Part shown: one piece after another, positions 1 to 64,000 of the stretch
How positions within the stretch are numbered: the first letter of the stretch is position 1
Layout: each line of letters begins with the position of its first letter
IMG/VR virus record: IMGVR_UViG_3300042473_001540
Span: 186,001 to 250,000 of that record
Length of the DNA stretch: 64,000 bases
Direction: 5' to 3' (one strand)
The notes under the pieces: model-generated
The model's input: the letters and a program-made list of their open reading frames with translations, nothing else
Databases searched by the model: none
Told to the model about the DNA's origin: nothing
Position numbers and translations under genes: made by a program

Positions 1-264
1 GAAGAGCTGCTGGAGTATGAGCCCATGGGTGGCGGCGGAACCGACATTTCTGTGGTTATTAGATCACTCAAGGAAATGAATGTTGAGCCCAAGGTATTGA
101 TCATCTTCACAGATCTTGAATCAAGTGAGTTTGGCGAGCCCAATTTCTGTCCCGTTGTTTGGCTTGTCAACAATCCTTGGAACAAGAATATCGTTCCGCC
201 GTTTGGTACCTGGGTGCGGTTCACAAAAGAAGAAGGGGTGGCTGAAACAGGAGATGCAGGCTAG
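1..264 (+). CDS. VWA-like domain protein (DUF2201-type), C-terminal part; starts before the window
   Basis: Frame open from base 1; GGGGTD...VLIIFTD...PVVWLV resembles the VWA-like C-terminus. Confidence 0.7.
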   Translation, partial: EELLEYEPMGGGGTDISVVIRSLKEMNVEPKVLIIFTDLESSEFGEPNFCPVVWLVNNPWNKNIVPPFGTWVRFTKEEGVAETGDAG

Positions 265-275
265 ATAATTGCCTC

Positions 276-305
276 AATAGGCGGAAGTTATTTCCGCCTA
301 TTTTT
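276..305. terminator. Intrinsic terminator, probably bidirectional
   Basis: AATAGGCGGAA-gttat-TTCCGCCTATT 11-bp stem followed by TTT, between convergent genes. Confidence 0.8.
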
Positions 306-1223
306 AGCACTTGCAGACATTTTTCTTTTTGACTCGTCAGAATGTTTGAGACCTTGTCTGCTTTCACTGATTTTCTTTTTTGTCTCATCCGAAAGCTTGC
401 GACCTTTGTTATTTTCGCTGATTTTCCTTTTTGTTTCTTCAGATTGAGTTTTACCCTTTTTAATCTCGCTCATTTTCTGTTTTGACAAATCGCTGTGTTT
501 CTTTCCTTTGAACGGGTTAACCATTCCGTTGGTGTAATTCTGCTTGTTTTTTTGACGTGATTTTTCTTTTACTTCTTCGCTGCGCGGAATGCCACGGAGT
601 TTACTGACCTTGCCCATATTGATTTGGGATAATAAGGCTCTAGTTTGCTCGGATACAATACGACCCTTCAATTTAGCTGCGCGTTTAGCCACTAATTCTA
701 GTGGCTGTTTTTTACCTTTCAAAGCTTCTGATCTTTTTCTATTGGACTCCTCTGAGGGAGTTCTGCCTTTGCTACTTTCTCCTATCTTCTTGCAGGTTTC
801 TGGTGAATGTTTTCTGCCTGTCCTGACTTGTGATACCATCTTTCTGCACTTCTCATATAGAGATGCAGTAACAAAATGTGAATTTGTTCGATAACCTACC
901 ATATAATTCAGTGCATAAATCATTTTAGCTTTCGCTGAGTCAGTAGATACTATATAAATCAATAGTTGATGACATAACAAATGTTCTCTTGCTGTGAGGC
1001 GAACTAAATTCGAAGGGTCATTTGAATTTCCTTCAATCCATCCTCTTGTACCCTTCCGATTACGATGTAAAAAGAAAGAGTCAGGGACTATGTGATGTTG
1101 TTCTGTATACCCAACAAGTTGACGAATTCTTGCTGATTCAATTATACTGTAATACCATTGAGTGTATTTGTTGTCTAAATACGGATGGTTGATAGGCAAA
1201 GATACCCTAGGCAATAATTTCAT
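288..1223 (-). CDS. Free-standing HNH homing endonuclease with about 9 NUMOD3 repeats
   Basis: EQHHIVP...SNLVRLTAREHLLCHQLL N-terminus; repeated GxKHSxETKxKISE; AAGGAG RBS supports ATG at 1223. Confidence 0.85.
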   Translation of the reverse strand: MKLLPRVSLPINHPYLDNKYTQWYYSIIESARIRQLVGYTEQHHIVPDSFFLHRNRKGTRGWIEGNSNDPSNLVRLTAREHLLCHQLLIYIVSTDSAKAKMIYALNYMVGYRTNSHFVTASLYEKCRKMVSQVRTGRKHSPETCKKIGESSKGRTPSEESNRKRSEALKGKKQPLELVAKRAAKLKGRIVSEQTRALLSQINMGKVSKLRGIPRSEEVKEKSRQKNKQNYTNGMVNPFKGKKHSDLSKQKMSEIKKGKTQSEETKRKISENNKGRKLSDETKKKISESRQGLKHSDESKRKMSASAKNRRK

Positions 1224-1250
1224 GCTGAATGCTCCTTCATAGCGTTTAGA

Positions 1251-1309
1251 GCGGTCGGAGAGGTTAGAGGCTCGCGGACCGCAATTGTATTTAGTGTCAA
1301 TTTTGACAC
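1251..1309 (-). promoter_or_regulatory. Late promoter TAAATA (1293-1288), downstream GCGGTC/GACCGC hairpin and GTGTCAA-tt-TTGACAC palindrome upstream of the endonuclease
   Basis: Motifs read directly from the sequence. Confidence 0.55.
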
Positions 1310-1337
1310 GTACACACATAATTGTACAAACTCTGCT

Positions 1338-1607
1338 ATGAGCACCAACATATCAACCCAACTTGAAGAACTGGCTGTGGGCATTGTCACCAGAGTCAGT
1401 GAAATGCTGTATGTGGCCAGCAAAGATCTTGAGCCCAGCAAGCGGGAAAAGATCGTAGAGATGATTGAAAACCAACTGCCTACAGTGGTTGTCAACACTC
1501 TCTTCCGAACAGAGGCTCTTCACACACCAAAAGGCATTGATCATCTCAGAGAGAATATCGAAGATTATTCAATGCAGTTCACACAAATGTTCATCAGGAA
1601 CGATTGA
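1338..1607 (+). CDS. Hypothetical protein
   Basis: 89-aa ORF, helical composition. Confidence 0.65.
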   Translation: MSTNISTQLEELAVGIVTRVSEMLYVASKDLEPSKREKIVEMIENQLPTVVVNTLFRTEALHTPKGIDHLRENIEDYSMQFTQMFIRND

Positions 1608-1669
1608 GCTTAAATAGGGGTGTGACCCAACCCCTCACTGTTTGTCTCAAATTTCCACGAGACTGTTCC

Positions 1670-1930
1670 ATGACACTGCTAAGAATAGCAGTACTGGAAA
1701 CTCAAATCACAAACACATATGAAAATGTAGGTTTCCGCAAACAGGAAACAATTTATGACATTGACGTCACCATAGAGTTTAACTCAGTTGGTGACCAAAT
1801 ACATTGGGAATTTACCAATTCCTCCTTGACACAAGTGGCTGGCATGTTATTTTGGCCCCATGAGCAAGAAAACAACAGCTTATTTTTCCATAGACATCGA
1901 AACCGATGGACCCTGTCCAGGACTCAATAG
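1670..1930 (+). CDS. Hypothetical protein (uncertain)
   Basis: Follows TAAATA at 1611 but overlaps the next gene by about 70 nt. Confidence 0.3.
   Translation: MTLLRIAVLETQITNTYENVGFRKQETIYDIDVTIEFNSVGDQIHWEFTNSSLTQVAGMLFWPHEQENNSLFFHRHRNRWTLSRTQ
1826..1853 (+). promoter_or_regulatory. Sigma70-like early promoter
   Basis: TTGACA-N16-TATTTT with TG upstream of the -10. Confidence 0.55.
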
Positions 1931-2438
1931 TATGTTGAGCTTGGGTTGTGTGGCTTTTGATGAACAGGGCAACAATCTTGACACCTACTATGTGAACTTG
2001 AATCTGTTGCCTGAGGCCAAACCAGACCCCAAAACAATGGATTTCTGGGCACAACATCAAAAATATTATGATGAGACGCGAGTGTGGTGTCAAAGCCCAG
2101 AGGAGGCTATGCCCCATTTCAGTCAGTGGGTGGCAAGTTTTCCTGGTAGTCCAGTGGCAGTGTGCATGCCCAGTGGATTTGACTTCACTTGGGTGTATTA
2201 CTATCTCATGCGTTTCACAGGGAAAAGTGTGTTCAGTTTCAGTGTGTTAGACATGAAGACCATGGCCATGTGCATGCTGCGGCTGCCTTACCGTGAGAGT
2301 GTGAAAAGGAATTGGCCACGACATTGGTTTAGCAAGTTGCCGCACACTCACAACGCTCTTGCAGATTCGCTCGAGCAGGCTGAGACCTTCAAACTCATGC
2401 TGAAGGATTTGATGGGAAGTGATGATGAGAAAGCTTGA
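1860..2438 (+). CDS. DEDDh 3'-5' exonuclease (Rv2179c-like exoribonuclease)
   Basis: SIDIETDG, GFDF and HNALADSLEQ motifs. Confidence 0.85.
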   Translation: MSKKTTAYFSIDIETDGPCPGLNSMLSLGCVAFDEQGNNLDTYYVNLNLLPEAKPDPKTMDFWAQHQKYYDETRVWCQSPEEAMPHFSQWVASFPGSPVAVCMPSGFDFTWVYYYLMRFTGKSVFSFSVLDMKTMAMCMLRLPYRESVKRNWPRHWFSKLPHTHNALADSLEQAETFKLMLKDLMGSDDEKA

Positions 2439-2721
2439 CCGATGGCAGTGCATTGATGCTGGTGGGCACTGGCGCTACCCATTAGCCGACAATTTCCTCA
2501 ACCATCATTTGGAGAACATTTTCCACCAGTATGGTGGTCGCAAAGGGTGGCTACAACACTATTTTCCTGAACTTTGGTGTTGGCTAGAGTTGAATGTGCC
2601 GCATTATGAGTGGGATATAGGCTACAAGATACCTTTTGAAACCCTTGATTTGTTGCTGGTCTATAATGTGAGACCTCTGTTTGAAGCTGCCTGGGAGGAT
2701 CAGATCCTTGACACCGTTTGA
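2419..2721 (+). CDS. Hypothetical protein, PDLYTW-family paralogue 1
   Basis: YPLADN...HYFPELWCWLELN shared with the next two ORFs. Confidence 0.7.
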   Translation: MMMRKLDRWQCIDAGGHWRYPLADNFLNHHLENIFHQYGGRKGWLQHYFPELWCWLELNVPHYEWDIGYKIPFETLDLLLVYNVRPLFEAAWEDQILDTV

Positions 2722-3013
2722 CTACAACCCCCCTTATAGTCGAGGAGATGGTGTGTTTGTGTATCCATTGGCTAACAATCTCACCAAACATGAAAAAGTC
2801 CTGGCTACAAGGAACGCACACTCAAGACTTCTGTTGTTTCAAGAAAATTTCCCTGATCTCTATACCTGGTGTATCTTGAATTTAGATGGTGAAGAGTGGG
2901 ACTTAGTGACTGCCTGGGACACAAGCACCAATTGGCAATTTGAGCTGCTGTTGGGAGAAAGGGCCTTTGAGAGATTTCAAGCTGCTTGGGGAGAAGATGA
3001 TGAGGCAGCTTGA
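2708..3013 (+). CDS. Hypothetical protein, PDLYTW-family paralogue 2
   Basis: YPLANN...ENFPDLYTWCILN; TTG start after GGAGG. Confidence 0.7.
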   Translation: MTPFDYNPPYSRGDGVFVYPLANNLTKHEKVLATRNAHSRLLLFQENFPDLYTWCILNLDGEEWDLVTAWDTSTNWQFELLLGERAFERFQAAWGEDDEAA

Positions 3014-3311
3014 TCCCATTCGTGCCACTCGGCGTTTTGCCAATGGTTTTTTCTATACTCTCTCTGATGATCTTGATGAGAATGAAACAACACAAGTTAC
3101 TAAAGATGAAACTGAGAGAATGCGGTTTTTCCAGACACATTGGCCTGATCTCTACACCTGGCTGATGTTGAACAGTAATGAGGAACACTTGAGTTTGTAT
3201 TACAGAGGGATCTATCCCAATGTGAGTTTTATATTGGCAATCTATTTTGATGATGCACTCTATTTCAACAGTGCATTCAGGAATCGAATAGAGTTTGTAG
3301 ATATACTATAA
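2997..3311 (+). CDS. Hypothetical protein, PDLYTW-family paralogue 3
   Basis: YTLSDD...THWPDLYTWLMLN. Confidence 0.7.
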   Translation: MMRQLDPIRATRRFANGFFYTLSDDLDENETTQVTKDETERMRFFQTHWPDLYTWLMLNSNEEHLSLYYRGIYPNVSFILAIYFDDALYFNSAFRNRIEFVDIL

Positions 3312-3339
3312 ACACCTGATTATACAATTGGGTATTTCC

Positions 3340-3850
3340 TGGTTGGCTCAGAGAACATACTCTCCCTGAGCAAGTCAGGGAGATAAAAGCTTTCCCGGCA
3401 GTACGCAGAGACTGGGTTTTGATGCTGTATGTCTACAGAAGTGGTTACTCGGTACTTCTTGATCCTTGGGGATCCACATCCTATCTCGAACAAAAATTGT
3501 TCAGTAGCGGCAAAAAACTGGAGGAGACCCAATCAACCTCCAGTTTTCCTGATCGTTGTCAATGCACAGACAGAGCGATCCATTTGAACACAGTGCCTCA
3601 CACTGCGAAGATGATTTGAGCCTATTCTGTGACTGGGCTTGTTATTCCGGGTTCGCGCTGGAGAGTTTCTTTGCATAACAGACAGCGGTGCTTCCCGGTC
3701 CGGTGGGCAGAGTTCCACCGACTTGTTTGCGTTCCTGACAGGTCACCTGTCCCTTCCGCCAGCGGATGCCATTTACCGCCATATCAATACTGCTGTTGCT
3801 CATATGTTAAGCTCCAAGGCGCATTCATGCTATCAAAATCACCAACTTTT
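3340..3850. ncRNA. Candidate large structured non-coding RNA of unknown class
   Basis: Largest interval without a credible gene; about 12 hairpins and a multibranch domain at 3673-3800. Confidence 0.55.
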
Positions 3851-3905
3851 CTGTTGACTTGGTAGGAGAGTGTTATATTGTTGAGTCAATGAGAAAGGAC
3901 TCCAA

Positions 3906-4265
3906 TTGAATATAGTGGCCTTATTTTTGTCAGTGTTCTTTTGGTCACAAGTGGCTATAATGGCCATTTGTGTGGGCCTCATGCTTCCCCTGATAATTTG
4001 GTATGAGTGGCGCAAGGGCAACGATCTCACATATGAACAGTTTTTCAAACTGTTGATTTTGTTCTCTGCAATGGGCGCCACCGGACTTGGGTTGGTATTG
4101 TTGGCGCTTATCTTGTGGAAATTTCCACCAGACAGTGTGGAATTGTTGGGCCAATATCAACCCAACAGCATTTACGAGCCAGTTGGCTCTCAAACCCTTA
4201 TGCTGCCAGGCAGCCGGAGTGCCAAAACAATGCGAGCATTGCTTAGCTCAAGTGAGGATTCTTGA
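3906..4265 (+). CDS. Membrane protein with C-terminal GSRSAKT motif
   Basis: Two hydrophobic segments; ends LPGSRSAKTMRALL. Confidence 0.7.
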   Translation: MNIVALFLSVFFWSQVAIMAICVGLMLPLIIWYEWRKGNDLTYEQFFKLLILFSAMGATGLGLVLLALILWKFPPDSVELLGQYQPNSIYEPVGSQTLMLPGSRSAKTMRALLSSSEDS

Positions 4266-4267
4266 AC

Positions 4268-4558
4268 ATGGACGCAGTTATTTTTTGGATAGTAATGTAT
4301 TTTGGAACAGGTTTCTTAGTTGGAGTGATAGGTGGAGCTGTTTCAATTTGGGAAAAATGGCGGCAAGGCGATGATGTACTGCTATGCGATCTCTTTGATC
4401 TCGTTGGGGCAATGATGGTATGCTTGTTCGTATGGCCGGCCGTAATCTGGATGGTGATTGTAGACGTCACAAAAAGCAAGTTCAAAATCAACAAAAACAG
4501 CGTTGTGCTCAAAGGTAGCAGGAGTGCCAAAACCTATCGAGCATTGACTGAGGAATAG
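4268..4558 (+). CDS. Membrane protein with C-terminal GSRSAKT motif (paralogue)
   Basis: Two hydrophobic segments; ends LKGSRSAKTYRAL. Confidence 0.75.
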   Translation: MDAVIFWIVMYFGTGFLVGVIGGAVSIWEKWRQGDDVLLCDLFDLVGAMMVCLFVWPAVIWMVIVDVTKSKFKINKNSVVLKGSRSAKTYRALTEE

Positions 4559-4570
4559 CTTAAATATCTC

Positions 4571-5170
4571 ATGAAGATAAATGAGATCACACAACGCATA
4601 GTTTGGCACAGCAGCCATGTTCCTGATATTCAAGAGTTTAGGTTTTTAACACATCTTGGAACCTGGGCTGCTGCTGTTGAACGTGCGTTGCAAAAAGATT
4701 TTTATACCGACATGCTCATGGCCGATCTGGGCCCAAAAACCTACATGTATCAAGTCAACATAGATGCCTGTGAGCGAGGCATTAGAATCAAGGACGATCC
4801 TGATTATGGTGATCCCTGGGATCACATTGCCTACAACTGGGATCGCATGCCAACGGAAATACAAACCAACATATCAAAAGATGCTCCTTATCATGAGCTG
4901 GCAGAAAAGCTTCCTGATATGTTCAAAAGCCTAGGCATTGACTATCTTTGGTACTACAACCGAATTGAAAGTCCACGCAGCAAAAGCTATATTGCACTCA
5001 ACCCCAAATGTTTCAAAATAATAGACATTCATGCATACGCTCCGCGCGAGCTACTTTTAGCTGATCCGAGAGTGATTGATTTACAGGTAAGGCGCGGAAT
5101 GTGGGCCAAATCAACAGCTCAGAAAATCAAAAGCATCCTTCGAGCCCGAGACCCAAACATCAAATTTTAG
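4571..5170 (+). CDS. Putative ADP-ribosyltransferase-like protein, late-expressed
   Basis: WHSS...HLGTWAAA and YYNRIESPRSKSYIALNP resemble ART-PolyVal-type proteins; TAAATA at 4561. Confidence 0.5.
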   Translation: MKINEITQRIVWHSSHVPDIQEFRFLTHLGTWAAAVERALQKDFYTDMLMADLGPKTYMYQVNIDACERGIRIKDDPDYGDPWDHIAYNWDRMPTEIQTNISKDAPYHELAEKLPDMFKSLGIDYLWYYNRIESPRSKSYIALNPKCFKIIDIHAYAPRELLLADPRVIDLQVRRGMWAKSTAQKIKSILRARDPNIKF

Positions 5171-5171
5171 G

Positions 5172-5218
5172 TTGACTCTAGTGTAAACTTTGTTACTGTA
5201 GTAACAGTAACAGTAACA
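5172..5218 (+). promoter_or_regulatory. Early promoter with inverted repeat over the -10 box and (GTAACA)x3
   Basis: TTGACT-N16-TACTGT; TGTTACT-gt-AGTAACA. Confidence 0.55.
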
Positions 5219-5230
5219 GGAACATTTCAC

Positions 5231-5416
5231 ATGTTTGACCATAAGCAACAAGTTTTAGCTGCACTCGAGGCAGCACGAGCGAGAATTGATTCAGAGGATT
5301 GGCATGGAGAATGTGTATGCCTTCACAGGACACTAGGACGATGCCCTTGCCATGAGGATCATCAAACTCTGTTGATTCAGTTGGAAGCTGCCATCAAAAC
5401 CATGCAAACTGTTTGA
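5231..5416 (+). CDS. Hypothetical protein
   Basis: 61-aa ORF after promoter and RBS. Confidence 0.6.
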   Translation: MFDHKQQVLAALEAARARIDSEDWHGECVCLHRTLGRCPCHEDHQTLLIQLEAAIKTMQTV

Positions 5417-5428
5417 CAGGAGACTGGG

Positions 5429-6316
5429 ATGCTGCTGCACACATTAGTTGACCGAAAACTCATACACCCGCCCAAGTGGTTGCCCGACAACACTCAATTT
5501 CTGGGCTATGCTGGTAGTGCTGCCTATGGTGTCAGCAACGACACGAGTGACATGGACTGCTTTGGCTTCTGCATCCCGCCCCGTGAGATTGTGTTCCCCT
5601 TCACCGACGGCGGCAGGGTGTATGGCTTTGGCACACAGGAACAGCGGTTTCGAGTGTGGAGCGAGCATCACATTCAGCTGCCGGATCAACGGAAAGAGTT
5701 GGACTTTTCTATTTATAATATCGTTGATTTTATGCAACTGGCGATGGAAAATAATCCAAATGTTTTGGACGTTCTCTTTCTTCCCCGCCGCTGCATTCTC
5801 CACAGCACCAAAATCGCAGAGCATGTGAGAGAGCATAGGAAAGAGTTCCTCCACAAAGGAGCTATGGGAAAACTTCGGGGATACGCATTTTCACAAATTT
5901 CAAAAATTCGCAACAAAACCAACAGCAGCAATCCCAAAAGAGCTGCCACTATTGCTGAACACGGATGGGATCTGAAGTTTGGAGTGCATGTAGTGAGGCT
6001 CATGCTGCAATGCGAGCAGATCCTGGTAGAGCATGACCTTGACATTGAGCGCAACAGCGAGGTGCTCAAGAGCATTCGGCGAGGTGAGTGGACACTAGAG
6101 CAGCTGGACAGTTGGTTTGATGTCAAGGAAAAATCTCTAGAGACACTACATGCCAACAGCACGTTGCGAGATAAGCCAGATGAGAAGAGGATCAAACATC
6201 TACTTCTTGACTGTTTGTCAATGCACTATGGCCCTCTCACCACCGGTGTCAAGCGAGAAACTGGTGTTGATCAACTGGTAAATGAGCTGCAAACTGTGCT
6301 GGATAGATATCGATAA
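5429..6316 (+). CDS. Pol-beta superfamily nucleotidyltransferase (RlaP/Nuc-transf-like)
   Basis: GSAAYGVSNDTSDMD (GS...DxD); NNPNVLDVLF; HVVRLM. Confidence 0.8.
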   Translation: MLLHTLVDRKLIHPPKWLPDNTQFLGYAGSAAYGVSNDTSDMDCFGFCIPPREIVFPFTDGGRVYGFGTQEQRFRVWSEHHIQLPDQRKELDFSIYNIVDFMQLAMENNPNVLDVLFLPRRCILHSTKIAEHVREHRKEFLHKGAMGKLRGYAFSQISKIRNKTNSSNPKRAATIAEHGWDLKFGVHVVRLMLQCEQILVEHDLDIERNSEVLKSIRRGEWTLEQLDSWFDVKEKSLETLHANSTLRDKPDEKRIKHLLLDCLSMHYGPLTTGVKRETGVDQLVNELQTVLDRYR

Positions 6317-6324
6317 GGTCTAGG

Positions 6325-6352
6325 TTGACAAGATCGTCAACCGTGCTATATT
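6325..6352 (+). promoter_or_regulatory. Early promoter
   Basis: TTGACA-N16-TATATT with TGC. Confidence 0.75.
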
Positions 6353-6376
6353 CCCTACACAAAAAAGGAGCCACAC

Positions 6377-6721
6377 ATGAGTTACCTCCGTAAGCGTATG
6401 ATGGAGCAAACCGAACTTTTGCGCACTGTGGACTTCAGCACAGTAGCTAATTACCAGGTGATGAAACGAGTGTATCACCAGCTGGTGAGCCAGCACCATT
6501 TCCCAGGCGATCTAGCCGCCGAAATCTCCGCTAGCATGCAGATCAATGTAAGTGATGCTGCACTACTTGATGAGGAGTTCATCACAGCCATCATCACCAG
6601 CACATGTGTGGCAGCGAGCCGACTGTATCGCCAACTGGAGATTGATTTTGGAGTCAATCGTGCCAACGTGATGCTGACGAGCCTCACCGGTCAGTTCAGC
6701 ATCACTTACGACGTGCCATGA
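6377..6721 (+). CDS. Hypothetical protein
   Basis: AAGGAG RBS, 114 aa. Confidence 0.7.
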   Translation: MSYLRKRMMEQTELLRTVDFSTVANYQVMKRVYHQLVSQHHFPGDLAAEISASMQINVSDAALLDEEFITAIITSTCVAASRLYRQLEIDFGVNRANVMLTSLTGQFSITYDVP

Positions 6722-6927
6722 TCCTTGACGTTGCCATGCTGGTGATTGCAGCTGGCTTTTGGTACACAGGCTACCTTCTGTGGACCATGAGGCAGGGGTT
6801 CAAAGCGTCAGCAAGCTTGGCTCTGCTATGTGGGTTTTTCAGCTTCTTGGCCTTTTGGGCAGTGGTTGAGTGGTTGCCGTTGGCAGCGGGCCTGTTTTGT
6901 CTATTCACTCTAGTCATGTTGAGTTGA
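6718..6927 (+). CDS. Small membrane protein
   Basis: Three hydrophobic segments, ATGA overlap. Confidence 0.65.
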   Translation: MILDVAMLVIAAGFWYTGYLLWTMRQGFKASASLALLCGFFSFLAFWAVVEWLPLAAGLFCLFTLVMLS

Positions 6928-6930
6928 GCC

Positions 6931-7464
6931 ATGGATGACAAGTTTCGCAAGATACTGGAACGAGCGCTGCATCCCAGCACCATGGAGGGCGAGTGGGACT
7001 CGGCTTTCCGTGCAGCACGTCGCATGGTTGGGGCCAGCAGCTTGGACAAGCTGTTGGGTGCTGCCTCGCAGCCACAGGTGCGGGAGGTGGTGCGTGAACG
7101 TGTGGTGTATCGGGAACCCAACTACAGCCACAGCATGGAAGTCAGTCTCAAGATCTCTGCTCGTTGGCAGCACAGCTTCATGGAAACCATCTGGAAGGAC
7201 GCCCAGAGTGGTGGCTTGAAGATTGAGATCTTGCACCTGCGATGCCGAGACAAAACCTTGAACAGCGGCTTGGACATGCGCGTGAAGGTGCACGGTAGTG
7301 CAAGTGGTTTGGCATGGTGGAATGGTCGAGTGGACGATTATTTAGCGGAGATGAACAGCAAGAACAAGAACAACACGAGGCCTACAGGTCCAGATGTAGC
7401 TGGTGAAACCATCCCCAAAAAGCCTGGATTTTGGCAGCGTTTGGCGAACGTCCTTCGGGGATAA
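6931..7464 (+). CDS. Hypothetical protein with DUF2786-like N-terminus
   Basis: KFRKILERALHPSTMEGEWDSAFRAARRM. Confidence 0.55.
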   Translation: MDDKFRKILERALHPSTMEGEWDSAFRAARRMVGASSLDKLLGAASQPQVREVVRERVVYREPNYSHSMEVSLKISARWQHSFMETIWKDAQSGGLKIEILHLRCRDKTLNSGLDMRVKVHGSASGLAWWNGRVDDYLAEMNSKNKNNTRPTGPDVAGETIPKKPGFWQRLANVLRG

Positions 7465-7467
7465 CCG

Positions 7468-7725
7468 GTGAGGAAGCTCACTCCAGATACTGCGGTGAAC
7501 CGCCGGCAATTTCCCTACTTTGTGCGAGTCGTCAACGTGAGTAATTTTTCGCACTACACGGAAATTTGCAGCTGGACTAAACAGCGTTGGGGCTCACCAA
7601 GTAGACTCCACAAAGACGCATTGTGGGCATGTCAGATTGAAACAAGCACTGCTGGAGAGCAGGAGATGTGGATTTGGTTCCGGCATGAAGATGACATGGT
7701 GCTGTTCTCTCTCACTTGGTGCTAG
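7468..7725 (+). CDS. LTW-family small protein
   Basis: Ends WFRHEDDMVLFSLTWC. Confidence 0.8.
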   Translation: MRKLTPDTAVNRRQFPYFVRVVNVSNFSHYTEICSWTKQRWGSPSRLHKDALWACQIETSTAGEQEMWIWFRHEDDMVLFSLTWC

Positions 7726-7731
7726 GGCAAC

Positions 7732-7941
7732 ATGACAGACGTTGAAAGAGAACTAATCAACCTTGGGTTTGATATCCTCAAAGGCTGGCACAGTTGTCGA
7801 CTGAGCAGTCCGTTGCCTGATCAAAAATCCGTTTACAACTGGCTCAACACTACAGATGGCGGACGCTATTGGGTTGGTGTCATCTCCATTTATTTTGAAC
7901 GAGAAGAAGACATGATCCTGTTCCAGCTCACATGGTGTTGA
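7732..7941 (+). CDS. LTW-family small protein
   Basis: Ends YFEREEDMILFQLTWC. Confidence 0.8.
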   Translation: MTDVERELINLGFDILKGWHSCRLSSPLPDQKSVYNWLNTTDGGRYWVGVISIYFEREEDMILFQLTWC

Positions 7942-7957
7942 TTGGTAGGAAGAATAA

Positions 7958-8179
7958 ATGATCGATATTGATCAACAATACCCCAGCGACTACCACACTA
8001 ACCACACTAAAATCCAGGAATGGCATAGCTGTTCTATTCGCCAATTTGTTGGGCCTGATCGACATACCATCCTCCAGTGGCTCAAAACAACAGATGGTGG
8101 CCGCTTTTGGGAGGGCGGAACTCGAGTATGGTTTGAGAGAGAAGAAGACATGATCTTGTTCACGCTCACGTGGTCATAG
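7958..8179 (+). CDS. LTW-family small protein
   Basis: Ends WFEREEDMILFTLTWS. Confidence 0.8.
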   Translation: MIDIDQQYPSDYHTNHTKIQEWHSCSIRQFVGPDRHTILQWLKTTDGGRFWEGGTRVWFEREEDMILFTLTWS

Positions 8180-8182
8180 CCC

Positions 8183-8413
8183 GTGCACGATATCGACAAC
8201 GACTATCTCGCCAAAGGTCACAACCAGAGACGTGACTACAGCATGCTGGACCAATGGCATCTCTGCCAAGTGAATTTCTCCGCCGTTAACGGAGACAAGA
8301 TGTTTAGTTGGCTTGACGCAGCACCTGGGGAACGGTATTATTGGACACGAGCTGGTAACATTTGGTTTGAGAGGGAAGAAGACATGCTCTTGTTCAAGCT
8401 CACATGGTGTTGA
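8183..8413 (+). CDS. LTW-family small protein
   Basis: Ends WFEREEDMLLFKLTWC. Confidence 0.8.
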   Translation: MHDIDNDYLAKGHNQRRDYSMLDQWHLCQVNFSAVNGDKMFSWLDAAPGERYYWTRAGNIWFEREEDMLLFKLTWC

Positions 8414-8512
8414 GGGATGCAAGCCGGCAAAGTGTCAGAGCATGGCACGCTTTTGCTCCCTGTTGCCATTCAAAGACGTGATAGTGATCAGCTGTTTCCA
8501 TCGTGCATAAAG

Positions 8513-8563
8513 CCTTGTTTGCTGTCAAACAAGGGTTGACACCCTGCCTAAATCTGCTATACT
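8513..8563 (+). promoter_or_regulatory. Hairpin abutting an early promoter
   Basis: CCTTGTTTG-ctgt-CAAACAAGG then TTGACA-N16-TATACT. Confidence 0.75.
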
Positions 8564-8590
8564 CACCACACAAGGAAAGAGGACAAGTTG

Positions 8591-8971
8591 ATGAGCAACA
8601 AGCGAGCACTAGTTAAGCTGGGTCAGTTTATGATGCAGAGTGCTAGTAATTTTAAGTGCGATGTGACCTTCAACAAGTGGGCACGAGTAGGACAAGCACT
8701 TACTGAGCTGGACAGAATTTTTGCGCCGCAACTGCGCGAGTTTCCTGTAGAGGACCAACTGGTGGTGAAGTCTGCTGCGGCTGTGATGATGGGCAAGCTT
8801 GAAATGCCTGATATGCTGGTGCCTCGCGAGAGTATTCCTCGACGCACGCGTCGTGCTCGCATGACCCGGGTTATGAGCAAGAAGGAGCCCAAGGCTGCCA
8901 AGCCAACACTGTCCCAAGACAGTGTGGCGCCTCGCAAGCGTGGTCGACCCCGTAAAGTGGTGGCTGCATGA
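8591..8971 (+). CDS. Basic protein with a C-terminal AT-hook motif
   Basis: PRKRGRPRK at the C-terminus. Confidence 0.7.
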   Translation: MSNKRALVKLGQFMMQSASNFKCDVTFNKWARVGQALTELDRIFAPQLREFPVEDQLVVKSAAAVMMGKLEMPDMLVPRESIPRRTRRARMTRVMSKKEPKAAKPTLSQDSVAPRKRGRPRKVVAA

Positions 8972-9177
8972 GCCACTCTCTGCAAGCGGGCTGCGATGAA
9001 AACACCCTCAACCATATCACAATGGTGCTGAGTGAGCTGAGCAAGCATTTTGATGTGAGTTTCCGTCATGCAGCAATGCGAGCTGTGGGGTTGGAACTGA
9101 TCTCTCAGGACCAATGGGTGGCACTCCAAGAACTAGCCAAGAGCGAAGCTGTTCATCAAGCTTTGATGAAAGAATAG
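8968..9177 (+). CDS. Hypothetical protein
   Basis: ATGA overlap. Confidence 0.6.
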   Translation: MSHSLQAGCDENTLNHITMVLSELSKHFDVSFRHAAMRAVGLELISQDQWVALQELAKSEAVHQALMKE

Positions 9178-9188
9178 GAAAACTGCAC

Positions 9189-9347
9189 ATGCGAGTTTTG
9201 TATCTAGACTGGGACCCTGCCACTCGGTGCTACTTTGCTGTTACCAGCCAGGGCAGCCGCATTACATTGAAAAGCTCAACTGAGCCTGACGCAGATGCTG
9301 AGGCTTCTCAACTGGAAGCTGATGAAATGGTTCACGATGAGTTCTGA
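9189..9347 (+). CDS. Hypothetical protein with acidic C-terminus
   Basis: MRVLYLDWD...; RBS upstream. Confidence 0.55.
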   Translation: MRVLYLDWDPATRCYFAVTSQGSRITLKSSTEPDADAEASQLEADEMVHDEF

Positions 9348-9576
9348 ACGAAAAGTGCTGTATCAGCGGAATACTATGGGCTATTGGATCTTGCAGCATC
9401 CATCAGGTTTGTATCCTGCTGATACAGCACAGGGTTTTTGGAGTAATCACCAGGTGGAAGCCATGAGATTCCTCACAAAAGAGGAAGCCAACGCCTGTGC
9501 TGAGTATCTCTCCACGAGCGTTATAAGCGGTATCAAATGTGACAGTCTCTTGGTGGAGCCGCTGTTTCAGATGTGA
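9337..9576 (+). CDS. Hypothetical protein
   Basis: Coupled ORF. Confidence 0.55.
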   Translation: MSSERKVLYQRNTMGYWILQHPSGLYPADTAQGFWSNHQVEAMRFLTKEEANACAEYLSTSVISGIKCDSLLVEPLFQM

Positions 9577-10295
9577 ACATCAGGGTTGTAGTTGGCATTG
9601 TGACAGAGATCATGCCACTGAGTTTGAGTGTCATCTCTATAAGCTTTGCCACCACCCTTCTCTTCTACAGCTAACATTGGGTAGATAAGGGCCCTGCGGC
9701 CGCTTTTGGTGATAGTCCAGTCAGCATTGTTTGAAATGCTATAATGAGGATCAATCAAAGTTTTCCATTGGTGAACTGGGTCCTCAAATGTGTCTACAGC
9801 CCATTGAGCATGACGTCGGCGTATCATATACATTTGAGTACCATAAACATTGAATTCAAAGCTGTGATACGTGTAGGGCTGACTGATAATTGGCATAGTG
9901 GCCTCTACTCTAGAGATGGTTTCAGGCCTTAGGTATCCCAGCATCAATATATCCAAATCAAGCTTCTGGAAATTGGCTACCACACAAGGCAATTCTTCAG
10001 CAAAGTCTCGGCGGATCATAACATCATCCTCCACTACTATACAAATTTCGTCACCTGAATAGATAAACTTTTTGAGAATCTTCATGTGACCAGCCATGCA
10101 ACTCCAAGCCAGCTCGCTCCATTTGTTTTCTTTTTTGATCCTTTCTTTTTGCCAGTTATCTGGTGCCAGTGTGGGGTGCGATGCAGCAACACTCTCCACA
10201 AGAGAGATGTCTAGCCCCACTTGCTCAAACCGGTGTCGCATGCGTTCTGCTTTGCTGAGATTGCGAAAAGTTAGGCAATAGATCGTGGGAATCAT
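9567..10295 (-). CDS. Glycosyltransferase family 25-like
   Basis: YCLT...ERMRHRF, SCMAGH, IVVEDDV and YGTQMYMI motifs. Confidence 0.75.
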   Translation of the reverse strand: MIPTIYCLTFRNLSKAERMRHRFEQVGLDISLVESVAASHPTLAPDNWQKERIKKENKWSELAWSCMAGHMKILKKFIYSGDEICIVVEDDVMIRRDFAEELPCVVANFQKLDLDILMLGYLRPETISRVEATMPIISQPYTYHSFEFNVYGTQMYMIRRRHAQWAVDTFEDPVHQWKTLIDPHYSISNNADWTITKSGRRALIYPMLAVEEKGGGKAYRDDTQTQWHDLCHNANYNPDVHI

Positions 10296-10337
10296 AATCC
10301 ATAGTAGTTGACGTTGTGGAAAATCACAAATAACTTG

Positions 10338-10365
10338 TTGACAAAGATGTCGTCTGTCCTACACT
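10338..10365 (+). promoter_or_regulatory. Early promoter
   Basis: TTGACA-N16-TACACT. Confidence 0.65.
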
Positions 10366-10388
10366 GGAAGGATATGGAGAATCTTACA

Positions 10389-10811
10389 ATGGGTAAATCA
10401 ACAAGTTGTGGTGTGGTGATAACTGACGGGAACAAGTTGGTTGTTGGGCATGTAACACGTGGTAAATGGTGGGACCTACCTAAAGGAGGCATGAACCCTG
10501 GAGAAAGCTTTCTTGAAGCTGCACTGAGGGAACTAAATGAAGAAACTGGTTTGGTAGTGGAAGACACCTCAGCCCTTACGCCTCTGGGCGTGTTCCTATA
10601 TAAGCCAAAAAAGGATCTAGTGCTGTATCTTTGGAAGGTCGAACAAATGCCAGACCCCACTTCCCTAGTCTGCAAGAGCACGTTTAAAGACTCCAAAGGT
10701 CGTGATGTCAAAGAATTGGATCAATTTAAAGTAGTCACCTGGCAAGAAGCTGCAAACTTAGTCAATCCAGATATGCAAAAAGTATTGAAAAAAGTAGAGA
10801 AGGAAATTTAA
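10389..10811 (+). CDS. Nudix hydrolase
   Basis: Nudix box GGMNPGESFLEAALRELNEETGL; start set by GGAGA RBS. Confidence 0.9.
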   Translation: MGKSTSCGVVITDGNKLVVGHVTRGKWWDLPKGGMNPGESFLEAALRELNEETGLVVEDTSALTPLGVFLYKPKKDLVLYLWKVEQMPDPTSLVCKSTFKDSKGRDVKELDQFKVVTWQEAANLVNPDMQKVLKKVEKEI

Positions 10812-11107
10812 TGACACGAGATCAATTTGTTGAAAAACTGTTGTCTGGTGAAGTCAACCTAGTGTTTGAGAAACGAGATGGCTCTCACCGAAAAATGAAG
10901 GCCACATTATCTGAACAACTTGTGCCGCAAGTATCCACGACGCAAGTATCAACCAATAGAAAGTCAAAGGGGCAAAACTTGAATCTAGTGGTCCTCTGGG
11001 ATCTAGATAAGGGAAATTGGCGCAGTCTGAGGTTTGATAGTCTGCTGTCTGTTAATGGAATAGACATGTCTCAACTCATCAAAAATACTGAACGCTCCAC
11101 AAATTGA
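10811..11107 (+). CDS. WYL_2/DUF2693-like SH3-fold protein
   Basis: VFEKRDGSHRKMKATL...WDLDKGNWRSLRFDSL. Confidence 0.75.
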   Translation: MTRDQFVEKLLSGEVNLVFEKRDGSHRKMKATLSEQLVPQVSTTQVSTNRKSKGQNLNLVVLWDLDKGNWRSLRFDSLLSVNGIDMSQLIKNTERSTN

Positions 11108-11214
11108 GATTGAGGTATGTGTTTTGAGCATGCCTGTCTGGTAGCTATGCAACTTGTTGATCGCATAAATCTAGTGTAAATATTGCAGTGCAACATAGAG
11201 AAAGAGAGAAAGCA

Positions 11215-11394
11215 ATGTTTACTACACTTATCCGCGCTATTTTTGGCGACGTTTCAACCCACAACAGCAACATGAACCTGCGTTGGTCCAGCAACACTGA
11301 ACTAGCCAATTATTTCCGCGCAGAGTACAAGGAAAATGCTCCAGAAGCATATGACTACTTCATGTGCACAGGCAAGGGCAACTTTGCTGGCTGA
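11215..11394 (+). CDS. Small late protein
   Basis: TAAATA at 11177 and its own terminator. Confidence 0.55.
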   Translation: MFTTLIRAIFGDVSTHNSNMNLRWSSNTELANYFRAEYKENAPEAYDYFMCTGKGNFAG

Positions 11395-11420
11395 GTGCTA
11401 GCCCACATCTAAGATAGTGC

Positions 11421-11448
11421 AAAAAGCCCGGTGTATTCCGGGCTTTTT
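11421..11448 (+). terminator. Intrinsic terminator
   Basis: AAAAAGCCCG-gtgtattc-CGGGCTTTTT, followed by TTGACA at 11451. Confidence 0.85.
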
Positions 11449-11492
11449 CCTTGACATCGTAAGCAGCTATTTGGTAGTGTGATTACACTGGC

Positions 11493-11693
11493 ATGACACT
11501 TTCTCATTGTTACAACACACGGCTAATCAGGATGAGTATTCAAGAAGCCAACAGTCGTATCTGTTGGTGTGCTGATAATTTTGGTGACCGGGATATCAAG
11601 TGGACTGTGCGATGCCACGACAGAAGTCGTTATGAATGGTGGTTTACAAATAAGGATGATTTAATTTGGTTTGGCCTTGTTTGGGAAAGTTGA
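11493..11693 (+). CDS. LTW-family small protein
   Basis: Ends WWFTNKDDLIWFGLVWES. Confidence 0.7.
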   Translation: MTLSHCYNTRLIRMSIQEANSRICWCADNFGDRDIKWTVRCHDRSRYEWWFTNKDDLIWFGLVWES

Positions 11694-11754
11694 CTGAACA
11701 ACAGGGTGTGTTAAGTTTCAGATTGTTGAAACACTCGTGTATGGAGTAGGAAAA

Positions 11755-12033
11755 ATGAACACTCGCGTTTCTGAGTCTCAGCGTCGGGAAAATTCTCGAG
11801 CTATTGCTCGTAGGGATAAATGGCGTCAACAATATGTGGTTGTGGTGAAGGCTATTCGTGAACTCAAAAGCCAAACTCGCGGCCGGCCATATGATCCGGT
11901 GATCAAAGTGCAACTGCGTACAATGAGGCAGCTGGCTTGCGACATGATGTTTGAACGGACGCATTACATCCGTTTTGATCTGGTGAATACAGCATATCCT
12001 TATGCAGCTACAACACTGGAACAAGCTGCATGA
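11755..12033 (+). CDS. Hypothetical basic protein
   Basis: After TTGACT-N16-TAAGTT (11690-11717). Confidence 0.7.
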   Translation: MNTRVSESQRRENSRAIARRDKWRQQYVVVVKAIRELKSQTRGRPYDPVIKVQLRTMRQLACDMMFERTHYIRFDLVNTAYPYAATTLEQAA

Positions 12034-12545
12034 ACAAAGAAACTGTGTTAATGCAGGAGGTAATTGTAAATTATCACCCGCAATTCGCTGACAGCACTCA
12101 ACTTCGTGAGATCGGCATGTTGCGGCCAGAGATTTTCAAGGTGGAAATGCTGATTGAAGAATGTCTGGCGGCATGGGGTCCTTACAACTTGGTCAGAGGG
12201 GATCATCAAGATTTCAGTGATGGAAGTGATTGTAAAACTGCAAGTATTCGATCAGAACCGGTTAAAGCTGGTACAGCATCTCATAAAGGTGAAATCTCAG
12301 GTGTACAAACCAGTGCTGGTGTTGTCAAGCAGGGAGCATTACGGTGTGTAGTTTATAACCCTTGCGAAAACAATATCTTGTATTTTTACTTACCCAAAGA
12401 GTTTTGGACACAAAATATCAATCGGCATCCCACAACTGGTATGGGACGGATCTTTTTCACGTATAATCGTAACACAATGGTAATTCCCAAACTTATTCAA
12501 TATCAAGTGAATAATTTTGAAGAATTAGCAAGGACCACAGGGTAA
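12030..12545 (+). CDS. Hypothetical protein, possible PD-(D/E)xK fold
   Basis: E...DFSDGSDCK pattern; weak. Confidence 0.5.
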   Translation: MNKETVLMQEVIVNYHPQFADSTQLREIGMLRPEIFKVEMLIEECLAAWGPYNLVRGDHQDFSDGSDCKTASIRSEPVKAGTASHKGEISGVQTSAGVVKQGALRCVVYNPCENNILYFYLPKEFWTQNINRHPTTGMGRIFFTYNRNTMVIPKLIQYQVNNFEELARTTG

Positions 12546-12550
12546 CAAGC

Positions 12551-12736
12551 ATGCAGAACCTGGGTGCAGAACTTTGGCCCCACAGAGTTGAAACTCTGGG
12601 GGGCAGTGATCAAGCTGGCATGCGTGGTTGGCTTGAGCGGAACGTGGACTGCACTGCTTGGTTCTTTGCAGCAGCCAATGTTGTGTATTTTTCGCACAAA
12701 GAAGATGCTATGCGATTCAGTTTGATTTGGACATGA
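12551..12736 (+). CDS. LTW-family small protein
   Basis: Ends YFSHKEDAMRFSLIWT. Confidence 0.8.
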   Translation: MQNLGAELWPHRVETLGGSDQAGMRGWLERNVDCTAWFFAAANVVYFSHKEDAMRFSLIWT

Positions 12737-12945
12737 AGTATTGGGCAGCAACCACGTTGGATGAGCCCAGACGTCAGGAAATGTCACGCTGGTGCAACCA
12801 AAGTTTTGGCTACACTGGGTGGATGGTTCACCCCCAGTTTGGGCAATGTGAGGAAGAATGCTATCTCAAATGGAGTTTTTGGTATCAAGCGGATGTTGTT
12901 CTTTTCACCTTGGTTTGGGATGTCGCTGCCAATGAAGATAAGTGA
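12733..12945 (+). CDS. LTW-family small protein
   Basis: WSFWYQADVVLFTLVWD. Confidence 0.75.
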   Translation: MKYWAATTLDEPRRQEMSRWCNQSFGYTGWMVHPQFGQCEEECYLKWSFWYQADVVLFTLVWDVAANEDK

Positions 12946-13133
12946 ACCAACGTGGGACAAAATTATAGCCTATTACCAAACAAAATCTCACATAGATGAT
13001 TATAATTGGGCGAGCTTCAAACAGTGGGTATGTACAACCTATAACGTTGATAAAGTCTATTTGGGTGTTGAGGTTGAACTTGTTTTTTATCTCCCAAGAA
13101 GATGAGGCTGTGTTCGCATTAAGTTGGCTATAA
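12932..13133 (+). pseudogene. LTW-family gene split by a +1 frameshift at T6 (13083-13088)
   Basis: Removing one T gives ...ELVFISQEDEAVFALSWL*, ending next to the following ATG. Confidence 0.7.
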
Positions 13134-13331
13134 ATGGGCCCTACACCGTGGAGCCACTTGCCTTATGAAGTTACCTTGCCCATCAACTCAGTTCACAATC
13201 TGTTGAAGATCAGCATCTGGTGCAACAACAACTTTGGTGACCAACCCATCAAATGGATGTATATTGGGCAAGGTCGCTGGTTGTTTCCTTCAGAGGAGCA
13301 AGCTGCTGAGTTTGCGTTGATTTGGACATGA
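13134..13331 (+). CDS. LTW-family small protein
   Basis: Ends WLFPSEEQAAEFALIWT. Confidence 0.8.
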   Translation: MGPTPWSHLPYEVTLPINSVHNLLKISIWCNNNFGDQPIKWMYIGQGRWLFPSEEQAAEFALIWT

Positions 13332-13423
13332 ACAAAATTTGACAGCAGCGATAGCTACCTGTTTTGGCTGCTGACCGTCAGTTGACACAAACCAAATTGG
13401 CCTGCATAAATTGGAGTATGACA

Positions 13424-14476
13424 ATGGAAACTCTCAAACTACTGGCGGCCAATTTGCGTTGCACTGATGCAGATTTTGAAGCAAAATACGCTGATTTATT
13501 GAATCAAATCAACGTTGAACTGGACCAACGCGAGTTGAAGAAGCAGCTGGCCACTTATGCAGCTTCCTTAGGCAAAGAAAACAGTGTGCTGGATTTGAGC
13601 AGCAGTGTTGTTGGCCTCGAAGGCAAGATTGCATTTTGTTTGAACCATGGTGCTGAGTTGAACGCAAGCAGTCTCACCCGAGTGGTGTTGCTGCTGGACC
13701 GCCTGGCAGAGCAAACTGAGCGAGCTACTCCCACATGGCAAAATTTGCCCATTACTAGCCAAACACGGCAGCGGGATCAGTATGTTAACTGTTACAGTCG
13801 AATTGACAACCTCAAAACACAAACGTTACAAGGCACTCGAACAATACGTGAGGTGGCAGCAGGTGTGCGAGACATTGTATCAGCGTATGCACCCAGCAAC
13901 AGCGGAGTTCATCGTCAGTTATTGACTCATTACAAAGACTGTTTGCATGAAGCCCAAAGTGACCCCACTGTCAGCAATTGGGTGCCTGTGTTACGAACAG
14001 TGGTTGAAACCCTCACACTACTTAACAGCAATCGTGGCAGCATCAAACAAGGCAAGCGAACTGCACGGGCTAGGTTGATGAGCAGCACTGTTGACACTAG
14101 AGATCGCCAAGGAGAAGCTGCTGCCACTCGTATCAAAGTGAAGTCAACAGACACTGATTTGGGTATCACGTCAGTGGATCCCACTAATGTGGTTGGTGCT
14201 GAACTGGCCGTAGTCTACAACACCAAAACTCATCACGTGGAAGTGTATCGAGCCAGTGGAGAGCAAAAGCTCAGTGTGCAAGGGGCTCGCATCACCAATT
14301 TTGACCCTGCCTTGAGTCAAGGGCGAGCTTTGCGTGAGCCCGACAGTTGGCTGCCACGATTTACCAGCATTACCACAGTTCGACGTGCAGAAGTGTTGAT
14401 GACCAGCCTCAAGGGCAAAAAGTGGGCACTCTCTGGCAAACTAAACAGCAACCATCTTATCCTGAAAACTCTCTAA
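13424..14476 (+). CDS. Conserved hypothetical protein of large T4-like phages
   Basis: C-terminal SVDPTNVVGAELAVVYNTK...LSVQGARITNFD...GKLNSNHLILK recalled from such phages. Confidence 0.75.
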   Translation: METLKLLAANLRCTDADFEAKYADLLNQINVELDQRELKKQLATYAASLGKENSVLDLSSSVVGLEGKIAFCLNHGAELNASSLTRVVLLLDRLAEQTERATPTWQNLPITSQTRQRDQYVNCYSRIDNLKTQTLQGTRTIREVAAGVRDIVSAYAPSNSGVHRQLLTHYKDCLHEAQSDPTVSNWVPVLRTVVETLTLLNSNRGSIKQGKRTARARLMSSTVDTRDRQGEAAATRIKVKSTDTDLGITSVDPTNVVGAELAVVYNTKTHHVEVYRASGEQKLSVQGARITNFDPALSQGRALREPDSWLPRFTSITTVRRAEVLMTSLKGKKWALSGKLNSNHLILKTL

Positions 14477-14536
14477 AAAATCTTGCATTAGTGAAACGCC
14501 CTGTTACAACTGTTGGGCATATAGAGGAACAACGCT

Positions 14537-14842
14537 GTGGAACCCAAAGACCAACCAAACCCATTTGGTAAGTGGACCATTATTGGTGGGAATTTTCCAC
14601 CGGAATGGAAAGATGACCCAGAAATGGCTCGGATCATGCAAGCACTCTTGGAGGCTAGCATCATTGCTGCTCAGCGCGAAGAGGCTCTTGAACGACTTAT
14701 GGGGGTCCAGCAGGATCCGGATCCTGAACTGGATGATGCCATTACTGACATTATCCTTGACGATGTGCAGGAATATCCTGAGGCACTGGGTTGGATCATG
14801 GGCGCATATCGCAAGGGTGAAGAACTGGGCTGGAAACGCTAA
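14537..14842 (+). CDS. Hypothetical acidic protein
   Basis: GAGG RBS. Confidence 0.7.
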   Translation: MEPKDQPNPFGKWTIIGGNFPPEWKDDPEMARIMQALLEASIIAAQREEALERLMGVQQDPDPELDDAITDIILDDVQEYPEALGWIMGAYRKGEELGWKR

Positions 14843-14850
14843 AACCACTG

Positions 14851-14879
14851 TTGACAACCCCGTAACCCCCTGCTACTTT
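14851..14879 (+). promoter_or_regulatory. Early promoter
   Basis: TTGACA-N17-TACTTT with TGC. Confidence 0.65.
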
Positions 14880-14885
14880 AGGCAC

Positions 14886-15122
14886 ATGAACAACAAACCC
14901 AAACCCACTCCCGCCCGTCTTGTGCGCAGCCTCATCACCCTGCTGGGTACACCTCGAATCCTGTTCAGCGACCGCATTCAAAATGGTCGCAGCATCAAGG
15001 TATGGGGGTGGGATGAACGCCTCTACAGCGAGGCCAGCATGATCCTTGCGCGGCATGGCTACCGTGTGCGCAAGGTAAAGACCTCGTTTGGCAGCACTCG
15101 TCTTCACGTGTTTGAGAAATAG
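14886..15122 (+). CDS. Hypothetical basic protein
   Basis: Starts just after the promoter. Confidence 0.65.
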   Translation: MNNKPKPTPARLVRSLITLLGTPRILFSDRIQNGRSIKVWGWDERLYSEASMILARHGYRVRKVKTSFGSTRLHVFEK

Positions 15123-15133
15123 GAAAACCGGTT

Positions 15134-15505
15134 ATGACCGATGATCTCGGAAACCTTTCTGACAATGACTTCAAGCGCCTAGTGCACCTGGTGAACGAGA
15201 TCATCCACCTAAGCCACGAAGGTGCTCGAGAAGGGCAAGCTCGGGCACACGACATCTACGCACTGTCACGAGATGCACGCGACATCTTGATCCTGGACGA
15301 AACCAGTCGGGAAGCTATGCGACGCCTCACAAATACTGAACGTCCCACCATGTATGGGGTCACCATCAGCAAGTCTGTGGAAGACTATGTTCGTGCTGGC
15401 ATGAAGATCAATGCCATCAAAGAGCTGCGAACTGAAACGGCTCTGGGCCTGAAAGAGGCCAAGGACGTTGTGGAGGCTTTTGCCAGCACAATTACGCCCT
15501 TTTAG
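15134..15505 (+). CDS. Protein with a ribosomal protein L7/L12 C-terminal-like domain
   Basis: GMKINAIKELRTETALGLKEAKDVVE. Confidence 0.8.
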   Translation: MTDDLGNLSDNDFKRLVHLVNEIIHLSHEGAREGQARAHDIYALSRDARDILILDETSREAMRRLTNTERPTMYGVTISKSVEDYVRAGMKINAIKELRTETALGLKEAKDVVEAFASTITPF

Positions 15506-15517
15506 GCACATCTTTGG

Positions 15518-15545
15518 TTGACAACACTCAATATCCTGCTATGTT
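15518..15545 (+). promoter_or_regulatory. Early promoter
   Basis: TTGACA-N16-TATGTT with TGC. Confidence 0.7.
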
Positions 15546-15569
15546 GCGCTGGTAAATGGAGTACATGAC

Positions 15570-16157
15570 ATGACCAACAAGCCTCAGAAGATCGTTGTTC
15601 ACAAGCACGCCGCCAAGCGGTTGTTTCATGTGAGCATTCACAATGTTGACAGCAAGGCTGCTAACACCACTTGGCAGGGTATTGCAGGCAAGAGCCGTTA
15701 TGCATATGAACAGGGCTTGGTAGGCAACTACAAGAACGATCGCGTTCTCACTGGTGGGCTGATGCTGGCTTTTGTCAACACCCAATATGAGGGTTGGGAA
15801 ACACAGGACGTGGAGGGCGAGTTTCCCAACATGATCCGTGCTGCTGAACACAAGGAACAGGTGGCGGATCAGCTGATCCAGGAGGGTCTTACAAACGTTG
15901 GTGTGCGCAATGTGAACAGCAAGCGCGATCCCAGCAGTGATGGCATGGGCAGCAACTGGAACGCCAAGTTCAACCCCAACCGGATGACAATGGCCAAGGT
16001 GAACGAGAAGATTGACTGGATCAACACAAGCCTGCAGATGAACATCTCTCGAGACGTTCGGAGCCGGGCACTGCGGGCAGTGATTGGTGCTAACGGCAAT
16101 GTGGACAGCATGGCTGGCCTGCTCCGCTTCATCCGACAGGAAATGGGCCTGGTTTGA
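15570..16157 (+). CDS. Hypothetical protein
   Basis: GGAG RBS, 195 aa. Confidence 0.75.
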   Translation: MTNKPQKIVVHKHAAKRLFHVSIHNVDSKAANTTWQGIAGKSRYAYEQGLVGNYKNDRVLTGGLMLAFVNTQYEGWETQDVEGEFPNMIRAAEHKEQVADQLIQEGLTNVGVRNVNSKRDPSSDGMGSNWNAKFNPNRMTMAKVNEKIDWINTSLQMNISRDVRSRALRAVIGANGNVDSMAGLLRFIRQEMGLV

Positions 16158-16450
16158 TGGCTGCTGTTTATCGGATCCTGCATGTGCCTACTAGCATGTA
16201 TTTTTGCCCCAGCAGGGAAGTGCGAGTCAAGCTCGCAGACCTACCCAGCTATTATGGCAGCGGCACGATTGCAGTAAAGAGCAATCTCAGCAAAACTGGT
16301 AAGACCTATCTCAAACTGCCTACCATCAAGCAAATTGGCCAAAGATACTACACTCACTTGTTCAATTCTGTGACAGACATGGCTCCTGGAACACATTACT
16401 GTGTGAGGGCTGTGGTGGTGGATGAGTGGGTGGTTGAGGAAATGGCATAA
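16157..16450 (+). CDS. Hypothetical protein
   Basis: Coupled to the upstream gene. Confidence 0.65.
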   Translation: MAAVYRILHVPTSMYFCPSREVRVKLADLPSYYGSGTIAVKSNLSKTGKTYLKLPTIKQIGQRYYTHLFNSVTDMAPGTHYCVRAVVVDEWVVEEMA

Positions 16451-16519
16451 AGTTTTTGGTTGACACATAGCTACACCTAGTCTAATGTGCGTTGATAAGA
16501 CAGTTTTTGTGAGGACGAG

Positions 16520-17731
16520 ATGAGCAAGTTCAGTTGCCCTGTGGTGCGTGTGGCCGCAGTCGAAGAACATCCGAATGCGGATCGCCTTTCTCTTGTGCGC
16601 CTTGAAGGCCTCGGTTATCTCTGCATCGCAAACAAACTAGAGGATGGTAGCCCGCGCTACAAGCCCGGTGACTGGGTCGTATACATTCCCTCAGCCTCGG
16701 TGCTGCCTGAATGGCTGCTCAAGGACATGGGATTTTGGAACGAAGACGCTGGTAAGGGTGTGCTGGCAGGCAGTGATGGCAACCGTGTGAAGCCACTCAA
16801 GCTGCGTGGTATTTTCAGCGAAGGTGTGCTGTATGGGCTCATTGCATATGGTGATGACGATTGCCTTTCTGCTGATTTTGGGTCGGCGACGGATGTACAT
16901 GTAGTAGGCAAAGACAGTCTTGAATATCCAGTCAAGCTAGGCGAGGATGCTGCTGCAATCTTGGGCATCACCAGGTGGGAGCCGCCCATTCCCGCTGCGA
17001 TGTCTGGTGAAGTTGCCAGTGTTGCTGAGGCTGCTCTTACCTACGATTTTCAGCGTTGGGAGAGCGTGCCTGACATCTTCGAACCTGGTGAGGTGGTGGT
17101 GGCCCAAGAAAAAATTCATGGATCTTGTACCATCATCCAGTACTTCCCAGGCATGGACCATCCCGAGATGTTCCCCGACCATGCAGGCTACCGCAGCATC
17201 ACTGTCAGCAGCAAGGGACTAGGCGGTCAGGGTTTGGTGTTCAAGAACAACGAAGCCAACGCCAACAACCTCTATGTGCGGGCACTTGGCACACTGCTAG
17301 CCGACCATGACCTCGCCGGGCTCCTCCACAGGATGAGCAAGGTGGACGGCGGTGCTCATCCGGTGGCTATCCTGGGAGAAGTTTTCGGCAAGGGCGTGCA
17401 GGACCTCGACTACGGCACCACTAAGCCCACGTTCCGGGTGTTCGACATGCGGATCGGGCGGGAGTGGCTAAGTCCCGATGCCGTGGCCTACTGGGCAAAG
17501 GACCTGCCCTGTGTACCTACCCTCTACACTGGCCCCTTTGACCAAACTGCCATTGAGGCTGTGAGAGACGGTGTCACAACGGTGGGTGGCACCAATGTGC
17601 GGGAAGGTGTGGTGGTGCGCAGCCTGGTTCCCACCGAGCATCCCCTGCACGGTAGGAAAATCTGCAAATTCATCTCTCCGGCGTATCTGCTCCGCCGAGT
17701 GAAGAACGGCGAGGCAACGGAGTTCAACTGA
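16520..17731 (+). CDS. RNA ligase, DRB0094/Rnl2-like family with N-terminal OB-like domain
   Basis: VEEHPNADRL, motif I EKIHGS, GEVFG, FRVFD, REGVVV, KICKFIS; promoter TTGACA-N17-TAATGT at 16460. Confidence 0.88.
   Translation: MSKFSCPVVRVAAVEEHPNADRLSLVRLEGLGYLCIANKLEDGSPRYKPGDWVVYIPSASVLPEWLLKDMGFWNEDAGKGVLAGSDGNRVKPLKLRGIFSEGVLYGLIAYGDDDCLSADFGSATDVHVVGKDSLEYPVKLGEDAAAILGITRWEPPIPAAMSGEVASVAEAALTYDFQRWESVPDIFEPGEVVVAQEKIHGSCTIIQYFPGMDHPEMFPDHAGYRSITVSSKGLGGQGLVFKNNEANANNLYVRALGTLLADHDLAGLLHRMSKVDGGAHPVAILGEVFGKGVQDLDYGTTKPTFRVFDMRIGREWLSPDAVAYWAKDLPCVPTLYTGPFDQTAIEAVRDGVTTVGGTNVREGVVVRSLVPTEHPLHGRKICKFISPAYLLRRVKNGEATEFN
17636..17731 (+). repeat. Copy 1 of the RNA ligase 3'-end direct repeat
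   Basis: Encodes EHPLHGRKICKFISPAYLLRRVKNGEATEFN*. Confidence 0.9.
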
Positions 17732-17813
17732 TGCGCTACGATCTACTGGAGGTCTACTGCTGCCTATGCCCAAGTCCCTAGACATATTGATCCCAGAAAC
17801 AGAAACTTTCTGG

Positions 17814-17841
17814 TTGACAATGTCCGGAACTGTGCTAATAT
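17814..17841 (+). promoter_or_regulatory. Early promoter
   Basis: TTGACA-N16-TAATAT with TGC. Confidence 0.7.
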
Positions 17842-17868
17842 GACGTATAATACATAAAGGACTAACAA

Positions 17869-18141
17869 ATGAGCGATCTCCCCAAGCCTATGTTTGCTAA
17901 CGTTGGCCGCGCGTATGTGGCTGCTGCCGCGTTGGGTCTAGACACTAGCAATCTCAGTCGTGATCGTGCTGATACTGTGCTCCGCGCGCTGGTCAAAATG
18001 CCTGGTTGGCTGGAACAAAACCTGGATGTGTATCAGATGTGGATGGCTGATGTTGACCCCTGGCATTGCTTCATCCGTGACCTGAGCGCGTACACCAAGC
18101 AAGTGCGGGCTCACACGAAAGCTACCACGCGGGCCAAGTGA
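17869..18141 (+). CDS. Hypothetical protein in the cassette between the repeats
   Basis: Own promoter and AAGGA RBS. Confidence 0.75.
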   Translation: MSDLPKPMFANVGRAYVAAAALGLDTSNLSRDRADTVLRALVKMPGWLEQNLDVYQMWMADVDPWHCFIRDLSAYTKQVRAHTKATTRAK

Positions 18142-18235
18142 GTATCGACTGCATAGCAGGAAAATCTGCAAGTTCCTCTCTCCGTCATATCTTCTCCGAC
18201 GGGTGAAGAACGGTGAAACAACAGAGTTCAACTGA
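18140..18235 (+). repeat. Copy 2: orphan, diverged RNA ligase 3' end
   Basis: Encodes EYRLHSRKICKFLSPSYLLRRVKNGETTEFN*; 67/78 nt identical to copy 1 over 18158-18235. Confidence 0.9.
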
Positions 18236-18247
18236 GTCGGGGCCACG

Positions 18248-18526
18248 ATGACCGAAAACTATATTCTCTTGAAATGGGGCACACTCAAGGGCTATCGGGT
18301 AGCTGACAACCCTGTGGCGCAAGGTTTGATTAAACAGTACATGGAGTTGGGTGCCAGCGCCATGCACCAACAGGACACTCCCGAACAAAAACAAATCATA
18401 TGCGAACTGCTGCCTGCTCTGGCGTGCCCGCGCCGTGCCTTCCCCAACCCATACGACCCCACAGGGCTGCTGCACTGGATCGCAACCCAGGAGCCGGTCA
18501 TTCTCGGACGCGACCCCGCTGGCTAG
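18248..18526 (+). pseudogene. Chimeric ORF: phage N-terminus fused in frame to the C-terminus of a high-GC bacterial gene
   Basis: Abrupt change in composition and codon usage near 18410 (...QKQIICEL|LPALACPRR...). Confidence 0.65.
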
Positions 18527-19700
18527 CCGGCTGGCCATTTCAGGATGCCGCCATGTCACGCCGCTTTCTCGTTACCGGAGGTGCCGGCTTCGTCGGCAGC
18601 CATCTCGTCGCCGCCCTGCTGGACCAAGGCGCGGAGGTGGTGGTGTTCGACAACCTGCGCACCGGCCATCGCGAAGCCGTGCTCCCCGGCGCCACGCTGG
18701 TCACCGGCGCGCTGGAGGACCCCGATGCGATCGCGTCCGTGCTGGCGCAGGGGCCGTGGCATGCGGTGTTCCACTTCGCCGCGCTGTCGCTGGTGGGCGA
18801 TTCCATGCGCGACCCGATCGGCTATCTCTCGGCCAATGTCGGCAACGGCCTGCGCCTGTTGGAGGCCTGCGTGAAGCACGGCGTGCCCCGCTTCGTGTTC
18901 TCCTCCACCGCCGCCCTGTTCGGCACGCCAGACCGCATGCCGATCGACGAGGAAACCGCGATCGACCCCGGCTCACCCTACGGCGAAAGCAAATGGATGA
19001 TGGAGCGCGCGCTGGGCTGGGCCGAACGCATCCACGGCATGCGCTCCGCCTGCCTGCGCTACTTCAACGCCGCCGGCGCCGACCCGCAGGGCCGCCTGGG
19101 CGAGGACCACACGCCGGAAACCCATCTGATCCCGTTGGCCATCGACGCCATGCTCGGCCGTCGCGCCGAACTCGCCGTGTTTGGCACCGATTACGACACG
19201 CCGGACGGCACCTGCATCCGCGACTACATCCATGTCACCGACCTCGCCGCCGCCCACCTCGCGGCGCTGGAGCGGCTGGACCACGCCAGCGTCACCTACA
19301 ACCTCGGCACCGCCGCCGGGCATTCGGTGCTGGAGGTGATCCAGAGCGTGGAGCGCGTCAGCCGCCGCCCGGTGCCGCACCGCTTCGCCCCACGCCGCCC
19401 TGGCGACCCCGCCCGCCTTGTTGCCAGCCCGGCGCGGATCATGCGCGAAACCGGCTGGCAGCCGCGCCTCGCAGCACTGGATGACATCGTCGCCACCGCC
19501 CTGGCCTGGCGCGAAGCCCATCCGCGCGGCTACGGCGGATGAGTTACCGCATCCCGGCGCATCGGCCTGTGCGTGTTCTCAGAAGTGCATTTTTCACCTA
19601 CTTATGTCCTCATCCGCCCAGCCGCCGCAGCGAGGACCGCCACGCCATGAGCCAGCCTGCCGCGACCACGGTCGCCAAGAACCTGGGCGCATGACGCTGG
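18410..19700 (+). other. High-GC bacterial DNA segment embedded in phage sequence
   Basis: Third codon positions almost all G/C; gene fragments at both ends; no transposase, integrase or target duplication seen. Confidence 0.85.
18553..19542 (+). CDS. galE: UDP-glucose 4-epimerase
   Basis: GGAGFVG, HFAALSLVG, FSSTAA, YGESK (YxxxK), LRYFNAAGA, DGTCIRDYIHV, RRPGDP. Confidence 0.96.
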   Translation: MSRRFLVTGGAGFVGSHLVAALLDQGAEVVVFDNLRTGHREAVLPGATLVTGALEDPDAIASVLAQGPWHAVFHFAALSLVGDSMRDPIGYLSANVGNGLRLLEACVKHGVPRFVFSSTAALFGTPDRMPIDEETAIDPGSPYGESKWMMERALGWAERIHGMRSACLRYFNAAGADPQGRLGEDHTPETHLIPLAIDAMLGRRAELAVFGTDYDTPDGTCIRDYIHVTDLAAAHLAALERLDHASVTYNLGTAAGHSVLEVIQSVERVSRRPVPHRFAPRRPGDPARLVASPARIMRETGWQPRLAALDDIVATALAWREAHPRGYGG

Positions 19701-19763
19701 AAGTCCTGCATGGAGTTTCCCAACCAAGAAACTTATCTGCAATGTTTGCTCACATGGAGTTGA
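19695..19763 (+). pseudogene. 3' remnant of an LTW-family gene cut by the galE segment
   Basis: WKSCMEFPNQETYLQCLLTWS* with an in-frame stop just upstream. Confidence 0.7.
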
Positions 19764-19832
19764 CGGCATCTGTGAGTCTGTTGCGTGTGATACAATGTAC
19801 CAACACCCTCTCTATGGACGGAGATAAAAAGG

Positions 19833-19860
19833 TTGACACAGTCTGTCTGTGCTGTATATT
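19833..19860 (+). promoter_or_regulatory. Early promoter
   Basis: TTGACA-N16-TATATT. Confidence 0.7.
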
Positions 19861-19884
19861 GAAGCTACACAAGGAGAACAACAA

Positions 19885-20367
19885 ATGGAAGCCACGCCTG
19901 ATCTAGCTGTCTACGTGCTGGCCCGAACTGATCTGCCCAGTATGAACCCAGGAAAGCTGGCTGCACAAGTACATCATGCTGGAACCCAGATGATGAGCCT
20001 ATTTGCAGATCATCCACTAGTTCAACAGTATGTTGCCGACGGTGTCTCACAAGGTGCCTACTACTTCAACACCACAATTGTGCTGGGTGCCACAATGGAC
20101 CAGCTTCATGGTCTGAGATGCACTTATGGTTGGGAATACCACCTCACTGTCAAGGGGTCAGTCGTCGACCCCAGCTACCCATTTTTTGTGGAAAATCAAG
20201 AGGTAGCTGATCTTGTTGCAGCTAATGGCAAGGCAGCTGTCATCAAAACCATGGATGATGGGCGTGTGCTGATGACTCGCCAAGAGACCACTTGCATTTG
20301 GTGCCTTGTGGATCGCAACAAGCCCGAAGTTTCAGACATTCTAGGCCATCTCAAACTCTATCCCTAA
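19885..20367 (+). CDS. Peptidyl-tRNA hydrolase type 2 (PTH2)-like protein
   Basis: VYVLARTDLPSMNPGKLAAQVHHA; C-terminal LKLYP. Confidence 0.7.
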   Translation: MEATPDLAVYVLARTDLPSMNPGKLAAQVHHAGTQMMSLFADHPLVQQYVADGVSQGAYYFNTTIVLGATMDQLHGLRCTYGWEYHLTVKGSVVDPSYPFFVENQEVADLVAANGKAAVIKTMDDGRVLMTRQETTCIWCLVDRNKPEVSDILGHLKLYP

Positions 20368-20385
20368 CAACAAAGGACACTGCCT

Positions 20386-20514
20386 GTGCTATTGCTGATT
20401 GAACTCATCGGTGCTCTGGTGCTCATTGGCGTATGTGCCTATGGTGCCAGCAAACTGATCGAAAGTTTCTACGATCGCAACCGAACCCCTCCCGACCGCA
20501 AGGACCCCAACTGA
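20386..20514 (+). CDS. Small single-pass membrane protein (not in the ORF track)
   Basis: GTG start after AAGGA; MLLLIELIGALVLIGVCAYGASKLIESF... Confidence 0.6.
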   Translation: MLLLIELIGALVLIGVCAYGASKLIESFYDRNRTPPDRKDPN

Positions 20515-20515
20515 T

Positions 20516-21436
20516 ATGTGGAATCAACCTCCGCGTGACTCCAATCCTCGAATCAACCCTCTACAGGAGACTCCCCGAGTGAACGCTCGATTCATCGCTA
20601 CCATGGTAGGTGGCGCAATGGCTGCTCTGCTGGCACTCACAGTGATCCTCGGCAGCTGGTACACAGTTGATGAGCGTCAGCGCGGTGTGCTGCTCCGCAA
20701 CGGCAAGCTGGTGAGCGTGGTGCAGCCAGGGCTGGGATTCAAAATCCCCTTCATCGACAATGTGGTGCTCATGAGCACCGAGACCGTCCTGCTGCGACTG
20801 GACAAGGAAGCGGTCTACAGCCGAGACCAGCAACCTGCAACTATCACCTTCTCGGTGAGCTGGCGTGTGAGCGAAGACAATGTGGACGATGTCTACAAGG
20901 AGTTTGGCGGGCTCCGAGGAGTTCAAGACCGTGTGATCCTGCCGGGTGTGCGTGACGAGCTCAAGAACGTAATGGGTCGCTACAACGCAGTCACAGCGAT
21001 TCAGGATCGCACCCGACTGGGCACAGATGTCAAGGCGGCCATTGTGGCCAACATCAAAGGGCCGTTTGTGATCGAGAATCTGGCTATTGAAAACATTGAT
21101 TTCAGTGACGCTTACGAAAAATCCATCGAACAGCGAATGCTCGCGGAGGTGGCTGTTGAAAGAGATCGACAGGATGCGATCCGAGAGAAGGTGCAGGCTG
21201 AAATTGTTGTAACCAAAGCGCAGGCCGAAGCTGATGCAGTCAAGGCACGAGCTGGAGCTGAAGCTGAAGCTATCCAACTGCGCGGCGAAGCTGAAGCCAA
21301 GGCCATCCGGGCCCGAGGCGATGCACTTCGCGCGAACGCAGAGCTAGTCACACTTACGGCTGCAGAGCGATGGGACGGTAAGCTCCCTACCACTATGGTC
21401 CCAGGTGCAGCACTGCCCTTTGTGCATGTGAAGTAA
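20516..21436 (+). CDS. SPFH/Band 7/prohibitin family membrane protein
   Basis: TM helix, SWYTVDERQRGVLLRNGK, GLGFKIPF, AEAEA coiled coil. Confidence 0.92.
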   Translation: MWNQPPRDSNPRINPLQETPRVNARFIATMVGGAMAALLALTVILGSWYTVDERQRGVLLRNGKLVSVVQPGLGFKIPFIDNVVLMSTETVLLRLDKEAVYSRDQQPATITFSVSWRVSEDNVDDVYKEFGGLRGVQDRVILPGVRDELKNVMGRYNAVTAIQDRTRLGTDVKAAIVANIKGPFVIENLAIENIDFSDAYEKSIEQRMLAEVAVERDRQDAIREKVQAEIVVTKAQAEADAVKARAGAEAEAIQLRGEAEAKAIRARGDALRANAELVTLTAAERWDGKLPTTMVPGAALPFVHVK

Positions 21437-21442
21437 TCAAAC

Positions 21443-21500
21443 AGAAAGGTGGGTGAAAGCTCACCTTTCTCCTTGACAAAAGTGTCAAACCCGCTAAATT
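21443..21500 (+). terminator. Terminator hairpin abutting an early promoter
   Basis: AGAAAGGTG-ggt-GAAA-gct-CACCTTTCT then TTGACA-N16-TAAATT. Confidence 0.8.
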
Positions 21501-21534
21501 ACAGATGTTGATAAACCAAGTGAGCTATCCACAC

Positions 21535-21690
21535 ATGACCGAAGATCAGATTGAGCGTACCGTGGAACGTGCAACAGATCGCCTGGACGAGCGTTATATG
21601 CGAGGGGAGATCAGCCGGGCACGCTATGCTGATGAAGCTGACAAGCTGAGTACATGGGCTGAACGCGAGTATCGCAGGGCGCGTCGGTGA
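21535..21690 (+). CDS. Small hypothetical protein
   Basis: MTEDQIERTVERATDRLD...; start uncertain. Confidence 0.6.
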   Translation: MTEDQIERTVERATDRLDERYMRGEISRARYADEADKLSTWAEREYRRARR

Positions 21691-22028
21691 AATTGGGACA
21701 ACACCTACACCAACGCCAAATGCTGTTGGATCAAGAGCTGTTGAGAACCACGTTGTTGGCAGTGCAACGTGAGCGAGAACGTGTGCATGACCAGCACTAT
21801 GATCTGGAACGCTTTAAAAGCCAGATCATCAGTTGTGTTTTGGAAAATCGGCCCATGCTCATGTTTACTCCTGGAAATAACTGGACTGACCCTCAAAATC
21901 CTGAACACCCTCCACGTTTTGTGTGCCATCGAGACCACAAGTTATGGCAAGAGTTCCTAGTTTGGTTGGAAAGTGAACACATGGAAATCCAATACCATGG
22001 ATGGAATTTCACTGTGATAGCCAAGTGA
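21687..22028 (+). CDS. Hypothetical protein
   Basis: GTGA overlap. Confidence 0.65.
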   Translation: MKLGQHLHQRQMLLDQELLRTTLLAVQRERERVHDQHYDLERFKSQIISCVLENRPMLMFTPGNNWTDPQNPEHPPRFVCHRDHKLWQEFLVWLESEHMEIQYHGWNFTVIAK

Positions 22029-22309
22029 CAGAAGACAGAGTCTTCCACAATGCGCTGCTTTTGTTTCCCAAAGATCTTTTCTGCTGCTCTGTTACACTTG
22101 GCGAGGAATACTACCGCCAACAATACGAAATCTTGGATTGGCTACGCCAACAAGGACCTGGTGACACTGGAATTGGTGATCCACCACAAGGTGAGTGCGT
22201 TTGGGCATATACACAGCTTTTTGGATACCAGTATATCGCTTTCCCCACTAGGGAACTGGTGACGCATTTTCAGCTGGTTTGGCAAAACAACACAGGACAT
22301 AGTGGTTGA
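22025..22309 (+). CDS. LTW-family protein
   Basis: YIAFPTRELVTHFQLVWQ. Confidence 0.7.
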   Translation: MTEDRVFHNALLLFPKDLFCCSVTLGEEYYRQQYEILDWLRQQGPGDTGIGDPPQGECVWAYTQLFGYQYIAFPTRELVTHFQLVWQNNTGHSG

Positions 22310-22358
22310 CACGGATGTGCAGACTCTGTATGTTGTGGGTGTTGCAAAGGAGACGGAT

Positions 22359-23084
22359 ATGCGAATTGATGTGCCCAGCATCGTAAATGATCCCCAGATG
22401 AGAACCTTGCCCTATTGGCTGGAGGTATATCCCAATCAGGATCAAGCTCGCCGGGCTCGAGCACTGGCTCGCAAGGCGTATGATCGCACACGGCTAGCTG
22501 AGGTGCAGCGTTGGCGCTGCTGCTGGTGTCACTGCGAGATGCGTGGCGAACAAGGCTTCAAGAACAGTGCCACCATTGAGCACATCACTCCTCGCAGTTG
22601 TGGTGGCACTGACCACATCACCAACTTGGCTGTGGCGTGTGGCCGATGCAACAACCGTCGAGGCAACACGCCCTGGGAAGATTTCCTGCAGGCTATGGAA
22701 ATGAGTCGGCCCGCGCCTGAGACTGGCAGCTTTCGCTCACTGGCTTTTGAACGTAAGATGCGCCGAGAGGCTGCTGAGCAGAACAAGCGCATCAAGCAGT
22801 TGACTCATTTGGTGCGCAACCACGAGGTGCAAGCCACTGCTACTCAAACGCGACGCGAACAGTGCAAGTCACTGGAAGCCCAATACTCAGACATGCTGCC
22901 AGGATTGCAGCTGGCTGGTTTCCAACGAGCCAAGAGGATGCGTCGCGAAGTTGACCGTCAACTGGCACTGCAAGCCCTCTCACAAAAGGTCAGCAACCCT
23001 TTTGAAGTGGACAGTCGGCCCTGGCGCATCTACGAGCGTATGCGTAACAAGCAGAGTGTTGACACACTGCAAGCAGCCGCTTAA
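22359..23084 (+). CDS. HNH endonuclease
   Basis: CCWC...ATIEHITPRSCGGTDHITNLAVACGRCNNRRG; promoter at 22306. Confidence 0.85.
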   Translation: MRIDVPSIVNDPQMRTLPYWLEVYPNQDQARRARALARKAYDRTRLAEVQRWRCCWCHCEMRGEQGFKNSATIEHITPRSCGGTDHITNLAVACGRCNNRRGNTPWEDFLQAMEMSRPAPETGSFRSLAFERKMRREAAEQNKRIKQLTHLVRNHEVQATATQTRREQCKSLEAQYSDMLPGLQLAGFQRAKRMRREVDRQLALQALSQKVSNPFEVDSRPWRIYERMRNKQSVDTLQAAA

Positions 23085-23092
23085 ATAAGGTT

Positions 23093-23386
23093 ATGAAAAG
23101 GTTCCTTGTTGCATTCATGTTGCTGTCCTCCAGTCCCTGTTGGGCGCAAGGATACCACTACCGCCCCTATGGCTATACTCCTGCGCCTCACTACCGCCAC
23201 CATCACCATAACCACGGTGGCGGAAACTGGGTAGCCCCTCTTGTAGGGGGCATTGTTGGCGGTGCAGTGTTGGGCGCTATCATTGCACCAAACATCTATG
23301 CTCCTGCACCAGAGCCCATTTGCACTGATAGGCTAGTGGGATATGATGTTTATGGTCGTGCCGTTGTGGAACGTTTTTGTAGGTAA
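23093..23386 (+). CDS. Small secreted protein with His/Tyr/Pro-rich segment and glycine zipper
   Basis: Signal peptide MKRFLVAFMLLSSSPCWA; GGIVGGAVLGAII; TAAATA at 23082. Confidence 0.75.
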   Translation: MKRFLVAFMLLSSSPCWAQGYHYRPYGYTPAPHYRHHHHNHGGGNWVAPLVGGIVGGAVLGAIIAPNIYAPAPEPICTDRLVGYDVYGRAVVERFCR

Positions 23387-23430
23387 AGTGTGCCTGCAGC
23401 CAGCACATCAATCATCCGAAAACAAACCAG

Positions 23431-23458
23431 TTGACAACCTTGCAAAACCTGCTATAAC
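23431..23458 (+). promoter_or_regulatory. Early promoter
   Basis: TTGACA-N16-TATAAC with TGC. Confidence 0.7.
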
Positions 23459-23485
23459 TCACGCAACGCAACAGAGGATACAGCA

Positions 23486-24388
23486 ATGAGTCACTTCACC
23501 GTTATGGTTATTGGGCCTGACCATGAAGCCCAGCTTGCTCCCTACCACGAGTTTGAATGCACTGGTGTGGCAGACCAGTATGTGGTGGATGTGGACGTCA
23601 CTGACAAGTTCCTTGCCGATATGAAAGATGCGGAGGAACATGCAGAGGAAGACCAATCTGCCCTTGACTATGCGCTGGAATATTACGGTTTTGAAGACCA
23701 GGTAGTTGAAGATGAGAGCGAAGTTGATCGAGAGGGTGAGCACAAGTTTGGATTTGTGGTGGTCCGGGACGGTGAGCTCGTCCGGGCTGTGAAGCGCACC
23801 AACCCCAACAAGCAGTGGGACTGGTACGAGGTTGGTGGGCGATGGACTGGCACGCTCAAGCTCAAGCCTGGTGCAAAGGGTGTGCAAGGCCGCCCTGGAC
23901 TGGGAACCCAAGGAGCAAAACAAGGGTATGCTGACCAGGCGAGGATGGGAGACATCGACTGGGCAGGCATGCGTGACGAGGCAGGCGAGAAGGCCGGAGT
24001 CTATTGGGATCGGGTGCGGGCACTTGCTCCAAATGTTTGGGAAAGCTGGGACAGTGTGATTTCACGCTTCCCCAGGGACACTGACGGTGCTCGAAATTTC
24101 TATCATAACCAAACGGGCAGGCAGGCCCTGCACCAAGCCAAAGACTTGTTTTGGTGTGAGGACTCGGTGCTGGTCGGCCGTGAAGAGTATGTGCAAACTG
24201 CTCGAGACAGTGCTGGCATGACCTTTGCATTTGTCAAGGACGGTGCGTGGATGGAGCGCGGCAGCATGGGCTGGTGGGGCATGAGCACAGACGACATGCC
24301 CAAGAGTGAGTGGTATGCTCGGATGAATGAGATGATCAACGGACTGCCCGAGGACACACTGATCACCATTGTTGACTGCCACATCTAG
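23486..24388 (+). CDS. Conserved phage hypothetical protein
   Basis: MSHFTVMV...NPNKQWDWYEVGGRW...MGWWG...TIVDCHI pattern. Confidence 0.8.
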   Translation: MSHFTVMVIGPDHEAQLAPYHEFECTGVADQYVVDVDVTDKFLADMKDAEEHAEEDQSALDYALEYYGFEDQVVEDESEVDREGEHKFGFVVVRDGELVRAVKRTNPNKQWDWYEVGGRWTGTLKLKPGAKGVQGRPGLGTQGAKQGYADQARMGDIDWAGMRDEAGEKAGVYWDRVRALAPNVWESWDSVISRFPRDTDGARNFYHNQTGRQALHQAKDLFWCEDSVLVGREEYVQTARDSAGMTFAFVKDGAWMERGSMGWWGMSTDDMPKSEWYARMNEMINGLPEDTLITIVDCHI

Positions 24389-24400
24389 CCAAAAAACGGG

Positions 24401-24428
24401 TTGACAGCCCTGAAAATCGTGCTATACT
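24401..24428 (+). promoter_or_regulatory. Early promoter
   Basis: TTGACA-N16-TATACT with TGC. Confidence 0.8.
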
Positions 24429-24456
24429 GCCCACAGTAGCTGGAAAGGCGCTGAAC

Positions 24457-25674
24457 ATGCACTACACGTTTCCCGAGATCACGCACCTGGATCAAGTGCT
24501 GGAAGCTGTCCAGGGTGTGGAAGGCTTCATTGTAGCCCAGCGGCCCTGGGGCACTGTGGTCAACTACATTCAGATGGGCCCGGACATGTTCCCCGAGGTC
24601 CATACTGCTGGAGGCAGCGCCAGCATGCGCGAGCGGCAGACTCGACTCAAGGCTATCCGCCGGGAGTGTAGGGGGCTGCTGTTCAGCCTTGATGGAAAGT
24701 TGGTGAGCCGCGCATTTCAGAAGTTTTGGAACGTGGGCGAACGGCGCGAGACTTTGATTGAAAACATCGATCTCACTCAGCCACACATCATCCTTGAGAA
24801 GTTGGATGGAAGTATGATTCGTGCTCTACCTCTAGGTAAGGGCTACTGTCTTGCAACCAAGATGGGGCCCACTGCTGTAGCAGCACAGGTTGAGCCGTTC
24901 GTGGCAACTCGAGACAACTATGACCGATTTATCCGAGACACACTGGAGCAGGGATACACTGCCTGTTTCGAGTGGTGTACTCGTCAACAAAAGATTGTGT
25001 GTGATTATCCAGTTGATCGACTGGTGCTGACTGCTGTGCGTCACATCAACTCGGGTGAGTATCTCACCTACTCTCAGATGCAGGAACTGGCGGCCGAGTA
25101 TGAGCTGGATCTAGTCAAGGCCTATCCTGGTACTGTGGCTAGCATGGAGCAGCTCGTTCGGGAGACGCATGAGCTGGAAGGCGAGGAGGGGTGGATCATC
25201 CGGTGGGATGATGGACATATGGCCAAGTTGAAATCGGCCTGGTATGTGCGTATCCACCGTGCCAAGGATGCTCTCACGCAGGAGAAGAACCTCATCGACC
25301 TCATGCTGGCGGAAAAGCTGGACGACGTCAAGAGCTTTCTGCCTGTGGAGGACCTGGCTCGCATCGACGCCTACGAGAACGCCTTCTGGACGGGTGTGGG
25401 GCAAACTGCCTACATATGGAAGGACCAGTATGTCAAGCTCCGGCGGCAGTTTGGTGACGATAGAAAGCGGTTTGCACTGGAGGCAGCACCGGGTCTTGAG
25501 CCCAACCTGCGTAGTGCTGTGTTCAAGGTCTGGGCCCGTGAGGGCCACGTGGACTGGCGTGAGCTGGTGTGCGATGTGATCCGCAAATGCACTGGCACGC
25601 AGACCCGGGTGGACGAGGCACGCTCACTGTTCCGTGCGCCGCGGTGGAGCCAGCAAAGTGTGGGAGACGAATGA
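24457..25674 (+). CDS. T4 Rnl1/RnlA-like RNA ligase
   Basis: ECRGLLF, RAFQKFWN, motif I EKLDGS, FEWC, EGWII, KLKSAWY. Confidence 0.9.
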   Translation: MHYTFPEITHLDQVLEAVQGVEGFIVAQRPWGTVVNYIQMGPDMFPEVHTAGGSASMRERQTRLKAIRRECRGLLFSLDGKLVSRAFQKFWNVGERRETLIENIDLTQPHIILEKLDGSMIRALPLGKGYCLATKMGPTAVAAQVEPFVATRDNYDRFIRDTLEQGYTACFEWCTRQQKIVCDYPVDRLVLTAVRHINSGEYLTYSQMQELAAEYELDLVKAYPGTVASMEQLVRETHELEGEEGWIIRWDDGHMAKLKSAWYVRIHRAKDALTQEKNLIDLMLAEKLDDVKSFLPVEDLARIDAYENAFWTGVGQTAYIWKDQYVKLRRQFGDDRKRFALEAAPGLEPNLRSAVFKVWAREGHVDWRELVCDVIRKCTGTQTRVDEARSLFRAPRWSQQSVGDE

Positions 25675-25865
25675 TGGCCTACAAAGGTGACACGGTGAAG
25701 TTTCGAGTGAGCAGTCCCAACGGCACTTGGCGCACAGTCTCCACGCTGGAAGAGGCTGAGCAAGAGATCAAAACTCTGGTGGACACCTATGGTGTGGCCT
25801 GGGCCGCAGTGGATAGGATTGAGACCACAAGGATCCTTGTTCGGCAAGTCAAGGCTGATGAGTGA
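25671..25865 (+). CDS. Hypothetical protein
   Basis: ATGA overlap. Confidence 0.6.
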   Translation: MMAYKGDTVKFRVSSPNGTWRTVSTLEEAEQEIKTLVDTYGVAWAAVDRIETTRILVRQVKADE

Positions 25866-26085
25866 CTCTTACCTTGTAACTTTGGTAGCGCCTATGTGCG
25901 ATGATTTTGATCAAGTGTGTGATTGGTGCATGCAACAATGGCCGTGTAAGGAGCGGCGCTGGCATATACACTGGGCTGGATTAACAACTAGAGGCAAGGG
26001 GTGGCAAATCACTTGCAGTTTCTGGCACCAAGATGATCTCACCATGTTCCTGCTCACATGGGCGCACCTGGTTGAATCTAGATAA
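25858..26085 (+). CDS. LTW-family protein (TWxHLV subtype)
   Basis: SFWHQDDLTMFLLTWAHLVES. Confidence 0.8.
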   Translation: MSDSYLVTLVAPMCDDFDQVCDWCMQQWPCKERRWHIHWAGLTTRGKGWQITCSFWHQDDLTMFLLTWAHLVESR

Positions 26086-26098
26086 ACAGGCGATAGTG

Positions 26099-26338
26099 AT
26101 GGCTATACTGCCCTACACAGCCACATTGGTAGCACCCAAACTCCGGGAGCTTGACCAAGTTCAGGAATGGTGCCTACAAATGTGGCCTTGTACTCATCGA
26201 GCCACATGGTATCAAGATAATATGACAATGCAAGTATTTGCAAGGTTTGAATTCAAATGCACCTGGAGTTTTCAGTTTCGAGAAGATCTCACCATGTTCC
26301 TGCTGACCTGGAGTCATTTGGTGGACAGCCATGAGTGA
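26099..26338 (+). CDS. LTW-family protein (TWxHLV subtype)
   Basis: SFQFREDLTMFLLTWSHLVDS. Confidence 0.8.
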   Translation: MAILPYTATLVAPKLRELDQVQEWCLQMWPCTHRATWYQDNMTMQVFARFEFKCTWSFQFREDLTMFLLTWSHLVDSHE

Positions 26339-26585
26339 TGCATATGTTGTGACAGTGATGGCTTACTCACTTGAAGAATTTATCCCAGTTTACAACTGGT
26401 GCTGCCGCATGTGGGGCGATACAAGCTTGTATCAGACTTGGTGTATGGGTTGGGCTAATTCAGATCTTTTGCGTGGAGTATATGTTTGCGATTGGGCTTT
26501 TCAACACAAGGATGATCTCATCATGTTTTTACTGACTTGGGGTCATTTGGTTGACTCTAGCCAAGAGGCAGAAAGTTGTGAATGA
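26331..26585 (+). CDS. LTW-family protein (TWxHLV subtype)
   Basis: AFQHKDDLIMFLLTWGHLVDS. Confidence 0.8.
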   Translation: MSDAYVVTVMAYSLEEFIPVYNWCCRMWGDTSLYQTWCMGWANSDLLRGVYVCDWAFQHKDDLIMFLLTWGHLVDSSQEAESCE

Positions 26586-26854
26586 CAAGTTCAAGATAAC
26601 ATTGAGTGCCCACACAAAGGGAGAACTCGAAGCTGTGAATCTATGGTGCCAACAGTTGTGGCCAGGTGAGTGCGGGACAGTATGGGACAGCGGATGGCCA
26701 CTACCTACAACTTTTTTTTAGAGCAGGTGGCATCACTGCGTGGCGTTGCAGTTGGTGGTTGACACGCAGGGAAGATCATGCTATGTTCCTGTTGACATGG
26801 GCACATTTGGTAGAGCCGCCCCAGAATTACACAAGGTATCCTCAAAGTGAATAA
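26578..26854 (+). pseudogene. LTW-family gene split by a +1 frameshift at T8 (26712-26719)
   Basis: Frame 0 reads MNDKFKITLSAH...PTTFF*; the +1 frame continues RAGG...REDHAMFLLTWAHLVE. Confidence 0.75.
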
Positions 26855-26866
26855 GGACAACAAACG

Positions 26867-27250
26867 ATGACCCCGGCACAGAAAATCAAACAGCGAATCC
26901 TTCTCGATCTTGTTAACCAGGGTTCACTCAGCATTGACCCTGCTGCTATCACATCAGACAATGTGGACGAGCTTTACGAGGAGCAAGATGCCTGGGACAT
27001 TGAGTGTGACTTTCGCCAAGGCGAAGTTGAAACTGGTATTCCCTGCGAATATTCCCGGCACTACGAAAGCCAGAGCGTGGCTGCCCAGATGGCAGATGGT
27101 TCCTGGGTAGGCTGGACCTACTGGTATGGTGGCGGCAAGCATGGTGAACCCGAATCCATTCCTTGGATGAGCGAGGCCTACGAACTAGACGTCAAGGAAG
27201 AGGAGAAGTTGGTGATTGTTCAAACGTTCTCAAAGAAGGGAAAAGAATGA
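26867..27250 (+). CDS. Hypothetical protein
   Basis: SRHYESQSVAAQMADGSWVGWTYWYGGGKHG. Confidence 0.75.
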   Translation: MTPAQKIKQRILLDLVNQGSLSIDPAAITSDNVDELYEEQDAWDIECDFRQGEVETGIPCEYSRHYESQSVAAQMADGSWVGWTYWYGGGKHGEPESIPWMSEAYELDVKEEEKLVIVQTFSKKGKE

Positions 27251-27459
27251 ACCAGGATCTCAAAACTCGGCATATAGCACTGGCCTTGGCTCGAGCTGAT
27301 GATGAATACCGTGGCTTTGAGCCTTTTCCGGAACCTCCCCTGGATGCTGATGCGGACTGGTATCATGATCACGTGGATGGATGGCCATGGTATAAGCACA
27401 TGGCAGAAAGGCTGTTGACGCAACCCAACCTCTGTGCTATCCTACAAAACAATACATGA
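27247..27459 (+). CDS. Hypothetical protein
   Basis: ATGA overlap. Confidence 0.6.
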   Translation: MNQDLKTRHIALALARADDEYRGFEPFPEPPLDADADWYHDHVDGWPWYKHMAERLLTQPNLCAILQNNT

Positions 27460-27468
27460 GGTAAATCC

Positions 27469-27723
27469 ATGCAATACCTGCTCACCCAAGAAGAGTATGA
27501 CGCACTCCGAGCTCGACAGGAGCATGAACTCAAGCTGAGTAGAGCCAAGCTTCAGAAACTCTGCACCAGGATTGCGGACACTATGCCTGTGAAGTGGGGA
27601 TGGAGCAAGGACGAGGAAGCCAAGCCCTGGGGTTGTATCCACTCTCAGCAAGAAGAATGGTATTGCGATAGCTGTCCTGTGCAGGAAATCTGTCCTGAGC
27701 CCCACAAAGAGTGGAGCAAGTGA
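27469..27723 (+). CDS. Cys-containing hypothetical protein
   Basis: WGCI...YCDSCPVQEICP. Confidence 0.7.
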   Translation: MQYLLTQEEYDALRARQEHELKLSRAKLQKLCTRIADTMPVKWGWSKDEEAKPWGCIHSQQEEWYCDSCPVQEICPEPHKEWSK

Positions 27724-27980
27724 CAGCACTCCTACTCACCATCGCACTGGTCACAGGACTATGCTATCTGGTCAGCTTGTATCTGTCATTGTGGGTTGGT
27801 GTGTTTATGATCCTATGGATACTGTTCAGCATCGGCTGGTTTTTCCGAACCTGGGCAGTCAAGGACAAGGATGGCCCGGAAACCATGTTTGATCGGATAG
27901 TGATCTCAAGCATAATACCAGTTGCCATGCTGTTTGGATTTTTGAATAATCTCCTACAAAAAAGGTTGGGATTGCCCTGA
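27711..27980 (+). CDS. Membrane protein
   Basis: Three hydrophobic segments. Confidence 0.65.
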   Translation: MEQVTALLLTIALVTGLCYLVSLYLSLWVGVFMILWILFSIGWFFRTWAVKDKDGPETMFDRIVISSIIPVAMLFGFLNNLLQKRLGLP

Positions 27981-28249
27981 TGAAATCAGATATTATCAAT
28001 CGCCTCACAGATCAAGCTGATGAGCATGCCAGTGACTATGTTGGCAGTCTACGCCAGCGTGGTCTTCAAGTGCTGCCCGAATACTACGAGCAAGCGTTCA
28101 GGAATAAGTTTGCTGAACTGATTGTGAGAGAATGTGCTGACATTGTGGACCGGATGGATGAGGGTCGCAATGAATACTTCCAGCGACTGGACGGGACCAA
28201 GGTCGTCACCGGAGACGTATTGAAACACTATTTTGGTATCCGGGAATAA
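27980..28249 (+). CDS. Hypothetical protein
   Basis: KFAELIVRECADIV pattern common in small phage proteins. Confidence 0.7.
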   Translation: MKSDIINRLTDQADEHASDYVGSLRQRGLQVLPEYYEQAFRNKFAELIVRECADIVDRMDEGRNEYFQRLDGTKVVTGDVLKHYFGIRE

Positions 28250-28254
28250 CCAAC

Positions 28255-28563
28255 ATGCTGTGCTATAACCCAGCCCACCCACACCATCACAATCAAACAT
28301 TGTGGTGTGTGTATGGGTTTGAAAGCTTTCCTGAAATTATCTGCTGCAAGATTGTCCCCCATCCCGAGTTTGGGCCCATCATCTGGGGCTACAGCGTCTA
28401 CCGGGGCGTGCCAGGGTTCCGCACGCTGGGCCAAAATGTCATCAACTGGCAGAGGGGATTGGAAGAGCGGTTTGGCCACACCATGTTTGAATTCTATACC
28501 ACGCAAGAAGAGGCCTTGGAGAGGCTGCGGGAGCTTACCACCCCAGCGGCAGAGGCAGTGTGA
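28255..28563 (+). CDS. Hypothetical protein
   Basis: Fits the operon. Confidence 0.6.
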   Translation: MLCYNPAHPHHHNQTLWCVYGFESFPEIICCKIVPHPEFGPIIWGYSVYRGVPGFRTLGQNVINWQRGLEERFGHTMFEFYTTQEEALERLRELTTPAAEAV

Positions 28564-28566
28564 CTT

Positions 28567-28779
28567 ATGCACTTGATGCGCACCTGGCTGTTGAATCTCA
28601 GTGATGAAGAAATCACCCAGGCTATTGACAGTTGGTTTGATCGGGAGATTTGGGATCAAACTCCCGACAAGCTGCGATGGATAGTGATTGATCTTGATCT
28701 CTACGAACAAGCCGTGCATTTGCAAAAGTGTAACTTTGATCGTGCATATGCCCAACTCACCTGGAAAGGACCCAGCTAG
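28567..28779 (+). CDS. Hypothetical protein
   Basis: Fits the operon. Confidence 0.6.
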   Translation: MHLMRTWLLNLSDEEITQAIDSWFDREIWDQTPDKLRWIVIDLDLYEQAVHLQKCNFDRAYAQLTWKGPS

Positions 28780-29057
28780 TGCTCTATACCGTAGCTGTGA
28801 GTTATTTTGCCACAGGCGAGGGACATACCTTGAGCCTGTGGATTGGCGTTGCTAGAGACCCCCAGGATGCCCGAGAAAAGTTTCAGCAGGCTGTGCCCAA
28901 TGGCAGTTTTTGGGTGCAGGGTGCAGAAACTTTTGAAGGTGTCAATCGTGAGCATGTGGCATGCAAGTATCTGCTCACACCATTGGCACTCACAAATCTA
29001 GAGGATCCTCATTGCATGCGTGAGTTTTCTGCTCAGCTGCATTTCAACTACAGTTGA
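28779..29057 (+). CDS. Hypothetical protein
   Basis: SYFATGEG...EFSAQLHFNYS. Confidence 0.65.
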   Translation: MLYTVAVSYFATGEGHTLSLWIGVARDPQDAREKFQQAVPNGSFWVQGAETFEGVNREHVACKYLLTPLALTNLEDPHCMREFSAQLHFNYS

Positions 29058-29108
29058 CATAGTGACAGACATGTGCTACTGTGCAAGCTGCACAATAAGG
29101 TGTGTTCA

Positions 29109-29315
29109 ATGTTTAGGATTGAAAAACGGCTCAGCAGTTTCTTCCGCAAAAACAGCTTGCGTGGTGCTCCATTCAAGCAATGGACCTTGCACAAAACCTA
29201 TGACAGGCTAGCTGATGCAGTTCAAGCCTATGATACGATGATCTCCAAACCCGGATACGGTATGAATTGGCGCATTGTATCTGGAGATACTGTAGTCAAA
29301 CAAAAGAACAAATAG
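29109..29315 (+). CDS. Hypothetical basic protein
   Basis: After TTGACA-N17-TACTGT at 29054. Confidence 0.6.
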   Translation: MFRIEKRLSSFFRKNSLRGAPFKQWTLHKTYDRLADAVQAYDTMISKPGYGMNWRIVSGDTVVKQKNK

Positions 29316-29428
29316 ACATGGTAGCCGTATTATGAATTGGGAAAGTTTGTTGTTCCTTCTGCTGAGCATGTTGTTTGCCAGCTTGGTTGTGTTGACCACA
29401 TTATTCCCATAGCACAAGGATTGAAGAA

Positions 29429-29704
29429 ATGAGCCAAGACTTGGACGACGATTGGGATTGGGAAGAATTTTTCCGTCAATTTCCCTGTGGTGCGGCTGTG
29501 ATTTTTGGTAACCATGTGGTGCATGCTGAGGGGTATCCTGAACCAGTCTCGGACATTGACGAAACTGAATTGCGCAAAGAGTTGGCAGAAGATCACGAGC
29601 TGGAACTGACCCTTCTCCGAGATTACTCAGTCATACGATTGGAAGGAGATAACTGGCGCCAGTTGATGCAGCAGTATGCAGGTGCAGATGGCACGCAGAA
29701 ATAA
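29429..29704 (+). CDS. Hypothetical acidic protein
   Basis: 91-aa ORF. Confidence 0.65.
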   Translation: MSQDLDDDWDWEEFFRQFPCGAAVIFGNHVVHAEGYPEPVSDIDETELRKELAEDHELELTLLRDYSVIRLEGDNWRQLMQQYAGADGTQK

Positions 29705-29927
29705 GACGCCACAACGGATCAAACCCCGCCGAGGATGGCACCGCGTGGTGTTGCCCAATGTACCCAATCCTTGGCGTGAGTTACTGACGGGCATGCCATC
29801 AACTGTGTCAAAGATTGACGACTGGCTGGCAGAAAACACCTCTGGCAAATGTGAGCAGTTTCGCTACAACACATGGGACTTCAAACGCCAAGAAGATGCC
29901 CTGTTGTTTACCTTGACGTGGGGATAG
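29688..29927 (+). CDS. LTW-family protein
   Basis: Ends WDFKRQEDALLFTLTWG. Confidence 0.8.
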   Translation: MARRNKTPQRIKPRRGWHRVVLPNVPNPWRELLTGMPSTVSKIDDWLAENTSGKCEQFRYNTWDFKRQEDALLFTLTWG

Positions 29928-29928
29928 C

Positions 29929-30264
29929 ATGGAAATAAAAATCACCAAACAAACTGTCCTTGCCCCTGTGCGTAAGTTGAGCGCAACTTGGACAATGGAA
30001 AAACCACAAACATTGAAACACACTGTGAGCGATGAGATCGAGCAACTTATCCAGGAAGAGATCAACAGTGAAATTTTAGCCGAAATATATCGAGTCCAAG
30101 GATGGTATCTTGTACCCCTCACTGCTCACAGCGTCTGGACAAAAGGCGCAGTGACGCCATGGCTCTTGGAACATTACCCAGATGGTGGTTACTATCTCTT
30201 CACTGGTGGTTGCATGTTCCGGGACAAAGAGATGGCTGTGGAGTTTGAGCTCACATGGACATAA
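29929..30264 (+). CDS. LTW-family protein fused to a gp23 major-capsid-like segment
   Basis: N-terminus IKITKQTVLAPVRKLSATWTME...EEINSEILAEI; C-terminus MFRDKEMAVEFELTWT. Confidence 0.7.
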   Translation: MEIKITKQTVLAPVRKLSATWTMEKPQTLKHTVSDEIEQLIQEEINSEILAEIYRVQGWYLVPLTAHSVWTKGAVTPWLLEHYPDGGYYLFTGGCMFRDKEMAVEFELTWT

Positions 30265-30467
30265 TACCCAAGTTCAGTTTCCTGCATCGTGTGGAATATC
30301 GGGATCTGCCCGAAGACCCGAGAGTTATGAACTATGGAGAATCTCGCACACAAATGATCATATGGTGCTGGAAAAATCTTCCTTTGAGCGATTGGTCGCA
30401 TGACCCCTTGGGTATTGATTTCAAGCATCAAGAAGGTCTCATGCAGTTTATGTTAACGTGGACATGA
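30255..30467 (+). CDS. LTW-family protein
   Basis: Ends DFKHQEGLMQFMLTWT. Confidence 0.8.
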   Translation: MDIIPKFSFLHRVEYRDLPEDPRVMNYGESRTQMIIWCWKNLPLSDWSHDPLGIDFKHQEGLMQFMLTWT

Positions 30468-30685
30468 TTGTTACCAAGTGCTTGCCCGGCGGTGGATGGT
30501 ATGCCGAAGTCATGCTGGACGATAGTGAATGGCCACCAATTGATGAAAATGACCAATGGTTAGACAGACCCATTCGACGTTGGGTAAGAGAACACACTGA
30601 GGGAGCACATTTTTTCAGTTTTAGGGGAACAATACTGTTCAGTAACGAAAGTGATCTCACAGCGTTTGTGGTCTCTTGGTCATAA
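30458..30685 (+). CDS. LTW-family protein
   Basis: Ends LFSNESDLTAFVVSWS. Confidence 0.75.
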   Translation: MDMIVTKCLPGGGWYAEVMLDDSEWPPIDENDQWLDRPIRRWVREHTEGAHFFSFRGTILFSNESDLTAFVVSWS

Positions 30686-30693
30686 CACGTAGA

Positions 30694-30933
30694 GTGGCCC
30701 GCTTTTTGGAAAAGGAGAAGGATCCTCTCTACCCTTATCCGGTTGTGTTTGACAACATGGAAGTCTCTGAGGCTGAAATACTTCGAGCCTGGCTAAGACA
30801 GCATGGTGGCCGAGAAAACGAGGATTGGGCTTGGACTCATGGATGGTGGGGAGATACCGTTCACTGTTTTAGGTTTCGAGATCCTTGCACAGCAGAGTTT
30901 TTCCGCTTGACTTGGCACCCAACAAGCGTATAG
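30694..30933 (+). CDS. LTW-family protein
   Basis: FRFRDPCTAEFFRLTWH. Confidence 0.75.
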   Translation: MARFLEKEKDPLYPYPVVFDNMEVSEAEILRAWLRQHGGRENEDWAWTHGWWGDTVHCFRFRDPCTAEFFRLTWHPTSV

Positions 30934-30940
30934 TTGCAGT

Positions 30941-31108
30941 ATGAAATACGACTCAGATATATGGTGTTGTGAGATTCTGCTGGCACGCTATCAGCAAGGA
31001 TGTTTACAACATACCAATCTATCTTCTTGCCCTGATTTTTTGGTGAATTGGGCAGCACAATCTCAATTGTTTTGTAGGCAGTGGAAAACAAAAAATGAAC
31101 ACCAATAA
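30941..31108 (+). CDS. Small hypothetical protein (not in the ORF track)
   Basis: 55-aa ORF filling the gap between genes. Confidence 0.4.
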   Translation: MKYDSDIWCCEILLARYQQGCLQHTNLSSCPDFLVNWAAQSQLFCRQWKTKNEHQ

Positions 31109-31523
31109 TCCCAAAACTGTTTGGCACGAGGATGGAACCAGCCCAGTTCCTGGCTCGCGTGTATTTGTTTTTGGCAGCAATCTCGCTGGCATTCACGGTG
31201 CCGGAGCGGCCCGGGAGGCTGCCGCTAAATTTGGTGCCCTGTATGGTTGCGGCCATGGCTGGCAACCTCTCAATCAAAGCTATGCCATTCCCACCAAGGA
31301 CCGTCGAATCCACACCCTAGCTTTGGATGAGATCAAACTCTATATTGATGAATTTGTGCGACTCACACAAAGCCCGTTTGTTATGAATAGTGGTTATTGG
31401 GTCACCCGAGTGGGCTGTGGCCTAGCTGGTTACCAAGACCACGACATTGCACCATTGTTCCGTGGCGCAGTAAATTGCAGTTTTCCTTTGCCTTGGCGCC
31501 AGTATTTGGAGCTTGAGACTTGA
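31095..31523 (+). CDS. A1S_2505-like / macro-domain-like phage protein
   Basis: VFVFGSNLAGIHGAGAA...SYAIPTK...VTRVGCGLAG. Confidence 0.75.
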   Translation: MNTNNPKTVWHEDGTSPVPGSRVFVFGSNLAGIHGAGAAREAAAKFGALYGCGHGWQPLNQSYAIPTKDRRIHTLALDEIKLYIDEFVRLTQSPFVMNSGYWVTRVGCGLAGYQDHDIAPLFRGAVNCSFPLPWRQYLELET

Positions 31524-31828
31524 TTGACATAGCTTTTCCTAATAGCCGCATTGGGCACTACATGCGGGTCACAAAGAGGTCTGGAAAGTGGGTGATGCAA
31601 CAAAGCTACATTGCACTGATTCACAAAATCGCCACCACCGAAGACTGCTATTACCTTGACTTCTACAAAAGCCGAGATAATGCCACAATGCTGGAGTGGT
31701 GCCAAAACGCATGGGGTCCGCCAGAGGTTGGTGAAACATGGTGGCAAAAGCTCACTGGGCAAGCTCAACTCACACTTGTGATACGTGGCGAAGAGCGTGT
31801 CACGCAATGGCAACTAACCTGGGAGTAA
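31520..31828 (+). CDS. LTW-family protein with longer N-terminus
   Basis: Ends VIRGEERVTQWQLTWE. Confidence 0.7.
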   Translation: MIDIAFPNSRIGHYMRVTKRSGKWVMQQSYIALIHKIATTEDCYYLDFYKSRDNATMLEWCQNAWGPPEVGETWWQKLTGQAQLTLVIRGEERVTQWQLTWE

Positions 31829-31832
31829 GCCA

Positions 31833-32120
31833 ATGAGCAGTGAATATCAGCATTTGAAAACTCTTGCATCGGAAATTTTCCGGCTGATGGGCGAGGAGAG
31901 TTTCACAGAGATAGACAGCATCTTGAGCAATATGCAGCCTACACTTCAAACAGAAGTAGAGATGGTGGCACTGCTACGCTACAGTTTTACAGCTCGGCAT
32001 CATCTCACCTGTTACCATATCTATCTTGACGCAGTAGCACAGGAATTGCTGCGTCGTGGCAAAGATGTGGAGAGGATTTTGCAGGGACTGCCCTTCTACA
32101 GCATCGATAGGTATCCATGA
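31833..32120 (+). CDS. Hypothetical protein
   Basis: Fits the operon. Confidence 0.65.
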   Translation: MSSEYQHLKTLASEIFRLMGEESFTEIDSILSNMQPTLQTEVEMVALLRYSFTARHHLTCYHIYLDAVAQELLRRGKDVERILQGLPFYSIDRYP

Positions 32121-32383
32121 GTCAGCAGGCTGCGCAGACTAGGGAGGCACATTTGTTGAATCACCAACCAGTTGACTGGGCAGATGATGTGATGGGGTTT
32201 CCCTACGCAGTCGCATGCAAGGTCACAGTGGTGGATTTGTGGCTTCGAACCAACTGGTGCAAGCAAAACATTGGCTGCTGGTTGGTAGATTGGACTCACA
32301 CATATGATAACCACCGGCAGGTGTATTGGTACTGTTTCTCTAGTCAGGAGCAATTGACACAGTTTCAACTCACATGGTGTTGA
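32117..32383 (+). CDS. LTW-family protein
   Basis: Ends YCFSSQEQLTQFQLTWC. Confidence 0.8.
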   Translation: MSQQAAQTREAHLLNHQPVDWADDVMGFPYAVACKVTVVDLWLRTNWCKQNIGCWLVDWTHTYDNHRQVYWYCFSSQEQLTQFQLTWC

Positions 32384-32408
32384 ACGTTTCACAAGAAGGA
32401 AGGAACAG

Positions 32409-32651
32409 GTGATTCGTATGGTTTTGCAGAAAATTTATCAACAAAATCAATGGTATGATAGCTTAAGTGGACATTACGTGCACCCCTACAAAGTTCCTGT
32501 TGTTTCTCACGCCCCAAGCGGTTGCATTCGCCCGGGACATCTATTGGGTTATACTTTTCTCAGGCACTCCTATGTTCCTCTATCTCATGTGGGGCTTATG
32601 GCACTGTGGCGCTTTCCGTATGTGATCAAGAACAAGCGTCAGCAACGTTGA
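32409..32651 (+). CDS. Hypothetical protein
   Basis: AAGGA RBS. Confidence 0.55.
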   Translation: MIRMVLQKIYQQNQWYDSLSGHYVHPYKVPVVSHAPSGCIRPGHLLGYTFLRHSYVPLSHVGLMALWRFPYVIKNKRQQR

Positions 32652-32697
32652 CACACAACAACAATCCGTTACTATAATATTACAAAAGGAGACTACT

Positions 32698-33069
32698 ATG
32701 CGAATTCAGGTGCCATTCAAGCCAGGCTACCGTTTCTGGAGCCCGCGTGTGCTCCGTCGAAGCGAGCTGGTCACCATCACGCATGAGTGCAAGGAGTATT
32801 CTCGGCGAGAAGAAACTCTTGAGATCAGTGCCCGGCACAAGGAGATCACCAGTGTTGAAATCACACTGAACCAAACTGGTGAGTCCAAGTTTCGCTATTG
32901 GGCTGTGACTGTGGGAAAGACAATGGCTATACACACTCTTGTTGATCCCTATTCGGGATTCAGCAATGAGCAAGATGCAACAGAGTTCGCTCGTCTCTGG
33001 CGAGATACACAGAGCACTGAATATTTTGGTAGCCCAATTGGCGAGTGCCATGATTACGACCATGAGTGA
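32698..33069 (+). CDS. Hypothetical protein
   Basis: Promoter at 32648, AAGGAG RBS. Confidence 0.7.
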   Translation: MRIQVPFKPGYRFWSPRVLRRSELVTITHECKEYSRREETLEISARHKEITSVEITLNQTGESKFRYWAVTVGKTMAIHTLVDPYSGFSNEQDATEFARLWRDTQSTEYFGSPIGECHDYDHE

Positions 33070-33262
33070 CGAAGTCATCAATTATGTGATTGCACGTCCT
33101 TGGGATACTCAAGAGCCCAACAATCTCTGCATCTATCACTTGCACAGTGAAGTGCATCGTGGCACAATAGAGGATGCAATGCTGACCTTGTCTCGTGTGC
33201 AACAGAGTAATCCTGGTTTTGAATATGAGGTATATGAGGTGTTTTACAGGAAGTTAAGTTGA
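33062..33262 (+). CDS. Hypothetical protein
   Basis: Coupled ORF. Confidence 0.6.
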   Translation: MSDEVINYVIARPWDTQEPNNLCIYHLHSEVHRGTIEDAMLTLSRVQQSNPGFEYEVYEVFYRKLS

Positions 33263-33537
33263 TGGGTTGGTTTGATAACTGCACAAAGGTTTGTCTATCG
33301 GGCCAAATACCCTGTAACTGTGATTTCATGCCGGGTCAGCAGGTGTTTCTCACAAGCAAGGACAGAGATCGTCATGCTGAAGACTATGCAAGTAGGAAAA
33401 CCAATTGGAGTGCGCCTTTTGAACCTTGGGTTGTGGAAACATGGCGCAGGTGTAGTGAAGCAACAGGCGCAGACAAAGTTGCCCAGAAAGTGCGTGACCG
33501 TTTGACCAACAGGCCTGTCTTTGCCAAACGACCTTAA
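33262..33537 (+). CDS. Hypothetical protein
   Basis: Coupled ORF; CLSGQIPCNC. Confidence 0.55.
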   Translation: MGWFDNCTKVCLSGQIPCNCDFMPGQQVFLTSKDRDRHAEDYASRKTNWSAPFEPWVVETWRRCSEATGADKVAQKVRDRLTNRPVFAKRP

Positions 33538-33817
33538 TACCTGCTGTATTTTTGAATTTCCTATGGGAGGTGTTACCAGCTGGGTAGTGCGGTTGCCCAA
33601 CAGCACCAACGGCCACGAACCCCAAGTAGTCAATTGGCTAATTGAGAGATTTGGCATCGACGATCACGAATATTGGACAAAAATCTTCAACCAGAAGAGA
33701 GAGACGCCCAACAGCCTTTGGAAACGAGGCAGCATCTGCACCTATGTGTATCAGGAATACTGGTTCACCAACAGAGATGATGCATTTGAGACCTATTTGG
33801 TGTTCTCAAAAATTTAA
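33521..33817 (+). CDS. Divergent LTW-family protein
   Basis: YWFTNRDDAFETYLVFS. Confidence 0.6.
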   Translation: MPNDLNTCCIFEFPMGGVTSWVVRLPNSTNGHEPQVVNWLIERFGIDDHEYWTKIFNQKRETPNSLWKRGSICTYVYQEYWFTNRDDAFETYLVFSKI

Positions 33818-33832
33818 ATTGAAAGGAAAATT

Positions 33833-34489
33833 ATGTTAGATACTATGGCAGATGTGATGCGCACAGCCTACGAGAGAGGTTGGATCACCACAAGAGACGG
33901 AAATGTAAGCATGCGACGAGCAGTACAAAACTGCATGTATATTACACCAACAGGAGTTCGCAAACAGGTTCTCACCAGCGAGAGCATGATCAAGCTGTAT
34001 TTTCCTGAAGACCGGATGAGTTCAGATGCATGGAGCAGGATGACTCGTGCTGATGACCTTTACCAACAGCGAATCATTGGCTTGCGTCCCAGTGGTGAAC
34101 TGCCCTTCCACTATTGGCTACAAGTTAACACGCCTACTTCAAATCGTGTTGTGTTGCATCTTCATCCCACTCACATTGTGGCTGCAATGTATGCTGGTAT
34201 GGATCTACAACAGATTGTACGTGATTTTCCTGAGCTTGAGAACCACACAACTGTAGGCCCAACTGTGGGCAAAGTACAAGCGCAAAGCACAGATCTTGGC
34301 TCAGCTGTTGCCCAAGCTTTTGATGTGCAACCTGATGGAGGCATCAATAGCCACATAATTGGGTTGCACATGCATGGCGTAGTAGCAGTGGATGTGGATC
34401 CTTGGTCAGCCTATGGTCACATCGAGAGATTGAACCATGTGTGTGAGATTGTGTTGGCTGCTGGAGGAATGCGTGACCAAACCCGTTGA
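33833..34489 (+). CDS. Class II aldolase/adducin family protein
   Basis: DGNVSMR, ITPTG, PSGELPFH, VLHLHP, HGVVAV. Confidence 0.88.
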   Translation: MLDTMADVMRTAYERGWITTRDGNVSMRRAVQNCMYITPTGVRKQVLTSESMIKLYFPEDRMSSDAWSRMTRADDLYQQRIIGLRPSGELPFHYWLQVNTPTSNRVVLHLHPTHIVAAMYAGMDLQQIVRDFPELENHTTVGPTVGKVQAQSTDLGSAVAQAFDVQPDGGINSHIIGLHMHGVVAVDVDPWSAYGHIERLNHVCEIVLAAGGMRDQTR

Positions 34490-34769
34490 GCATGACCTCA
34501 ACTCACTACCCCTTGGTCAAATCCACGAGGCCATGATTTGGTTTTACGACACATATGATGTACGAGAAGCTGAGGCTGACAAGTCTACTGGCGTAATAAA
34601 CGTTAAACTGCCTATTGACAACTTCTCTGAGGTGGCACTGACTTTGCACGAGCTGTGGCAGGAAACCTTCCTGCGCAGCCAGCACAGTGATCTCAAGGAC
34701 GAGTATCAACGCTATGAAAGTTTGCGTCTGTTGATCAAAAGCTTGACTGAAAAAACAATTCGCGTATAA
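34473..34769 (+). CDS. Hypothetical protein
   Basis: GTG start after GGAGGA. Confidence 0.6.
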   Translation: MTKPVEHDLNSLPLGQIHEAMIWFYDTYDVREAEADKSTGVINVKLPIDNFSEVALTLHELWQETFLRSQHSDLKDEYQRYESLRLLIKSLTEKTIRV

Positions 34770-34797
34770 CAAGACAACACTGCACTCAGGAAGCATC

Positions 34798-35898
34798 ATG
34801 TTTGAAAATGTAGATTTTGGCATTCGAGAAGATCATTTTGGCCATGGGCTGTGTAGCCGGATGCGGTTGGAGTTTCTCAGCCAGCAAACCGGCGCGACAA
34901 TGGTAGTGTGTCGAGCTGTGAAGCTGGAAATGCGCCGCAACATCGTAGACGTGTTCACTGGTATGGAAAGCCTCCTAAACAAGACTTTTCCTGAGGCAGA
35001 GGGCACTTGGCAGTTTGTGCAAGTAGATCCTGACTACTGGATGATCCAGAATAGCAGTATGTTCATTATTGGTGAGCAGCGCAGTGCAAACAGCCGACGC
35101 AGTTGGGGGTATGATGAAGGCAGCGTTCGTGTGAACCGTGCCAGCATCGAGGCATATGGAACTCCAGACCGGGTTAACCAGCTGCTGACTGCTGTGGAAG
35201 ACACGTTCCAAGATCGCACTTTTACCAAAATCACGTGGTATTACAAGGATGGTTCTTCGGTGGACTATCGCAGCCTCTACGTTGATCAGGACAACCAGAT
35301 TCAAAACAGCTTTTATCCTTGGTTCACACAAGGTGTTGATGCCTTCATTGAAGATTACCTGACTAGCACAGGCACAGTGCTACTCCTCTATGGGCCACCT
35401 GGAACTGGCAAAACCAGCTTTCTCAAGCATCTCATTTGTAGCCGGCGCATGAATGCGATCGTCAGCTACGATGAAGACATCCTGCGTGATGATCGCTTTT
35501 TCATTGACTTTTTGGCTGATGATGAGCACAACATCATGATCATCGAGGATGCTGACCTGCTGCTGAGCAATCGAGAAAGTGAACAGAACAAGATCATGAG
35601 CAAGTTCTTGAATGTCAGTGATGGCATTGTGAAGGTGGCCAGCAAGAAGATGGTGTTCACTACCAATATTAGCCAACTAAACAAGGTGGACCCAGCTTTG
35701 CTACGCAAGGGGCGTTGCTACAGTGCAGTGGAGTTCCGCAACATGAGTCCAAATGAGGCTGCCCTTGCTGCTGAGTCTGCTGGTGAACCCCAGCAAAACT
35801 GGAAAGGTAAGGAGCATTGGACACTAAGTGAAGTTTTCAATCGCGATATTGCCACAGCAGAAGTTACGCCTACAATGGGATTTGGTTTCCGGGTTTGA
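34798..35898 (+). CDS. AAA+ ATPase (BCS1-like core)
   Basis: Walker A GPPGTGKT, Walker B IIEDAD, FTTN...DPALLRKGRC; promoter TTGACT-N16-TATAAC at 34743. Confidence 0.9.
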   Translation: MFENVDFGIREDHFGHGLCSRMRLEFLSQQTGATMVVCRAVKLEMRRNIVDVFTGMESLLNKTFPEAEGTWQFVQVDPDYWMIQNSSMFIIGEQRSANSRRSWGYDEGSVRVNRASIEAYGTPDRVNQLLTAVEDTFQDRTFTKITWYYKDGSSVDYRSLYVDQDNQIQNSFYPWFTQGVDAFIEDYLTSTGTVLLLYGPPGTGKTSFLKHLICSRRMNAIVSYDEDILRDDRFFIDFLADDEHNIMIIEDADLLLSNRESEQNKIMSKFLNVSDGIVKVASKKMVFTTNISQLNKVDPALLRKGRCYSAVEFRNMSPNEAALAAESAGEPQQNWKGKEHWTLSEVFNRDIATAEVTPTMGFGFRV

Positions 35899-35913
35899 AA
35901 ATCATAGGAAATC

Positions 35914-35921
35914 TATAAATA
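35914..35921 (+). promoter_or_regulatory. T4-type late promoter
   Basis: Exact TATAAATA. Confidence 0.7.
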
Positions 35922-35944
35922 AGGAACTATTACCAAGGCAGGCA

Positions 35945-36151
35945 ATGAAAACAATAGCAGTAATATTTCTTTCATATGTAGGCGCGTTGTGCGCCTTTGC
36001 TGCTAGTGGTTTTCTTGCCAGCTGGGCATATCAGTTAAATGGATGTATATGGACCTCAAGCGGTGTGTTTGGGGTCAGTTTTTTGGCTATTGTAACTGGA
36101 TTTGCTGGTGTAATTACAAACTTGTTTGACTTCTCCGACTGGTTCCGTTGA
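35945..36151 (+). CDS. Small membrane protein
   Basis: Two hydrophobic helices. Confidence 0.65.
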   Translation: MKTIAVIFLSYVGALCAFAASGFLASWAYQLNGCIWTSSGVFGVSFLAIVTGFAGVITNLFDFSDWFR

Positions 36152-36180
36152 CAGCCAAAAGTTTCATGCTATAGTTAAGC

Positions 36181-37413
36181 ATGAAAAAGTTATCCTTACA
36201 TAGTATAGTAGTTTTGATTGGTCCCACTAAGAGTGGCAAAAGCACATGGGCCCAAAACCAGTTTGACGCTGATGAAATCATAAGCCTTTCTTCAATCAAG
36301 AAAGAGTTGACAGGCAACAATTCAACAGTGGATATTTTGCCAAATATTTGGCACGAACTCTATCGTAGAGTTGATATTCGTATCGCCAACGGGCAACGTG
36401 CAGTAGTTGATTCCACTAATCTAAAAGACAAGGACAGATTTACTTTTCTTGATATTGCCGAAAAGTATGGTGTGGAAGTCTATTACAAACCTTTTGACCT
36501 TGAATGGGGCACAATACAGCAAAACTCTGGTTCTTGTTATGACTTTGACTCTTTGAGAAAAAGCTATAGTATATGGAAAAATGCTCGCACACAGGTGTTA
36601 CAGGGCGATAATAAACGAGCTGTTGTGCTGTGTGGTGACGAAACCACTGTTGGATTTCCAAATGAATTGCAGAGTGCAAGGATTTTAGCAGTAGGCGATG
36701 TTCATGGCAATTTTCCAGCTATGCAGCAGGCAGTGCAAATGGCACAACAGTTACACGCAAAGCTAGTGTGGCTGGGAGATATTGTGGACTATGGCGCCAA
36801 TAATCTCAAATGTTTGAAACTTGCATATGACACTGTTCGAGACGGGCAAGCACTTATGATTTGGGGAAATCACGAAAGAAAAATTGATCGCTGGATTAGG
36901 AGCGACTTGGGTGAAACCTTTAATGGCAAACTTAGCGAGTCAAATCTATCTACTATAAGAGAAATCAACAGTTTGAATGACTTGCGGAAAAAGAAGTTTC
37001 TTGCAGCTTGGACAGCACTAAGAAACTGGAGTTTTAACCACCTAACAGTGGGAAAATTTTTGTTTACTCATGGTGCAGCAACACCTGCCATGTGGGCCAA
37101 CAAGGATCGCAGATTGCAAGGTGTTTGTGCAAATATGGCCTATTTTGGTGAGGTAGACACTGTTTCACCGACCAAGAATGATGGATATCCAAACCGTATC
37201 TGGAATTGGGTTCAAAACATACCTGCTGATCATACTGTTGTTGTAGGGCATGATTGGCTTGATCGTGTCAGTTACAACGTTGTGGAAAAAGCAAATTCTT
37301 GTGGCGGCCGGGCATTTGTTACAGATTGTGGTAGCAGCAAAGGCGGTCGTTTGGGTGCACTTTTTGTTGATCAACATAGCAAAGAAGTTTTGCCTTACTA
37401 TTTTGACACTTAA
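36181..37413 (+). CDS. Polynucleotide kinase-phosphatase-like (P-loop kinase plus metallophosphoesterase)
   Basis: GPTKSGKS, VVDSTN; GDVHG, GDIVDYG, GNHE; promoter TTGACA-N16-TATAGT at 36148. Confidence 0.85.
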   Translation: MKKLSLHSIVVLIGPTKSGKSTWAQNQFDADEIISLSSIKKELTGNNSTVDILPNIWHELYRRVDIRIANGQRAVVDSTNLKDKDRFTFLDIAEKYGVEVYYKPFDLEWGTIQQNSGSCYDFDSLRKSYSIWKNARTQVLQGDNKRAVVLCGDETTVGFPNELQSARILAVGDVHGNFPAMQQAVQMAQQLHAKLVWLGDIVDYGANNLKCLKLAYDTVRDGQALMIWGNHERKIDRWIRSDLGETFNGKLSESNLSTIREINSLNDLRKKKFLAAWTALRNWSFNHLTVGKFLFTHGAATPAMWANKDRRLQGVCANMAYFGEVDTVSPTKNDGYPNRIWNWVQNIPADHTVVVGHDWLDRVSYNVVEKANSCGGRAFVTDCGSSKGGRLGALFVDQHSKEVLPYYFDT

Positions 37414-37441
37414 ATATCATAGCAGTTAAAAAAGGTGTGTT

Positions 37442-38023
37442 ATGAATGCCACTCTGGTACTCAATGCTGATTACAGTCCTTTAGGTGTAGCTCCGTTGAG
37501 CACACTCAATTGGAAAGAAGCTATCAAGCTGATTTATCTTTCTCAAGTTAATGTAATAGAGCAGTATGACGATTGGTTTGTTCATAGCCCCAGCGTAACT
37601 ATGCAAGTGCCCAGTGTTGTTGTTTCAAAAACCTATGTTAAGAGCAGTAGGACTGTGAAGTTCAATAAACAAAATTTGTGTATACGAGACAACTATACTT
37701 GTCAGTATTGTAATCAAATATTTGAGCTGAAAAGCCTTACTATTGAGCACGTTATTCCACGATGCTGTGGAGGCAAAACAACCTGGACTAACGTTTCAAT
37801 GGCTTGTTCTAGATGCAACACCCGAAAAGGACATCGATTAGATATACATCCACAAATCTTACCTTACAGACCCAGTATTGGTGAAATTATAAGCAAAGTT
37901 AAAAGACAGCCAGTTGTTGTGCCCAACAGCAACTGGCTGCCTTACATTGGGTGGACACCCAGTTTGGTTTCAGTACGAGAGCCTTACAAAAATATTGACA
38001 CGGTTGCATCAAAACACACATAG
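37442..38023 (+). CDS. HNH endonuclease (McrA-like)
   Basis: LVLNADY...RDNYTCQYC...TIEHVIPRCCGGKTTWTN...CSRCNTRKG; TAAATA at 37411. Confidence 0.88.
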   Translation: MNATLVLNADYSPLGVAPLSTLNWKEAIKLIYLSQVNVIEQYDDWFVHSPSVTMQVPSVVVSKTYVKSSRTVKFNKQNLCIRDNYTCQYCNQIFELKSLTIEHVIPRCCGGKTTWTNVSMACSRCNTRKGHRLDIHPQILPYRPSIGEIISKVKRQPVVVPNSNWLPYIGWTPSLVSVREPYKNIDTVASKHT

Positions 38024-38049
38024 TGATACACCCCTATAGGAGAATACCA

Positions 38050-38274
38050 ATGAGTGAAACAACAGAGGCAACAATGCCTCCCACATCTGCCTCTGGAGCA
38101 GCAGAAATAACCATTACTGATTTAAAAAATGTTTTAGTCCTTATTGATTTGTGCACCCAACGAGGTGCTTTTCGAGGACCTGAATTGAGTTCTGTTGCAG
38201 CTTTATACGACAAGATTCAAGGCTTTGTTGGTGTGGCTGAAGAAGGCAAAAACACTAAACCAACCGGCATTTAA
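38050..38274 (+). CDS. Conserved small phage protein
   Basis: IDLCTQRGAFRGPELSSV. Confidence 0.75.
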   Translation: MSETTEATMPPTSASGAAEITITDLKNVLVLIDLCTQRGAFRGPELSSVAALYDKIQGFVGVAEEGKNTKPTGI

Positions 38275-38282
38275 GGAGCACA

Positions 38283-38999
38283 ATGATGTTTGACAATATG
38301 TACCGACACACAGGCCAGCTAAACAACACTGGCAAAAATGTAGTAGTTGTATTCATGCAACTGCCAGAAGATCCTGCACATGCATTAGTAATTGACACAG
38401 ATGCATTGCCTGACATGTATAATGAGGCTCTCAGGAAGGTTGTCGAAAGCACTGAAGGACAGCAAGCCAAGAATCTTGCTGACGTTTTGGCCCGTCGTCC
38501 CAGCCCAGATGGCAGTTCCAGTAACATGCTAGCTAAGTTTCACCAAAGCAATAGACTGCAAAAAACACCTGTATCTAATGTCACAATGGTTCCTCGCCGC
38601 GGAGTTCGTTGGCCTCTCTCTGATGTAATTGCAGCAATGGCATCACAGGAAACTGTTCCACAAGGCTTTAATGACCTAGACCCTGAAACAAAGGCTATGG
38701 TGGCTGCCGATCTCAGGAAGTTCAATGTTCATGCTGTGAACTCAGAAAATGACAACACCGGGCAGATAAAAGCACAGGCTGCCAATCTCTTGGAAATGGC
38801 ACGCATGTTGGAAACAGATGCACATAGCAAAAGAGAACAAGCATACCGGATTGATCCCAGTCTTAGGCCCGCAAAACGTAATCAACCAGCCGCAACAGCA
38901 GCACCTGTGGAGATAGCAGCACCTGTGGAGATAGCAGCTGACCCTCTTCCGGTTGTGCCTACTCTTAAGAAACCAAGTAAGGCTAAGCGAGCTGCCTAA
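38283..38999 (+). CDS. Conserved hypothetical protein with an APVEIA tandem repeat in its tail
   Basis: AGGAG RBS; 18-nt tandem duplication near 38900-38935. Confidence 0.8.
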   Translation: MMFDNMYRHTGQLNNTGKNVVVVFMQLPEDPAHALVIDTDALPDMYNEALRKVVESTEGQQAKNLADVLARRPSPDGSSSNMLAKFHQSNRLQKTPVSNVTMVPRRGVRWPLSDVIAAMASQETVPQGFNDLDPETKAMVAADLRKFNVHAVNSENDNTGQIKAQAANLLEMARMLETDAHSKREQAYRIDPSLRPAKRNQPAATAAPVEIAAPVEIAADPLPVVPTLKKPSKAKRAA

Positions 39000-39060
39000 G
39001 TAAAAATCTCAAGAGCTGGACAAACTGATAAATAAAGGAACTCCAGTTCTTGAGGTAGCT

Positions 39061-39426
39061 ATGGCAAAGAAGAAAACAACTGAAGACTTGGAATGGGAGT
39101 CTATATTCAACAGTATCTCTTTTAATACTGAACCTCCCGCCAAATATATAAAAGATGCTGTAGTACGCACGAGATACGGAAAGCGCATCAAATTATCAGG
39201 CAAAGAATTTGTTTCTGTAATGGAACAAGAGCGTATGATGGATCCTGAAGATGCGCTTATTGAAAGCTGCAAGGTAACCTTGGACTTTGATCGACTCAAG
39301 CAAGATATCTCACGTTTTGCCAACAGTGTGCTCAAGAAGGCCAGCAGTCGTTACAAAAAAAGTCGTGCACAAACAAGTCAAGCAGCTAAGTTACGCAAAC
39401 TCTTATCTCAGCAGAAACAAAGTTAA
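39061..39426 (+). CDS. Hypothetical late protein
   Basis: TAAATA at 39029, GAGG RBS. Confidence 0.75.
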   Translation: MAKKKTTEDLEWESIFNSISFNTEPPAKYIKDAVVRTRYGKRIKLSGKEFVSVMEQERMMDPEDALIESCKVTLDFDRLKQDISRFANSVLKKASSRYKKSRAQTSQAAKLRKLLSQQKQS

Positions 39427-39503
39427 TTTTATTTCCCAGCTGTTCAACTTGATTTAACCCAGTATCCTAGGACAAAATAGCAGTATAGGTATTGGAGATT
39501 GAG

Positions 39504-40436
39504 ATGACAACTTGGGAACAGGTGGCTGACGACAGCAGATACACAAAGGTACTTGACAAGGGCTTTGTGGGCTTGATTGACCACATGGGCAGTGATCAAG
39601 CCATTGTGCAAGCTGCTCGAGTCAGCTATGGCGAGGGCACAAAATCTGTAAATGAGGATCGCGGTTTGATCCGCTATCTCATGAGGCACATGCACTCGAC
39701 TCCATTTGAGATGGTGGAATTCAAGTTTCATCTCAAAATGCCAATCTTTGTAATGCGTCAACATGTGCGACACCGAATGGCCTCAATCAACGAATACAGT
39801 GGTCGTTATAGTGTTATGACGGATGAGTTTTATATTCCTGAACCAACTCGAATTCAAGCGCAAAGCAGTGACAACAAACAGGGCAGTGCCGGACAACTTG
39901 CAAAGCAAGAACTGGAAATAGCACTCAACACAATCCAGCGAGTAAGTGCTGAAAACTATCTAGACTATCTCAGCCTCATAAATGACCCCAATGGACGAGA
40001 CTATAAATTTGGTGAGCGTCAGGGCCTGGCACGCGAGCTGGCACGTATGGTGCTGCCAGTAAACAACTACACTGAATTGTATTGGAAAATTGACCTCAAA
40101 AACCTGTTTCACTATCTCAATCTCAGAATTGATTCTCACGCGCAATATGAGATCCAACAGTTGGCCTTACCTATTGCAGAGCATGTGAAACGCATTTGTC
40201 CAATTGCATGGGAAGCGTTTGAAGACTATTGGCAGCAAGCCACAACTGTGAGTAGGCTTGAAAAAAACCTATTGCAGGAGCTTATCAACTTCAGTAACGT
40301 ACAGAGCGTGAGTTTTGCAGACAGTTATGAGACTATGATCCAAACCGCAGGTAGCAAATCACAACTGCAAACACAGTTTGGAATGAGCAAACGTGAGTTG
40401 GCAGAATTTGAGAAGCAGTGGAAGCTGGCCCTTTAG
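39504..40436 (+). CDS. thyX: Flavin-dependent thymidylate synthase
   Basis: AARVSY, HSTPFE, RHRMASINEYSGRY (RHRx7SxR), ARMVLP. Confidence 0.96.
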   Translation: MTTWEQVADDSRYTKVLDKGFVGLIDHMGSDQAIVQAARVSYGEGTKSVNEDRGLIRYLMRHMHSTPFEMVEFKFHLKMPIFVMRQHVRHRMASINEYSGRYSVMTDEFYIPEPTRIQAQSSDNKQGSAGQLAKQELEIALNTIQRVSAENYLDYLSLINDPNGRDYKFGERQGLARELARMVLPVNNYTELYWKIDLKNLFHYLNLRIDSHAQYEIQQLALPIAEHVKRICPIAWEAFEDYWQQATTVSRLEKNLLQELINFSNVQSVSFADSYETMIQTAGSKSQLQTQFGMSKRELAEFEKQWKLAL

Positions 40437-42205
40437 GCCAGCTTCGCTTCTAGGGCTGCAAGTTTTTGACTTAGTTCTTGCACTGCTGCCCATAATATAG
40501 GTACTAACTTGCTGTTGTCTACTGACTGATAGACTGGATGGCCGTTTTCATCAACTTCATCTTTCTGGCCCTTAACAGCTTGTGGTACCACAGCTTGAAG
40601 TTCATGAGCTAAGAAGCCACTAGACCTTTCAGTCCGCATTGAGTCAACCCAGTTATAGGTTTTGGCATGAACTTTGCCTACTAAATCCAGGGCTTGGCTT
40701 AACGGAGCAATGTTTGTTTTGCGTCGATAATCAGATAGGCTGTTGTAATAGGTGCCGGCATCATCGAAAAGTATACTTCCTGACTCATATGCGTTTAGGA
40801 TTGATGTTGTATTGATTTTGAATGATATACCTTTTTGGACCGCAGGTGTTATTGGATAACTGCCCCAAAGATTTATCATAGTATTTGGCTGAGGGTTGAA
40901 GGGCTGACTTACGGTTGACCTGATGTTGATACCATCGGTGTTGGCTTGATTCATATTGATAGTAAGAAATGAATCATTGAACGCTGGGGAGGCAGTGGCA
41001 TTTGCTGCAATTGTTACGTCACCCAACCTCAAACCACGGTTTACAAACCGGGCAGTCTCAACACCAGATATGAAACAGCTTAGCTGATTTGACGCCACTT
41101 GGCCTAGTCCTGTTTGTAAATCACCTTTGAAAACATATTTCATAGGGCCATCAGATTCAGAAGGGGAGCCAGCACAGAATTTGTGAGAAAACACTGTCCA
41201 CAATTTTGTGTTCAAGCTACCAAGGTCAAATACGGCATCCACAGTAGGAATATTTGTAGCATCTTTCCGCATGAAAATTGTGGGACTGACGGGAGGCGTC
41301 CCAAGGGTATCAGCATTTAAGGCGCTTGTGGCTTTGCCATCAAAATTTGTGGCGTAGATAGTATTGTATTTGAAGCTGGTACTACCAAGGTTGTATAAGT
41401 TGTCATTTATTGGTAGATTTGTTTGGTCGCGACGCATGTAGCTTCCTGATGGTATGCCACCAAGGAAAACGCTGTTTTGGGCCAACAAAGTGCTTGTGCT
41501 TTCGCCATAAAATTTGGCATTGGGCAATGTGGGATTTAAGGTTATTCCTGGATAGACACTTGTGAACCCTTGTAATGGATTGGTTGGTGTTGCTGCTGGA
41601 GCGAAAGTTGCATCATTACTTACTACTGCAACCAGTTGTCCACCTACAGTCAATCTCAATACCTTATGGATTGCATTTAAGGTGTCTGTTACCAACAGTG
41701 CATCAACATTTGTATAGACTGGTATGCTGGGACTATTTGCATCGTTGCCGTCAGCGGCACCCAGCGGACCAACTAAGTTCCACTGTGATGAACCATACAC
41801 AAAAAGTTGTTTTTTAGTTTGATCATACAACAGCTCTCCGTCAACAGGATTTACAGGGCCAGGAGGAGAGGGAGGGCCTGGAGGAGTAGGACCAGGTGGT
41901 GTGGGTGGAGGTATGTTGGGTGTAGTTTGTACCGGGGCTGCACTTTTCCAGGCAGTGCCGTCATATACTTTCAATTGAGCGTTGGCAACGTCATACCATA
42001 ATTGACCAACTCTTGGATTACTGGGCCCAGATAATGGTGCCCCAGCAAAGTTTTCCAACATCCATACTAAGTTTTCAACAACAGGCTCACCGTAATTGGG
42101 ATAATTACGCCCAGGCAACCGCAACGAAGTTGCGGTTGTGTTGATTGTCTTGTCAGGAATGGATGCAATCGGAGTTCCGCTGTAACTGTTGATCACATAT
42201 GTCAT
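40433..42205 (-). CDS. Tail fibre with C-terminal peptidase S74-type chaperone
   Basis: ENLVWMLENFA N-terminus, poly-Pro linker, SDYRRKTNI...GFLAHELQAVVPQAV...VDNSKLVPILWAAVQEL; TAAATA at 42236-42231. Confidence 0.85.
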   Translation of the reverse strand: MTYVINSYSGTPIASIPDKTINTTATSLRLPGRNYPNYGEPVVENLVWMLENFAGAPLSGPSNPRVGQLWYDVANAQLKVYDGTAWKSAAPVQTTPNIPPPTPPGPTPPGPPSPPGPVNPVDGELLYDQTKKQLFVYGSSQWNLVGPLGAADGNDANSPSIPVYTNVDALLVTDTLNAIHKVLRLTVGGQLVAVVSNDATFAPAATPTNPLQGFTSVYPGITLNPTLPNAKFYGESTSTLLAQNSVFLGGIPSGSYMRRDQTNLPINDNLYNLGSTSFKYNTIYATNFDGKATSALNADTLGTPPVSPTIFMRKDATNIPTVDAVFDLGSLNTKLWTVFSHKFCAGSPSESDGPMKYVFKGDLQTGLGQVASNQLSCFISGVETARFVNRGLRLGDVTIAANATASPAFNDSFLTINMNQANTDGINIRSTVSQPFNPQPNTMINLWGSYPITPAVQKGISFKINTTSILNAYESGSILFDDAGTYYNSLSDYRRKTNIAPLSQALDLVGKVHAKTYNWVDSMRTERSSGFLAHELQAVVPQAVKGQKDEVDENGHPVYQSVDNSKLVPILWAAVQELSQKLAALEAKLA

Positions 42206-42268
42206 ATTGCTTGCCTCAGAGTATTTCTGATATTTATGCAGCAAATGACCTTGCTAGCCACAAAAAGC

Positions 42269-42853
42269 TTAGGCTGTTTGAATACGGATAGTATAAACCA
42301 CTTCAATTTCGCGATTCAAAGATTTTTGAACTGGTGAAAATACTACATGGCTTATCAACAATCCTGTATCTGCAACTGCTTTTTTGGTTTTCAAGCCCAA
42401 CTCATTGAACACGTAAGGACTTGACACATCTGTTGCTGTATCAAATGCATCTTGGCCAGCTGGTTCACCCAAGCCCAAAACACATGTGATTTTCACATCA
42501 GTATATACTGTACCAGGTCTGTGAATAACTTTGATAAAGTTACGAGTGGGGTCACTGTTGTCTGGACTGAGATCATTTACAACTTTGTAATATGTTTCGT
42601 TGTATAGTTGTGCATCAAGGCCCTGTACATTGGGTGGGAGATAAATTACTGTTCCTACACCAGAAACAACAGCAGCACCATTGCCGAACACCATTTCTTG
42701 AATATAACCTTCGGGGCGATAAGCCAACCCTTGTGCCAATGCAATGCTGAAATTCTCAAAATTGATGGCATTGTATTTGTCTACCAAAACTTCCTTGGTA
42801 TGAAAGTCGCGGATCAAAACGTGTCCTGTAATATTATTCAAGGGAGTTTCCAT
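42269..42853 (-). CDS. Putative virion structural protein
   Basis: GHVLIRD...NAINFEN...FNELGL...HVVFSPVQKSLNREIEVVYTIRI; lies in the structural module. Confidence 0.7.
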   Translation of the reverse strand: METPLNNITGHVLIRDFHTKEVLVDKYNAINFENFSIALAQGLAYRPEGYIQEMVFGNGAAVVSGVGTVIYLPPNVQGLDAQLYNETYYKVVNDLSPDNSDPTRNFIKVIHRPGTVYTDVKITCVLGLGEPAGQDAFDTATDVSSPYVFNELGLKTKKAVADTGLLISHVVFSPVQKSLNREIEVVYTIRIQTA

Positions 42854-42855
42854 TT

Positions 42856-42984
42856 TTAGGAGAGCCTTTTGTCTAGGATTATTTTGTTTGAGTTTAAATC
42901 TTTTATCAGTAGATGACTGCTTACTACTAATTTTTGACAGTCATCTACTTTTGTATCAACTATTTTTTCTGTCTGCTGTTCCAT
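42856..42984 (-). CDS. 42-aa ORF resembling the N-terminus of the downstream gene (not in the ORF track)
   Basis: SSHLLIKDLNSNKIILDKR versus TGHVLIRDFHTKEVLVDKY; TAAATA at 42995-42990. Confidence 0.6.
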   Translation of the reverse strand: MEQQTEKIVDTKVDDCQKLVVSSHLLIKDLNSNKIILDKRLS

Positions 42985-42992
42985 GGCTATAT

Positions 42993-45900
42993 TTATGCTG
43001 GTATCGACCCAGGTTGTGACAACAAAAATTGAGCTTGGTAAGTGCTGCTATATTGTAGCCCTAGTCCACCATAAGGCCACTGATACCCACCTGGGATAAC
43101 TTGCCGCACACTACCATCTCGCACTACGCTGGTAGTTGGGTGAGACATAGCTGTTGTTTTCCAGTCTTGTTTGAAGATTATAAGTCCAATATTTTTATTG
43201 CCTGCAGGAGGTGGTTCAAAAATTGGAGCCAATGTCTGAGAGGGGAATTGCAGATAAAATCCAGGGGCTGCATTTGAGGGGTTGCTTACTAGCATCCAAT
43301 CGTTTTGGAGCTTGCCATCCACAATAACATACGCATTTACCATTCCTGCTTGCCATTCTCCTGCGTTTGTAATAGTTACAGGATACAAATCACTGTTGCC
43401 TGTGCTACTCCAATACTGTGCCACAAATTTATCACTAATGCCGCCAGGTGTTCCCAGTGTGCCACGATTGATTTTTCTCAAAACAGCTTGGTTAGGAAAT
43501 GCAGTTGAGGCCGCAGGAGCTTTGTCAAAATATTCAATTCTTTCACCCTCAATCCAAATAACCCCAGGTCGTTTGTCATCAGGTTCAAGAAGAGTGTCGC
43601 CATTTGCTACAAAAATTTCCTGATCATTCCAGTTCAACACCTGAGTAAGAACGGTCCTGTCCTGATTCCCAAGGCGTAGGTATTGTGTGTCGTTATACAC
43701 ATTTGTCACAGCACGGAATGCAACACCATCTTTGCTGGGCAACGCTGTGGGATAATAGGCTTGAATCTCATCAGCTGCTGTCAAAGTGTAATGATTTCCT
43801 AACTTTAGGTACCAACTGTTTCCGGTTTTGACTATGGTATAGTCTAAAATCCAGCTTAAGCTACTGCCGTTGAGCCATACTTGCACACTTTGGAACTCCA
43901 ACGGAGTATTGGTGAATAGGTATTGGTTGCTGGAATCACCTGTCCAGACATCGTTATAAAAGGCACTTGCGCTGTCTTCACCCCAAGTTCTTACAACAAT
44001 AGTATCGCCGTCAACCACCGCCCAACTTGCCAAAAGTAGGTTTGTTCCTTGGATTTGATAATCATAGTTTTGGGCGACTGGATCAGCCACTTCAATGTAA
44101 ATGAAACTTTTATCTGATGGCGCTGTAGTGAATATTATTTGATTTCCAGCCAATGTATATTCTGTGTTAGGCAATACTGAGGCATTTAACCAAACTTGAA
44201 TAAATGACCCAGGATCTGGGAAAATAGCCAAATTATATGCTGTTGTGTTGTTGTCACCAATTGCACTCAAAAGGTAGGGTGGCTTCAATCGCTTGCCGTT
44301 ACTGTAGACCAGTGCATTGTTACTTTGTGCAGGATTGAATCCGCTCAAGGGATTATTTGGTGTATTCAAATTCAGCGGATACGTGAGCAATGGCAAGGTT
44401 ACTACCAAACTCTGTAATTTTTGTAGACTTTGATATTGACTGCTGTATACCAAAATTACAATAGTGTCGCCAGGCAAAGGTGTAAATCCCAGTCCAATTT
44501 GACGATTGTCGGCAGGGTTTACACCAAAACTCACTGTAGGCACTCCATTCCAAGTCATCAGAATAGTGTTAGCGCCTATGGGTTGATCCATTGTGATCAC
44601 AAAACTTGTGATGTCAAAAACAACAGTTTTAGTTTCTTGAATATGGCTGGAATAGTTAGCAATGCTGAACCCTGTGCCAGTACCAGGTGCTCCACCACTT
44701 ATGGTTACACCCACTTGTTGGAGGCCAACATTCTTATTCAAATAACTACCACGAGTCAACGGCAAGATGCTGGCTACTCCCCATTGTGGAGTAATCAACC
44801 CTCCTATACCTGTTCCATTTGTATACCATTCATTTTGACTTATGCTGGGCTGAGTATAATAGCCTTGATTTACAATACTCACAGCAGTAATTTGTCCAGC
44901 TACACCACCAAAAGCAGTAGTGCTGTCAACCTTGATTACCAAAGTTTGCGTTCCGCTCCCGTATTTGAAATACAAGAGATCTCCTACCTTGTAGCCAGAT
45001 CCTGGCTGATTTACATTTACAGCAGTTGCACGTATTGCAGTGACTAACACTGTTGTAGATGTGTAGCTCTGTGATGTATCACTTAACACGATAGTATCGT
45101 TCAAGTTGTAATCAATTCCTTGATTTACTATGCTCCAATTTCCGAGACCAGGGGTTGCTCCACCAAAACCAAAGCTGGTAATTACAACTGATCCCACTGG
45201 CGGGAAAACAAAAACAATGCTATTGCTGCTGGGATCATATACATAATCAGAGGTTGGTCCTAGAGTTTTCAAAATTCCGCCTACACTGACAATAATGTCA
45301 GCAGCACTGAACACTGGTTGGCCAATATAAAATCTATCAGTAATGCTGTCGCCAAGCCAACTTTCAGACAACACATTCCCAAAGCCCACTGTGGGTTGAT
45401 TGGCAACATCTATTATCAAGGTTTCTTTTCCTTGAAGCGGGAACAACTCTTCAGGATGATTGCCTTCCACATGTGGTCGACTCAACCCCTGTCCATCATA
45501 TACAGCATCAAGCGTGCCTCCTAGGGCACTTTCAAATGTGCTGCCTGCTTCTGCTACCCAAATGTTGGGTTTGGCTACAGCACTAAGTGGCGCCAGTGCA
45601 AATTCAAGACTTGTGCCGCCCCAACGTAGGACAAAGGTGGCATTTACGCCTGAACCGCCAGAGGCTTGCACTGCTGTTCCACTGGGAGTCAGTGTGTATG
45701 CCCCTGGAAAGACCACCTCAATTTTCAAAATTGCACCTGTCAAACTTGTGTTGACTACTTTCAGCTGAGCAGGAATAGTATAAGTGCCTCCAGATACAGA
45801 GAGTATATCATTTACACTATATCCTAATCCTTGATTAGCAACATCCACAGCAGTTATCCAGTTTTTGACTGTCCAATTGAGAGGAGTGTTTTGAAGATTA

Positions 45901-48900
45901 CCATTTACCCAAACACGCAAGTCATTTGGAGCTTGTGGGGCCTGAGGCAGGGCAAACTTTGTTTGCAGCCCGTCCCCTTTGAATACCCAATATTGTGGCC
46001 TTGCTCCACCATTTATGTATTGATCAAATAACCGATCAACTTCTTGGCTAGTGTTGTCCCAGCCCAATACGCCATCCCACACTGGCTCGCCCCAACGACC
46101 ATTTAGATTGAAATCCAAACCATCCAACACTGTTCCTTTGGGAGCACATCCACTGATCAGTAAGGGATCATTTGGAGGAGGCATGCTAGGAGTGGGCTGA
46201 TACAACTGTTGAATTCTGTCTGCTGCTCCGTTATCCAGTTGATATCCAACCAATTCAAATATGCCTTGATTGAACACAAACAAACTCCAAAGCCCAATGT
46301 TGTCGTAAATTACTTTGATTATTTCTCCATTAGGCAAGTTTGTCAGAGCTTTCATTTCTTCGATAGTGTCAATAAACCTATTTGGCACAGTATTCTCGCT
46401 GTATCCAGGACTGTAATAGTCTTCTGCGGGCACACACGCCAGTCGGTCCAACACAATTTTTGTCCTTGTGCTGCGTACACTGAGGTTTGCTATATCAAAT
46501 ACAGTCACAGTAACAATATCTCCAACACCTGGTGTGAAGTTGAGTTCAACGAGAGTGCTGTCGTCTAAATTTATCTCATAATCATTAGTTAATAAGTTGT
46601 TCCATCGAACTTGTGTAAATTGCCAAGTTATGGGATTTGTCATGCTTACTATTTGAGAAATGCCGTCACCAATAAATGTCTTACGCTCAAGATAGCTAGA
46701 TGCGTATACATACGCCTGCACAACATCGTTAGTGTTAGGCACAAAGACCAAATCAATTATTGAGTTGTCTCCAGGACGCAAATTCCAAGCTTGAGAAAGC
46801 TTGCTATTCCAGTATACCAAAACATTTTCAGGTTTGGTGCTAGTGCTTAGTTGAAGAGATTTGGTTGATCCGTTACCAGTTAAGGTCACTGTTTCAATCA
46901 ATGCACCACTGCTGGCTTTGTAGTTGTCGTACCACGGCTTGTATATGGTATCTCCGGACAAAATCGCAAGATCAACTGGGTTACTGACATTCAAGATTGA
47001 AACATTATTGTTCAGGTCAATATAGGGAGGGTTATCCAAATCGCTGCTGTTGCTTTCCCAATAGTCCGAGACCACTCTGTAATCCACAAATTGGCGTATG
47101 ACAACGTGGTAGGGTTTAACCTCTTGAATATATTTTTCCAAGCTGTCTATTTTACTTGGGTCATAATAGGCTGAACTCAAGAGTTGTTGGCTGAAACCTT
47201 TCAAATTGATAAAGCTTGTTTTGAAACACCAATCTACGAAATTTTGTTCAGCCAGCACATGGCTCACTAGCTCAAAAAATACCATGTTACGTTCATTTAC
47301 ATCACTGTCAACTTTCAAAAGTCCCACAGCTTTGTTGTTTTCAGGCCACAATCCCTGCAAAATATAGCTCAATTCTAGGCGTGTATCATACTCCCAACCT
47401 TGATAATCAACTGCATAACTTCCTCCACTGAAGCCCATGCTGTACTTTTCGTAGTCATAGAGATTGTCACTGAGTTGTAGATTGCCGTTTTGTACACCTA
47501 CTACGGTCCATAAGGTTTCAGAATCAGGCGTGTATTCAAAAAGATTCCAACGGCCATTGCCTGTATTCAACACTTTGACCAAAGTTCCAGAGTCAACCAC
47601 AAGAGTGTCACGGTCAGCCAAAGTGGCAACAGTAGCCCCAATCAGGGTGTCGGCACTGATGCCGCTGGCATACCAATCTACCAAGTACCAAACTTGGTTA
47701 GTGTCCCATGCTTGCATACGCTCTAATGAAAACTGGTTTTGTCCTTGATAAAGCCAAATGGTCCAGCGGTTGTTGGTGGCAGCACTTACATCTACCAAAA
47801 CTTTGTTACCAGGTATTAGGCTGGGAATCAAAGCATCTCTTGCCGCCAAAGTAGCTACGTAATAATCCCAATTGCAGGGCAATATGCCTTTTACTGGCCG
47901 TACAATTTGCCACTCTAGGGGATCAATTCCCAATTTCAAAATGTTCTTGTTGTTTTGAATATAGGTTGTTGGCAATAGCTGTGATGCACCTTCCAAAACC
48001 AACACTTGTGCATCTATTAGGTTGTCATCTATGCTGTCAAAATCTGCAGACCTCATCAAGATCCATGGATTGTTGAGCGAGCCAATGTCCACTACATCAT
48101 AAATTCCATTTTGATTAGGTGTTTGTGTGACAATAGAGCTGGTAAGAGTAACTGGATTTTGATTTTTAACAATTATTCGGTCTCCCAAATTTACTGTTAT
48201 ACCATCAACAACCAATGCACTATAAGATGAGCCATTATAGGTTAAGGTAGCACCCTTGCCATTTTCCCCAGGATAGTAAACAGTGTCTAGAGCAGTTGTG
48301 GTTGCCACTCGAGCATTGGCTTTGGTATTTTTTTGGAGAGGCTGTGGCTCTACGCTCTGAAAATACTGTAACCAGCCAAGCCTGTCAGGGTCATCCAATG
48401 GCGGCACACTGCTGCTGCTAAGGAGGCTGTTGATTTTTTTAACAAAAGCTCTCCTAGCAGTAATACCATCCTTGAACCAACTTTGTGAAGGTCGTGTCAG
48501 CATGCCATACTTGCTCATTTCAGGCAGTCGCAAATTGGGAACACTGTTGCCTACGTTGTTGAATTCCACAAGACTATCACACATTTTGCTCCACAAATCT
48601 AGTGTAGGTGTGCTCAAAGGATCGTTGGGTCTCAACAATGTCCACTCTTTGTAGATTTTATCTACATTTTCTCTACTTGTATAATTCACTTGCCAGACAG
48701 TGTTGTTTTCATCCAAGAAACTGCCAATGTTTGCTAACAATGCGCCTGTGCTGCTGATTGCGGCCCACCAGCTTTGGTTTTGTGTTTGTGGACTTTCAAC
48801 AATTTGACTCAAAGATGCAACACTTATCTTGCGATCTGGCACGTTGGGCACTGTGGTTTTGTTTTTTACCCAAAAGTAATAGGCATTTGTGTATTGGCCG

Positions 48901-51900
48901 CTTTCATTACGCTCACTTGCCAACACGTAGGGATAATCAGCACCTTTTACTGATCCTGTAGGGGTTTGATCTCCCCCTGTGGCTGCTGAGTTGCCCGCTG
49001 TAACAGCGCCTGCCCAAGATGAAGGAGGCACAAGGCTTCGTATCCATTCATAAATGTCAATGCTGATTCCTGGAGCAATTTGTCCCCAATGTCTCCGGCG
49101 GTAGCTGTCTGTTCCAATTTCATAATCAATAAACCTTGTTGTGCTTAAATCCCACCAAGTTTGCCCCACTTGGTTTGGGCCCCACGCTGTAGAGGGGTCA
49201 ACTTGATACAATCTTGAATCTCCAGCATTATAGCTCGCTGGATCCCAGTGTGTGCGATATGTTACTTCCTCATTTACAAGCCCTGGCAATGCACCTTTGC
49301 TGGGGTCCCAAATATTCAAATGAGCTAGTGTTTGTAATGTTGTTTTGTTATAAAGTGTGCTGGTCAATAATAGGCTGGTGTCAACTTTCTTGTCTTCTCT
49401 GCGATATTCAAACCAGACACCATATTTTTGATAGACTTTCCAAGGTTCATCTTGATTACCATCAACATAGGCAAAATCTCTTTGTGTCCAACCACCAGGA
49501 GGGGTTGCGTTATTGAATGCAGCATATGTGGGAAATCTTATACTCCAGTATTGTAACACTTGTCCATTGGCACCAGTAGCAGAGGTGGTTGCCTGCACAT
49601 CAAAAGTATTCCTAGTGACATTGAAAACTGAAAAAGTACCATCCAGTCTACCATTTACCCCTGTAACTCCGCTCAATACAAGGATGTTGCCATTTTGCAG
49701 ATTGTGAGGCAAGCTGGTTGATATTGTTGTTTGATTCAATGTTACAGGAGTAGTTTGTTGAATTTGCCAGGCTGGCCGGCATACTTTGTAAATGTTCCAT
49801 CCAATAGCAGTGTCAATAAATTGCCAAACTCTGTCATGTGCCTGCAAGGGAGTATTTTTAGTTTCAAGAGTTTGAGAGAGACTAAACAACTCTGCTTGAT
49901 CTTTGACATAATAAGTGGCCTCGGAAAATAACACGTATCCGCTGTTTGGCAAATCCCCTGGGGCTGAACCGTAGTGGCTTCTCAATGAGAAGTTTGGCGT
50001 TGCCTCACTTTTATACAAGACTCTACTGTCTTTGGGGGTTATTGTAATTGTGTCGTCATAAGCCAAATCTTCAATAGAGCCAGAGAAAAACTCAACCAAC
50101 TGCGGATTACTTCTCACTTCAGTTTGCAGTAGCAGCACGTCAATGCCGTGAATAAGTTCGTTGCTGCCATAAGTACCCAAACGGAAAGCGTACTCTTCGT
50201 AGTAGCTAAAGCTTTCATTGGCATCAACCAGTTGAGTGTTTCGCAACAAACTATCAATAGTGCCTTTTGTGCCTTTTTGTTTGATCATGCCTTGATAAAA
50301 TTGAAACTGTGTGGTTTCATCCACAAGGAGATTGGTCAAATATTCGCGTTGTTGATAGCCCACTAAGTGAGTAGCCAACATGTTATATCTTTTAGGCAAG
50401 GCTTGCGACAGTGCGCTGGTGGCATTTGTATGCATCCCTGTGCTGTCGCTGTAATTGTAGGGAGTTGGCACATCTATGTTGTATAACTTGCGAATATCGT
50501 CAACAGTTTTTTCAAAGTTAGCTAAGATCTGGTTATTGACAATTATCCGATCACCAATGGTAGATGTGGTTTGTGTTACTAGATAACCAGGCGCCTCAAG
50601 ACGGCCTGCCCAGTCCATGCTCTTGTAAGTCTGTATCTTGAATCGGCTTTGTCTTACGTCAAACAGTGGGTCATACACAATATCGCCAAAAATTGTTTTG
50701 TTTTGGAACAGGAGTGCATGTTCAAGGCCAGTAGTGTAGAGTCTAATGCCAAAAATGCCTTGATCATTCAAAGGTCTTACTGAAACTTGATCATCAATGC
50801 GCAAGAAATCTATATTTTGGACTTGAATTGGTCGTCCGCCACGATCTAAAATCGTGTAGCTGCCATTTACTATGCCGCCGATGTTTTGAATAGTTCCAAA
50901 ACTTGTGACAAATTTTGTTTTGAGTGCCAAAGGACTCAAGGCAATGTAATTGCCTGCTGCCCAAGGTCCTTGACTCCAGAACAAGAACTCTCGGCCGCTC
51001 AGGCTCCAATCTTGCAATTGGCCAGTGGTGCTGGAATATTCATCAAAAATCCAACCTTGGCTGACTTGCCAACGCCCCAAGCTTACCAAAAAGTCAAATA
51101 CATCTTGCTGTGTAGGCAAAATGGTACCATACGGCACTTTTTTAACAGATGGCAACCCCAGCTTGTATTCAATAACCTTGATTTTGTCTACAATCACTGT
51201 TGTTTTTGGACCAGTAAGGTTACTGGGAATTACATAAAAGTTGGGATCATAGCTGTCGTATCCAATGACTCGGTAACCCTCAGATCCTCTATATTCCACA
51301 ATTACGCCGCTATAGAAGAACTCTTTTAAGCTGGCACTGCGTATGAGATTGTTGGTCACATCTTCTTGGGGGATCAACAAACTGTCGTTGGAGCTTAGAC
51401 CAAAGCTGTCAACCAAAAGCTTAACACTTGTGCCATCAATAAATCCTCCAGCTCTGTATCCTAGAGTTACATCACTGTTGCGGATAACATTACCAAAATA
51501 TTCTGTGACGGAACGACTGTCATTTATCAAATACTCACTTATCCAGTGTTGAATGCCGCATGATCCATAATAGCTTAAGTCACTGCTTAAGGTTGTTACA
51601 TTTTGTGGATCTTCACGATGAACAAAAATGTCACTGTTGCTGATTCTTTTCCTGTAATCCTTCCAAACCCATTGACTGTTGGTTTGTGTGGCAAAAATCT
51701 GTTGGGCCCGTGGGCCGTCCCAGAGGTATTCAATAAATTGCGCTGGCTTGGCCAGATATCCTATCTGCGCCCAAATTTGGTCACTGTCAACTGCTGTAAG
51801 CCAGACATTTTCCAAAGGACCGCGGTCCCCAAATTTCCAATCGGCCCGGGCTTCAATTTCGCTAGGCAATGTGGTGACTATGCGAGCTGGACCAGGAGGC

Positions 51901-54900
51901 AACAGTTGCCCAAATTCGTCCACTGGCAAATATTGCATCAACCCAGGACGAGCATACGCCGGATCAATTCCCTGTCGTTGTCCTTGGCGTATCCTGCCAT
52001 CTCTTAAATCATACCACAATTGGGTGTTGCCACTGGTGTAAGGTGCGGCACCATATTCTGCATTCCACCAAAGTGGTTGCTGACTGAAGCCCAACATTTC
52101 CCAAGGGCAAGAGTTGGGGCGATCAGTATCAAAAAAGAGAAAATAGATACCGCGCCAATGACCAGGCACTGGGTTGTTTTCTTGATCAGTGCAACTGCTG
52201 TAATTCCAACTAAAGGGATCATCTATTTTGTAGGTTGTGTTCTTAAATGCATCCAACTGATTTGTTGTTAACCAACGTTCAAAAACTGGATACAACATTG
52301 TTAACTGATCTTTGTAAGAGTAGTTTGTGGTTCTCCACTTGCCAGAAAATATCGTTTTGATATCAAGCTTTTGCACACTGTCAGGATTTCTGTAGCTGGC
52401 TGGCAGAGAGTTGAACAAATTTACTTCCAATTGCATCCAAGCTCTAGCCACAGGATGCGTCAACAGTTGAGGATCAACGGTGCTTGATTGCTGGTCAGCT
52501 ATTGTTCCCAAGTCAGCACCGTTAAAATCTTGTAATACAACAACTGCACCATTGTGGCATCGGAGACTCAAGGGACTGTTGGGCTGGGTGACATCAAAAA
52601 ATGCTGTTGGCACAAAACTGGGGGTGACTCCCAGCCGGGCTGCGCTTGCTGGGACAAATGTGGGTGTTATTGACTTTTCACTGCAATATCGGCCAGGAAC
52701 GCCGTCAAAGCCGCTCATTGCCCAAGGACTGCTAAGTGTTTTGCCGACATTTATGGATTTCAATGCCTTATCTAGCCATTCACTAATGGGATTGGCCAAA
52801 GTCAGGCCTCCACTGTTGAATAAGTTAACTAAACTGTTGATGTATTTGTTGTAAAAGCGGAGATATTCTTTTTGTGACCATTGCATAACACCAATGGGAT
52901 CCAACAATGCATTACTGCTGGTCAAAGCAGATGTTTGTGCTATGCTGTTCAAAATCATGGTTTTCAACAAAGGTGCACGATGTTGAAGTATTACGGTTCC
53001 AAGACTTTGGTTTTGTGCAGTATCACGCCAATTATTTGCACCAATTATATTGCCAATAATATTTGATTGGTTACCAATAACAGTAATCAAATGATTGATG
53101 ATATTTTGCCTTGTGATCGTAGAGACCTCAAGGTTATTGGGATTGGCTTCAAGATTTTTAGGAATTTCAAAATAGCCAGTTGTTGCTATGTTGGTAATGT
53201 TTTGCCATGTTTTTACCACTACATTGGAATTGGGCTGCACACTGTTTGCTAGAGTCAAAACTTTGCCACTTACAGTGTATTGATCAGGAGTCAACAATAC
53301 ACCGCTTACTTCAACATTTATTGCACTAGGACCAGGAGCACCTGTCCCAGGTGCTTGATCCAATGTGAATGTTTTTTGACTTTCTTGTGTATAAAATTGA
53401 TTCACCACATATTGTCTACTCAACACAGGGCTTTTGAACCAATTGTTTTGATACACTGGTTGAGTAGTAACAGGATCAACAGTTTGCCAAAACTTGAATC
53501 CGCTGATGTCTACTCTTAAATTATTGGGTTGGTATGTCCAAGTGTTTTGACTCAATGTGTTTTCAAATGTTAATTCATTTGCTGAAACCAGCAAAGAGCC
53601 TTGGTTTATTGCAGCCAGTTGACTTGGATCATAAGAGAACAATGATGATCCACTAAAGCTGCTGAGCGGATAAATGCTGGGATCACTCAAACTGTTGCCG
53701 TCAATGTCAAATAATTCAAATAAGGGACTTTGACTGTCCACAGTTTGTTTCCAGCTTTGTGCACTTACCCAACTGTTCGTGCTGCTTTGAAATCTCAAAT
53801 AAGTGTCAAAAAATCTGTTAAGAGGATTTCCGCTGGCCACATACAGACTGTCATTGTTTTTGGGCGCACCTGTAACATCACTCTGGTTTGGCAATAATTG
53901 TAAGGTCAGCTTGTTATCGCTGCGCAATCCGCTAACTCGATAAATTCGATTATTGGCTTGACCGTCTACTAAGTTGGTGAACAAAATTGTCATGCCATCG
54001 TCAAGACTTATGCCGTCGACCAATAAGGGATTGCTGTTGCTTTGGCTTCGTCCAATCAAACTGCCTAAGTCAGTGGTGAAGCTATCAACTACTGTAACCC
54101 TACCTCTACCAATAGTGCCAAAATTCCAGAGTTTAGTGGTTTTGTCAAAACATATGATAGGATACTTGGCAACTAGCGCGTTAACATCTTGCAAGAGTGT
54201 TTGGCTTTGCACCAATACATCTCTATGGAACCAACGGTTTCTGATACTCCAGGGATTTTGGTTACTGCTGCCGCGATGCATAACAACATACGCAGGTGTA
54301 ACCAACTTATCAACGCCGTCCCAAGGAGTGCTGTCGTATTCTTTGGGATTGTCCCAGCGTATCTTGATACTGCTGTCTGTGTCGTCAACAAAGTAAATTT
54401 TTCTGCCCACGCCTTCAATAATCAACTCACGATCTCTAAGAGCTATATCCAAGTCAAGAGTAGGTTTGATTTTTAGCCCAGTGGAAAACACAAGGGGGTG
54501 TGTGGCGCCATTTATTATAGATGAAGGATTATTGGCAATTGCGTATGTGCCAGCATATACATATGCTGATTCATTACTAACAGAGCTTAGGTCTGTTATG
54601 TCCAATAGCGTAATAGTATCTGGTCCATCACTTAACCAAACATATTCTTGAAAATTCAACCACATGTCCACATCACATGGTAAACCAAAGCTGTAGTATT
54701 CTTGTTCAAACAAGCGATTATGATCGTTAACCAACGCACCTTGACTGCGCAACTTGTTCAACAAATCTTCATAAAACAAAATGTGCGAAACTGTGTCACT
54801 GCCTTGGCTGCGGCTTATTGCTGTTGCCTCAACTTGATAATCTTGGCGGGATTTAGAGGTCTCTACGACATAAAAATCCTTTTTGGGATTATACCAACTG

Positions 54901-55046
54901 GGCATTCGACCAATATAGTTGTTCAAATATTCAACTTTTTCAGGTTGAAACAAATGGTCAGCTGTGGCTGCGAAAAATTTACGAAGGATATCGGTTTGTA
55001 ATACCTCGGGTAGCAGATCGCTTATTCTACGTTTTGTATCGCTCAT
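42993..55046 (-). CDS. Giant (4017-aa) baseplate/tail structural protein
   Basis: Follows the gp6-like wedge gene; beta-rich; repeated F/W-x-G-D-G/S modules in the C-terminal part. Confidence 0.75.
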   Translation of the reverse strand: MSDTKRRISDLLPEVLQTDILRKFFAATADHLFQPEKVEYLNNYIGRMPSWYNPKKDFYVVETSKSRQDYQVEATAISRSQGSDTVSHILFYEDLLNKLRSQGALVNDHNRLFEQEYYSFGLPCDVDMWLNFQEYVWLSDGPDTITLLDITDLSSVSNESAYVYAGTYAIANNPSSIINGATHPLVFSTGLKIKPTLDLDIALRDRELIIEGVGRKIYFVDDTDSSIKIRWDNPKEYDSTPWDGVDKLVTPAYVVMHRGSSNQNPWSIRNRWFHRDVLVQSQTLLQDVNALVAKYPIICFDKTTKLWNFGTIGRGRVTVVDSFTTDLGSLIGRSQSNSNPLLVDGISLDDGMTILFTNLVDGQANNRIYRVSGLRSDNKLTLQLLPNQSDVTGAPKNNDSLYVASGNPLNRFFDTYLRFQSSTNSWVSAQSWKQTVDSQSPLFELFDIDGNSLSDPSIYPLSSFSGSSLFSYDPSQLAAINQGSLLVSANELTFENTLSQNTWTYQPNNLRVDISGFKFWQTVDPVTTQPVYQNNWFKSPVLSRQYVVNQFYTQESQKTFTLDQAPGTGAPGPSAINVEVSGVLLTPDQYTVSGKVLTLANSVQPNSNVVVKTWQNITNIATTGYFEIPKNLEANPNNLEVSTITRQNIINHLITVIGNQSNIIGNIIGANNWRDTAQNQSLGTVILQHRAPLLKTMILNSIAQTSALTSSNALLDPIGVMQWSQKEYLRFYNKYINSLVNLFNSGGLTLANPISEWLDKALKSINVGKTLSSPWAMSGFDGVPGRYCSEKSITPTFVPASAARLGVTPSFVPTAFFDVTQPNSPLSLRCHNGAVVVLQDFNGADLGTIADQQSSTVDPQLLTHPVARAWMQLEVNLFNSLPASYRNPDSVQKLDIKTIFSGKWRTTNYSYKDQLTMLYPVFERWLTTNQLDAFKNTTYKIDDPFSWNYSSCTDQENNPVPGHWRGIYFLFFDTDRPNSCPWEMLGFSQQPLWWNAEYGAAPYTSGNTQLWYDLRDGRIRQGQRQGIDPAYARPGLMQYLPVDEFGQLLPPGPARIVTTLPSEIEARADWKFGDRGPLENVWLTAVDSDQIWAQIGYLAKPAQFIEYLWDGPRAQQIFATQTNSQWVWKDYRKRISNSDIFVHREDPQNVTTLSSDLSYYGSCGIQHWISEYLINDSRSVTEYFGNVIRNSDVTLGYRAGGFIDGTSVKLLVDSFGLSSNDSLLIPQEDVTNNLIRSASLKEFFYSGVIVEYRGSEGYRVIGYDSYDPNFYVIPSNLTGPKTTVIVDKIKVIEYKLGLPSVKKVPYGTILPTQQDVFDFLVSLGRWQVSQGWIFDEYSSTTGQLQDWSLSGREFLFWSQGPWAAGNYIALSPLALKTKFVTSFGTIQNIGGIVNGSYTILDRGGRPIQVQNIDFLRIDDQVSVRPLNDQGIFGIRLYTTGLEHALLFQNKTIFGDIVYDPLFDVRQSRFKIQTYKSMDWAGRLEAPGYLVTQTTSTIGDRIIVNNQILANFEKTVDDIRKLYNIDVPTPYNYSDSTGMHTNATSALSQALPKRYNMLATHLVGYQQREYLTNLLVDETTQFQFYQGMIKQKGTKGTIDSLLRNTQLVDANESFSYYEEYAFRLGTYGSNELIHGIDVLLLQTEVRSNPQLVEFFSGSIEDLAYDDTITITPKDSRVLYKSEATPNFSLRSHYGSAPGDLPNSGYVLFSEATYYVKDQAELFSLSQTLETKNTPLQAHDRVWQFIDTAIGWNIYKVCRPAWQIQQTTPVTLNQTTISTSLPHNLQNGNILVLSGVTGVNGRLDGTFSVFNVTRNTFDVQATTSATGANGQVLQYWSIRFPTYAAFNNATPPGGWTQRDFAYVDGNQDEPWKVYQKYGVWFEYRREDKKVDTSLLLTSTLYNKTTLQTLAHLNIWDPSKGALPGLVNEEVTYRTHWDPASYNAGDSRLYQVDPSTAWGPNQVGQTWWDLSTTRFIDYEIGTDSYRRRHWGQIAPGISIDIYEWIRSLVPPSSWAGAVTAGNSAATGGDQTPTGSVKGADYPYVLASERNESGQYTNAYYFWVKNKTTVPNVPDRKISVASLSQIVESPQTQNQSWWAAISSTGALLANIGSFLDENNTVWQVNYTSRENVDKIYKEWTLLRPNDPLSTPTLDLWSKMCDSLVEFNNVGNSVPNLRLPEMSKYGMLTRPSQSWFKDGITARRAFVKKINSLLSSSSVPPLDDPDRLGWLQYFQSVEPQPLQKNTKANARVATTTALDTVYYPGENGKGATLTYNGSSYSALVVDGITVNLGDRIIVKNQNPVTLTSSIVTQTPNQNGIYDVVDIGSLNNPWILMRSADFDSIDDNLIDAQVLVLEGASQLLPTTYIQNNKNILKLGIDPLEWQIVRPVKGILPCNWDYYVATLAARDALIPSLIPGNKVLVDVSAATNNRWTIWLYQGQNQFSLERMQAWDTNQVWYLVDWYASGISADTLIGATVATLADRDTLVVDSGTLVKVLNTGNGRWNLFEYTPDSETLWTVVGVQNGNLQLSDNLYDYEKYSMGFSGGSYAVDYQGWEYDTRLELSYILQGLWPENNKAVGLLKVDSDVNERNMVFFELVSHVLAEQNFVDWCFKTSFINLKGFSQQLLSSAYYDPSKIDSLEKYIQEVKPYHVVIRQFVDYRVVSDYWESNSSDLDNPPYIDLNNNVSILNVSNPVDLAILSGDTIYKPWYDNYKASSGALIETVTLTGNGSTKSLQLSTSTKPENVLVYWNSKLSQAWNLRPGDNSIIDLVFVPNTNDVVQAYVYASSYLERKTFIGDGISQIVSMTNPITWQFTQVRWNNLLTNDYEINLDDSTLVELNFTPGVGDIVTVTVFDIANLSVRSTRTKIVLDRLACVPAEDYYSPGYSENTVPNRFIDTIEEMKALTNLPNGEIIKVIYDNIGLWSLFVFNQGIFELVGYQLDNGAADRIQQLYQPTPSMPPPNDPLLISGCAPKGTVLDGLDFNLNGRWGEPVWDGVLGWDNTSQEVDRLFDQYINGGARPQYWVFKGDGLQTKFALPQAPQAPNDLRVWVNGNLQNTPLNWTVKNWITAVDVANQGLGYSVNDILSVSGGTYTIPAQLKVVNTSLTGAILKIEVVFPGAYTLTPSGTAVQASGGSGVNATFVLRWGGTSLEFALAPLSAVAKPNIWVAEAGSTFESALGGTLDAVYDGQGLSRPHVEGNHPEELFPLQGKETLIIDVANQPTVGFGNVLSESWLGDSITDRFYIGQPVFSAADIIVSVGGILKTLGPTSDYVYDPSSNSIVFVFPPVGSVVITSFGFGGATPGLGNWSIVNQGIDYNLNDTIVLSDTSQSYTSTTVLVTAIRATAVNVNQPGSGYKVGDLLYFKYGSGTQTLVIKVDSTTAFGGVAGQITAVSIVNQGYYTQPSISQNEWYTNGTGIGGLITPQWGVASILPLTRGSYLNKNVGLQQVGVTISGGAPGTGTGFSIANYSSHIQETKTVVFDITSFVITMDQPIGANTILMTWNGVPTVSFGVNPADNRQIGLGFTPLPGDTIVILVYSSQYQSLQKLQSLVVTLPLLTYPLNLNTPNNPLSGFNPAQSNNALVYSNGKRLKPPYLLSAIGDNNTTAYNLAIFPDPGSFIQVWLNASVLPNTEYTLAGNQIIFTTAPSDKSFIYIEVADPVAQNYDYQIQGTNLLLASWAVVDGDTIVVRTWGEDSASAFYNDVWTGDSSNQYLFTNTPLEFQSVQVWLNGSSLSWILDYTIVKTGNSWYLKLGNHYTLTAADEIQAYYPTALPSKDGVAFRAVTNVYNDTQYLRLGNQDRTVLTQVLNWNDQEIFVANGDTLLEPDDKRPGVIWIEGERIEYFDKAPAASTAFPNQAVLRKINRGTLGTPGGISDKFVAQYWSSTGNSDLYPVTITNAGEWQAGMVNAYVIVDGKLQNDWMLVSNPSNAAPGFYLQFPSQTLAPIFEPPPAGNKNIGLIIFKQDWKTTAMSHPTTSVVRDGSVRQVIPGGYQWPYGGLGLQYSSTYQAQFLLSQPGSIPA

Positions 55047-58000
55047 TTCAATCTCAATTCAGTTTGATTTAGGCTGGGAACAATTAAAATGTCAGTGACC
55101 CTGGCACTGCTGATGAAAATTTCATCAGGTTGACATTTTATTTCAAATAAATCACCAAAACTACTGTTTTGGTTTTGTGGAACAATCACTAAGGAATTCA
55201 AGATAGCCGGATTTTGTTGGTGAATGTATGCCGCAAGCTCAGTGAAAAAGAAGCTTTGACCAAAATCCCAGTTAGCGATACTGAAATAGTTGTCAATGTC
55301 TCGAATAATCCGGGCTTTTATTTCACTGTCTGTAATGCTTACACCAGAGTTCTTAACTACCTTAAATGATACTCGCAGTTCAGGATCAGCACTTTGTCCA
55401 AACAACAGCTTGTATTTGACTGGATGCCAAATCAATTGATCAGTCATCATTTTGTATGTGTCAAATTCAGCGAAAGTAATACGCAAGTCTTCAGGTGCTG
55501 GTGGCTGAGGCATAGGGTCTGTGGTTTTGCCTCTGGCAATCCAATTGCGCATAGCTGTATCATAGCTGCTGGTCAAAACATATGTGTCGATTATGTTCAT
55601 GATTGCAGGGTCAACTCTTTTGCCTTTGTCTATAAAGTGTTGCCAACAATAATTGAGATCATTACGGCCCACTGCGGCTTTGTATGACGGTGTTACGTCA
55701 ATTAAGCTGTTGTTACTAAATTGGTATTTGAAGAACAGCTTTTGATCTCTAACATACGCTACCTCGCCATCGTTCCAACTCAGTGGGTTTGGTGGGTATT
55801 TGGTGCTCATGGAAATGAGATCGGTGAATATCTTATCAACAGTTGTGGGGGTCAAATAATCAAAACCATTTATTACTGTTGTTTTCCAAAAAACATAGGG
55901 AAAACTGCTGCCAGTTATTAGGCCTGTATCAAGGTCAATTTGTTGTTCTCGATCAGGGTCTACAATCACTTTGAATTCATCAGGATTGTCAACAATGCCA
56001 TCAAAATTAGAGTCTTGAAACCTTACTTGCACTCTGCGGGGCTCAATATAGCCATCTGGATACAATTGCTGTGATGCAATAGGCCAAAACCAGTCTTGAG
56101 AAAAGCTGAGATTGGTAGCTAAGTTGGTATTGACACGCAATATTTTAACAAAATCCTGGTTGGCTAACCCTGTATTACTACTGATTACAGGTGAGGTGTT
56201 GATTGTATAAAACCTTACATCATTTACACTTTCAAAAACATATTTCAGGCCACGACTGGTGATGTACCAGCCAAAGCCAGGCACATACTTCAATTGAATA
56301 AGCCAACTGGCATCTAAATTTTGATTAGCTGTGTTGCCTTGCTGTGCAAGAGAGAAGTCTGCGTCAACAGCCAAATTACTGGTGGAAATAATTTGCCACA
56401 TGCCAGTTAGTTGGATATAACTGATGCCGAAGGAAAGTTTTTCATCCAAGGCATTTTTGACTGCGTCTTTTTCAGCACTCAAGAGCACGTCTTTGAAACT
56501 GGGTATTACACTGCTTAGCATCGTTCCATTGGGCACAAAGCTACTGATAATTGCATTACCAGCACTGCTGACACTGTTGCCTTCGTCCACGAGATAGCTG
56601 CTGGTTCCGTTGGCAAAAAACAAATAGCTGCCTTTCCGGATCCCATATGTTGTATCTGGTAATGCCAAAACAAAGTCAACTGTTTGAGTATAAAAGTGAG
56701 CATTGGGAAATACAGTGTTACTGGGGTTTTGGTTTGTCCATTGAATATTGCCACCACCGCGTTTTGGATATTTGGCTAGATAAAAGTCCCGCATATCGGT
56801 GTTGATTTTTCGTGAATCAACACTGCCTTGAATCAAGGGTTGAATGTAGGTGTCAAGGATTTGTGTGTTGTTGACATTTAAACTGTTGGGCACTTCAATG
56901 TAGGTTTCATGTTCTTCTTCAAACAAGATTCCATCGTCTGAAAACACTTTTGAATTTTGATAAGTGCTAGTGGGATCATTTATATCAATGTAACGACTTT
57001 GGCCACTGTAAACACGGTTTACACTCTTGATCTTCAATGCTTGACTGCTGATCAAAGGGTAGACGTTGTAATCCTCTCCATTGACCATTCTGTTTTGGGA
57101 ATAAAACACTGCTGGAGCACGTTCGCGTATAAATGCATTGCTTTCCCTGCTCAGGCTGTTGGCTACACTGCTTTGTAAATCAAATTGCATTTGCAGCAGA
57201 TTTTGCGATGTACCATCGTTATCGCGATAATAACTCAGGCTCAAAGGAACACTGGATATATCTTGTGGTAAGATAGTATAGGTTAAATTGTTACTGGTCC
57301 GGAAGTAGACCCGTATCCGGCCAACTGGTATGTTACCAAAATTACCGTCACTAAATTTGATACTGATACTGTCTGTGCCACTTATGTCGCGTGTAATAAC
57401 TTGAAAAATATCTCTAGTAGATCGATTCAAGGAATTGTAAGCTATATTTGTGCCAAACAAGGCAGGTACTTTGGTCCATTCAACCAGTGTATTGCCCTGG
57501 TCATCAACTGTTTCAACCCACACATCACTTTCATTTACATTTAAGGCTGTTAAATCAAGAACACGATTACTCAAAGGCTCTGACAGAACAAAATCTGTAA
57601 ATGATAGGGTTCCTTGTTTGAACAAGCCAAAAAATCCTGTATCAGGACTGGCATTGCCATTGCCATCGTTGCGATACAATACGCTCCAAGGCTGTATATA
57701 ATTGGGAGTCTTTTCCCTATAATACCCAGCTGATCCCACAGTGATGCTACCACTTACACTGTTGACAAAATCAGTATTGACAAACTCAAAATTCATTTGT
57801 TGTCCGTTCACCACTCCGGTGAAGGGAAATGCAAGAGTGCGGGTCACTGTATTATCTAGGTCATATCGCTCAACAGTGAGTCCGTTAACTGCCCCGCTTT
57901 TTACAGGCTGACCAAAAGGATTGACCTTGCTGAAGCTGGCATTTAAGACCAAGATAAATTGTTCAAACCAATCAGGGTTGTTTGCATCATTCCAAATAAC

Positions 58001-58423
58001 AGGCACATTGGCTAGATTGAAACCATTGGAGTCATAGATATTTTGATCAGTGATTACTTGAGTTAACTTAACCAAACCCTGTGCAGCAATACAGCGTCGT
58101 GGGTTGTAGGAAATCAGCCTGGCAAGGCGAAAAATACTGTCACGTCGGGTAGCAGTATCGATGAAATTTTCCCGAATATTCAGATCCAAACGGAATGCCA
58201 AACTGGATGCCAAATAAGCCAAAAGTTCAATTATTGCGACAAATTCGCTGCTTTCAATCCAGTCGTTGAAATCTTCTGGATAATTCAAGCGGATGTAATC
58301 AATCAAAGCTTGGCGGATAGTATCATAGTCATAGGCATTAAAATTTACCTGACTCATGGCTTGATACAGCACACGCCAATCTTGTCCAAGGAATAAATTA
58401 TTTTGTCGGAGGCTTTGACTCAT
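55043..58423 (-). CDS. Baseplate wedge subunit (T4 gp6-like)
   Basis: YDYDTIRQALIDYIRLNYPEDFNDWIESSEF...ENFIDTATRRDSI...LSRESNAFIRERAP..YSQNRMVNGEDY. Confidence 0.88.
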   Translation of the reverse strand: MSQSLRQNNLFLGQDWRVLYQAMSQVNFNAYDYDTIRQALIDYIRLNYPEDFNDWIESSEFVAIIELLAYLASSLAFRLDLNIRENFIDTATRRDSIFRLARLISYNPRRCIAAQGLVKLTQVITDQNIYDSNGFNLANVPVIWNDANNPDWFEQFILVLNASFSKVNPFGQPVKSGAVNGLTVERYDLDNTVTRTLAFPFTGVVNGQQMNFEFVNTDFVNSVSGSITVGSAGYYREKTPNYIQPWSVLYRNDGNGNASPDTGFFGLFKQGTLSFTDFVLSEPLSNRVLDLTALNVNESDVWVETVDDQGNTLVEWTKVPALFGTNIAYNSLNRSTRDIFQVITRDISGTDSISIKFSDGNFGNIPVGRIRVYFRTSNNLTYTILPQDISSVPLSLSYYRDNDGTSQNLLQMQFDLQSSVANSLSRESNAFIRERAPAVFYSQNRMVNGEDYNVYPLISSQALKIKSVNRVYSGQSRYIDINDPTSTYQNSKVFSDDGILFEEEHETYIEVPNSLNVNNTQILDTYIQPLIQGSVDSRKINTDMRDFYLAKYPKRGGGNIQWTNQNPSNTVFPNAHFYTQTVDFVLALPDTTYGIRKGSYLFFANGTSSYLVDEGNSVSSAGNAIISSFVPNGTMLSSVIPSFKDVLLSAEKDAVKNALDEKLSFGISYIQLTGMWQIISTSNLAVDADFSLAQQGNTANQNLDASWLIQLKYVPGFGWYITSRGLKYVFESVNDVRFYTINTSPVISSNTGLANQDFVKILRVNTNLATNLSFSQDWFWPIASQQLYPDGYIEPRRVQVRFQDSNFDGIVDNPDEFKVIVDPDREQQIDLDTGLITGSSFPYVFWKTTVINGFDYLTPTTVDKIFTDLISMSTKYPPNPLSWNDGEVAYVRDQKLFFKYQFSNNSLIDVTPSYKAAVGRNDLNYCWQHFIDKGKRVDPAIMNIIDTYVLTSSYDTAMRNWIARGKTTDPMPQPPAPEDLRITFAEFDTYKMMTDQLIWHPVKYKLLFGQSADPELRVSFKVVKNSGVSITDSEIKARIIRDIDNYFSIANWDFGQSFFFTELAAYIHQQNPAILNSLVIVPQNQNSSFGDLFEIKCQPDEIFISSARVTDILIVPSLNQTELRLK

Positions 58424-58491
58424 TCGATATGTGCCCTGTTTTATCTACTTGCGTATTTAAGCGAGTTTTAACCACACATATAACTTAAGAT

Positions 58492-58887
58492 TTAGATAAT
58501 AGTGGTTTCAACATTTCTGCGATCAAAATCAATTTGGAAAACTTCCACAATATCCAACGGTTGGTAGTAGAGATCCATCTGGAGTTGCAGGCCATTGTCA
58601 TATTCAGTAAGTTTGATATCTCGTATTTGAACTCGACCATCAGCTGCCACTATTTGATAGCAGTCGTCAATAATCATCTGCAGGTTGTCAGCCACCATGG
58701 GTTCAAATAACATGTCCCAAATTATTGATCCAAAGTCTGGGCGCATGACTCTTTCGCGTTTCCTTGTATAAAACGCATTAACCAAATCTCTCTTGATAAG
58801 ATCAAGATCAGTGTATTGTGTTTGTTTGATACTGGTGTCCACTGAACTATAACCAATGAACAATCGGGTGCGGGGTGCTACTGCCAT
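58492..58887 (-). CDS. Baseplate protein gp25-like
   Basis: TDLDLIKRDLVNAFYTRKRERVMRPDFGSIIWDMLFEP; TAAATA at 58899-58894. Confidence 0.88.
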   Translation of the reverse strand: MAVAPRTRLFIGYSSVDTSIKQTQYTDLDLIKRDLVNAFYTRKRERVMRPDFGSIIWDMLFEPMVADNLQMIIDDCYQIVAADGRVQIRDIKLTEYDNGLQLQMDLYYQPLDIVEVFQIDFDRRNVETTII

Positions 58888-58940
58888 AATACTTATTTAG
58901 AGAAGATTTGACACTCTAAAATCTTGCCACAAAATAAGTG

Positions 58941-59444
58941 ATGAATAAAAAACATTTGAGTTTTGATGATATTACTGTTCTTACCTACAGTCTTTGCGAT
59001 AATATAGAGGCGTCAGGTTGGCAGCCCTCGATTGTTGTTGGCATTACTAGGGGTGGCCTCCTTACAGCCAAAATGTTGAGTCATTATTGGAAAGTGCCTA
59101 TGTGCACAATTGATGTGAGCTTGCGGGACTATACCTTATGGAGCGAAGATTTCAATACCAATTTGGTAATTGAGGCATTCAATGGTCACAATCTTCTTGT
59201 GGTTGATGATATAAACGACAGTGGTGCAACAGGGATCAAGATCAAAAACACTTGGACCACTGTAGTGAACAGTTTGCCAGAACATCAATCATTATGGCCC
59301 AAAAACAATATCAAATTTGGCGTGCTGTTGGAAAATGAAGTCAGCTCTCACCAAAGTGACTTTTGGGGCTCAAAAATCAACAAGGAACAAGATCCCATTT
59401 GGTATGTTTTTCCTTGGGAGATCCAACGGGGCAAGGGTGATTGA
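58941..59444 (+). CDS. Type I phosphoribosyltransferase
   Basis: GITRGG; PRPP loop LVVDDINDSGAT; WYVFPWE. Confidence 0.88.
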   Translation: MNKKHLSFDDITVLTYSLCDNIEASGWQPSIVVGITRGGLLTAKMLSHYWKVPMCTIDVSLRDYTLWSEDFNTNLVIEAFNGHNLLVVDDINDSGATGIKIKNTWTTVVNSLPEHQSLWPKNNIKFGVLLENEVSSHQSDFWGSKINKEQDPIWYVFPWEIQRGKGD

Positions 59445-59640
59445 AAAAACACACAATCTATTGTTTCCTTGGAGCGTGAGAATGAACTTTGATGTGGTGG
59501 ATTGGACACCTATGGACCATTGGTGTGTAGAGCATTTTGGCAATGAAGGTGTGTTGTGGAGCATTGGTTGGGAGAATGGCACGTGGGATTTTCAAAAATT
59601 TGAGGATGCAATGATGATGTGGCTGACATGGGTGAGATAA
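59437..59640 (+). CDS. LTW-family protein
   Basis: Ends WDFQKFEDAMMMWLTWVR. Confidence 0.75.
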   Translation: MIEKTHNLLFPWSVRMNFDVVDWTPMDHWCVEHFGNEGVLWSIGWENGTWDFQKFEDAMMMWLTWVR

Positions 59641-59954
59641 TTGAAGATTGGAGCGTTTCTGCAGATCTCTGCTGTCCGCTAAGCTTGGATCGTGATAGAT
59701 TGGATTGTGAACTGGCTTTGTTGAAGTATCGCACAACCCAAGAAGTTCAAGACAATCTCATACTTATCTATCTCAATATGCCAAGTTTGGGTTATCCCAT
59801 TGGCCAATTGGAGTTGGTTAAAGAGTGGCGCACTATTCTCTGTGAAGAGCTTGTGAAACGGAAACCCATTCATTGGCGTCATTTCTTGAAAAGCCGTATG
59901 GACAAAAACGCTGCTGAGAAAACATCAGTTGACGAGCCCAGCCCTTCAGCGTAA
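59628..59954 (+). CDS. Hypothetical protein
   Basis: Fits the operon. Confidence 0.55.
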   Translation: MGEIIEDWSVSADLCCPLSLDRDRLDCELALLKYRTTQEVQDNLILIYLNMPSLGYPIGQLELVKEWRTILCEELVKRKPIHWRHFLKSRMDKNAAEKTSVDEPSPSA

Positions 59955-59982
59955 GTTATCAAGGGACACGGAAGGAATGATT

Positions 59983-60435
59983 ATGACCAAAGGTGAGCTG
60001 CTAGGCAAGTGTTTGGTTTTTGCCACCAACGCACATGCTGGTCAGTTTGACAAGGGAGGTGCTCCATATTTGCTCCACGTCCTAAAGGTTATGCACTATT
60101 TGCGCACCGAGGACGAAGAGCTGCAATGCATTAGTTTGCTCCACGACGTGTGTGAAGATACTGATGCCACCTACGCTGATCTCAGAGATATTGGCTGCAC
60201 CGAGCGTGTGATTGCGGGCGTGAGGGCACTGACCAAAGTGCCGGGTGAAACACTCGACGAATACAAGGCTCGAGTTTTCGCCAACCCCGATGCCATGCGT
60301 GTGAAAAAGTGCGACCTGCGTCACAACTCGGATATCCGGCGCTTGAAAGGTGTCACAGAGAAGGACATTCGGCGCATGGCTCGCTACCATGAGTTTTACC
60401 TGGAGATTTGCGAGCGACTCAAGCTAGCTGATTGA
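59983..60435 (+). CDS. Stand-alone HD-domain hydrolase (SpoT/Mesh1-like)
   Basis: AHAGQFDKGGAPYLLH...LLHDVCEDT...VKKCDLRHN. Confidence 0.82.
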   Translation: MTKGELLGKCLVFATNAHAGQFDKGGAPYLLHVLKVMHYLRTEDEELQCISLLHDVCEDTDATYADLRDIGCTERVIAGVRALTKVPGETLDEYKARVFANPDAMRVKKCDLRHNSDIRRLKGVTEKDIRRMARYHEFYLEICERLKLAD

Positions 60436-60459
60436 CAATCCAATCAATACTGCTATAGT
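60432..60459 (+). promoter_or_regulatory. Early promoter whose -35 box contains the upstream stop codon
   Basis: TTGACA-N16-TATAGT with TGC. Confidence 0.78.
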
Positions 60460-60480
60460 GCTGGGGAAAGGAACACGCTG

Positions 60481-61068
60481 ATGATCACCATTGTGAAAAA
60501 GTCCACACAAAATCGTCGAGCACTCTTGGGCCAAACTGGTAAACAGTTTGTGAGAATGTCGGGCGATGCCGTGCGCTCCATTGTGGAGAAAAATACTTTT
60601 GATCCCACTTTGGCTTTTTGGGTTCATTGGTACAATCAAGCACCTGCCCTTGATTTCGATGCAACTGCGCTCACACCAAAGCAATGCCAAGATTTGATTG
60701 AGCTTGTGACGTTGCAGACCAAAAAAGATCTTGAAAATATTCTCAAGTATCTTGATGAGATCAGGCTAGATCAAGAATATTGGCGCACCGTGTCAGAAAA
60801 GCTGAGCCAAGGGCTTGAACCACCCAACGCCCCATATTTCTTTTGGGACCCGCCTGTCGGCATCCCAGACTTCTCCCGGTGGACGCAAGCTGATGCGCCA
60901 AATCAAGAGTGGCTGGAACATGTAGACAATCGCCTCAAGAGACTGAAGGTAGTTGAGCGCGACTACCGCAAGTCAGCCAGGCTCCACCAGGATCGCTTGA
61001 ACGACACATACATTTGGGCAGATGTGCAGACCGAAACTGTGCGCACCACTGTCATCACTCCAGTTTGA
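60481..61068 (+). CDS. Hypothetical protein
   Basis: AAGGA RBS, 195 aa. Confidence 0.7.
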   Translation: MITIVKKSTQNRRALLGQTGKQFVRMSGDAVRSIVEKNTFDPTLAFWVHWYNQAPALDFDATALTPKQCQDLIELVTLQTKKDLENILKYLDEIRLDQEYWRTVSEKLSQGLEPPNAPYFFWDPPVGIPDFSRWTQADAPNQEWLEHVDNRLKRLKVVERDYRKSARLHQDRLNDTYIWADVQTETVRTTVITPV

Positions 61069-61075
61069 GGGTCAC

Positions 61076-61894
61076 ATGAGCAAGGACAGTCTTGGCGACA
61101 GGATGAAGCTGCTGGAACAGCAGGAAACTGATCGACGCTTCCTGTTCAGCTTGCCCATCTATGCGCGTATTGACGGACGGGGCTTCAGCAAGTTCACCAA
61201 GGACATGGAGCGACCTTACGACACTGGCATGACCACTAGCATGATCGAAACCACTCGAACCTTGGTGGAGAAAACCCAAGCTACTCTCGGGTATGTTCAA
61301 AGTGACGAGATCAGCTTGGTGTGGGTGCCCACAGGCAATGGCCATGGTTGGTTTGATGGCAAGATAACCAAGATGACCAGTGTGCTGGCTGGCCTGGCCA
61401 CAGCAGCATTCATTGAGAATGTTATTCAGTATTTTCCCAACTGGCAGCAGCTGGTGCTCCGCCTGCCGCACTTTGATGCAAGAGTCATCAGCATGCCCAG
61501 TTTGAGTGAGACGGCGAACATGTTACTTTGGCGCAATCTTGATTGTGCCAAAAATTCCGTGAGCATGGCTGCCCATCACTATCGCAGCCACAAAGAGCTG
61601 CAAGGCCTAGATCAAAAACAGCAACAGGAACTCATTTGGCAAAGTGGCGTCAACTGGAGCTCATATCCCGCAGCATTCAAGCGAGGAACTTGGGTACGTC
61701 GACGTGTAGTGCAACGCACGTTGAATGACTCTGAGCTGGGGTTGATTCCGGAAAACTACAGGCCAGATCCCGGCACACTGTTTGCCCGGAGCGAGGTGCA
61801 AAGCTATGATCTGCCTCCTCTCAATCGAGTCACAAACCGAGTGGCTGTGCTGTTTGAAGACGCACCGCCTGAATACAAAACAGATAACCCTTGA
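61076..61894 (+). CDS. tRNA(His) guanylyltransferase Thg1-like protein
   Basis: ARIDGRGFSKFT...PYD...YVQSDEISL...FDARV...W-R-x-x-D-x-x-x-NS-x-S-M. Confidence 0.92.
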   Translation: MSKDSLGDRMKLLEQQETDRRFLFSLPIYARIDGRGFSKFTKDMERPYDTGMTTSMIETTRTLVEKTQATLGYVQSDEISLVWVPTGNGHGWFDGKITKMTSVLAGLATAAFIENVIQYFPNWQQLVLRLPHFDARVISMPSLSETANMLLWRNLDCAKNSVSMAAHHYRSHKELQGLDQKQQQELIWQSGVNWSSYPAAFKRGTWVRRRVVQRTLNDSELGLIPENYRPDPGTLFARSEVQSYDLPPLNRVTNRVAVLFEDAPPEYKTDNP

Positions 61895-61918
61895 CATACT
61901 CTCTGCCACTGCTATAAT
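61891..61918 (+). promoter_or_regulatory. Early promoter whose -35 box contains the upstream stop codon
   Basis: TTGACA-N16-TATAAT with TGC. Confidence 0.85.
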
Positions 61919-61943
61919 CCGCGCATACAAAGGAGACAGGTTG

Positions 61944-62888
61944 ATGGGCAGCTGGAACGAAACTTGTGGGATCACACGCTTGCCCATCCATTCAGGCGAT
62001 CCTGTGGTGCTGATCATGTTGAGCCAGGTCACTGACTCTGGTGGTGCTGATGGCGCTTGCTATGCCAGCCACTACTGGAAGCCCTATGCGCTCCCGCTAC
62101 GTGCAGTCTACAACGACTACGGTGGTATTGAAGATGTGGGCACAGAGTGGAATCAACGCTGGATCCTGGGCAAAACTCGCGAAAGCATGGAGAGCATGCC
62201 AGAGGGAGAAAATCCCTACCACGAGCCCGCTGTGGATCCACTACAGCTTGACAGCATGGAAACCCTCATGGAGTGGATTCGATCTGATCGGGTGTGGGTG
62301 AGAGGTGCTCGCAATCCCCGGGGCGGTGGGCATCTCCTGGGCTGGACCATGTGCCACGCTTGGGCATGGGACCATCTAGCCCAGCAGAGTGAACACTGGA
62401 ATGGCGATGTGACCACACTGGAGATGAACTACAAGCGGGGTCAGGAACGCTACCGCAGCCTCTTCAAGCTGGCACAGGATCACCCGGATGGTATGAACTT
62501 TGAGATGGCTTATTGGCGCTGGCGGGACACCCACTCCCTACGGGATCACTGGGCTGCCTTGCTAACTGGAGGCAGCAGCTTTGAAAGCTATGGTGGTGCC
62601 ACAACTGGCATCCGCTCTTACGCTGATCTCATGCGGCTGTGGGCAGTGGCAGGACGTGACGTCGATCATCCCGAAGTTGACGACTTTCTCCGGGAGATGA
62701 GTGCCTTTCTGTTGGTATCAGACAACATGTGTGGACTGCGCATGACATGGCACCCGCAAACTGGCAAGGGCAGTCAGTGCGCCGAATACCCTCTCTACAA
62801 AAGTTTTTTTCTTCGCTGCCAGCAGCATGTGGACCTGATGCTGAACGGTGGCGACGATGATGACTGCGACACTGATGACACTCTATAA
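61944..62888 (+). CDS. Hypothetical protein
   Basis: MGSWNETCGITRLPI...; AAGGAG RBS. Confidence 0.75.
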   Translation: MGSWNETCGITRLPIHSGDPVVLIMLSQVTDSGGADGACYASHYWKPYALPLRAVYNDYGGIEDVGTEWNQRWILGKTRESMESMPEGENPYHEPAVDPLQLDSMETLMEWIRSDRVWVRGARNPRGGGHLLGWTMCHAWAWDHLAQQSEHWNGDVTTLEMNYKRGQERYRSLFKLAQDHPDGMNFEMAYWRWRDTHSLRDHWAALLTGGSSFESYGGATTGIRSYADLMRLWAVAGRDVDHPEVDDFLREMSAFLLVSDNMCGLRMTWHPQTGKGSQCAEYPLYKSFFLRCQQHVDLMLNGGDDDDCDTDDTL

Positions 62889-62912
62889 CCTCAAAAACAA
62901 GGAAACCGTGCT

Positions 62913-63329
62913 GTGAACAACCTCAGCCTTCTCATCTACCTTGCTGGCGTAACAGGCAGTATTGGTAGCTTTCTGGTATTTGTTGCTGTTCTGTTTGGAT
63001 TTGGAATAGCAGTCTGCGGTGTCGTTTGGGTCGTAAGTCTTGACGCTACCAATTTCCGCACTGTGGAATATGCCAATCACGTCAAAATCCACAGCTGGCG
63101 CTGGCTTTGGGCGTTTTTGGTGCTGATGATTTTTGTTGGTAGTGTGTCAGCACTGGTGCCCAGCCGACAGACAGTGCTGCTGATTGCTGGCAGTGAGATG
63201 GGCGAGCGAGTGCTCAATCACCCACGCTTCAACCAAGTTGTGGATCCTGGACTAGAGCTGGTGACAACCTGGATGCAAAAAGAAACGGCTGAGATCCGCC
63301 GGAGCATGGATCCTACCAAAAAGCAGTAA
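62913..63329 (+). CDS. Membrane protein
   Basis: Hydrophobic segments; LVPSRQTVLLIAGSE. Confidence 0.75.
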   Translation: MNNLSLLIYLAGVTGSIGSFLVFVAVLFGFGIAVCGVVWVVSLDATNFRTVEYANHVKIHSWRWLWAFLVLMIFVGSVSALVPSRQTVLLIAGSEMGERVLNHPRFNQVVDPGLELVTTWMQKETAEIRRSMDPTKKQ

Positions 63330-63333
63330 TAGG

Positions 63334-63972
63334 CTAGCCCAGCTGGCCCAGGCTGGTGACAAATCCCGGGCGCCCGGGCTGGTTGTGCAGGATGAACTCG
63401 CTTTGTCCTGCACGATCGGTTATCCAGATGATGCTGTTAACAGGTATGTCAGCTTGCAGGACTTTCTCAAGCTTGCGGTCTCTCTTTTGCAACAGCTCAG
63501 TGATCCAAGTTTGGTCTTCTCGGAACTGCTCCTCTAAATCGTCCCCATCAGTTATCATGTCACCATCGCTGTCAAAGATGTGATAATAATAAGGGTCTAG
63601 GTCAGGGTCATTGGTGGGCTCATCAGTGCGCACATATTGTTTCCCTCTCCAAGTGACTTTGCCCTTTTGGTTATACTCTTGCACTGCTTGTTGAATAGCC
63701 TGATCAGTTATGGGCTTGACCTTCATGAGCCTGGGATCTACTCCTGCAAACCAAGCTGCAACGCGGGGGTCACTTGTCCAGCTGAGTGTGTGCCGGGGAC
63801 CACCTTTGTCACCCACAGGGGTTTGAGCTCGATAGAGACGTATGGTGTCGCCAAACTTCCTCCGCAAGGCCGCTTGCACTGGCCTAAAACTCTGCTCCAG
63901 GCTGGCTCGGATCCGTTGGCCCCGCTCACTTGGCTGTGGGCTGTAGGCATCTTCCAGTTGAGCACTTTTCAT
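63334..63972 (-). CDS. R-S-E type ADP-ribosyltransferase-like protein
   Basis: IRLYRA (R), LSWTSDPRVA (STS-like), GQSEFIL (QxE). Confidence 0.65.
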   Translation of the reverse strand: MKSAQLEDAYSPQPSERGQRIRASLEQSFRPVQAALRRKFGDTIRLYRAQTPVGDKGGPRHTLSWTSDPRVAAWFAGVDPRLMKVKPITDQAIQQAVQEYNQKGKVTWRGKQYVRTDEPTNDPDLDPYYYHIFDSDGDMITDGDDLEEQFREDQTWITELLQKRDRKLEKVLQADIPVNSIIWITDRAGQSEFILHNQPGRPGFVTSLGQLG

Positions 63973-64000
63973 GATTCCGCCCCACATGCCCTTGTTTTGG

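Follow-up and report, generated by a model that had tools for sequence, protein, structure and literature searches.

A candidate gene for a large, highly structured non-coding RNA in T4-like jumbo phages of freshwater lakes

We analysed a stretch of 64,000 nucleotides of the IMG/VR virus record IMGVR_UViG_3300042473_001540 (hereafter the window), in which a 594-base gap between genes was found to contain a sharply bounded element of about 463 nt. The element is kept far more strictly than the genes around it and folds into about thirteen hairpins, ten of which are kept by compensatory substitutions in relatives. It looks like a previously undescribed large non-coding RNA of giant lake phages, present in two diverged copies per genome, although the strand on which it would be encoded could not be resolved and its function is unknown. 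The main inference of the preliminary description of this locus, which had proposed an unannotated structured phage RNA of 300-500 nt with unresolved strand, is thus supported. The coordinates of the element, its parts and its surroundings are given in Table 1.

Table 1. Features of the element and its surroundings (window coordinates; copy 1 is the copy in the window, L045 is a third lineage found in another phage contig)
Position	Strand	Feature	Observations
3335-3797		Whole conserved element, candidate non-coding RNA gene	Homology to relatives starts at 3334/3335 and ends at 3793-3797, while the flanks become unrelated or much more diverged
3361-3383		Hairpin H1, 9 bp, variable loop	UCUCCCUGA/UCAGGGAGA changes to UCUCCCCAA/UUGGGGAG in the second paralogue
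3425-3438		Hairpin H3	CUGUA/UACAG, UCAC/GUGA, UUUGG/CCAAA and GAUC/GAUC in different lineages
3437-3459		Hairpin H_A, covarying stem and conserved 11-nt loop GGUUNCUCGGU (3443-3453)	AGAAG/CUUCU, GAGAG/CUCUC, CUGG/CCAG and GCAAG/CUUGC; four of six pairs compensated
3461-3474		Variable hairpin H4	Absent in the second paralogue
3485-3504		Hairpin H5 (GAAC/GUUC core)	Stem identical in all 12 sequences
3503-3508		Candidate pseudoknot partner of the H_A loop (3444-3449)	Positions 3447 and 3505 covary as A-U, G-C and U-A in the three groups, flanked by five invariant complementary pairs
3514-3547		Hairpin H6, perfect 11-bp stem	GGAGG/CCUCC, CAAGG/CCUUG and GUUGAACAG/CUGUUUCAAC; full A/U tracts (A6 and U4, U6 on minus) only in copy 1
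3551-3580		Hairpin H7, two stacked stems with a conserved 3' bulge	GAUCG/CGAUC changes to GGUUG/CAACC; UGUC/GACA changes to UGAG/CUCA and UCAC/GUGA; 98.3% of cells paired
3589-3607		Hairpin H8 (stem 3591-3605)	CAGUG/CACUG, CAAUG/CAUUG, GCGAUG/CAUCGC and CAAAUG/CAUUUG; GAUG/CAUC in an RNA-library contig
3618-3640		Hairpin H9	GAGCC/GGCUU, GGGCC/GGCCU, CAACC/GGUUG and GUGCCC/GGGCAC
3643-3665		Invariant block UAUUCCGGGYUCGCRCUGGAGAG, containing hairpin 3646-3662	Identical in all three lineages; served as the search pattern that found the paralogue; an alternative long-range pairing CCGGG(3647)/CCCGG(3694) is possible
3682-3699		Invariant block CAGCGGUGCUUCCCGGU	
3701-3720		Hairpin H11	Three of six pairs compensated (GGUGG/CCACC, GGCA/UGCC, GGCG/CGCC); L045 has GCUG/CAGC
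3724-3736		Block identical in all lineages	
3737-3751		Hairpin H12	GACAGG/CCUGUC changes to GAUGG/CCAUC
3751-3760		Block identical in all lineages	
3762-3779		Hairpin H13 (GCGG/CCGC; 3762-3765/3776-3779)	GUGG/CCAC in the paralogue and CCAGC/GCUGG in L045; three compensated pairs; 100% of cells paired
3804-3809	-	-10-like box (TAACAT on minus) just outside the right border	A TAnnnT-type hexamer sits 18-22 nt (30 nt in L045, which has an insertion) upstream, in minus sense, of the conserved AUAUGG in every lineage; forms TACAAT, TAAAAT, TATAAT, CATAAT and, more weakly, CAAAAT
3854-3881	+	Sigma-70-like promoter of the downstream membrane-protein gene (3906-4265)	TTGACT-N16-TATTGT; relatives have similar boxes there
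288-1319	-	Free-standing HNH-type homing endonuclease with four NUMOD3 repeats	On the strand opposite to its neighbours; relatives L011 and L020 carry a different 379-aa minus-strand ORF at the corresponding place
1860-2438, 5429-6316, 16520-17731, 24457-25674, 36181-37413		Dense set of RNA-repair and RNA-processing genes	Rv2179c-like 3'-5' exoribonuclease, RlaP nucleotidyltransferase, two RNA ligases (one T4 RnlA-like) and a polynucleotide kinase-phosphatase-like protein
2419-3311 and 3906-4558		Tandem arrays of fast-evolving paralogues flanking the element	Upstream, three small (about 100 aa) proteins sharing an FP(D/E)L(Y/W)(T/C)W motif, in a copy number that differs between relatives; downstream, two small membrane proteins ending in GSRSAKT.RAL; neither has a Pfam match
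7465-8587, 11108-11643, 26339-26866, 27730-28227, 30265-30860		Other stretches without any ORF of 90 aa or more	Contain shorter ORFs
42993-55046	-	Single 4017-aa ORF	Next to a 1126-aa baseplate wedge protein and a 603-aa tail-fibre-like protein

The window is part of a 133.7-kb IMG/VR virus record. Near-identical contigs reach 310-329 kb and are rated about 77% complete, so the genome is about 420 kb, and its baseplate and tail-fibre matches are T4-like. All DNA runs in which the sequence was found are lake-water metagenomes. Between the stop codon (TAA) at 3309-3311 and the next start at 3906, no ORF of 90 aa or more was found in the interval 3312-3905, and the short ORFs inside it are not conserved. 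The interval had been described as the only large gene-free one; this is not strictly true, since five to six other stretches of the window lack ORFs of that size. The GC content is highest at the element (0.50-0.54).

In the next step, we collected homologues. Searches with the flanking proteins and a scan with a 25-base pattern gave related contigs from viral and metagenome collections, including contigs whose flanks are unrelated at the DNA level. Gene order is nevertheless the same everywhere: the exoribonuclease, three to five small paralogous proteins, the element, two membrane paralogues, a 199-aa protein and RlaP. The element is 85-91% identical in these contigs, against 67-78% nucleotide and 26-55% amino-acid identity for its immediate neighbours, and its core, 3480-3740, is about 97% identical where coding flanks are about 78% identical, which indicates purifying selection on the nucleotide sequence stronger than that on the neighbouring proteins. 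One- and two-base indels occur throughout and no frame is open in all members, so the element is not coding. Interestingly, gene callers had called spurious ORFs in some members, and protein database searches with these frames recovered five more contigs (two of the three searches gave new loci, the third only re-found known ones), showing that spurious ORF calls in protein databases can be used to recover homologues of a non-coding element.

A 22-base invariant motif then revealed a second, diverged copy in the same phage contigs, 74.6% identical over 3547-3790, about 106 kb away and in the opposite orientation, as well as the third lineage, L045. A covariance model of the 3' part found exactly two copies in the 328-kb contig, one in each smaller fragment, and none in a complete 195-kb distant relative, in which no copy was found by BLAST either. 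A blastn search of a phage GenBank collection gave no match, and two invariant-motif patterns (20 and 27 specified bases) found nothing new among viral contigs, one of them also nothing among genome contigs. A 20-base degenerate pattern hit nine high-GC bacteria, but the covariance model scores these at 11 bits or not at all, so they are chance hits. A 732-nt ENA contig (L028) matches the second paralogue almost exactly in its left two thirds and copy 1 at its 3' end, with the junction falling inside hairpin H11 and breaking one pair; this is either recombination between the two paralogues or an assembly chimera.

To examine the secondary structure, we first compared folding energies with those of dinucleotide shuffles. 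The folding was only modestly better than in the shuffles, with z = -2.79 on plus and -1.30 on minus for 3312-3905, and z = -1.97 on plus and -1.26 on minus for 3510-3797. Energy alone would therefore not make the case, and it is conservation and covariation that show this to be more than chance. Eleven of the twelve hairpins of the preliminary description exist. Nine of them covary across the three lineages, as does one hairpin not listed there (H3), whereas the stems 3488-3502 and 3646-3662 never vary and so could not be assessed by covariation. In the 5' part, 59 pairs were tested, with 90.8% of cells paired versus 81.5% in shuffles and 30 pairs changed on both sides versus 15.7; none of 500 shuffles reached the observed values, and registers slid by 1-3 columns paired in 35-43% of cells. 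In the 3' part the values were 98.7% versus 92.9%, with seven doubly changed pairs versus 3.3, and again 0 of 500. Over both parts, slid controls paired in 32-51% of cells against 91-99% observed. In addition, chimeric hairpins made from the 5' arm of one member and the 3' arm of another fold about 2-4 kcal/mol worse than cognate ones in all 11 hairpins tested. It should be noted that only about seven distinct sequence types in three lineages were found, so the covariation rests on few independent events.

Three features of the preliminary description, which had proposed a multi-way junction, were not supported. The hairpin 3755-3766 is broken in L045, the enclosing GCGGT(3685)/ACCGC(3775) helix is broken in the second paralogue (ACCAC), and the outer GC(AT)AACAG/CTGTTGC helix lies in non-conserved sequence; H13 covaries instead. 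The 11-bp stem followed by U6 had been described as looking like a terminator on minus. This hairpin scores as a terminator in copy 1 only; in the paralogue and L045 the stem sequence changes, with no U-tract on plus and only a short UUUG on minus, and it is therefore mainly a structural hairpin and not a family-wide terminator. No clean terminator was seen on either strand across lineages.

Between the variable hairpins lie the blocks that are identical in all lineages, together with the H_A loop, which is the pattern of a conserved tertiary core with variable peripheral stems. A covariation scan for tertiary pairs was swamped by lineage structure, and only the pair 3447/3505 had supporting neighbours. 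Since three-state matches of this kind also arise by chance in such a small set, the pseudoknot between the H_A loop and 3503-3508 remains a candidate.

No Rfam 15 family (including GOLLD, ROOL, OLE, HEARO, raiA, group I and II introns, RNase P, tmRNA, 6S, SRP and riboswitches) matched at the gathering threshold in the whole window, and at E <= 10 only chance-level snoRNA/miRNA-type hits (E >= 0.6, 14-17 bits) were obtained for the window element, the paralogue and L045. ARAGORN found no tRNA or tmRNA genes in the window or in six related loci. No TROVE match, indicative of a Ro (Rsr) protein of the kind that accompanies Y RNA, was found in the 328-kb and 310-kb contigs (which are about 77% complete), although control genomes do match, and no RVT_1 match, as expected for the reverse transcriptase of a retron, DRT or DGR, was found in these two contigs or among the neighbours. 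A large survey of candidate structured RNAs in IMG/VR reports motifs averaging 67 nt and so does not describe this RNA as a unit (PMC10690425).

The nearest analogues in kind are GOLLD and ROOL, phage-borne ornate RNAs of unknown function that form cages (10.1101/2024.12.08.627333); the element is not a member of either. Like the element, GOLLD is a large, multi-hairpin RNA encoded by phages and found in lake metagenomes, with one part universally conserved and the other less so; here the 3' part (plus sense) is nearly invariant and the 5' part more diverged. However, the element does not match its Rfam model, is about 460 nt against more than 800 nt, has no tRNA genes nearby and occurs as two paralogues per genome. 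ROOL is a phage- or prophage-encoded large structured RNA with pseudoknots and no known protein partner; it differs in hosts and habitat, its Rfam model does not match, and the element is not near tRNA islands. ORF-less group I introns of T4-like phages share the size range, the many hairpins, a conserved core with variable peripheral stems and T4-like hosts, but the element lies between genes, without exon-joining frames and without a hit to the Rfam group I model.

With respect to transcription, two freshwater metatranscriptome libraries contain short contigs of relatives covering 3338-3547, 3543-3782, 3576-3780 and 3637-3783, and one more distant variant has a compensated H8, whereas nothing aligned with the flanks at 80% similarity or more. 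No RNA run was listed for a 2.8-kb query. In one of the libraries (run X22), a contig aligned with 3546-3586 shares only the core hairpin H7, which is followed by GAUG-CAUCA-CAUC in place of CAGUG-CCUCA-CACUG, and has a different upstream hairpin; it is probably a fourth, more distant lineage of the RNA. These contigs carry no strand and could be due to DNA carry-over, and the flanks of relatives are too diverged to serve as a control, so this is a hint of expression and not proof. The element nevertheless behaves as its own unit. Its plus sense runs with the neighbours in copy 1 but against them in the paralogue and in L045, and the next gene has its own promoter-like site directly after the element in all three.

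The evidence on the strand was divided. In favour of minus, the -10-type hexamer is conserved outside the right border, with full promoter matches in the paralogue (TTGTTA-N16-TATAAT) and in L045 (TTGAAA-N18-CATAAT); invariant unpaired positions are A- and purine-rich on minus, especially in 3643-3786; and internal A-C mismatches on plus become G-U on minus in H8 and in H1 of the member L010. In favour of plus, the per-sequence minimum folding energy is lower in 10 of 11 members, by about 3 kcal/mol, there are more G-U cells (44 against 28, but from few independent events), the candidate pseudoknot contains a U-G pair, and one RNA-library contig continues 44 nt past 3782, beyond the minus-sense -10 box. 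Consensus-fold (alifold) energies were -126.7 on plus and -130.6 on minus, near-equal also when rerun with all lineages, and summed hairpin energies were -78.9 versus -80.6. We consider the two strands about equally likely. That neither is clearly favoured is unusual for an RNA and leaves room for a role at the DNA level.

Taken together, we consider it likely, in the absence of direct strand-specific transcript evidence, that 3335-3797 is a stand-alone gene for a trans-acting, highly structured RNA of a family not yet described. We infer that it is transcribed from its own promoter, that the invariant junction blocks form a tertiary core that binds a partner or catalyses a reaction, and that the variable peripheral hairpins act as scaffolding. 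It probably works as a stable RNA or RNA-protein particle, or as a ribozyme, during infection, and it may be tied to the unusually rich RNA-repair and RNA-modification gene set of the phage. Both copies lie among RNA-metabolism genes: the exoribonuclease and RlaP for copy 1, and, for copy 2, a PhoH-like ATPase cluster and a SpoU-family RNA 2'-O-methyltransferase gene, between which it is located (3262-4050 and 6626-7255 of L041, the contig with the neighbourhood of the second paralogue). This is suggestive but may be coincidence.

Other explanations remain possible but appear unlikely. The element could represent two convergent small RNA genes sharing hairpin 3514-3547 as a bidirectional terminator, the right one (about 285 nt) running on minus from a promoter at 3804-3835 and the left one (about 190 nt) on plus. 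The terminator-like form of the hairpin in copy 1, the -10 box at the right border, the restriction of A- and purine-rich unpaired invariant positions on minus to the right part and one RNA library (X19) that contains only the right part would agree with this. On the other hand, the other two lineages do not keep the full flanking tracts, both halves always occur together with the same spacing, and the candidate pseudoknot and other wobble pairs in the right part favour plus. Slightly less likely is a DNA-level element, such as a replication origin, a recombination or packaging site or a protein-binding array, with hairpins formed in single-stranded or extruded DNA; the preliminary description had offered a structured origin or regulatory locus as its alternative. 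The near equality of energies, compensated pairs and hairpin sums on both strands and the two distant copies in opposite orientation are compatible with this reading, and T4-type phages probably use several origins. However, T4 origins appear to consist of a promoter plus an unwinding element and not of ornate hairpin arrays, both G-T and A-C states persist in helices, there are long invariant unpaired blocks and about 13 distinct hairpins, ten of them covarying, no repeated binding-site motif or AT-rich unwinding region was seen, and the element is present in RNA libraries.

A cis-acting leader or 3' UTR (riboswitch, attenuator or mRNA-stability element) of a neighbouring gene is similarly doubtful. 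The minus sense points towards downstream genes in the paralogue and in L045, and the plus sense follows a gene array in copy 1, but the neighbouring genes differ between the three lineages, the orientation relative to them flips, the downstream genes have their own promoters, about 460 nt is far larger than known leaders, and no riboswitch model matches. Finally, a decayed or very unusual protein-coding gene, or a remnant of a mobile element or intron, is very unlikely, a coding gene or an intron being effectively excluded. Although some members have an open frame of 122-162 codons on plus and a homing-endonuclease gene lies 2 kb away, the frames are broken differently in each member while the nucleotide sequence stays 85-97% identical, the element is not inside any gene (the upstream gene ends 24 nt before it), synteny is the same in all relatives, and no group I or group II model matched even at E <= 10.

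Bacterial and phage RNAs above about 400 nt with elaborate conserved structure are rare, and historically they have turned out to be ribozymes, ribonucleoprotein cores or, recently, RNA-only cages. It is about as likely as not that the element represents a new class of large, ornate phage RNA comparable in rank to GOLLD and ROOL, in which a conserved tertiary core of about 460 nt would act as a ribozyme or as a self-assembling or protein-recruiting particle, and in which the two diverged paralogues might work as a pair; it may take part in the RNA damage and repair contest between jumbo phages and their hosts. A new family of this kind, confined to giant T4-like lake phages, duplicated within the genome and located among RNA ligase, kinase-phosphatase, exoribonuclease, nucleotidyltransferase and RNA methylase genes, would be a direct target for structure determination and for tests of catalysis or assembly, and could also reveal a new RNA-based step in phage takeover or counter-defence.

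What the first reader, a model, noticed from the sequence alone, without database searches (positions are those of the whole stretch)
7468..59640. About 24 small 'LTW' paralogues with variable N-termini and a constant C-terminal motif
Seen: about 24 genes of roughly 60-110 aa (excluding the truncated remnant at 19695) end in [WYF]F-x-x-[EKR]-[ED]-D-x-x-x-F-x-L-[TVI]-W. They start at 7468, 7732, 7958, 8183, 11493, 12551, 12733, 12932, 13134, 19695 (remnant), 22025, 25858, 26099, 26331, 26578, 29688, 29929, 30255, 30458, 30694, 31520, 32117, 33521 and 59437. Most also have an internal W[CL] motif, and many sit in tandem arrays. Inference: a conserved C-terminal docking or fold element carrying diversified target-binding surfaces, i.e. 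a library of adaptors or inhibitors, for example against host defences. The VWA-like protein at the window start and the AAA ATPase at 34798 are speculative common partners. I know of no assigned function for this family.
Basis: partly seen in the sequence, partly recalled or inferred. Interest (0 to 1): 0.85.

Follow-up and report, generated by a model that had tools for sequence, protein, structure and literature searches.

The report
Trp-rich small-protein family in jumbo phage
A 64-kb stretch of an uncultured giant T4-like phage carries more than 20 very different copies of one tiny, tryptophan-rich protein domain that is in no protein-family database, occurs only in phages, and sits in early-expressed operons, which makes it a good candidate for a host-takeover or counter-defence toolkit, though no function has been shown.

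Summary
The window holds 20 intact members, 2 copies frameshifted at T-runs, 1 truncated remnant, 1 divergent member (33521) and 1 possible extra (32698). All are on the + strand.

AlphaFold2 gives strand-helix-strand-strand-helix at pLDDT 92. "LTW" ends the last helix, and "W[CL]" lies in helix 1.

The family matches nothing in Pfam, PHROGs, NCBIfam or PDB sequences, and no solved fold matches significantly. It is nevertheless large: 563 clusters at 50% identity in metagenomes. It is phage-restricted: 21 confirmed IMG/VR contigs against 0 confirmed in 596 Gb of cellular genomes. Diverged members exist in the cultured Sinorhizobium phage Phosso.

- **Divergence:** paralogues share a median 23% identity.
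- **Selection:** orthologues in related phages are under purifying selection (dN/dS mostly 0.1-0.4).
- **Turnover:** copies are gained, lost and broken between relatives.
- **Expression context:** arrays lie behind sigma-70/extended -10 promoters (24 on +, 1 on -), partly co-operonic with an RNA-repair ligase.

No support was found for a VWA or AAA hub. My best reading is a set of early-expressed, paralogue-specific binding modules for takeover or counter-defence. That function is inferred, not shown.

The parts
7468..7725 (+). LTW member, 85 aa; first of a 4-gene tandem array
   Evidence: External HMM (A2) E 6e-16; seed HMM E 3e-20
7732..7941 (+). LTW member, 69 aa
   Evidence: A2 HMM E 4e-7; 53% identical to 7958 over 55 aa
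7958..8179 (+). LTW member, 73 aa
   Evidence: A2 HMM E 3e-8
8183..8413 (+). LTW member, 76 aa; last of the array; terminator-like hairpin follows at 8432-8448
   Evidence: A2 HMM E 5e-7; terminator scan
11493..11693 (+). LTW member, 66 aa, solitary
   Evidence: A2 HMM E 4e-15
12551..12736 (+). LTW member, 61 aa; first of the second array
   Evidence: A2 HMM E 4e-6
12733..12945 (+). LTW member, 70 aa; start overlaps the previous stop
   Evidence: A2 HMM E 4e-9
12932..13133 (+). Frameshifted LTW copy; the frame changes at a T6 run near 13083-13088
   Evidence: Three-frame translation. C-terminal half E 0.28 with the seed HMM. Identical sequence in three independent metagenome assemblies
13134..13331 (+). 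LTW member, 65 aa, the minimal domain; the protein modelled at pLDDT 91.8
19695..19763 (+). Truncated remnant: last strand and helix only, ending LLTWS-stop
   Evidence: Translation. Lies just after the 63%-GC epimerase gene 18400-19542
22025..22309 (+). LTW member, 94 aa (102 aa if the ATG at 22001 is used)
   Evidence: A2 HMM E 3e-8; identical protein P0007 seen on 42 contigs
25858..26085 (+). LTW member, 75 aa; first of a lineage-specific triplication downstream of the Rnl1-like ligase
   Evidence: A2 HMM E 4e-16. Groups with 26099 and 26331 against single copies in relatives L008 and L010
26099..26338 (+). LTW member, 79 aa
   Evidence: A2 HMM E 6e-18
26331..26585 (+). LTW member, 84 aa
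   Evidence: A2 HMM E 2e-14
26578..26854 (+). Frameshifted fourth copy of that array; the frame changes at a T8 run at 26712-26719
   Evidence: N-terminal half E 1e-3 and C-terminal half E 3e-6 in two different frames; translation
29688..29927 (+). LTW member, 79 aa, the only basic one (pI 10.3); first of a 5-gene array
   Evidence: A2 HMM E 3e-8; pI
29929..30264 (+). LTW member, 111 aa; the first 55-62 aa are a piece of a T4-type major capsid protein
   Evidence: Pfam Gp23 E 1.3e-6 at 28.5 bits, above the 24.4-bit cut-off. tblastn hits capsid genes in 459 phage records. LTW half: seed HMM E 2e-15
30255..30467 (+). LTW member, 70 aa
   Evidence: A2 HMM E 3e-7
30458..30685 (+). LTW member, 75 aa; two copies of this type in relative L006
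   Evidence: A2 HMM E 7e-4, seed HMM E 4e-14; tree
30694..30933 (+). LTW member, 79 aa; last of the array; terminator-like hairpin at 30840-30863
   Evidence: A2 HMM E 2e-11
31520..31828 (+). LTW member, 102 aa, with a long N-terminal extension
   Evidence: A2 HMM E 4e-6
32117..32383 (+). LTW member, 88 aa; first AlphaFold2 model
   Evidence: A2 HMM E 3e-14; model
32698..33069 (+). Possible distant relative, 123 aa; only the last strand and helix match
   Evidence: Passed only E<=0.01 against the small window gene set. E 4.6 with the seed HMM and not recovered in the six-frame A2 search. Aligned
33521..33817 (+). Divergent member, 98 aa; keeps strand 1, helix 1 and the Trp, but ends LVFSKI instead of LTW
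   Evidence: E 0.003; 69% identical orthologue in L006
59437..59640 (+). LTW member, 67 aa, solitary, on the far side of the structural genes
   Evidence: A2 HMM E 2e-9
6325..6352 (+). Sigma-70/extended -10 promoter-like site ahead of the unit 6931-8413 (ORF 6931 plus 4 LTW genes)
   Evidence: 11 of 12 consensus matches plus TG; enrichment test
24401..24428 (+). Promoter-like site ahead of the Rnl1-like ligase (24457-25674) and the 25858-26854 array
29054..29082 (+). Promoter-like site ahead of the 29688-30933 array
30907..30934 (+). Promoter-like site ahead of 30941-32651, which includes members 31520 and 32117
32648..32675 (+). Promoter-like site ahead of 32698 and 33521

Best explanation
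**Shown**
- The 'LTW' genes encode one autonomous domain of about 55-65 residues, ordered strand1-helix1-strand2-strand3-helix2.
- The conserved aromatic residues (Y, V, W, W, W, F, F, L, W) are spaced as in the buried core of a two-layer alpha/beta sandwich. 'F..EED...F.LTW' is strand 3 plus the last helix. The protein normally ends one residue after the Trp.
- The family is restricted to phages, mostly large T4-like myoviruses known from metagenomes.
- This phage is a jumbo relative of Sinorhizobium phage Phosso and Agrobacterium phage Atu_ph07.
- Each such genome keeps many old, deeply diverged paralogues in tandem arrays.
- The arrays evolve by local duplication, loss, frameshift and truncation. 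Each orthologue line stays under purifying selection.
- Length and sequence variation concentrate in the N-terminal extension, the helix1-strand2 loop and the strand2-strand3 hairpin.
- The genes sit on the strand that carries 24 sigma-70/extended -10 promoter-like sites. Some share a transcription unit with an RNA-repair ligase.

**Inferred**
- The proteins are made early by the host polymerase.
- They act as small, stable binding modules. The Trp core is the constant scaffold. The loops and extensions give each paralogue its own partner among host proteins, host defence proteins or proteins of competing elements.
- The set therefore serves host takeover or counter-defence.
- Two-domain fusions in other phages suggest the domain works in pairs.
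For: **Family and significance:** (563 clusters at E<=1e-3).

**Fold:** (pLDDT 91.8, pTM 0.74, same secondary-structure order in two members). Conservation is spread over the whole domain.

**No known family or fold:**

**Phage restriction:** the IUPAC scan gave 22 IMG/VR contigs, 21 of them HMM-confirmed, against 2 unconfirmed hits in 596 Gb of bacterial and archaeal genomes.

**Multi-copy in unrelated phages:** L005 has up to 14 (12 domain hits in the six-frame search), L020 has 7 domain hits in 6 ORFs, and L014/L029 have 4.

**Old paralogues:** median 23% and maximum 47% identity.

**Birth and death:**

**Purifying selection:** dN/dS 0.10-0.81, mostly below 0.35.

**Paralogue-specific N-extensions** are conserved between orthologues at 54% identity.

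**Where length varies:**

**Charge and composition:** acidic, median pI 5.4, with 6.8% Trp.

**Promoters:** 24 on + and 1 on -, against 1.7 +/- 1.5 expected.

**Neighbourhood:** RNA or tRNA-repair genes around the arrays. An Acb1-like anti-CBASS gene lies about 3 kb from an array in L029.

**Two-domain proteins:**
Against: - No binding partner, expression data or phenotype exists. The function rests on context and analogy.
- dN/dS gives no sign of positive selection. It does not differ from neighbouring small ORFs, and dS is saturated in most pairs.
- Promoters are consensus matches only, and the host is unknown.
- Burial of the conserved residues is inferred from spacing. Model coordinates could not be inspected.
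- A cluster of conserved polar residues (N46, G48, E72, E73, D74) could mark a common ligand or partner site. That would favour a shared rather than a diversified function.
Confidence: 0.5

Rival explanations
1. The C-terminal motif is a docking peptide that plugs all paralogues into one common hub, such as the VWA-like protein or the AAA ATPase at 34798. The N-termini carry different cargo-binding surfaces.
For: - The C-terminal third is the most conserved part.
- The C-terminus position is fixed in 68 of 98 representatives.
- Conserved acidic residues lie at the start of the last helix.
- One member carries a foreign N-terminal payload, a capsid-protein piece.
- An AAA gene lies near arrays in the window, in Phosso and in L005.
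Against: - The motif is part of a confidently predicted globular domain, with invariant Trp residues also in the N-terminal half.
- The AAA of L005 is unrelated to the window's AAA beyond the P-loop.
- Arrays in L020, L022, L024 and L029 have no shared AAA or VWA neighbour.
- The AAA adjacency in Phosso is explained by synteny with the window's phage.
Confidence: 0.1
2. Ligand sponge or sensor. The domain oligomerises like ACT or RAM modules and sequesters a small molecule, for example an immune signalling nucleotide. The conserved aromatic and acidic residues would form the pocket.
For: - The weak structural neighbours are ACT, RAM and other ferredoxin-like ligand-binding modules.
- The proteins are rich in aromatic residues.
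- Two-domain fusions suggest oligomers.
- Small phage sponges are an established class (my own knowledge).
- An Acb1-like gene lies near one array.
Against: - No structural match is significant: best E 0.3, and 1.5 with the better model.
- More than 20 paralogues at 23% identity is hard to reconcile with one ligand.
- The conserved aromatic residues have core-like spacing.
Confidence: 0.12
3. Nucleic-acid-binding regulators: small DNA- or RNA-binding proteins that retune host or phage gene expression, or act with the neighbouring RNA-repair enzymes.
For: - Co-transcription with the Rnl1-like ligase, and a neighbourhood rich in RNA-repair genes.
- The alpha/beta sandwich topology is shared with RRM, KH and S6-type RNA binders among the weak hits.
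- The helix-1 motif WC..NFG...W recurs in repeats at the C-terminus of a helicase, P0027.
Against: - Members are mostly acidic: median pI 5.4, and only 29688 is basic.
- There are no conserved basic residues.
- The helicase repeats match only helix 1 and are themselves uncharacterised.
Confidence: 0.08
4. Virion-associated or assembly proteins, for example packaged internal proteins or capsid-associated factors.
For: - Member 29929 is fused to a conserved piece of the major capsid protein. That fusion is kept at 98% identity between strains.
- T4 internal proteins are a precedent for polymorphic small packaged proteins (my own knowledge).
Against: - The arrays lie in sigma-70-promoter units among metabolic and RNA-repair genes. 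They are not in the - strand structural module at 40-58 kb.
- There is no shared N-terminal targeting sequence; N-termini differ between paralogues.
Confidence: 0.07
5. Largely dispensable, selfish or decaying DNA: duplicated small ORFs with no function for the phage.
For: Two frameshifted copies and one truncated remnant. Copy number varies between relatives.
Against: - Orthologues are under purifying selection.
- Paralogues are ancient yet keep a confident fold.
- The family persists in unrelated phages with GC from 34% to 51%.
Confidence: 0.03

Closest known systems
Lineage-specific expansions of small domains in jumbo phages, e.g. the ~35-copy zinc-ribbon family of Bacillus phage G (Iyer et al. 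2021, PMC7824862)
   Same: Dozens of copies of one small domain in a single large phage genome, with function guessed from context.
   Different: The domain is unrelated: no zinc ligands, and a Trp-core alpha/beta fold. This family is shared by many unrelated large phages rather than confined to one lineage.
Multigene families and 'genomic accordions' of poxviruses and giant viruses (reviewed in PMC13359090)
   Same: Tandem arrays that expand and contract between close relatives. Members are deeply diverged. The role is presumed to be in host antagonism.
   Different: - This is a bacterial virus.
- The units are tiny, about 65 aa.
- The paralogues here are old (median 23% identity), not recent amplifications.
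- No selective sweep or positive selection was detected.
Early 'hyperplastic-region' ORFs and the polymorphic internal-protein locus of T4-like phages (my own knowledge)
   Same: Small, fast-changing accessory genes behind host-type early promoters in T4-like genomes. Several characterised examples block host defences.
   Different: No sequence relation: 112 members had no PHROG hit. T4 internal proteins share an N-terminal capsid-targeting sequence, whereas here the constant part is the whole domain and N-termini differ.
Tfb5/p8 and the Tfb2 C-terminal domain of TFIIH (PDB 3dom, 3dgp), and other minimal strand-helix-strand-strand-helix modules
   Same: TM-score about 0.5 with rmsd 2.6-2.7 A over 55 columns. 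The shared strand-helix-strand-strand-helix order, the similar size, and the fact that those domains work as a pseudo-symmetric pair are from my own knowledge. Pairing is also hinted here by the two-domain fusions.
   Different: The Foldseek E-value is 3.9-4.1, with 5% identity. This is a resemblance of topology, not evidence of homology.
Known small phage anti-defence proteins (Acb1, Ocr, Acr and sponge families)
   Same: Small, acidic, early, phage-only and mobile between genomes. An Acb1-like gene (Pfam PF23474, E 3e-19) lies about 3 kb from an LTW array in L029.
   Different: No member matches any Pfam or PHROG model of these families. No anti-defence activity has been tested.

Membership tests
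LTW family as defined here (profile A2) | Significant match to a profile built from proteins outside the window | tested here: met
   All 20 intact members score E 6e-18 to 7e-4. The halves of the frameshifted 26578 copy score 1e-3 and 3e-6. 33521 scores 3e-3.
LTW family as defined here (profile A2) | Strand-helix-strand-strand-helix domain with invariant W (helix 1), W (strand 2), F (strand 3), and F and W (helix 2), ending about 1 residue after the last W | tested here: met
   Two AlphaFold2 models give the same order of elements. The C-tail median is 1 residue in the window and in 102 representatives. Exceptions: 33521 lacks the final W; 25858, 26099, 26331, 12733 and 22025 have 7-14-residue tails.
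Any curated protein family (Pfam-A, PHROGs v4, NCBIfam 20) | Match at or near the family's threshold | tested here: not met
   There was no consistent hit for 10 + 102 + 20 members. The scattered single hits at E>0.002 each involve a different family.
Any protein with a solved structure | Sequence-profile or fold match | tested here: not met
Profile against PDB sequences: best E 0.053.
ACT / RAM / ferredoxin-like ligand-binding domains | Strand-helix-strand-strand-helix-strand with four strands; ligand site at a dimer interface | tested here: inconclusive
   These are the top weak neighbours (E 0.3-0.9, TM 0.3-0.46). The LTW domain ends after helix 2, with no fourth strand. Oligomeric state could not be tested.
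T4-type major capsid protein gp23 (only for residues 1-62 of member 29929) | Match to Pfam PF07068 above the gathering score; full HK97-type fold | tested here: inconclusive
   Homology to a capsid-protein segment is met: 28.5 bits against a 24.4 cut-off, and 459 capsid-gene tblastn hits. Only 64 of 376 profile positions are covered (about aa 201-255 of a 465-aa capsid protein). It is therefore a captured fragment, not a capsid protein.
T4 internal proteins (packaged, polymorphic) | Shared N-terminal capsid-targeting sequence with a prohead-protease site | tested here: not met
   N-termini are not alignable between paralogues, and extension lengths range from 3 to 63 aa. There was no PHROG hit. 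Packaging itself cannot be tested with these tools.
MoxR-AAA / VWA chaperone system as common partner (Iyer et al. 2021) | Conserved co-occurrence of LTW arrays with the AAA or VWA genes across unrelated phages | tested here: not met
   The window AAA hits classic AAA (PF00004), and no MoxR-type (AAA_3) family appears among its 11 Pfam hits. The L005 AAA is unrelated to it. No AAA or VWA lies beside arrays in L022, L024 or L029, and the AAA in L020 is a clamp loader.

The most novel reading that the evidence does not exclude
The LTW domain is a phage-encoded minimal binder scaffold that works in pairs. Co-expressed paralogues would homo- and heterodimerise by sheet extension, as the natural two-domain fusions suggest. 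A genome with 25 or more paralogues would then field a combinatorial repertoire of recognition surfaces against host defence and takeover targets. Some members would carry decoy payloads, such as the capsid-protein piece fused in 29929, which could bait capsid-sensing immunity. This would be a new, widespread class of anti-defence or takeover proteins in environmental jumbo phages.
Probability: 0.15. Interest if true: 0.85.

Novelty: new variant of a known kind. Interest (0 to 1): 0.6.

Why it matters
Large phages are full of small genes with no assigned function. Here more than 20 of them in one 64-kb stretch collapse into a single, well-defined domain that is not in any database searched.

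The domain comes with a usable profile and a confident structural model. It has a clear phyletic pattern: phages only, hundreds of sequence clusters, many copies per genome.

If the members are paralogue-specific inhibitors or adaptors, they are a rich source of new counter-defence or host-takeover activities. They would also offer a naturally diversified mini-scaffold.

Diverged members exist in a cultured phage, Sinorhizobium phage Phosso, so the hypothesis can be tested with ordinary laboratory strains.

Tried and rejected
**Database matches**
- Pfam, PHROGs and NCBIfam scans of 132 members in total found no family.
- A profile search against PDB sequences found nothing.
- Foldseek against PDB (twice) and BFVD found nothing significant. 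The BFVD top hits are uncharacterised proteins of uncultured phages and of Atu_ph07, at E 0.02-0.4.

**Cultured phages**
- tblastn of five members against 50,697 GenBank phage records gave one useful hit. Three queries returned nothing, one returned only chance hits (tape-measure genes at E 3-5, a Bacillus phage ORF at E 0.5), and one gave a weak hit in Phosso. An HMM scan of that Phosso region then confirmed members there.
- 81 kb of Atu_ph07 (60-141 kb) scanned with the HMMs gave no hit. The rest of that genome was not scanned.

I replaced it with an IUPAC pattern scan.

**Partner hypothesis**
- AAA as common partner: rejected.

**Selection**
I used whole-gene dN/dS and region-wise identity instead. 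Neither shows excess change or positive selection in the N-terminal part.

**Other leads**
- Helicase-associated repeats in P0027 and P0049 share only the helix-1 motif and are themselves unannotated, so they give no functional lead.
- Shine-Dalgarno sequences are weak or absent before many members, so they were not used as evidence.
- Literature searches found no description of this family.

Full report
**What the window is**

The window is part of a large T4-like myovirus.
- It encodes a 1126-aa baseplate wedge protein. That protein is 40% identical to those of Sinorhizobium phage Phosso (469 kb) and 39% identical to Agrobacterium phage Atu_ph07 (490 kb), and about 36% identical to the GAP32 / Serratia BF group.
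- It also encodes a 4017-aa ORF, an S74-type tail fibre, two RNA ligases, a kinase-phosphatase, ThyX, NUDIX, Thg1-like and Pth2-like proteins, and homing endonucleases.
- No GenBank phage is close at the DNA level.
- Stretches identical to the window occur in several independent metagenome assemblies, and an identical member protein sits on contigs up to 329 kb.
- More distant syntenic relatives were fetched as L006 and L008-L011.

Yes.
- A profile from 20 listed genes finds those 20 ORFs at E 1e-20 to 7e-14 and nothing else below 1e-4.
- That test is circular, so I built a second profile (A2) from 101 metagenomic proteins plus one window member. It recovers all 20 at E 6e-18 to 7e-4.
- The strict motif occurs 8 times against 0.0 in shuffles.
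- 12932 and 26578 are true copies split by single-base frameshifts that coincide with a T6 and a T8 run. The same sequence is present in independent assemblies.
- 19695 is a 22-codon tail, 'LLTWS-stop', immediately after a 63%-GC epimerase gene.
- 33521 is a divergent member without the final LTW, but it has clear orthologues.
- 32698 is a possible extra member with only weak support.
- All copies are on the + strand. At least two more lie elsewhere on the same phage contig.

**What the protein is**

- The alignment of window members and of 102 diverse relatives shows conservation over the whole length, not only at the C-terminus. The consensus reads: PY.V (strand 1), I..WC..NFG (end of helix 1), W (strand 2), W.F (strand 3), EEDA..F.LTW (helix 2).
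- AlphaFold2 predicts the same strand-helix-strand-strand-helix order for member 32117 (pLDDT about 90 in the core) and for the minimal 65-aa member 13134 (pLDDT 91.8, pTM 0.74).
- Conserved hydrophobic positions alternate in the strands (i, i+2, i+4) and recur at i, i+3/4, i+7 in the helices. That is the pattern of a buried core in a two-layer sandwich. This is my inference from spacing; I could not inspect coordinates.
- The C-terminal third is the most conserved part: 2.3-2.4 bits per column against 1.3-1.5.
- Length variation sits in the N-terminal extension (3-63 aa), the helix1-strand2 loop (1-21) and the strand2-strand3 hairpin (5-18). The tail after the last Trp is usually one residue.
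- Members are acidic (median pI 5.4) and contain 6.8% Trp.

**Is it a known family?**

No. There is no match in:
- Pfam, PHROGs or NCBIfam;
- PDB sequences;
- PDB folds.

The nearest shapes are generic small alpha/beta sandwiches (ACT/RAM, RRM, secretin N-domains, Tfb5/Tfb2C) at TM 0.5 or below and E 0.3 or above. BFVD returns only uncharacterised phage proteins at E 0.02-0.4.

**How widespread is it?**

- A full profile search of 1.84 billion representative proteins finds 563 clusters at E<=1e-3. Among the 150 best that are listed, nearly all are 58-100 aa, and a few are two-domain proteins of 120-165 aa.
- A degenerate DNA pattern for 'EEDA..F.LTW' hits 22 IMG/VR viral contigs. Of these, 21 are confirmed by the profile and most have several copies side by side. 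GC ranges from 34% to 51%, and contigs reach 518 kb.
- The same pattern gives only 2 hits in 596 Gb of bacterial and archaeal genomes, and the profile confirms neither.
- An unrelated 155-kb phage contig (L005) carries up to 14 copies within about 5 kb.
- Five members searched by tblastn against 50,697 GenBank phages gave only one useful hit, in Phosso.
- Scanning 80 kb of Phosso around that hit found gp265 (E 3e-9) and gp248 (E 4e-7), plus five weaker candidates. Several of these lack the terminal Trp. Five of the seven, including gp265 and gp248, lie in the stretch syntenic with the window: AAA, RNA ligase, Pth, phosphatase, HNH, giant structural protein, wedge. The other two candidates lie further upstream.
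- 81 kb of Atu_ph07 gave nothing.

**How it evolves**

- Paralogues in the window share a median 23% identity, with a maximum of 47%.
- Well-supported clades are orthologue groups shared with relatives, plus local duplications. For example, 25858, 26099, 26331 and the broken 26578 correspond to a single gene in L008 and L010. L006 has two copies of the 30458 type.
- Orthologue dN/dS is 0.10-0.81, mostly below 0.35. That is no different from neighbouring small ORFs, and dS is saturated in most pairs.
- The region is mosaic: 29929 is 98% identical between the window and L008, while its neighbours are 40-45% identical.
- Between orthologues, identity is 54% in the N-extension, 54% in strand1-helix1, 47% in the hairpin and 61% in strand3-helix2. 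So the N-terminal parts differ between paralogues but are conserved within each orthologue line. That is what paralogue-specific function would predict.

**Expression context**

- The pattern TTGAC[AT]-N15-17-TAnnnT occurs 24 times on the + strand and once on the - strand, against 1.7 +/- 1.5 expected. Twelve sites have TTGACA plus an extended -10 TG.
- All but two weak sites lie in the + strand accessory regions (1-40 kb and 59-64 kb), not in the - strand structural module.
- Predicted transcription units:
  - P6325, then ORF 6931 and four LTW genes, then a hairpin at 8432.
  - P24401, then the Rnl1-like ligase and four LTW copies.
  - P29054, then five LTW genes, then a hairpin at 30840.
  - P30907 and P32648, ahead of the remaining members.
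- These are consensus matches, not measured transcripts.

**Interpretation**

- The shown facts fit a stable mini-scaffold whose loops and extensions have diversified. It appears to be expressed early, alongside RNA-repair and nucleotide-metabolism genes.
- By analogy with early accessory genes of T4-like phages and with multigene families of large DNA viruses, I consider paralogue-specific protein binding for host takeover or counter-defence the most likely role (confidence about 0.5).
- An Acb1-like anti-CBASS gene about 3 kb from an array in an unrelated phage is weak supporting context.
- The hub model with VWA or AAA partners found no support.
- Sponge, nucleic-acid-binding and virion roles are not excluded. 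They fit less well with the acidity, the number and depth of the paralogues, and the genomic position.

**Verdict**

This is a real, previously unannotated, phage-only domain family, described here with a profile, a fold model and an evolutionary pattern. Its function is unproven. A cultured relative, Phosso, makes it testable.

Noticed in passing
window 29929-30120 (N-terminal part of member 29929-30264): The first 55-62 residues are homologous to an internal segment of T4-type major capsid proteins. The match is to about aa 201-255 of the 465-aa capsid protein of Synechococcus phage S-WAM2. This piece is fused to a normal LTW domain. The fusion is conserved in all relatives and is 98% identical between strains whose neighbouring genes are only 40-45% identical. 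It could be a capsid-piece decoy or an assembly modulator.
   Followed up: partly
window ~13083-13088 (T6) and 26712-26719 (T8): Both broken LTW copies change frame at a homopolymeric T run. The sequence is identical in independent metagenome assemblies. They could be pseudogenes made by slippage, or genes that need transcriptional or ribosomal slippage to be expressed.
   Followed up: partly
window 18400-19763: An NAD-dependent epimerase/dehydratase gene sits in a 63%-GC island within a 41-55%-GC genome, directly followed by a truncated LTW remnant. This looks like an insertion that destroyed an LTW gene. A 56%-identical epimerase sits at a different position in relative L010.
   Followed up: partly
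window, + strand, 1-40 kb and 59-64 kb: There are 24 sigma-70-type promoter-like sites on the + strand against 1 on the - strand, where about 1.7 are expected. Many share TTGACA-N14-TGCTATAnT. This looks like a dense early-promoter system read by the host polymerase.
   Followed up: yes
window 2419-3311 and 3906-4558: Two other small paralogue sets. The first is three overlapping-end ORFs sharing 'FP(D/E)L(Y)TW..LN..EEW'. The second is two predicted membrane ORFs that are 30% identical and both end in GSRSAKT.RAL.
   Followed up: no
window 1860-2438, 5429-6316, 16520-17731, 19849-20367, 24457-25674, 36181-37413, 61022-61894: An unusually full RNA/tRNA-repair set: Rv2179c-like exoribonuclease, RlaP-type nucleotidyltransferase, Rnl2-like and Rnl1-like ligases, Pth2-like hydrolase, kinase-phosphatase, and Thg1-like guanylyltransferase.
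   Followed up: no
proteins P0027 (1176 aa) and P0049 (505 aa), from the representative search: A ResIII/DEAD helicase and a repeat protein carry 5-7 repeats containing 'WCNQNFGDKEIW'. This is almost the same as the helix-1 segment of members 13134 and 11493. The repeats match only that part of the profile and are not in Pfam.
   Followed up: partly
L037 19830-20144 (Phosso gp265): The best Phosso member has a strongly acidic N-terminal extension rich in Asp and Glu ahead of the LTW-type domain, reminiscent of DNA-mimic proteins.
   Followed up: no
L006 2483-3765: In this relative the Rnl1-like ligase is called as two ORFs of 212 and 198 aa, instead of the single 405-aa gene in the window.
   Followed up: no
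window 1-264: This is the C-terminal end of an ORF with a VWA-like 'GGGTD...IIFTD' pattern. A NUMOD3 homing endonuclease follows on the opposite strand (288-1319).
   Followed up: partly

What the first reader, a model, noticed from the sequence alone, without database searches (positions are those of the whole stretch)
18410..19700. High-GC host galE segment that cuts phage genes at both junctions
Seen: an abrupt switch to very GC-rich DNA carrying an intact galE, the tail of an upstream bacterial gene fused in frame to phage ORF 18248, and the first codons of a downstream gene (MSQPAATTVAKNLG at 19647). Phage sequence resumes as the 3' end of an LTW gene. There is no target duplication and no mobility gene, so it looks like replacement rather than insertion. 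Knowledge, from recall: the protein resembles Acetobacteraceae/Rhodospirillales GalE (HFAALSLVG, ERALGWAERIHGMRSACLRYFNAAGADP). Inference: either recent capture of host DNA by illegitimate recombination, which would name the host, or an assembly chimera or artificial splice.
Basis: partly seen in the sequence, partly recalled or inferred. Interest (0 to 1): 0.7.

Follow-up and report, generated by a model that had tools for sequence, protein, structure and literature searches.

The report
Host galE gene captured by jumbo phage
A 1.3-kb piece of bacterial chromosome carrying an intact sugar-epimerase gene (galE) has really been spliced into this giant lake phage, replacing parts of two small phage genes; it is about 98% identical to an Acetobacteraceae-family genome, which points to the phage's host, but a phage carrying galE is a known kind of event.

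Summary
Window 18412-~19705 is 69.8% GC against 46.5% for the rest of the window. It holds an intact GalE gene (18553-19542), the last ~38 codons of the bacterial gene upstream of galE, a bacterial intergenic region, a 15-codon mini-ORF and the first 4 codons of a bacterial glycosyltransferase gene.

A related phage without the insert (L013) has 327 nt at this site: the tail of an 88-aa ORF and most of a 99-aa ORF ending LTWS. So this is a replacement that truncates two phage genes.

It is not an assembly artefact. The identical junctions occur in at least 17 contigs and at least 18 lake runs, from independent samples and assemblers.

The donor lineage was found. A 5.1-Mb genome (G048), in the same family as an Acetobacterales MAG, carries the segment at 97.5-98.5% identity inside a fully bacterial 72%-GC context. 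GC3 shows no amelioration.

The same cassette also sits in a diverged sister phage lineage with another left junction. A longer version sits at a second locus about 60 kb away in another strain. The copies are allelic mosaics.

Verdict: a real, recent host-gene capture by illegitimate recombination. It is a well-resolved new member of a known kind (phage auxiliary galE).

The parts
17814..17841 (+). Promoter-like site (TTGACA-16-TAATAT). It is the likely start of the phage transcription unit that runs through the 90-aa ORF, the chimeric ORF and galE.
   Evidence: Consensus scan, 10 of 12 matches, with no terminator-like site before 19836. This is a consensus match only; function was not shown.
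18248..18526 (+). Chimeric 92-aa ORF. 18248-18411 is codons 1-55 of a phage ORF that is 88 aa in relatives. 18412-18526 is the C-terminal tail of the bacterial 353-aa gene that lies upstream of galE.
   Evidence: Homology to L013 ends at 18411. Homology to bacterial contigs starts at 18412. The tail peptide aligns with the bacterial gene's tail.
18412..19705 (+). Captured bacterial segment (about 1.3 kb, 69.8% GC). The right boundary is ambiguous within 19703-19709.
   Evidence: BLAST to bacterial contigs L183-L186 and L200 runs from exactly 18412 to 19709. L013 phage homology stops at 18411 and resumes at 19708. Identity to genome G048 is 97.5%.
18429..18436 (+). Site of a 10-nt deletion relative to the bacterial donor and to the locus-B phage copy. 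It lies between short GCGCCG repeats and puts the phage ORF in frame with the bacterial tail.
   Evidence: Alignments of the window with L182, L183 and L200. The BLAST alignment is 1308 columns for 1298 window bases.
18542..18545 (+). AGGA ribosome-binding site of galE, 7 nt before the ATG. It is retained in every phage arrangement.
   Evidence: Read from the sequence. All three left-junction variants lie upstream of it.
18553..19542 (+). galE, encoding UDP-glucose 4-epimerase (329 aa). It is intact, with the GxxGxxG motif (G9-G15) and S117/118 and Y143-x-x-x-K147.
   Evidence: TIGR01179 388 bits against a cut-off of 262. Pfam Epimerase 4e-57. Motifs read from the translation.
19573..19619 (+). 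Conserved bacterial intergenic motif, less GC-rich than its surroundings. It is probably a regulatory region of the downstream glycosyltransferase operon.
   Evidence: Nearly invariant between the window, L200, L183/L185 and L016, although overall identity to these is 83-91%. There is no Rfam match.
19647..19694 (+). 15-codon bacterial mini-ORF (MSQPAATTVAKNLGA*). It overlaps, through the sequence ATGA, the start of the glycosyltransferase gene.
   Evidence: The same arrangement occurs in L183/L185, L200 and L016.
19691..19702 (+). First 4 codons (MTLE) of the bacterial family-2 glycosyltransferase gene, which is 926 aa in L183.
   Evidence: The gene call in L183 starts at the equivalent ATG. 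Bacterial and RNA contigs continue from here into the glycosyltransferase gene.
19710..19763 (+).
   Evidence: Identical to the 3' end of the complete ORF in L013. The ORF has no Pfam or PHROG family.
19833..19860 (+). Promoter-like site (TTGACA-16-TATATT) in front of the next phage gene, the PTH2-like gene at 19885-20367.
   Evidence: Consensus scan, 11 of 12 matches. The site is conserved in L013.

Best explanation
WHAT IS SHOWN
The window belongs to a tailed jumbo phage of lake water. Related contigs reach 328 kb and are estimated about 77% complete.

During an infection, a piece of the host chromosome was joined into phage DNA by illegitimate recombination with little or no homology. The host is an uncultured Acetobacteraceae-family bacterium with about 72% GC, represented by genome G048. 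The piece comes from a surface-polysaccharide gene cluster with the order 353-aa gene, galE, GT2, GT4.

At the locus in this window the piece replaced 327 nt. This destroyed the last third of an 88-aa ORF and the first 82 codons of a 99-aa ORF. Both ORFs have unknown function and are evidently dispensable.

WHAT IS INFERRED
Expression: galE kept its own ribosome-binding site and lies in the same direction as the phage genes. It is most likely transcribed by read-through from the phage promoter-like site at 17814. It would be translated just after the chimeric upstream ORF, which stops 26 nt before the galE start.

Function: the enzyme interconverts UDP-glucose and UDP-galactose. The phage probably uses it as an auxiliary metabolic gene, to keep up or redirect the infected cell's nucleotide-sugar pool for surface-glycan or other glycosylation reactions.

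History after capture: the cassette spread by recombination to a diverged sister phage lineage. It exists, in a longer form, at a second locus in another strain. Its flanks have been trimmed differently in different lineages. Its alleles are mosaics shared with the host, which suggests continuing phage-host or phage-phage exchange.
For: Real and not chimeric:
- The identical GalE protein, in the same phage gene order, occurs in at least 17 contigs from JGI, ENA, Logan and NCBI assemblies.
- Thirteen loci (L001-L007, L010-L012, L014 over the full 6 kb; L008, L009 over shorter overlaps) are 99.9-100% identical to the window across both junctions.
- At least 18 lake-water runs hold 89-100% of the 31-mers of 17400-20700.
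- Single Logan contigs bridge both junctions (X1) or each junction separately (X8, X17).

Replacement: relative L013 lacks the insert and has intact 88-aa and 99-aa ORFs at the site.

Bacterial origin and donor:
- Bacterial contigs L183-L186 (71% GC; gene order PALP, 676 aa, 353 aa, galE, GT2, GT4) align at 90% from exactly 18412 to 19709.
- G048:C81 aligns at 97.5% (98.5% over the 1169 nt shared by all copies). It is bacterial and collinear with L183 over all 4.3 kb fetched.
- G048 shares nothing else significant with the 38 kb of the window that was searched.
- Named relatives are Acetobacterales/Acetobacteraceae.
- Metatranscriptome contigs carry G048-specific SNPs and run on into the glycosyltransferase gene. 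This shows the bacterial operon is expressed in rivers and lakes.

Recent: GC3 is 0.879 in the phage copy, 0.888 in the donor and 0.39-0.66 in phage genes.

Illegitimate recombination: about 2 nt of possible overlap at 18412-18413, and an ambiguous 4-7 nt at 19703-19709. The variant left junction uses a 6-nt GCCATT microhomology.

Gene kept intact:
- GalE scores as an equivalog and its motifs are present.
- Every junction variant spares the RBS, start and stop.
- Among copies there are 19 synonymous against 3 non-synonymous differences (window vs L178) and 31 against 3 (window vs L182), giving dN/dS of 0.03-0.06.

Spread:
- The L178/L187 lineage has a backbone 85-89% identical but a cassette 98% identical, with the same right junction.
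- In L182 the flanks are 93-94% identical to G000:C1:46284-53431, and the bacterial stretch is longer at 1455 nt.
Against: Host identity: phage GC (46.5%) and donor GC (about 72%) differ by 25 points. That is unusual for a phage-host pair, although from general knowledge jumbo phages such as phiKZ differ from their hosts as much. No CRISPR-spacer, prophage or tRNA link to G048 was found.

Expression: no evidence was obtained that the phage copy is expressed. The RNA contigs are the bacterial allele and no phage flank was covered. The promoter assignment is a consensus match only.

Selection: the low dN/dS cannot be credited to selection inside the phage. Much of the variation among phage copies looks imported from bacterial haplotypes.

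History: the order of events cannot be resolved. This covers one capture or several, which locus came first, and how junctions J1 and J3 relate. The tree supports are only 51-70%.

Reads: depths from Logan contigs are contig means, so a true per-base coverage test was not possible.
Confidence: 0.85

Rival explanations
1. Assembly chimera or artificial splice: a high-GC bacterial fragment was wrongly joined into a phage contig.
For: The record is a metagenome-assembled contig classed as linear and about 30% complete. The composition step is abrupt. One related contig (L188) looks like a mis-join across the shared galE repeat.
Against: The same two junctions are recovered at 100% identity in independent samples by different assemblers. 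Separate Logan assemblies of at least 18 runs also hold them. A diverged lineage carries the same right junction with 2% sequence divergence, which cannot come from one mis-assembly.
Confidence: 0.02
2. Old acquisition inherited vertically in this phage family, with the high GC kept by selection rather than by youth.
For: The cassette is present in at least two phage lineages whose backbones differ by 11-15%, and at two loci.
Against: - The cassette is 98% identical between lineages whose flanking genes are 85-89% identical, so it is younger than their split.
- It is 97.5-98.5% identical to a living bacterial genome.
- Non-coding bacterial flanks and gene fragments are still present.
- GC3 equals the donor's.
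- Relative L013 has the undisturbed site.
Confidence: 0.04
3. Several independent captures of the same host locus (locus A and locus B, and perhaps the different haplotypes), rather than one capture followed by movement between phage genomes.
For: - Phage copies are not monophyletic with respect to G048. The window copy is closer to G048 (98.5%) than to the L178 copy (98.0%) or the L182 copy (96.9%).
- In 18981-19302 the window carries the G048 haplotype at 10 sites where L178 and, at 8 of them, L182 share another.
- Locus B has different junctions on both sides.
Against: - Window and L178-type copies share exactly the same right junction and the same 54-nt phage-ORF remnant, so they descend from one event at locus A.
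- The locus-A segment is wholly nested in the locus-B segment.
- All phage copies share T at 19401 and 19482 where every bacterial sequence has C.
- Gene conversion with the host would give the same mosaic pattern.
Confidence: 0.3
4. Neutral passenger: galE is a recent hitch-hiker with no role in the phage and will decay.
For: - The capture is very recent.
- It includes useless fragments of neighbouring genes.
- No phage-allele transcripts were seen.
- The synonymous excess may have been inherited from bacterial alleles.
Against: - The ORF is intact in all variants recovered. The 90% cluster has 54 members and the listed full-length members are 329 aa.
- Flanks were trimmed in at least three ways that always spare the RBS and the ORF.
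- The cassette spread to a second lineage and a second locus, and is found in many samples.
- In one arrangement it is fused in frame to a phage ORF start (359-aa product, 16 contigs).
Confidence: 0.2
5. Reverse direction: the bacterium obtained the segment from the phage.
For: Near-identity alone does not give a direction.
Against: The segment has the bacterium's composition (72% GC), not the phage's. It is embedded in a gene order conserved across bacterial contigs that are only 78-90% identical. In the phage it carries truncated pieces of the bacterial neighbours.
Confidence: 0.01

Closest known systems
Phage-encoded galE reported as an auxiliary metabolic gene (for example the sponge-symbiont phage Bin1, PMC8518922, and Patescibacteriota phages, PMC12911398)
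   Same: A host-type UDP-glucose 4-epimerase gene sits inside a phage genome, is inferred to come from the host, and is proposed to act on nucleotide-sugar or O-antigen metabolism. IMG/VR itself holds hundreds of viral contigs with GalE-like genes (335 relatives).
   Different: All other viral GalE proteins found are at most 52% identical to this one, so this is a separate acquisition. Here the donor locus is known to about 98% identity, both junctions are mapped to a few bases, and bacterial non-coding DNA and gene stubs are still attached.
Lambda gal transducing phages (lambda dgal) formed by aberrant excision (recalled from textbook knowledge, not tested here)
   Same: Host DNA carrying gal genes, including galE, replaces phage DNA through illegitimate recombination with no target duplication.
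   Different: Lambda dgal arises from a prophage integrated next to gal, loses essential genes and is defective. Here the host piece replaces small dispensable ORFs in the interior of a jumbo phage genome, at two different loci. No integrase or att site was looked for or seen near it, and the genotype persists across many samples.
Morons of tailed phages: extra genes inserted between conserved phage genes, often with atypical composition (recalled from general knowledge)
   Same: An extra, compositionally foreign gene lies between genes that are adjacent in a close relative. It is dispensable for the phage core functions.
   Different: Classical morons carry their own promoter and terminator and sit between intact genes. 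This cassette shows neither signal and destroys two ORFs.

Membership tests
UDP-glucose 4-epimerase GalE (NCBIfam TIGR01179, SDR superfamily) | Full-length match to the equivalog model above its curated cut-off | tested here: met
   388.3 bits against a cut-off of 262.3, covering residues 5-326 of 329.
UDP-glucose 4-epimerase GalE (NCBIfam TIGR01179, SDR superfamily) | N-terminal NAD-binding GxxGxxG motif and the catalytic Ser and Tyr-x-x-x-Lys | tested here: met
   G9-x-x-G12-x-x-G15, S117/S118 and Y143-G-E-S-K147, read from the translation. All are conserved in every phage and bacterial copy.
UDP-glucose 4-epimerase GalE (NCBIfam TIGR01179, SDR superfamily) | Epimerase activity on UDP-glucose and UDP-galactose | not testable with these tools
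   Needs an enzyme assay.
Host-derived auxiliary metabolic gene or moron in a phage genome | The gene lies inside a bona fide phage genome, with phage genes on both sides | tested here: met
   Baseplate wedge, tail fibre and a 4016-aa virion protein lie in the window. RNA ligases and other phage genes flank galE. Contigs of up to 328 kb carry it internally.
Host-derived auxiliary metabolic gene or moron in a phage genome | Cellular origin: closest homologues are bacterial, and a close relative phage lacks the gene | tested here: met
   G048 at 97.5-98.5%. Other viral GalE proteins are at most 52% identical. L013 lacks it.
Host-derived auxiliary metabolic gene or moron in a phage genome | Own promoter and terminator (classical moron) | tested here: not met
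   No promoter-like or terminator-like site lies inside 18412-19705. The nearest promoter-like sites are phage ones at 17814 and 19833. These are consensus scans only.
Host-derived auxiliary metabolic gene or moron in a phage genome | Expressed during infection and beneficial to the phage | tested here: inconclusive
   RNA contigs over galE are the bacterial allele and no phage flank is covered. The ORF is intact in all variants. dN/dS is 0.03-0.06 but confounded by imported alleles.
Assembly chimera | Junctions unsupported outside one assembly | tested here: not met
   Junctions are reproduced in at least 17 contigs and at least 18 runs.
Specialised-transduction product of a temperate phage | Integrase and attachment site, with the prophage integrated beside the captured gene in the host | not tested
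   No integrase was looked for across the genome. The bacterial galE neighbourhood (L183, L200, L016) shows no prophage within the 4-11 kb fetched.

The most novel reading that the evidence does not exclude
The galE cassette is a gene in the act of being domesticated and is in continuing genetic exchange. After capture it moved between two loci about 60 kb apart and between phage lineages that differ by 11-15%. Its bacterial flanks are being whittled away in different ways. Its central tract is repeatedly overwritten by homologous recombination with the host chromosome during infection. If so, the lake time series holds a dated, junction-by-junction record of how a phage acquires and streamlines a host gene, and the phage-borne copy could also carry alleles between host strains.
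Probability: 0.35. Interest if true: 0.6.

Novelty: new member of a known kind. Interest (0 to 1): 0.45.

Why it matters
- It gives a sequence-level host assignment for an uncultured freshwater jumbo phage of at least 328 kb. The proposed host is an uncultured Acetobacteraceae-family species, despite a 25-point GC gap that would defeat composition-based host predictors.
- It is an unusually clean natural example of host-gene capture. The donor is known to about 98% identity, both junctions are mapped, the pre-insertion state is known from a relative, and several later rearrangements coexist in one population.
- It is therefore a usable model for measuring how fast captured genes are trimmed, moved and ameliorated.
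- It is also a practical caution. Abrupt high-GC islands in viral contigs are not necessarily contamination, and shared cassettes can cause real mis-joins (L188).
- The biology of a phage carrying galE is not new in itself.

Tried and rejected
- Megablast of 16500-21500 against GenBank phages gave no match, so no cultured relative helped.
- tRNA scan of the window found none, so there is no codon-usage or host clue from tRNAs.
- Rfam on 18300-19950 gave only a chance hit at E 0.52. The conserved bacterial intergenic motif is not a known RNA family.
- I first read the metatranscriptome contigs as possibly coming from the locus-B phage. SNP comparison assigned them to the G048-like bacterium instead.
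- I considered that the phage SDR and 'formyltransferase' genes near locus B formed a sugar-modification module that GalE might feed. The formyltransferase is PurN (purine synthesis; TIGR00639, 211 bits) and the SDR is below every cut-off, so I dropped the idea.
- A third left junction (J2) joins phage 99-aa ORF sequence directly to 18526. It rests on one Logan contig end in run X17 and a contig break in X12. Exact-pattern scans of viral and metagenome contigs found nothing, so I report it as weak.
- DNA for the contigs of P0004 and P0135 could not be fetched.
- A search of G048 with 38 kb of the window gave only a 77-nt, 77% match in the L7/L12-like gene. No spacer or prophage link was found.
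- The 5-nt CCTGC at both ends of the insert was considered as a target duplication and rejected as probable chance, because the site is a replacement.
Full report
WHAT IS THERE

Window 18400-19700 is a sharp compositional island. 200-nt windows read 0.67-0.745 GC inside it and 0.45-0.52 just outside. The segment is 69.8% GC and the rest of the window 46.5%. No other 1-kb bin of the window exceeds 0.564.

The island holds one long gene, 18553-19542 on the + strand (329 aa). It scores Pfam Epimerase 4e-57 and NCBIfam galE equivalog TIGR01179 388 bits against a cut-off of 262. The NAD-binding GxxGxxG motif and the Ser and Tyr-x-x-x-Lys catalytic residues are present.

The surrounding DNA is phage. 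It encodes a baseplate wedge subunit, a tail fibre, a 4016-aa virion protein, two RNA ligases and a PTH2-like protein. The window is part of a 133.7-kb IMG/VR record. Sister contigs reach 326-328 kb and are estimated about 77% complete. This is therefore a jumbo tailed phage.

THE PRE-INSERTION STATE

A related viral contig, L013 (about 86-88% nucleotide identity), aligns with window 16535-18411 and again with 19708-21436. It has only 327 nt between these two stretches.

Those 327 nt hold the last third of an 88-aa ORF and most of a 99-aa ORF that ends ...MEFPNQETYLQCLLTWS. In the window, the 88-aa ORF is cut after codon 55, and only the last 17 codons of the 99-aa ORF remain (19710-19763).

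Neither ORF has a known family.

BACTERIAL ORIGIN AND DONOR

Bacterial lake contigs L183-L186 are 71% GC and have the gene order PALP enzyme, 676-aa gene, 353-aa gene, galE, GT2 glycosyltransferase (926 aa), GT4 glycosyltransferase. They align with the window at about 90% from exactly 18412 to 19709.

The tail of the window's 92-aa ORF is the tail of the bacterial 353-aa gene. A 10-nt deletion near 18430-18435, relative to all bacterial copies, is what puts the phage reading frame in register with that tail.

Downstream of galE the window keeps three bacterial features:
- the bacterial intergenic region, with a strongly conserved 47-nt motif (19573-19619);
- the first four codons of the real GT2 gene (19691-19702).

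A search of 201 genomes of the family of an Acetobacterales MAG found one 5.1-Mb genome, G048, whose contig C81 carries the whole segment at 98%. The 4.3 kb fetched around it (L200) is 72% GC throughout and collinear with L183. It is 97.5% identical to window 18412-19709, and 98.5% over the 1169 nt shared by all copies. G048 shares nothing else of note with the 38 kb of the window searched. It is therefore a bacterial genome and not a mis-binned phage.

Contigs from river and lake metatranscriptomes cover only 18442-19701. They run on into the GT2 gene and carry the SNPs private to G048. So the bacterial operon is expressed in nature, but these data say nothing about the phage copy.

NOT AN ARTEFACT

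- The identical protein in the identical phage context was found in at least 17 contigs from JGI, ENA, Logan and NCBI assemblies, and in four more IMG/VR genomes.
- Eleven loci are 100% identical to the window over the full 6 kb spanning both junctions (L001 over 4.3 kb); two shorter loci are 99.9-100% identical over 3.7-4.1 kb.
- At least 18 lake-water runs hold 89-100% of the 31-mers of 17400-20700.
- Logan contigs from separate runs bridge both junctions.
- Caveat: Logan depths are contig means, so a per-base coverage test was not possible. The samples may come from one lake system.

AGE

GC3 of the phage galE is 0.879. The donor's is 0.888, and neighbouring phage genes are 0.39-0.66. Non-coding bacterial DNA and gene stubs are still attached. 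The capture is recent on the scale of amelioration.

MECHANISM OF JOINING

- At the left junction the phage and bacterial homologies overlap by about 2 nt (18412-18413).
- At the right junction, 4-7 nt (19703-19709) cannot be assigned to either parent.
- This fits illegitimate recombination with little or no microhomology.

THE CASSETTE IS NOT PRIVATE TO THIS GENOME

(a) A sister lineage (L178-L181, L187, and the fragment L017) has a backbone only 85-89% identical, with an extra nucleotidyltransferase gene and an extra 73-aa ORF. It carries the cassette at 98% identity with exactly the same right junction and the same 17-codon remnant.
- Its left junction differs. The 88-aa ORF is intact, and codons 1-26 of the 99-aa ORF are joined through a 6-nt GCCATT microhomology to position 18534.
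- This gives a 359-aa in-frame fusion with GalE, seen on 16 contigs.
- Because the cassette is far more similar than the backbones, it moved between the lineages after they split.

(b) A 177-kb contig (L182) has flanks 93-94% identical to another part of this same phage genome, G000:C1:46284-53431. That region is about 60 kb from the window's locus and lies outside the window.
- There it carries a longer version of the bacterial piece (1455 nt), with more of the upstream tail and 136 nt more of the GT2 gene.
- It replaces about 940 nt that encode four small ORFs, and it again creates a phage-ORF::bacterial-tail fusion.
- In G000, G001 and G002 that second locus is galE-free.

(c) Contig L188 joins the left side of (a) to the right side of (b). 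It is either a recombinant or an assembler mis-join across the shared repeat.

(d) One Logan contig end (X17) and a contig break (X12) hint at a third left junction at 18526. Pattern scans did not confirm it.

ALLELES

The copies are mosaics. In 18981-19302 the window shares the G048 haplotype at 10 sites where L178-type copies (and at 8 of them L182) share another. At 18621 and 18736 the window groups with L178. All phage copies share T at 19401 and 19482, where every bacterial sequence has C. Tree supports are only 51-70%.

This fits gene conversion between phage-borne and host copies, or between phage copies. It also fits more than one capture from different strains. I cannot separate these.

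Differences among copies are overwhelmingly synonymous: 19 to 3 for window vs L178 and 31 to 3 for window vs L182, giving dN/dS of 0.03-0.06. Because alleles may be imported from bacteria, this does not prove selection inside the phage.

Better, though indirect, evidence for retention:
- every arrangement spares the ribosome-binding site, start and stop;
- all full-length cluster members listed are 329 aa;
- the cassette has spread.

HOW IT MOST LIKELY WORKS (INFERENCE)

galE points the same way as the phage genes. The nearest promoter-like sites are phage ones at 17814-17841 and 19833-19860, with no terminator-like site between them. The gene is therefore probably read through from the upstream phage promoter and translated from its own AGGA site just after the chimeric ORF ends.

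The enzyme interconverts UDP-glucose and UDP-galactose. In the donor it sits in a polysaccharide-synthesis cluster. Phage-borne galE has been reported repeatedly as an auxiliary gene of nucleotide-sugar and O-antigen metabolism.

I propose that it sustains or redirects the infected cell's UDP-hexose pool. I put this at about 0.6, against about 0.2 for a neutral passenger; the remainder is undecided.

COMPARISON AND VERDICT

This works like known phage auxiliary galE genes, and formally like lambda gal transducing phages, in that host gal DNA replaces phage DNA by illegitimate recombination. It is a separate acquisition: other viral GalE proteins are at most 52% identical. It shows no sign of prophage-adjacent origin, and it lacks the private promoter and terminator of classical morons.

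It is a new, unusually well-resolved member of a known kind. Its main values are the host assignment across a 25-point GC gap and the coexisting junction variants, which make the capture process itself observable.

Noticed in passing
window 17636-17731 and 18140-18235: The last 96 nt of the 403-aa RNA ligase gene are repeated (82% identity) after the promoter-like site and the 90-aa ORF at 17869-18141. This suggests that this small gene unit was itself inserted by a recombination that duplicated the ligase 3' end. Sister lineage L178 has an extra nucleotidyltransferase gene at this spot.
   Followed up: partly
window 15134-15505, 16520-17731, 19885-20367, 24457-25674, 36181-37413: A cluster of RNA and translation repair-type genes: an L7/L12-like protein, two RNA ligases (one T4 Rnl1-like), a PTH2-like peptidyl-tRNA hydrolase and a kinase/phosphatase-like protein. 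Relatives also encode Thg1. It looks like a tRNA-repair toolkit against host anticodon nucleases.
   Followed up: partly
window 42993-55046 (-): A single 4016-aa ORF matching a virion structural protein family (phrog_10938). It is followed by a baseplate wedge gene (55043-58423) and lies near a tail-fibre gene (40433-42244).
   Followed up: no
G000:C1:46284-53431 (outside the window); L182 3554-5320; L199 4482-5465: A second, alternative insertion locus for the same bacterial galE piece in a related strain. In the window's own genome it holds four small ORFs (80, 53, 92 and 94 aa) instead. A phage SDR dehydratase/epimerase-like gene and a PurN gene lie 1.6-3 kb downstream.
   Followed up: yes
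window 19573-19619 and 19647-19694: A 47-nt motif and a 15-codon mini-ORF upstream of the bacterial GT2 gene are conserved among bacteria that are otherwise only 83-91% identical. This may be a leader or regulatory element of the polysaccharide operon. There is no Rfam match.
   Followed up: partly
L188 (JGI 3300046006, 7983-nt contig): A hybrid contig with the locus-A left flank, galE, and the locus-B right flank. It is either a deletion or recombination product between two galE copies, or an assembler mis-join across the 1.2-kb shared repeat.
   Followed up: partly
window 18413-18417 and 19705-19709: The pentamer CCTGC occurs at both ends of the inserted segment. It is probably chance, not a target duplication.
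   Followed up: no
window 21539-22084 region (HNH/HNH_5 gene, called at L002 9987-10532): An HNH endonuclease gene lies about 2 kb downstream of the insert. It is typical of phage homing endonucleases and is not adjacent to either junction.
   Followed up: no
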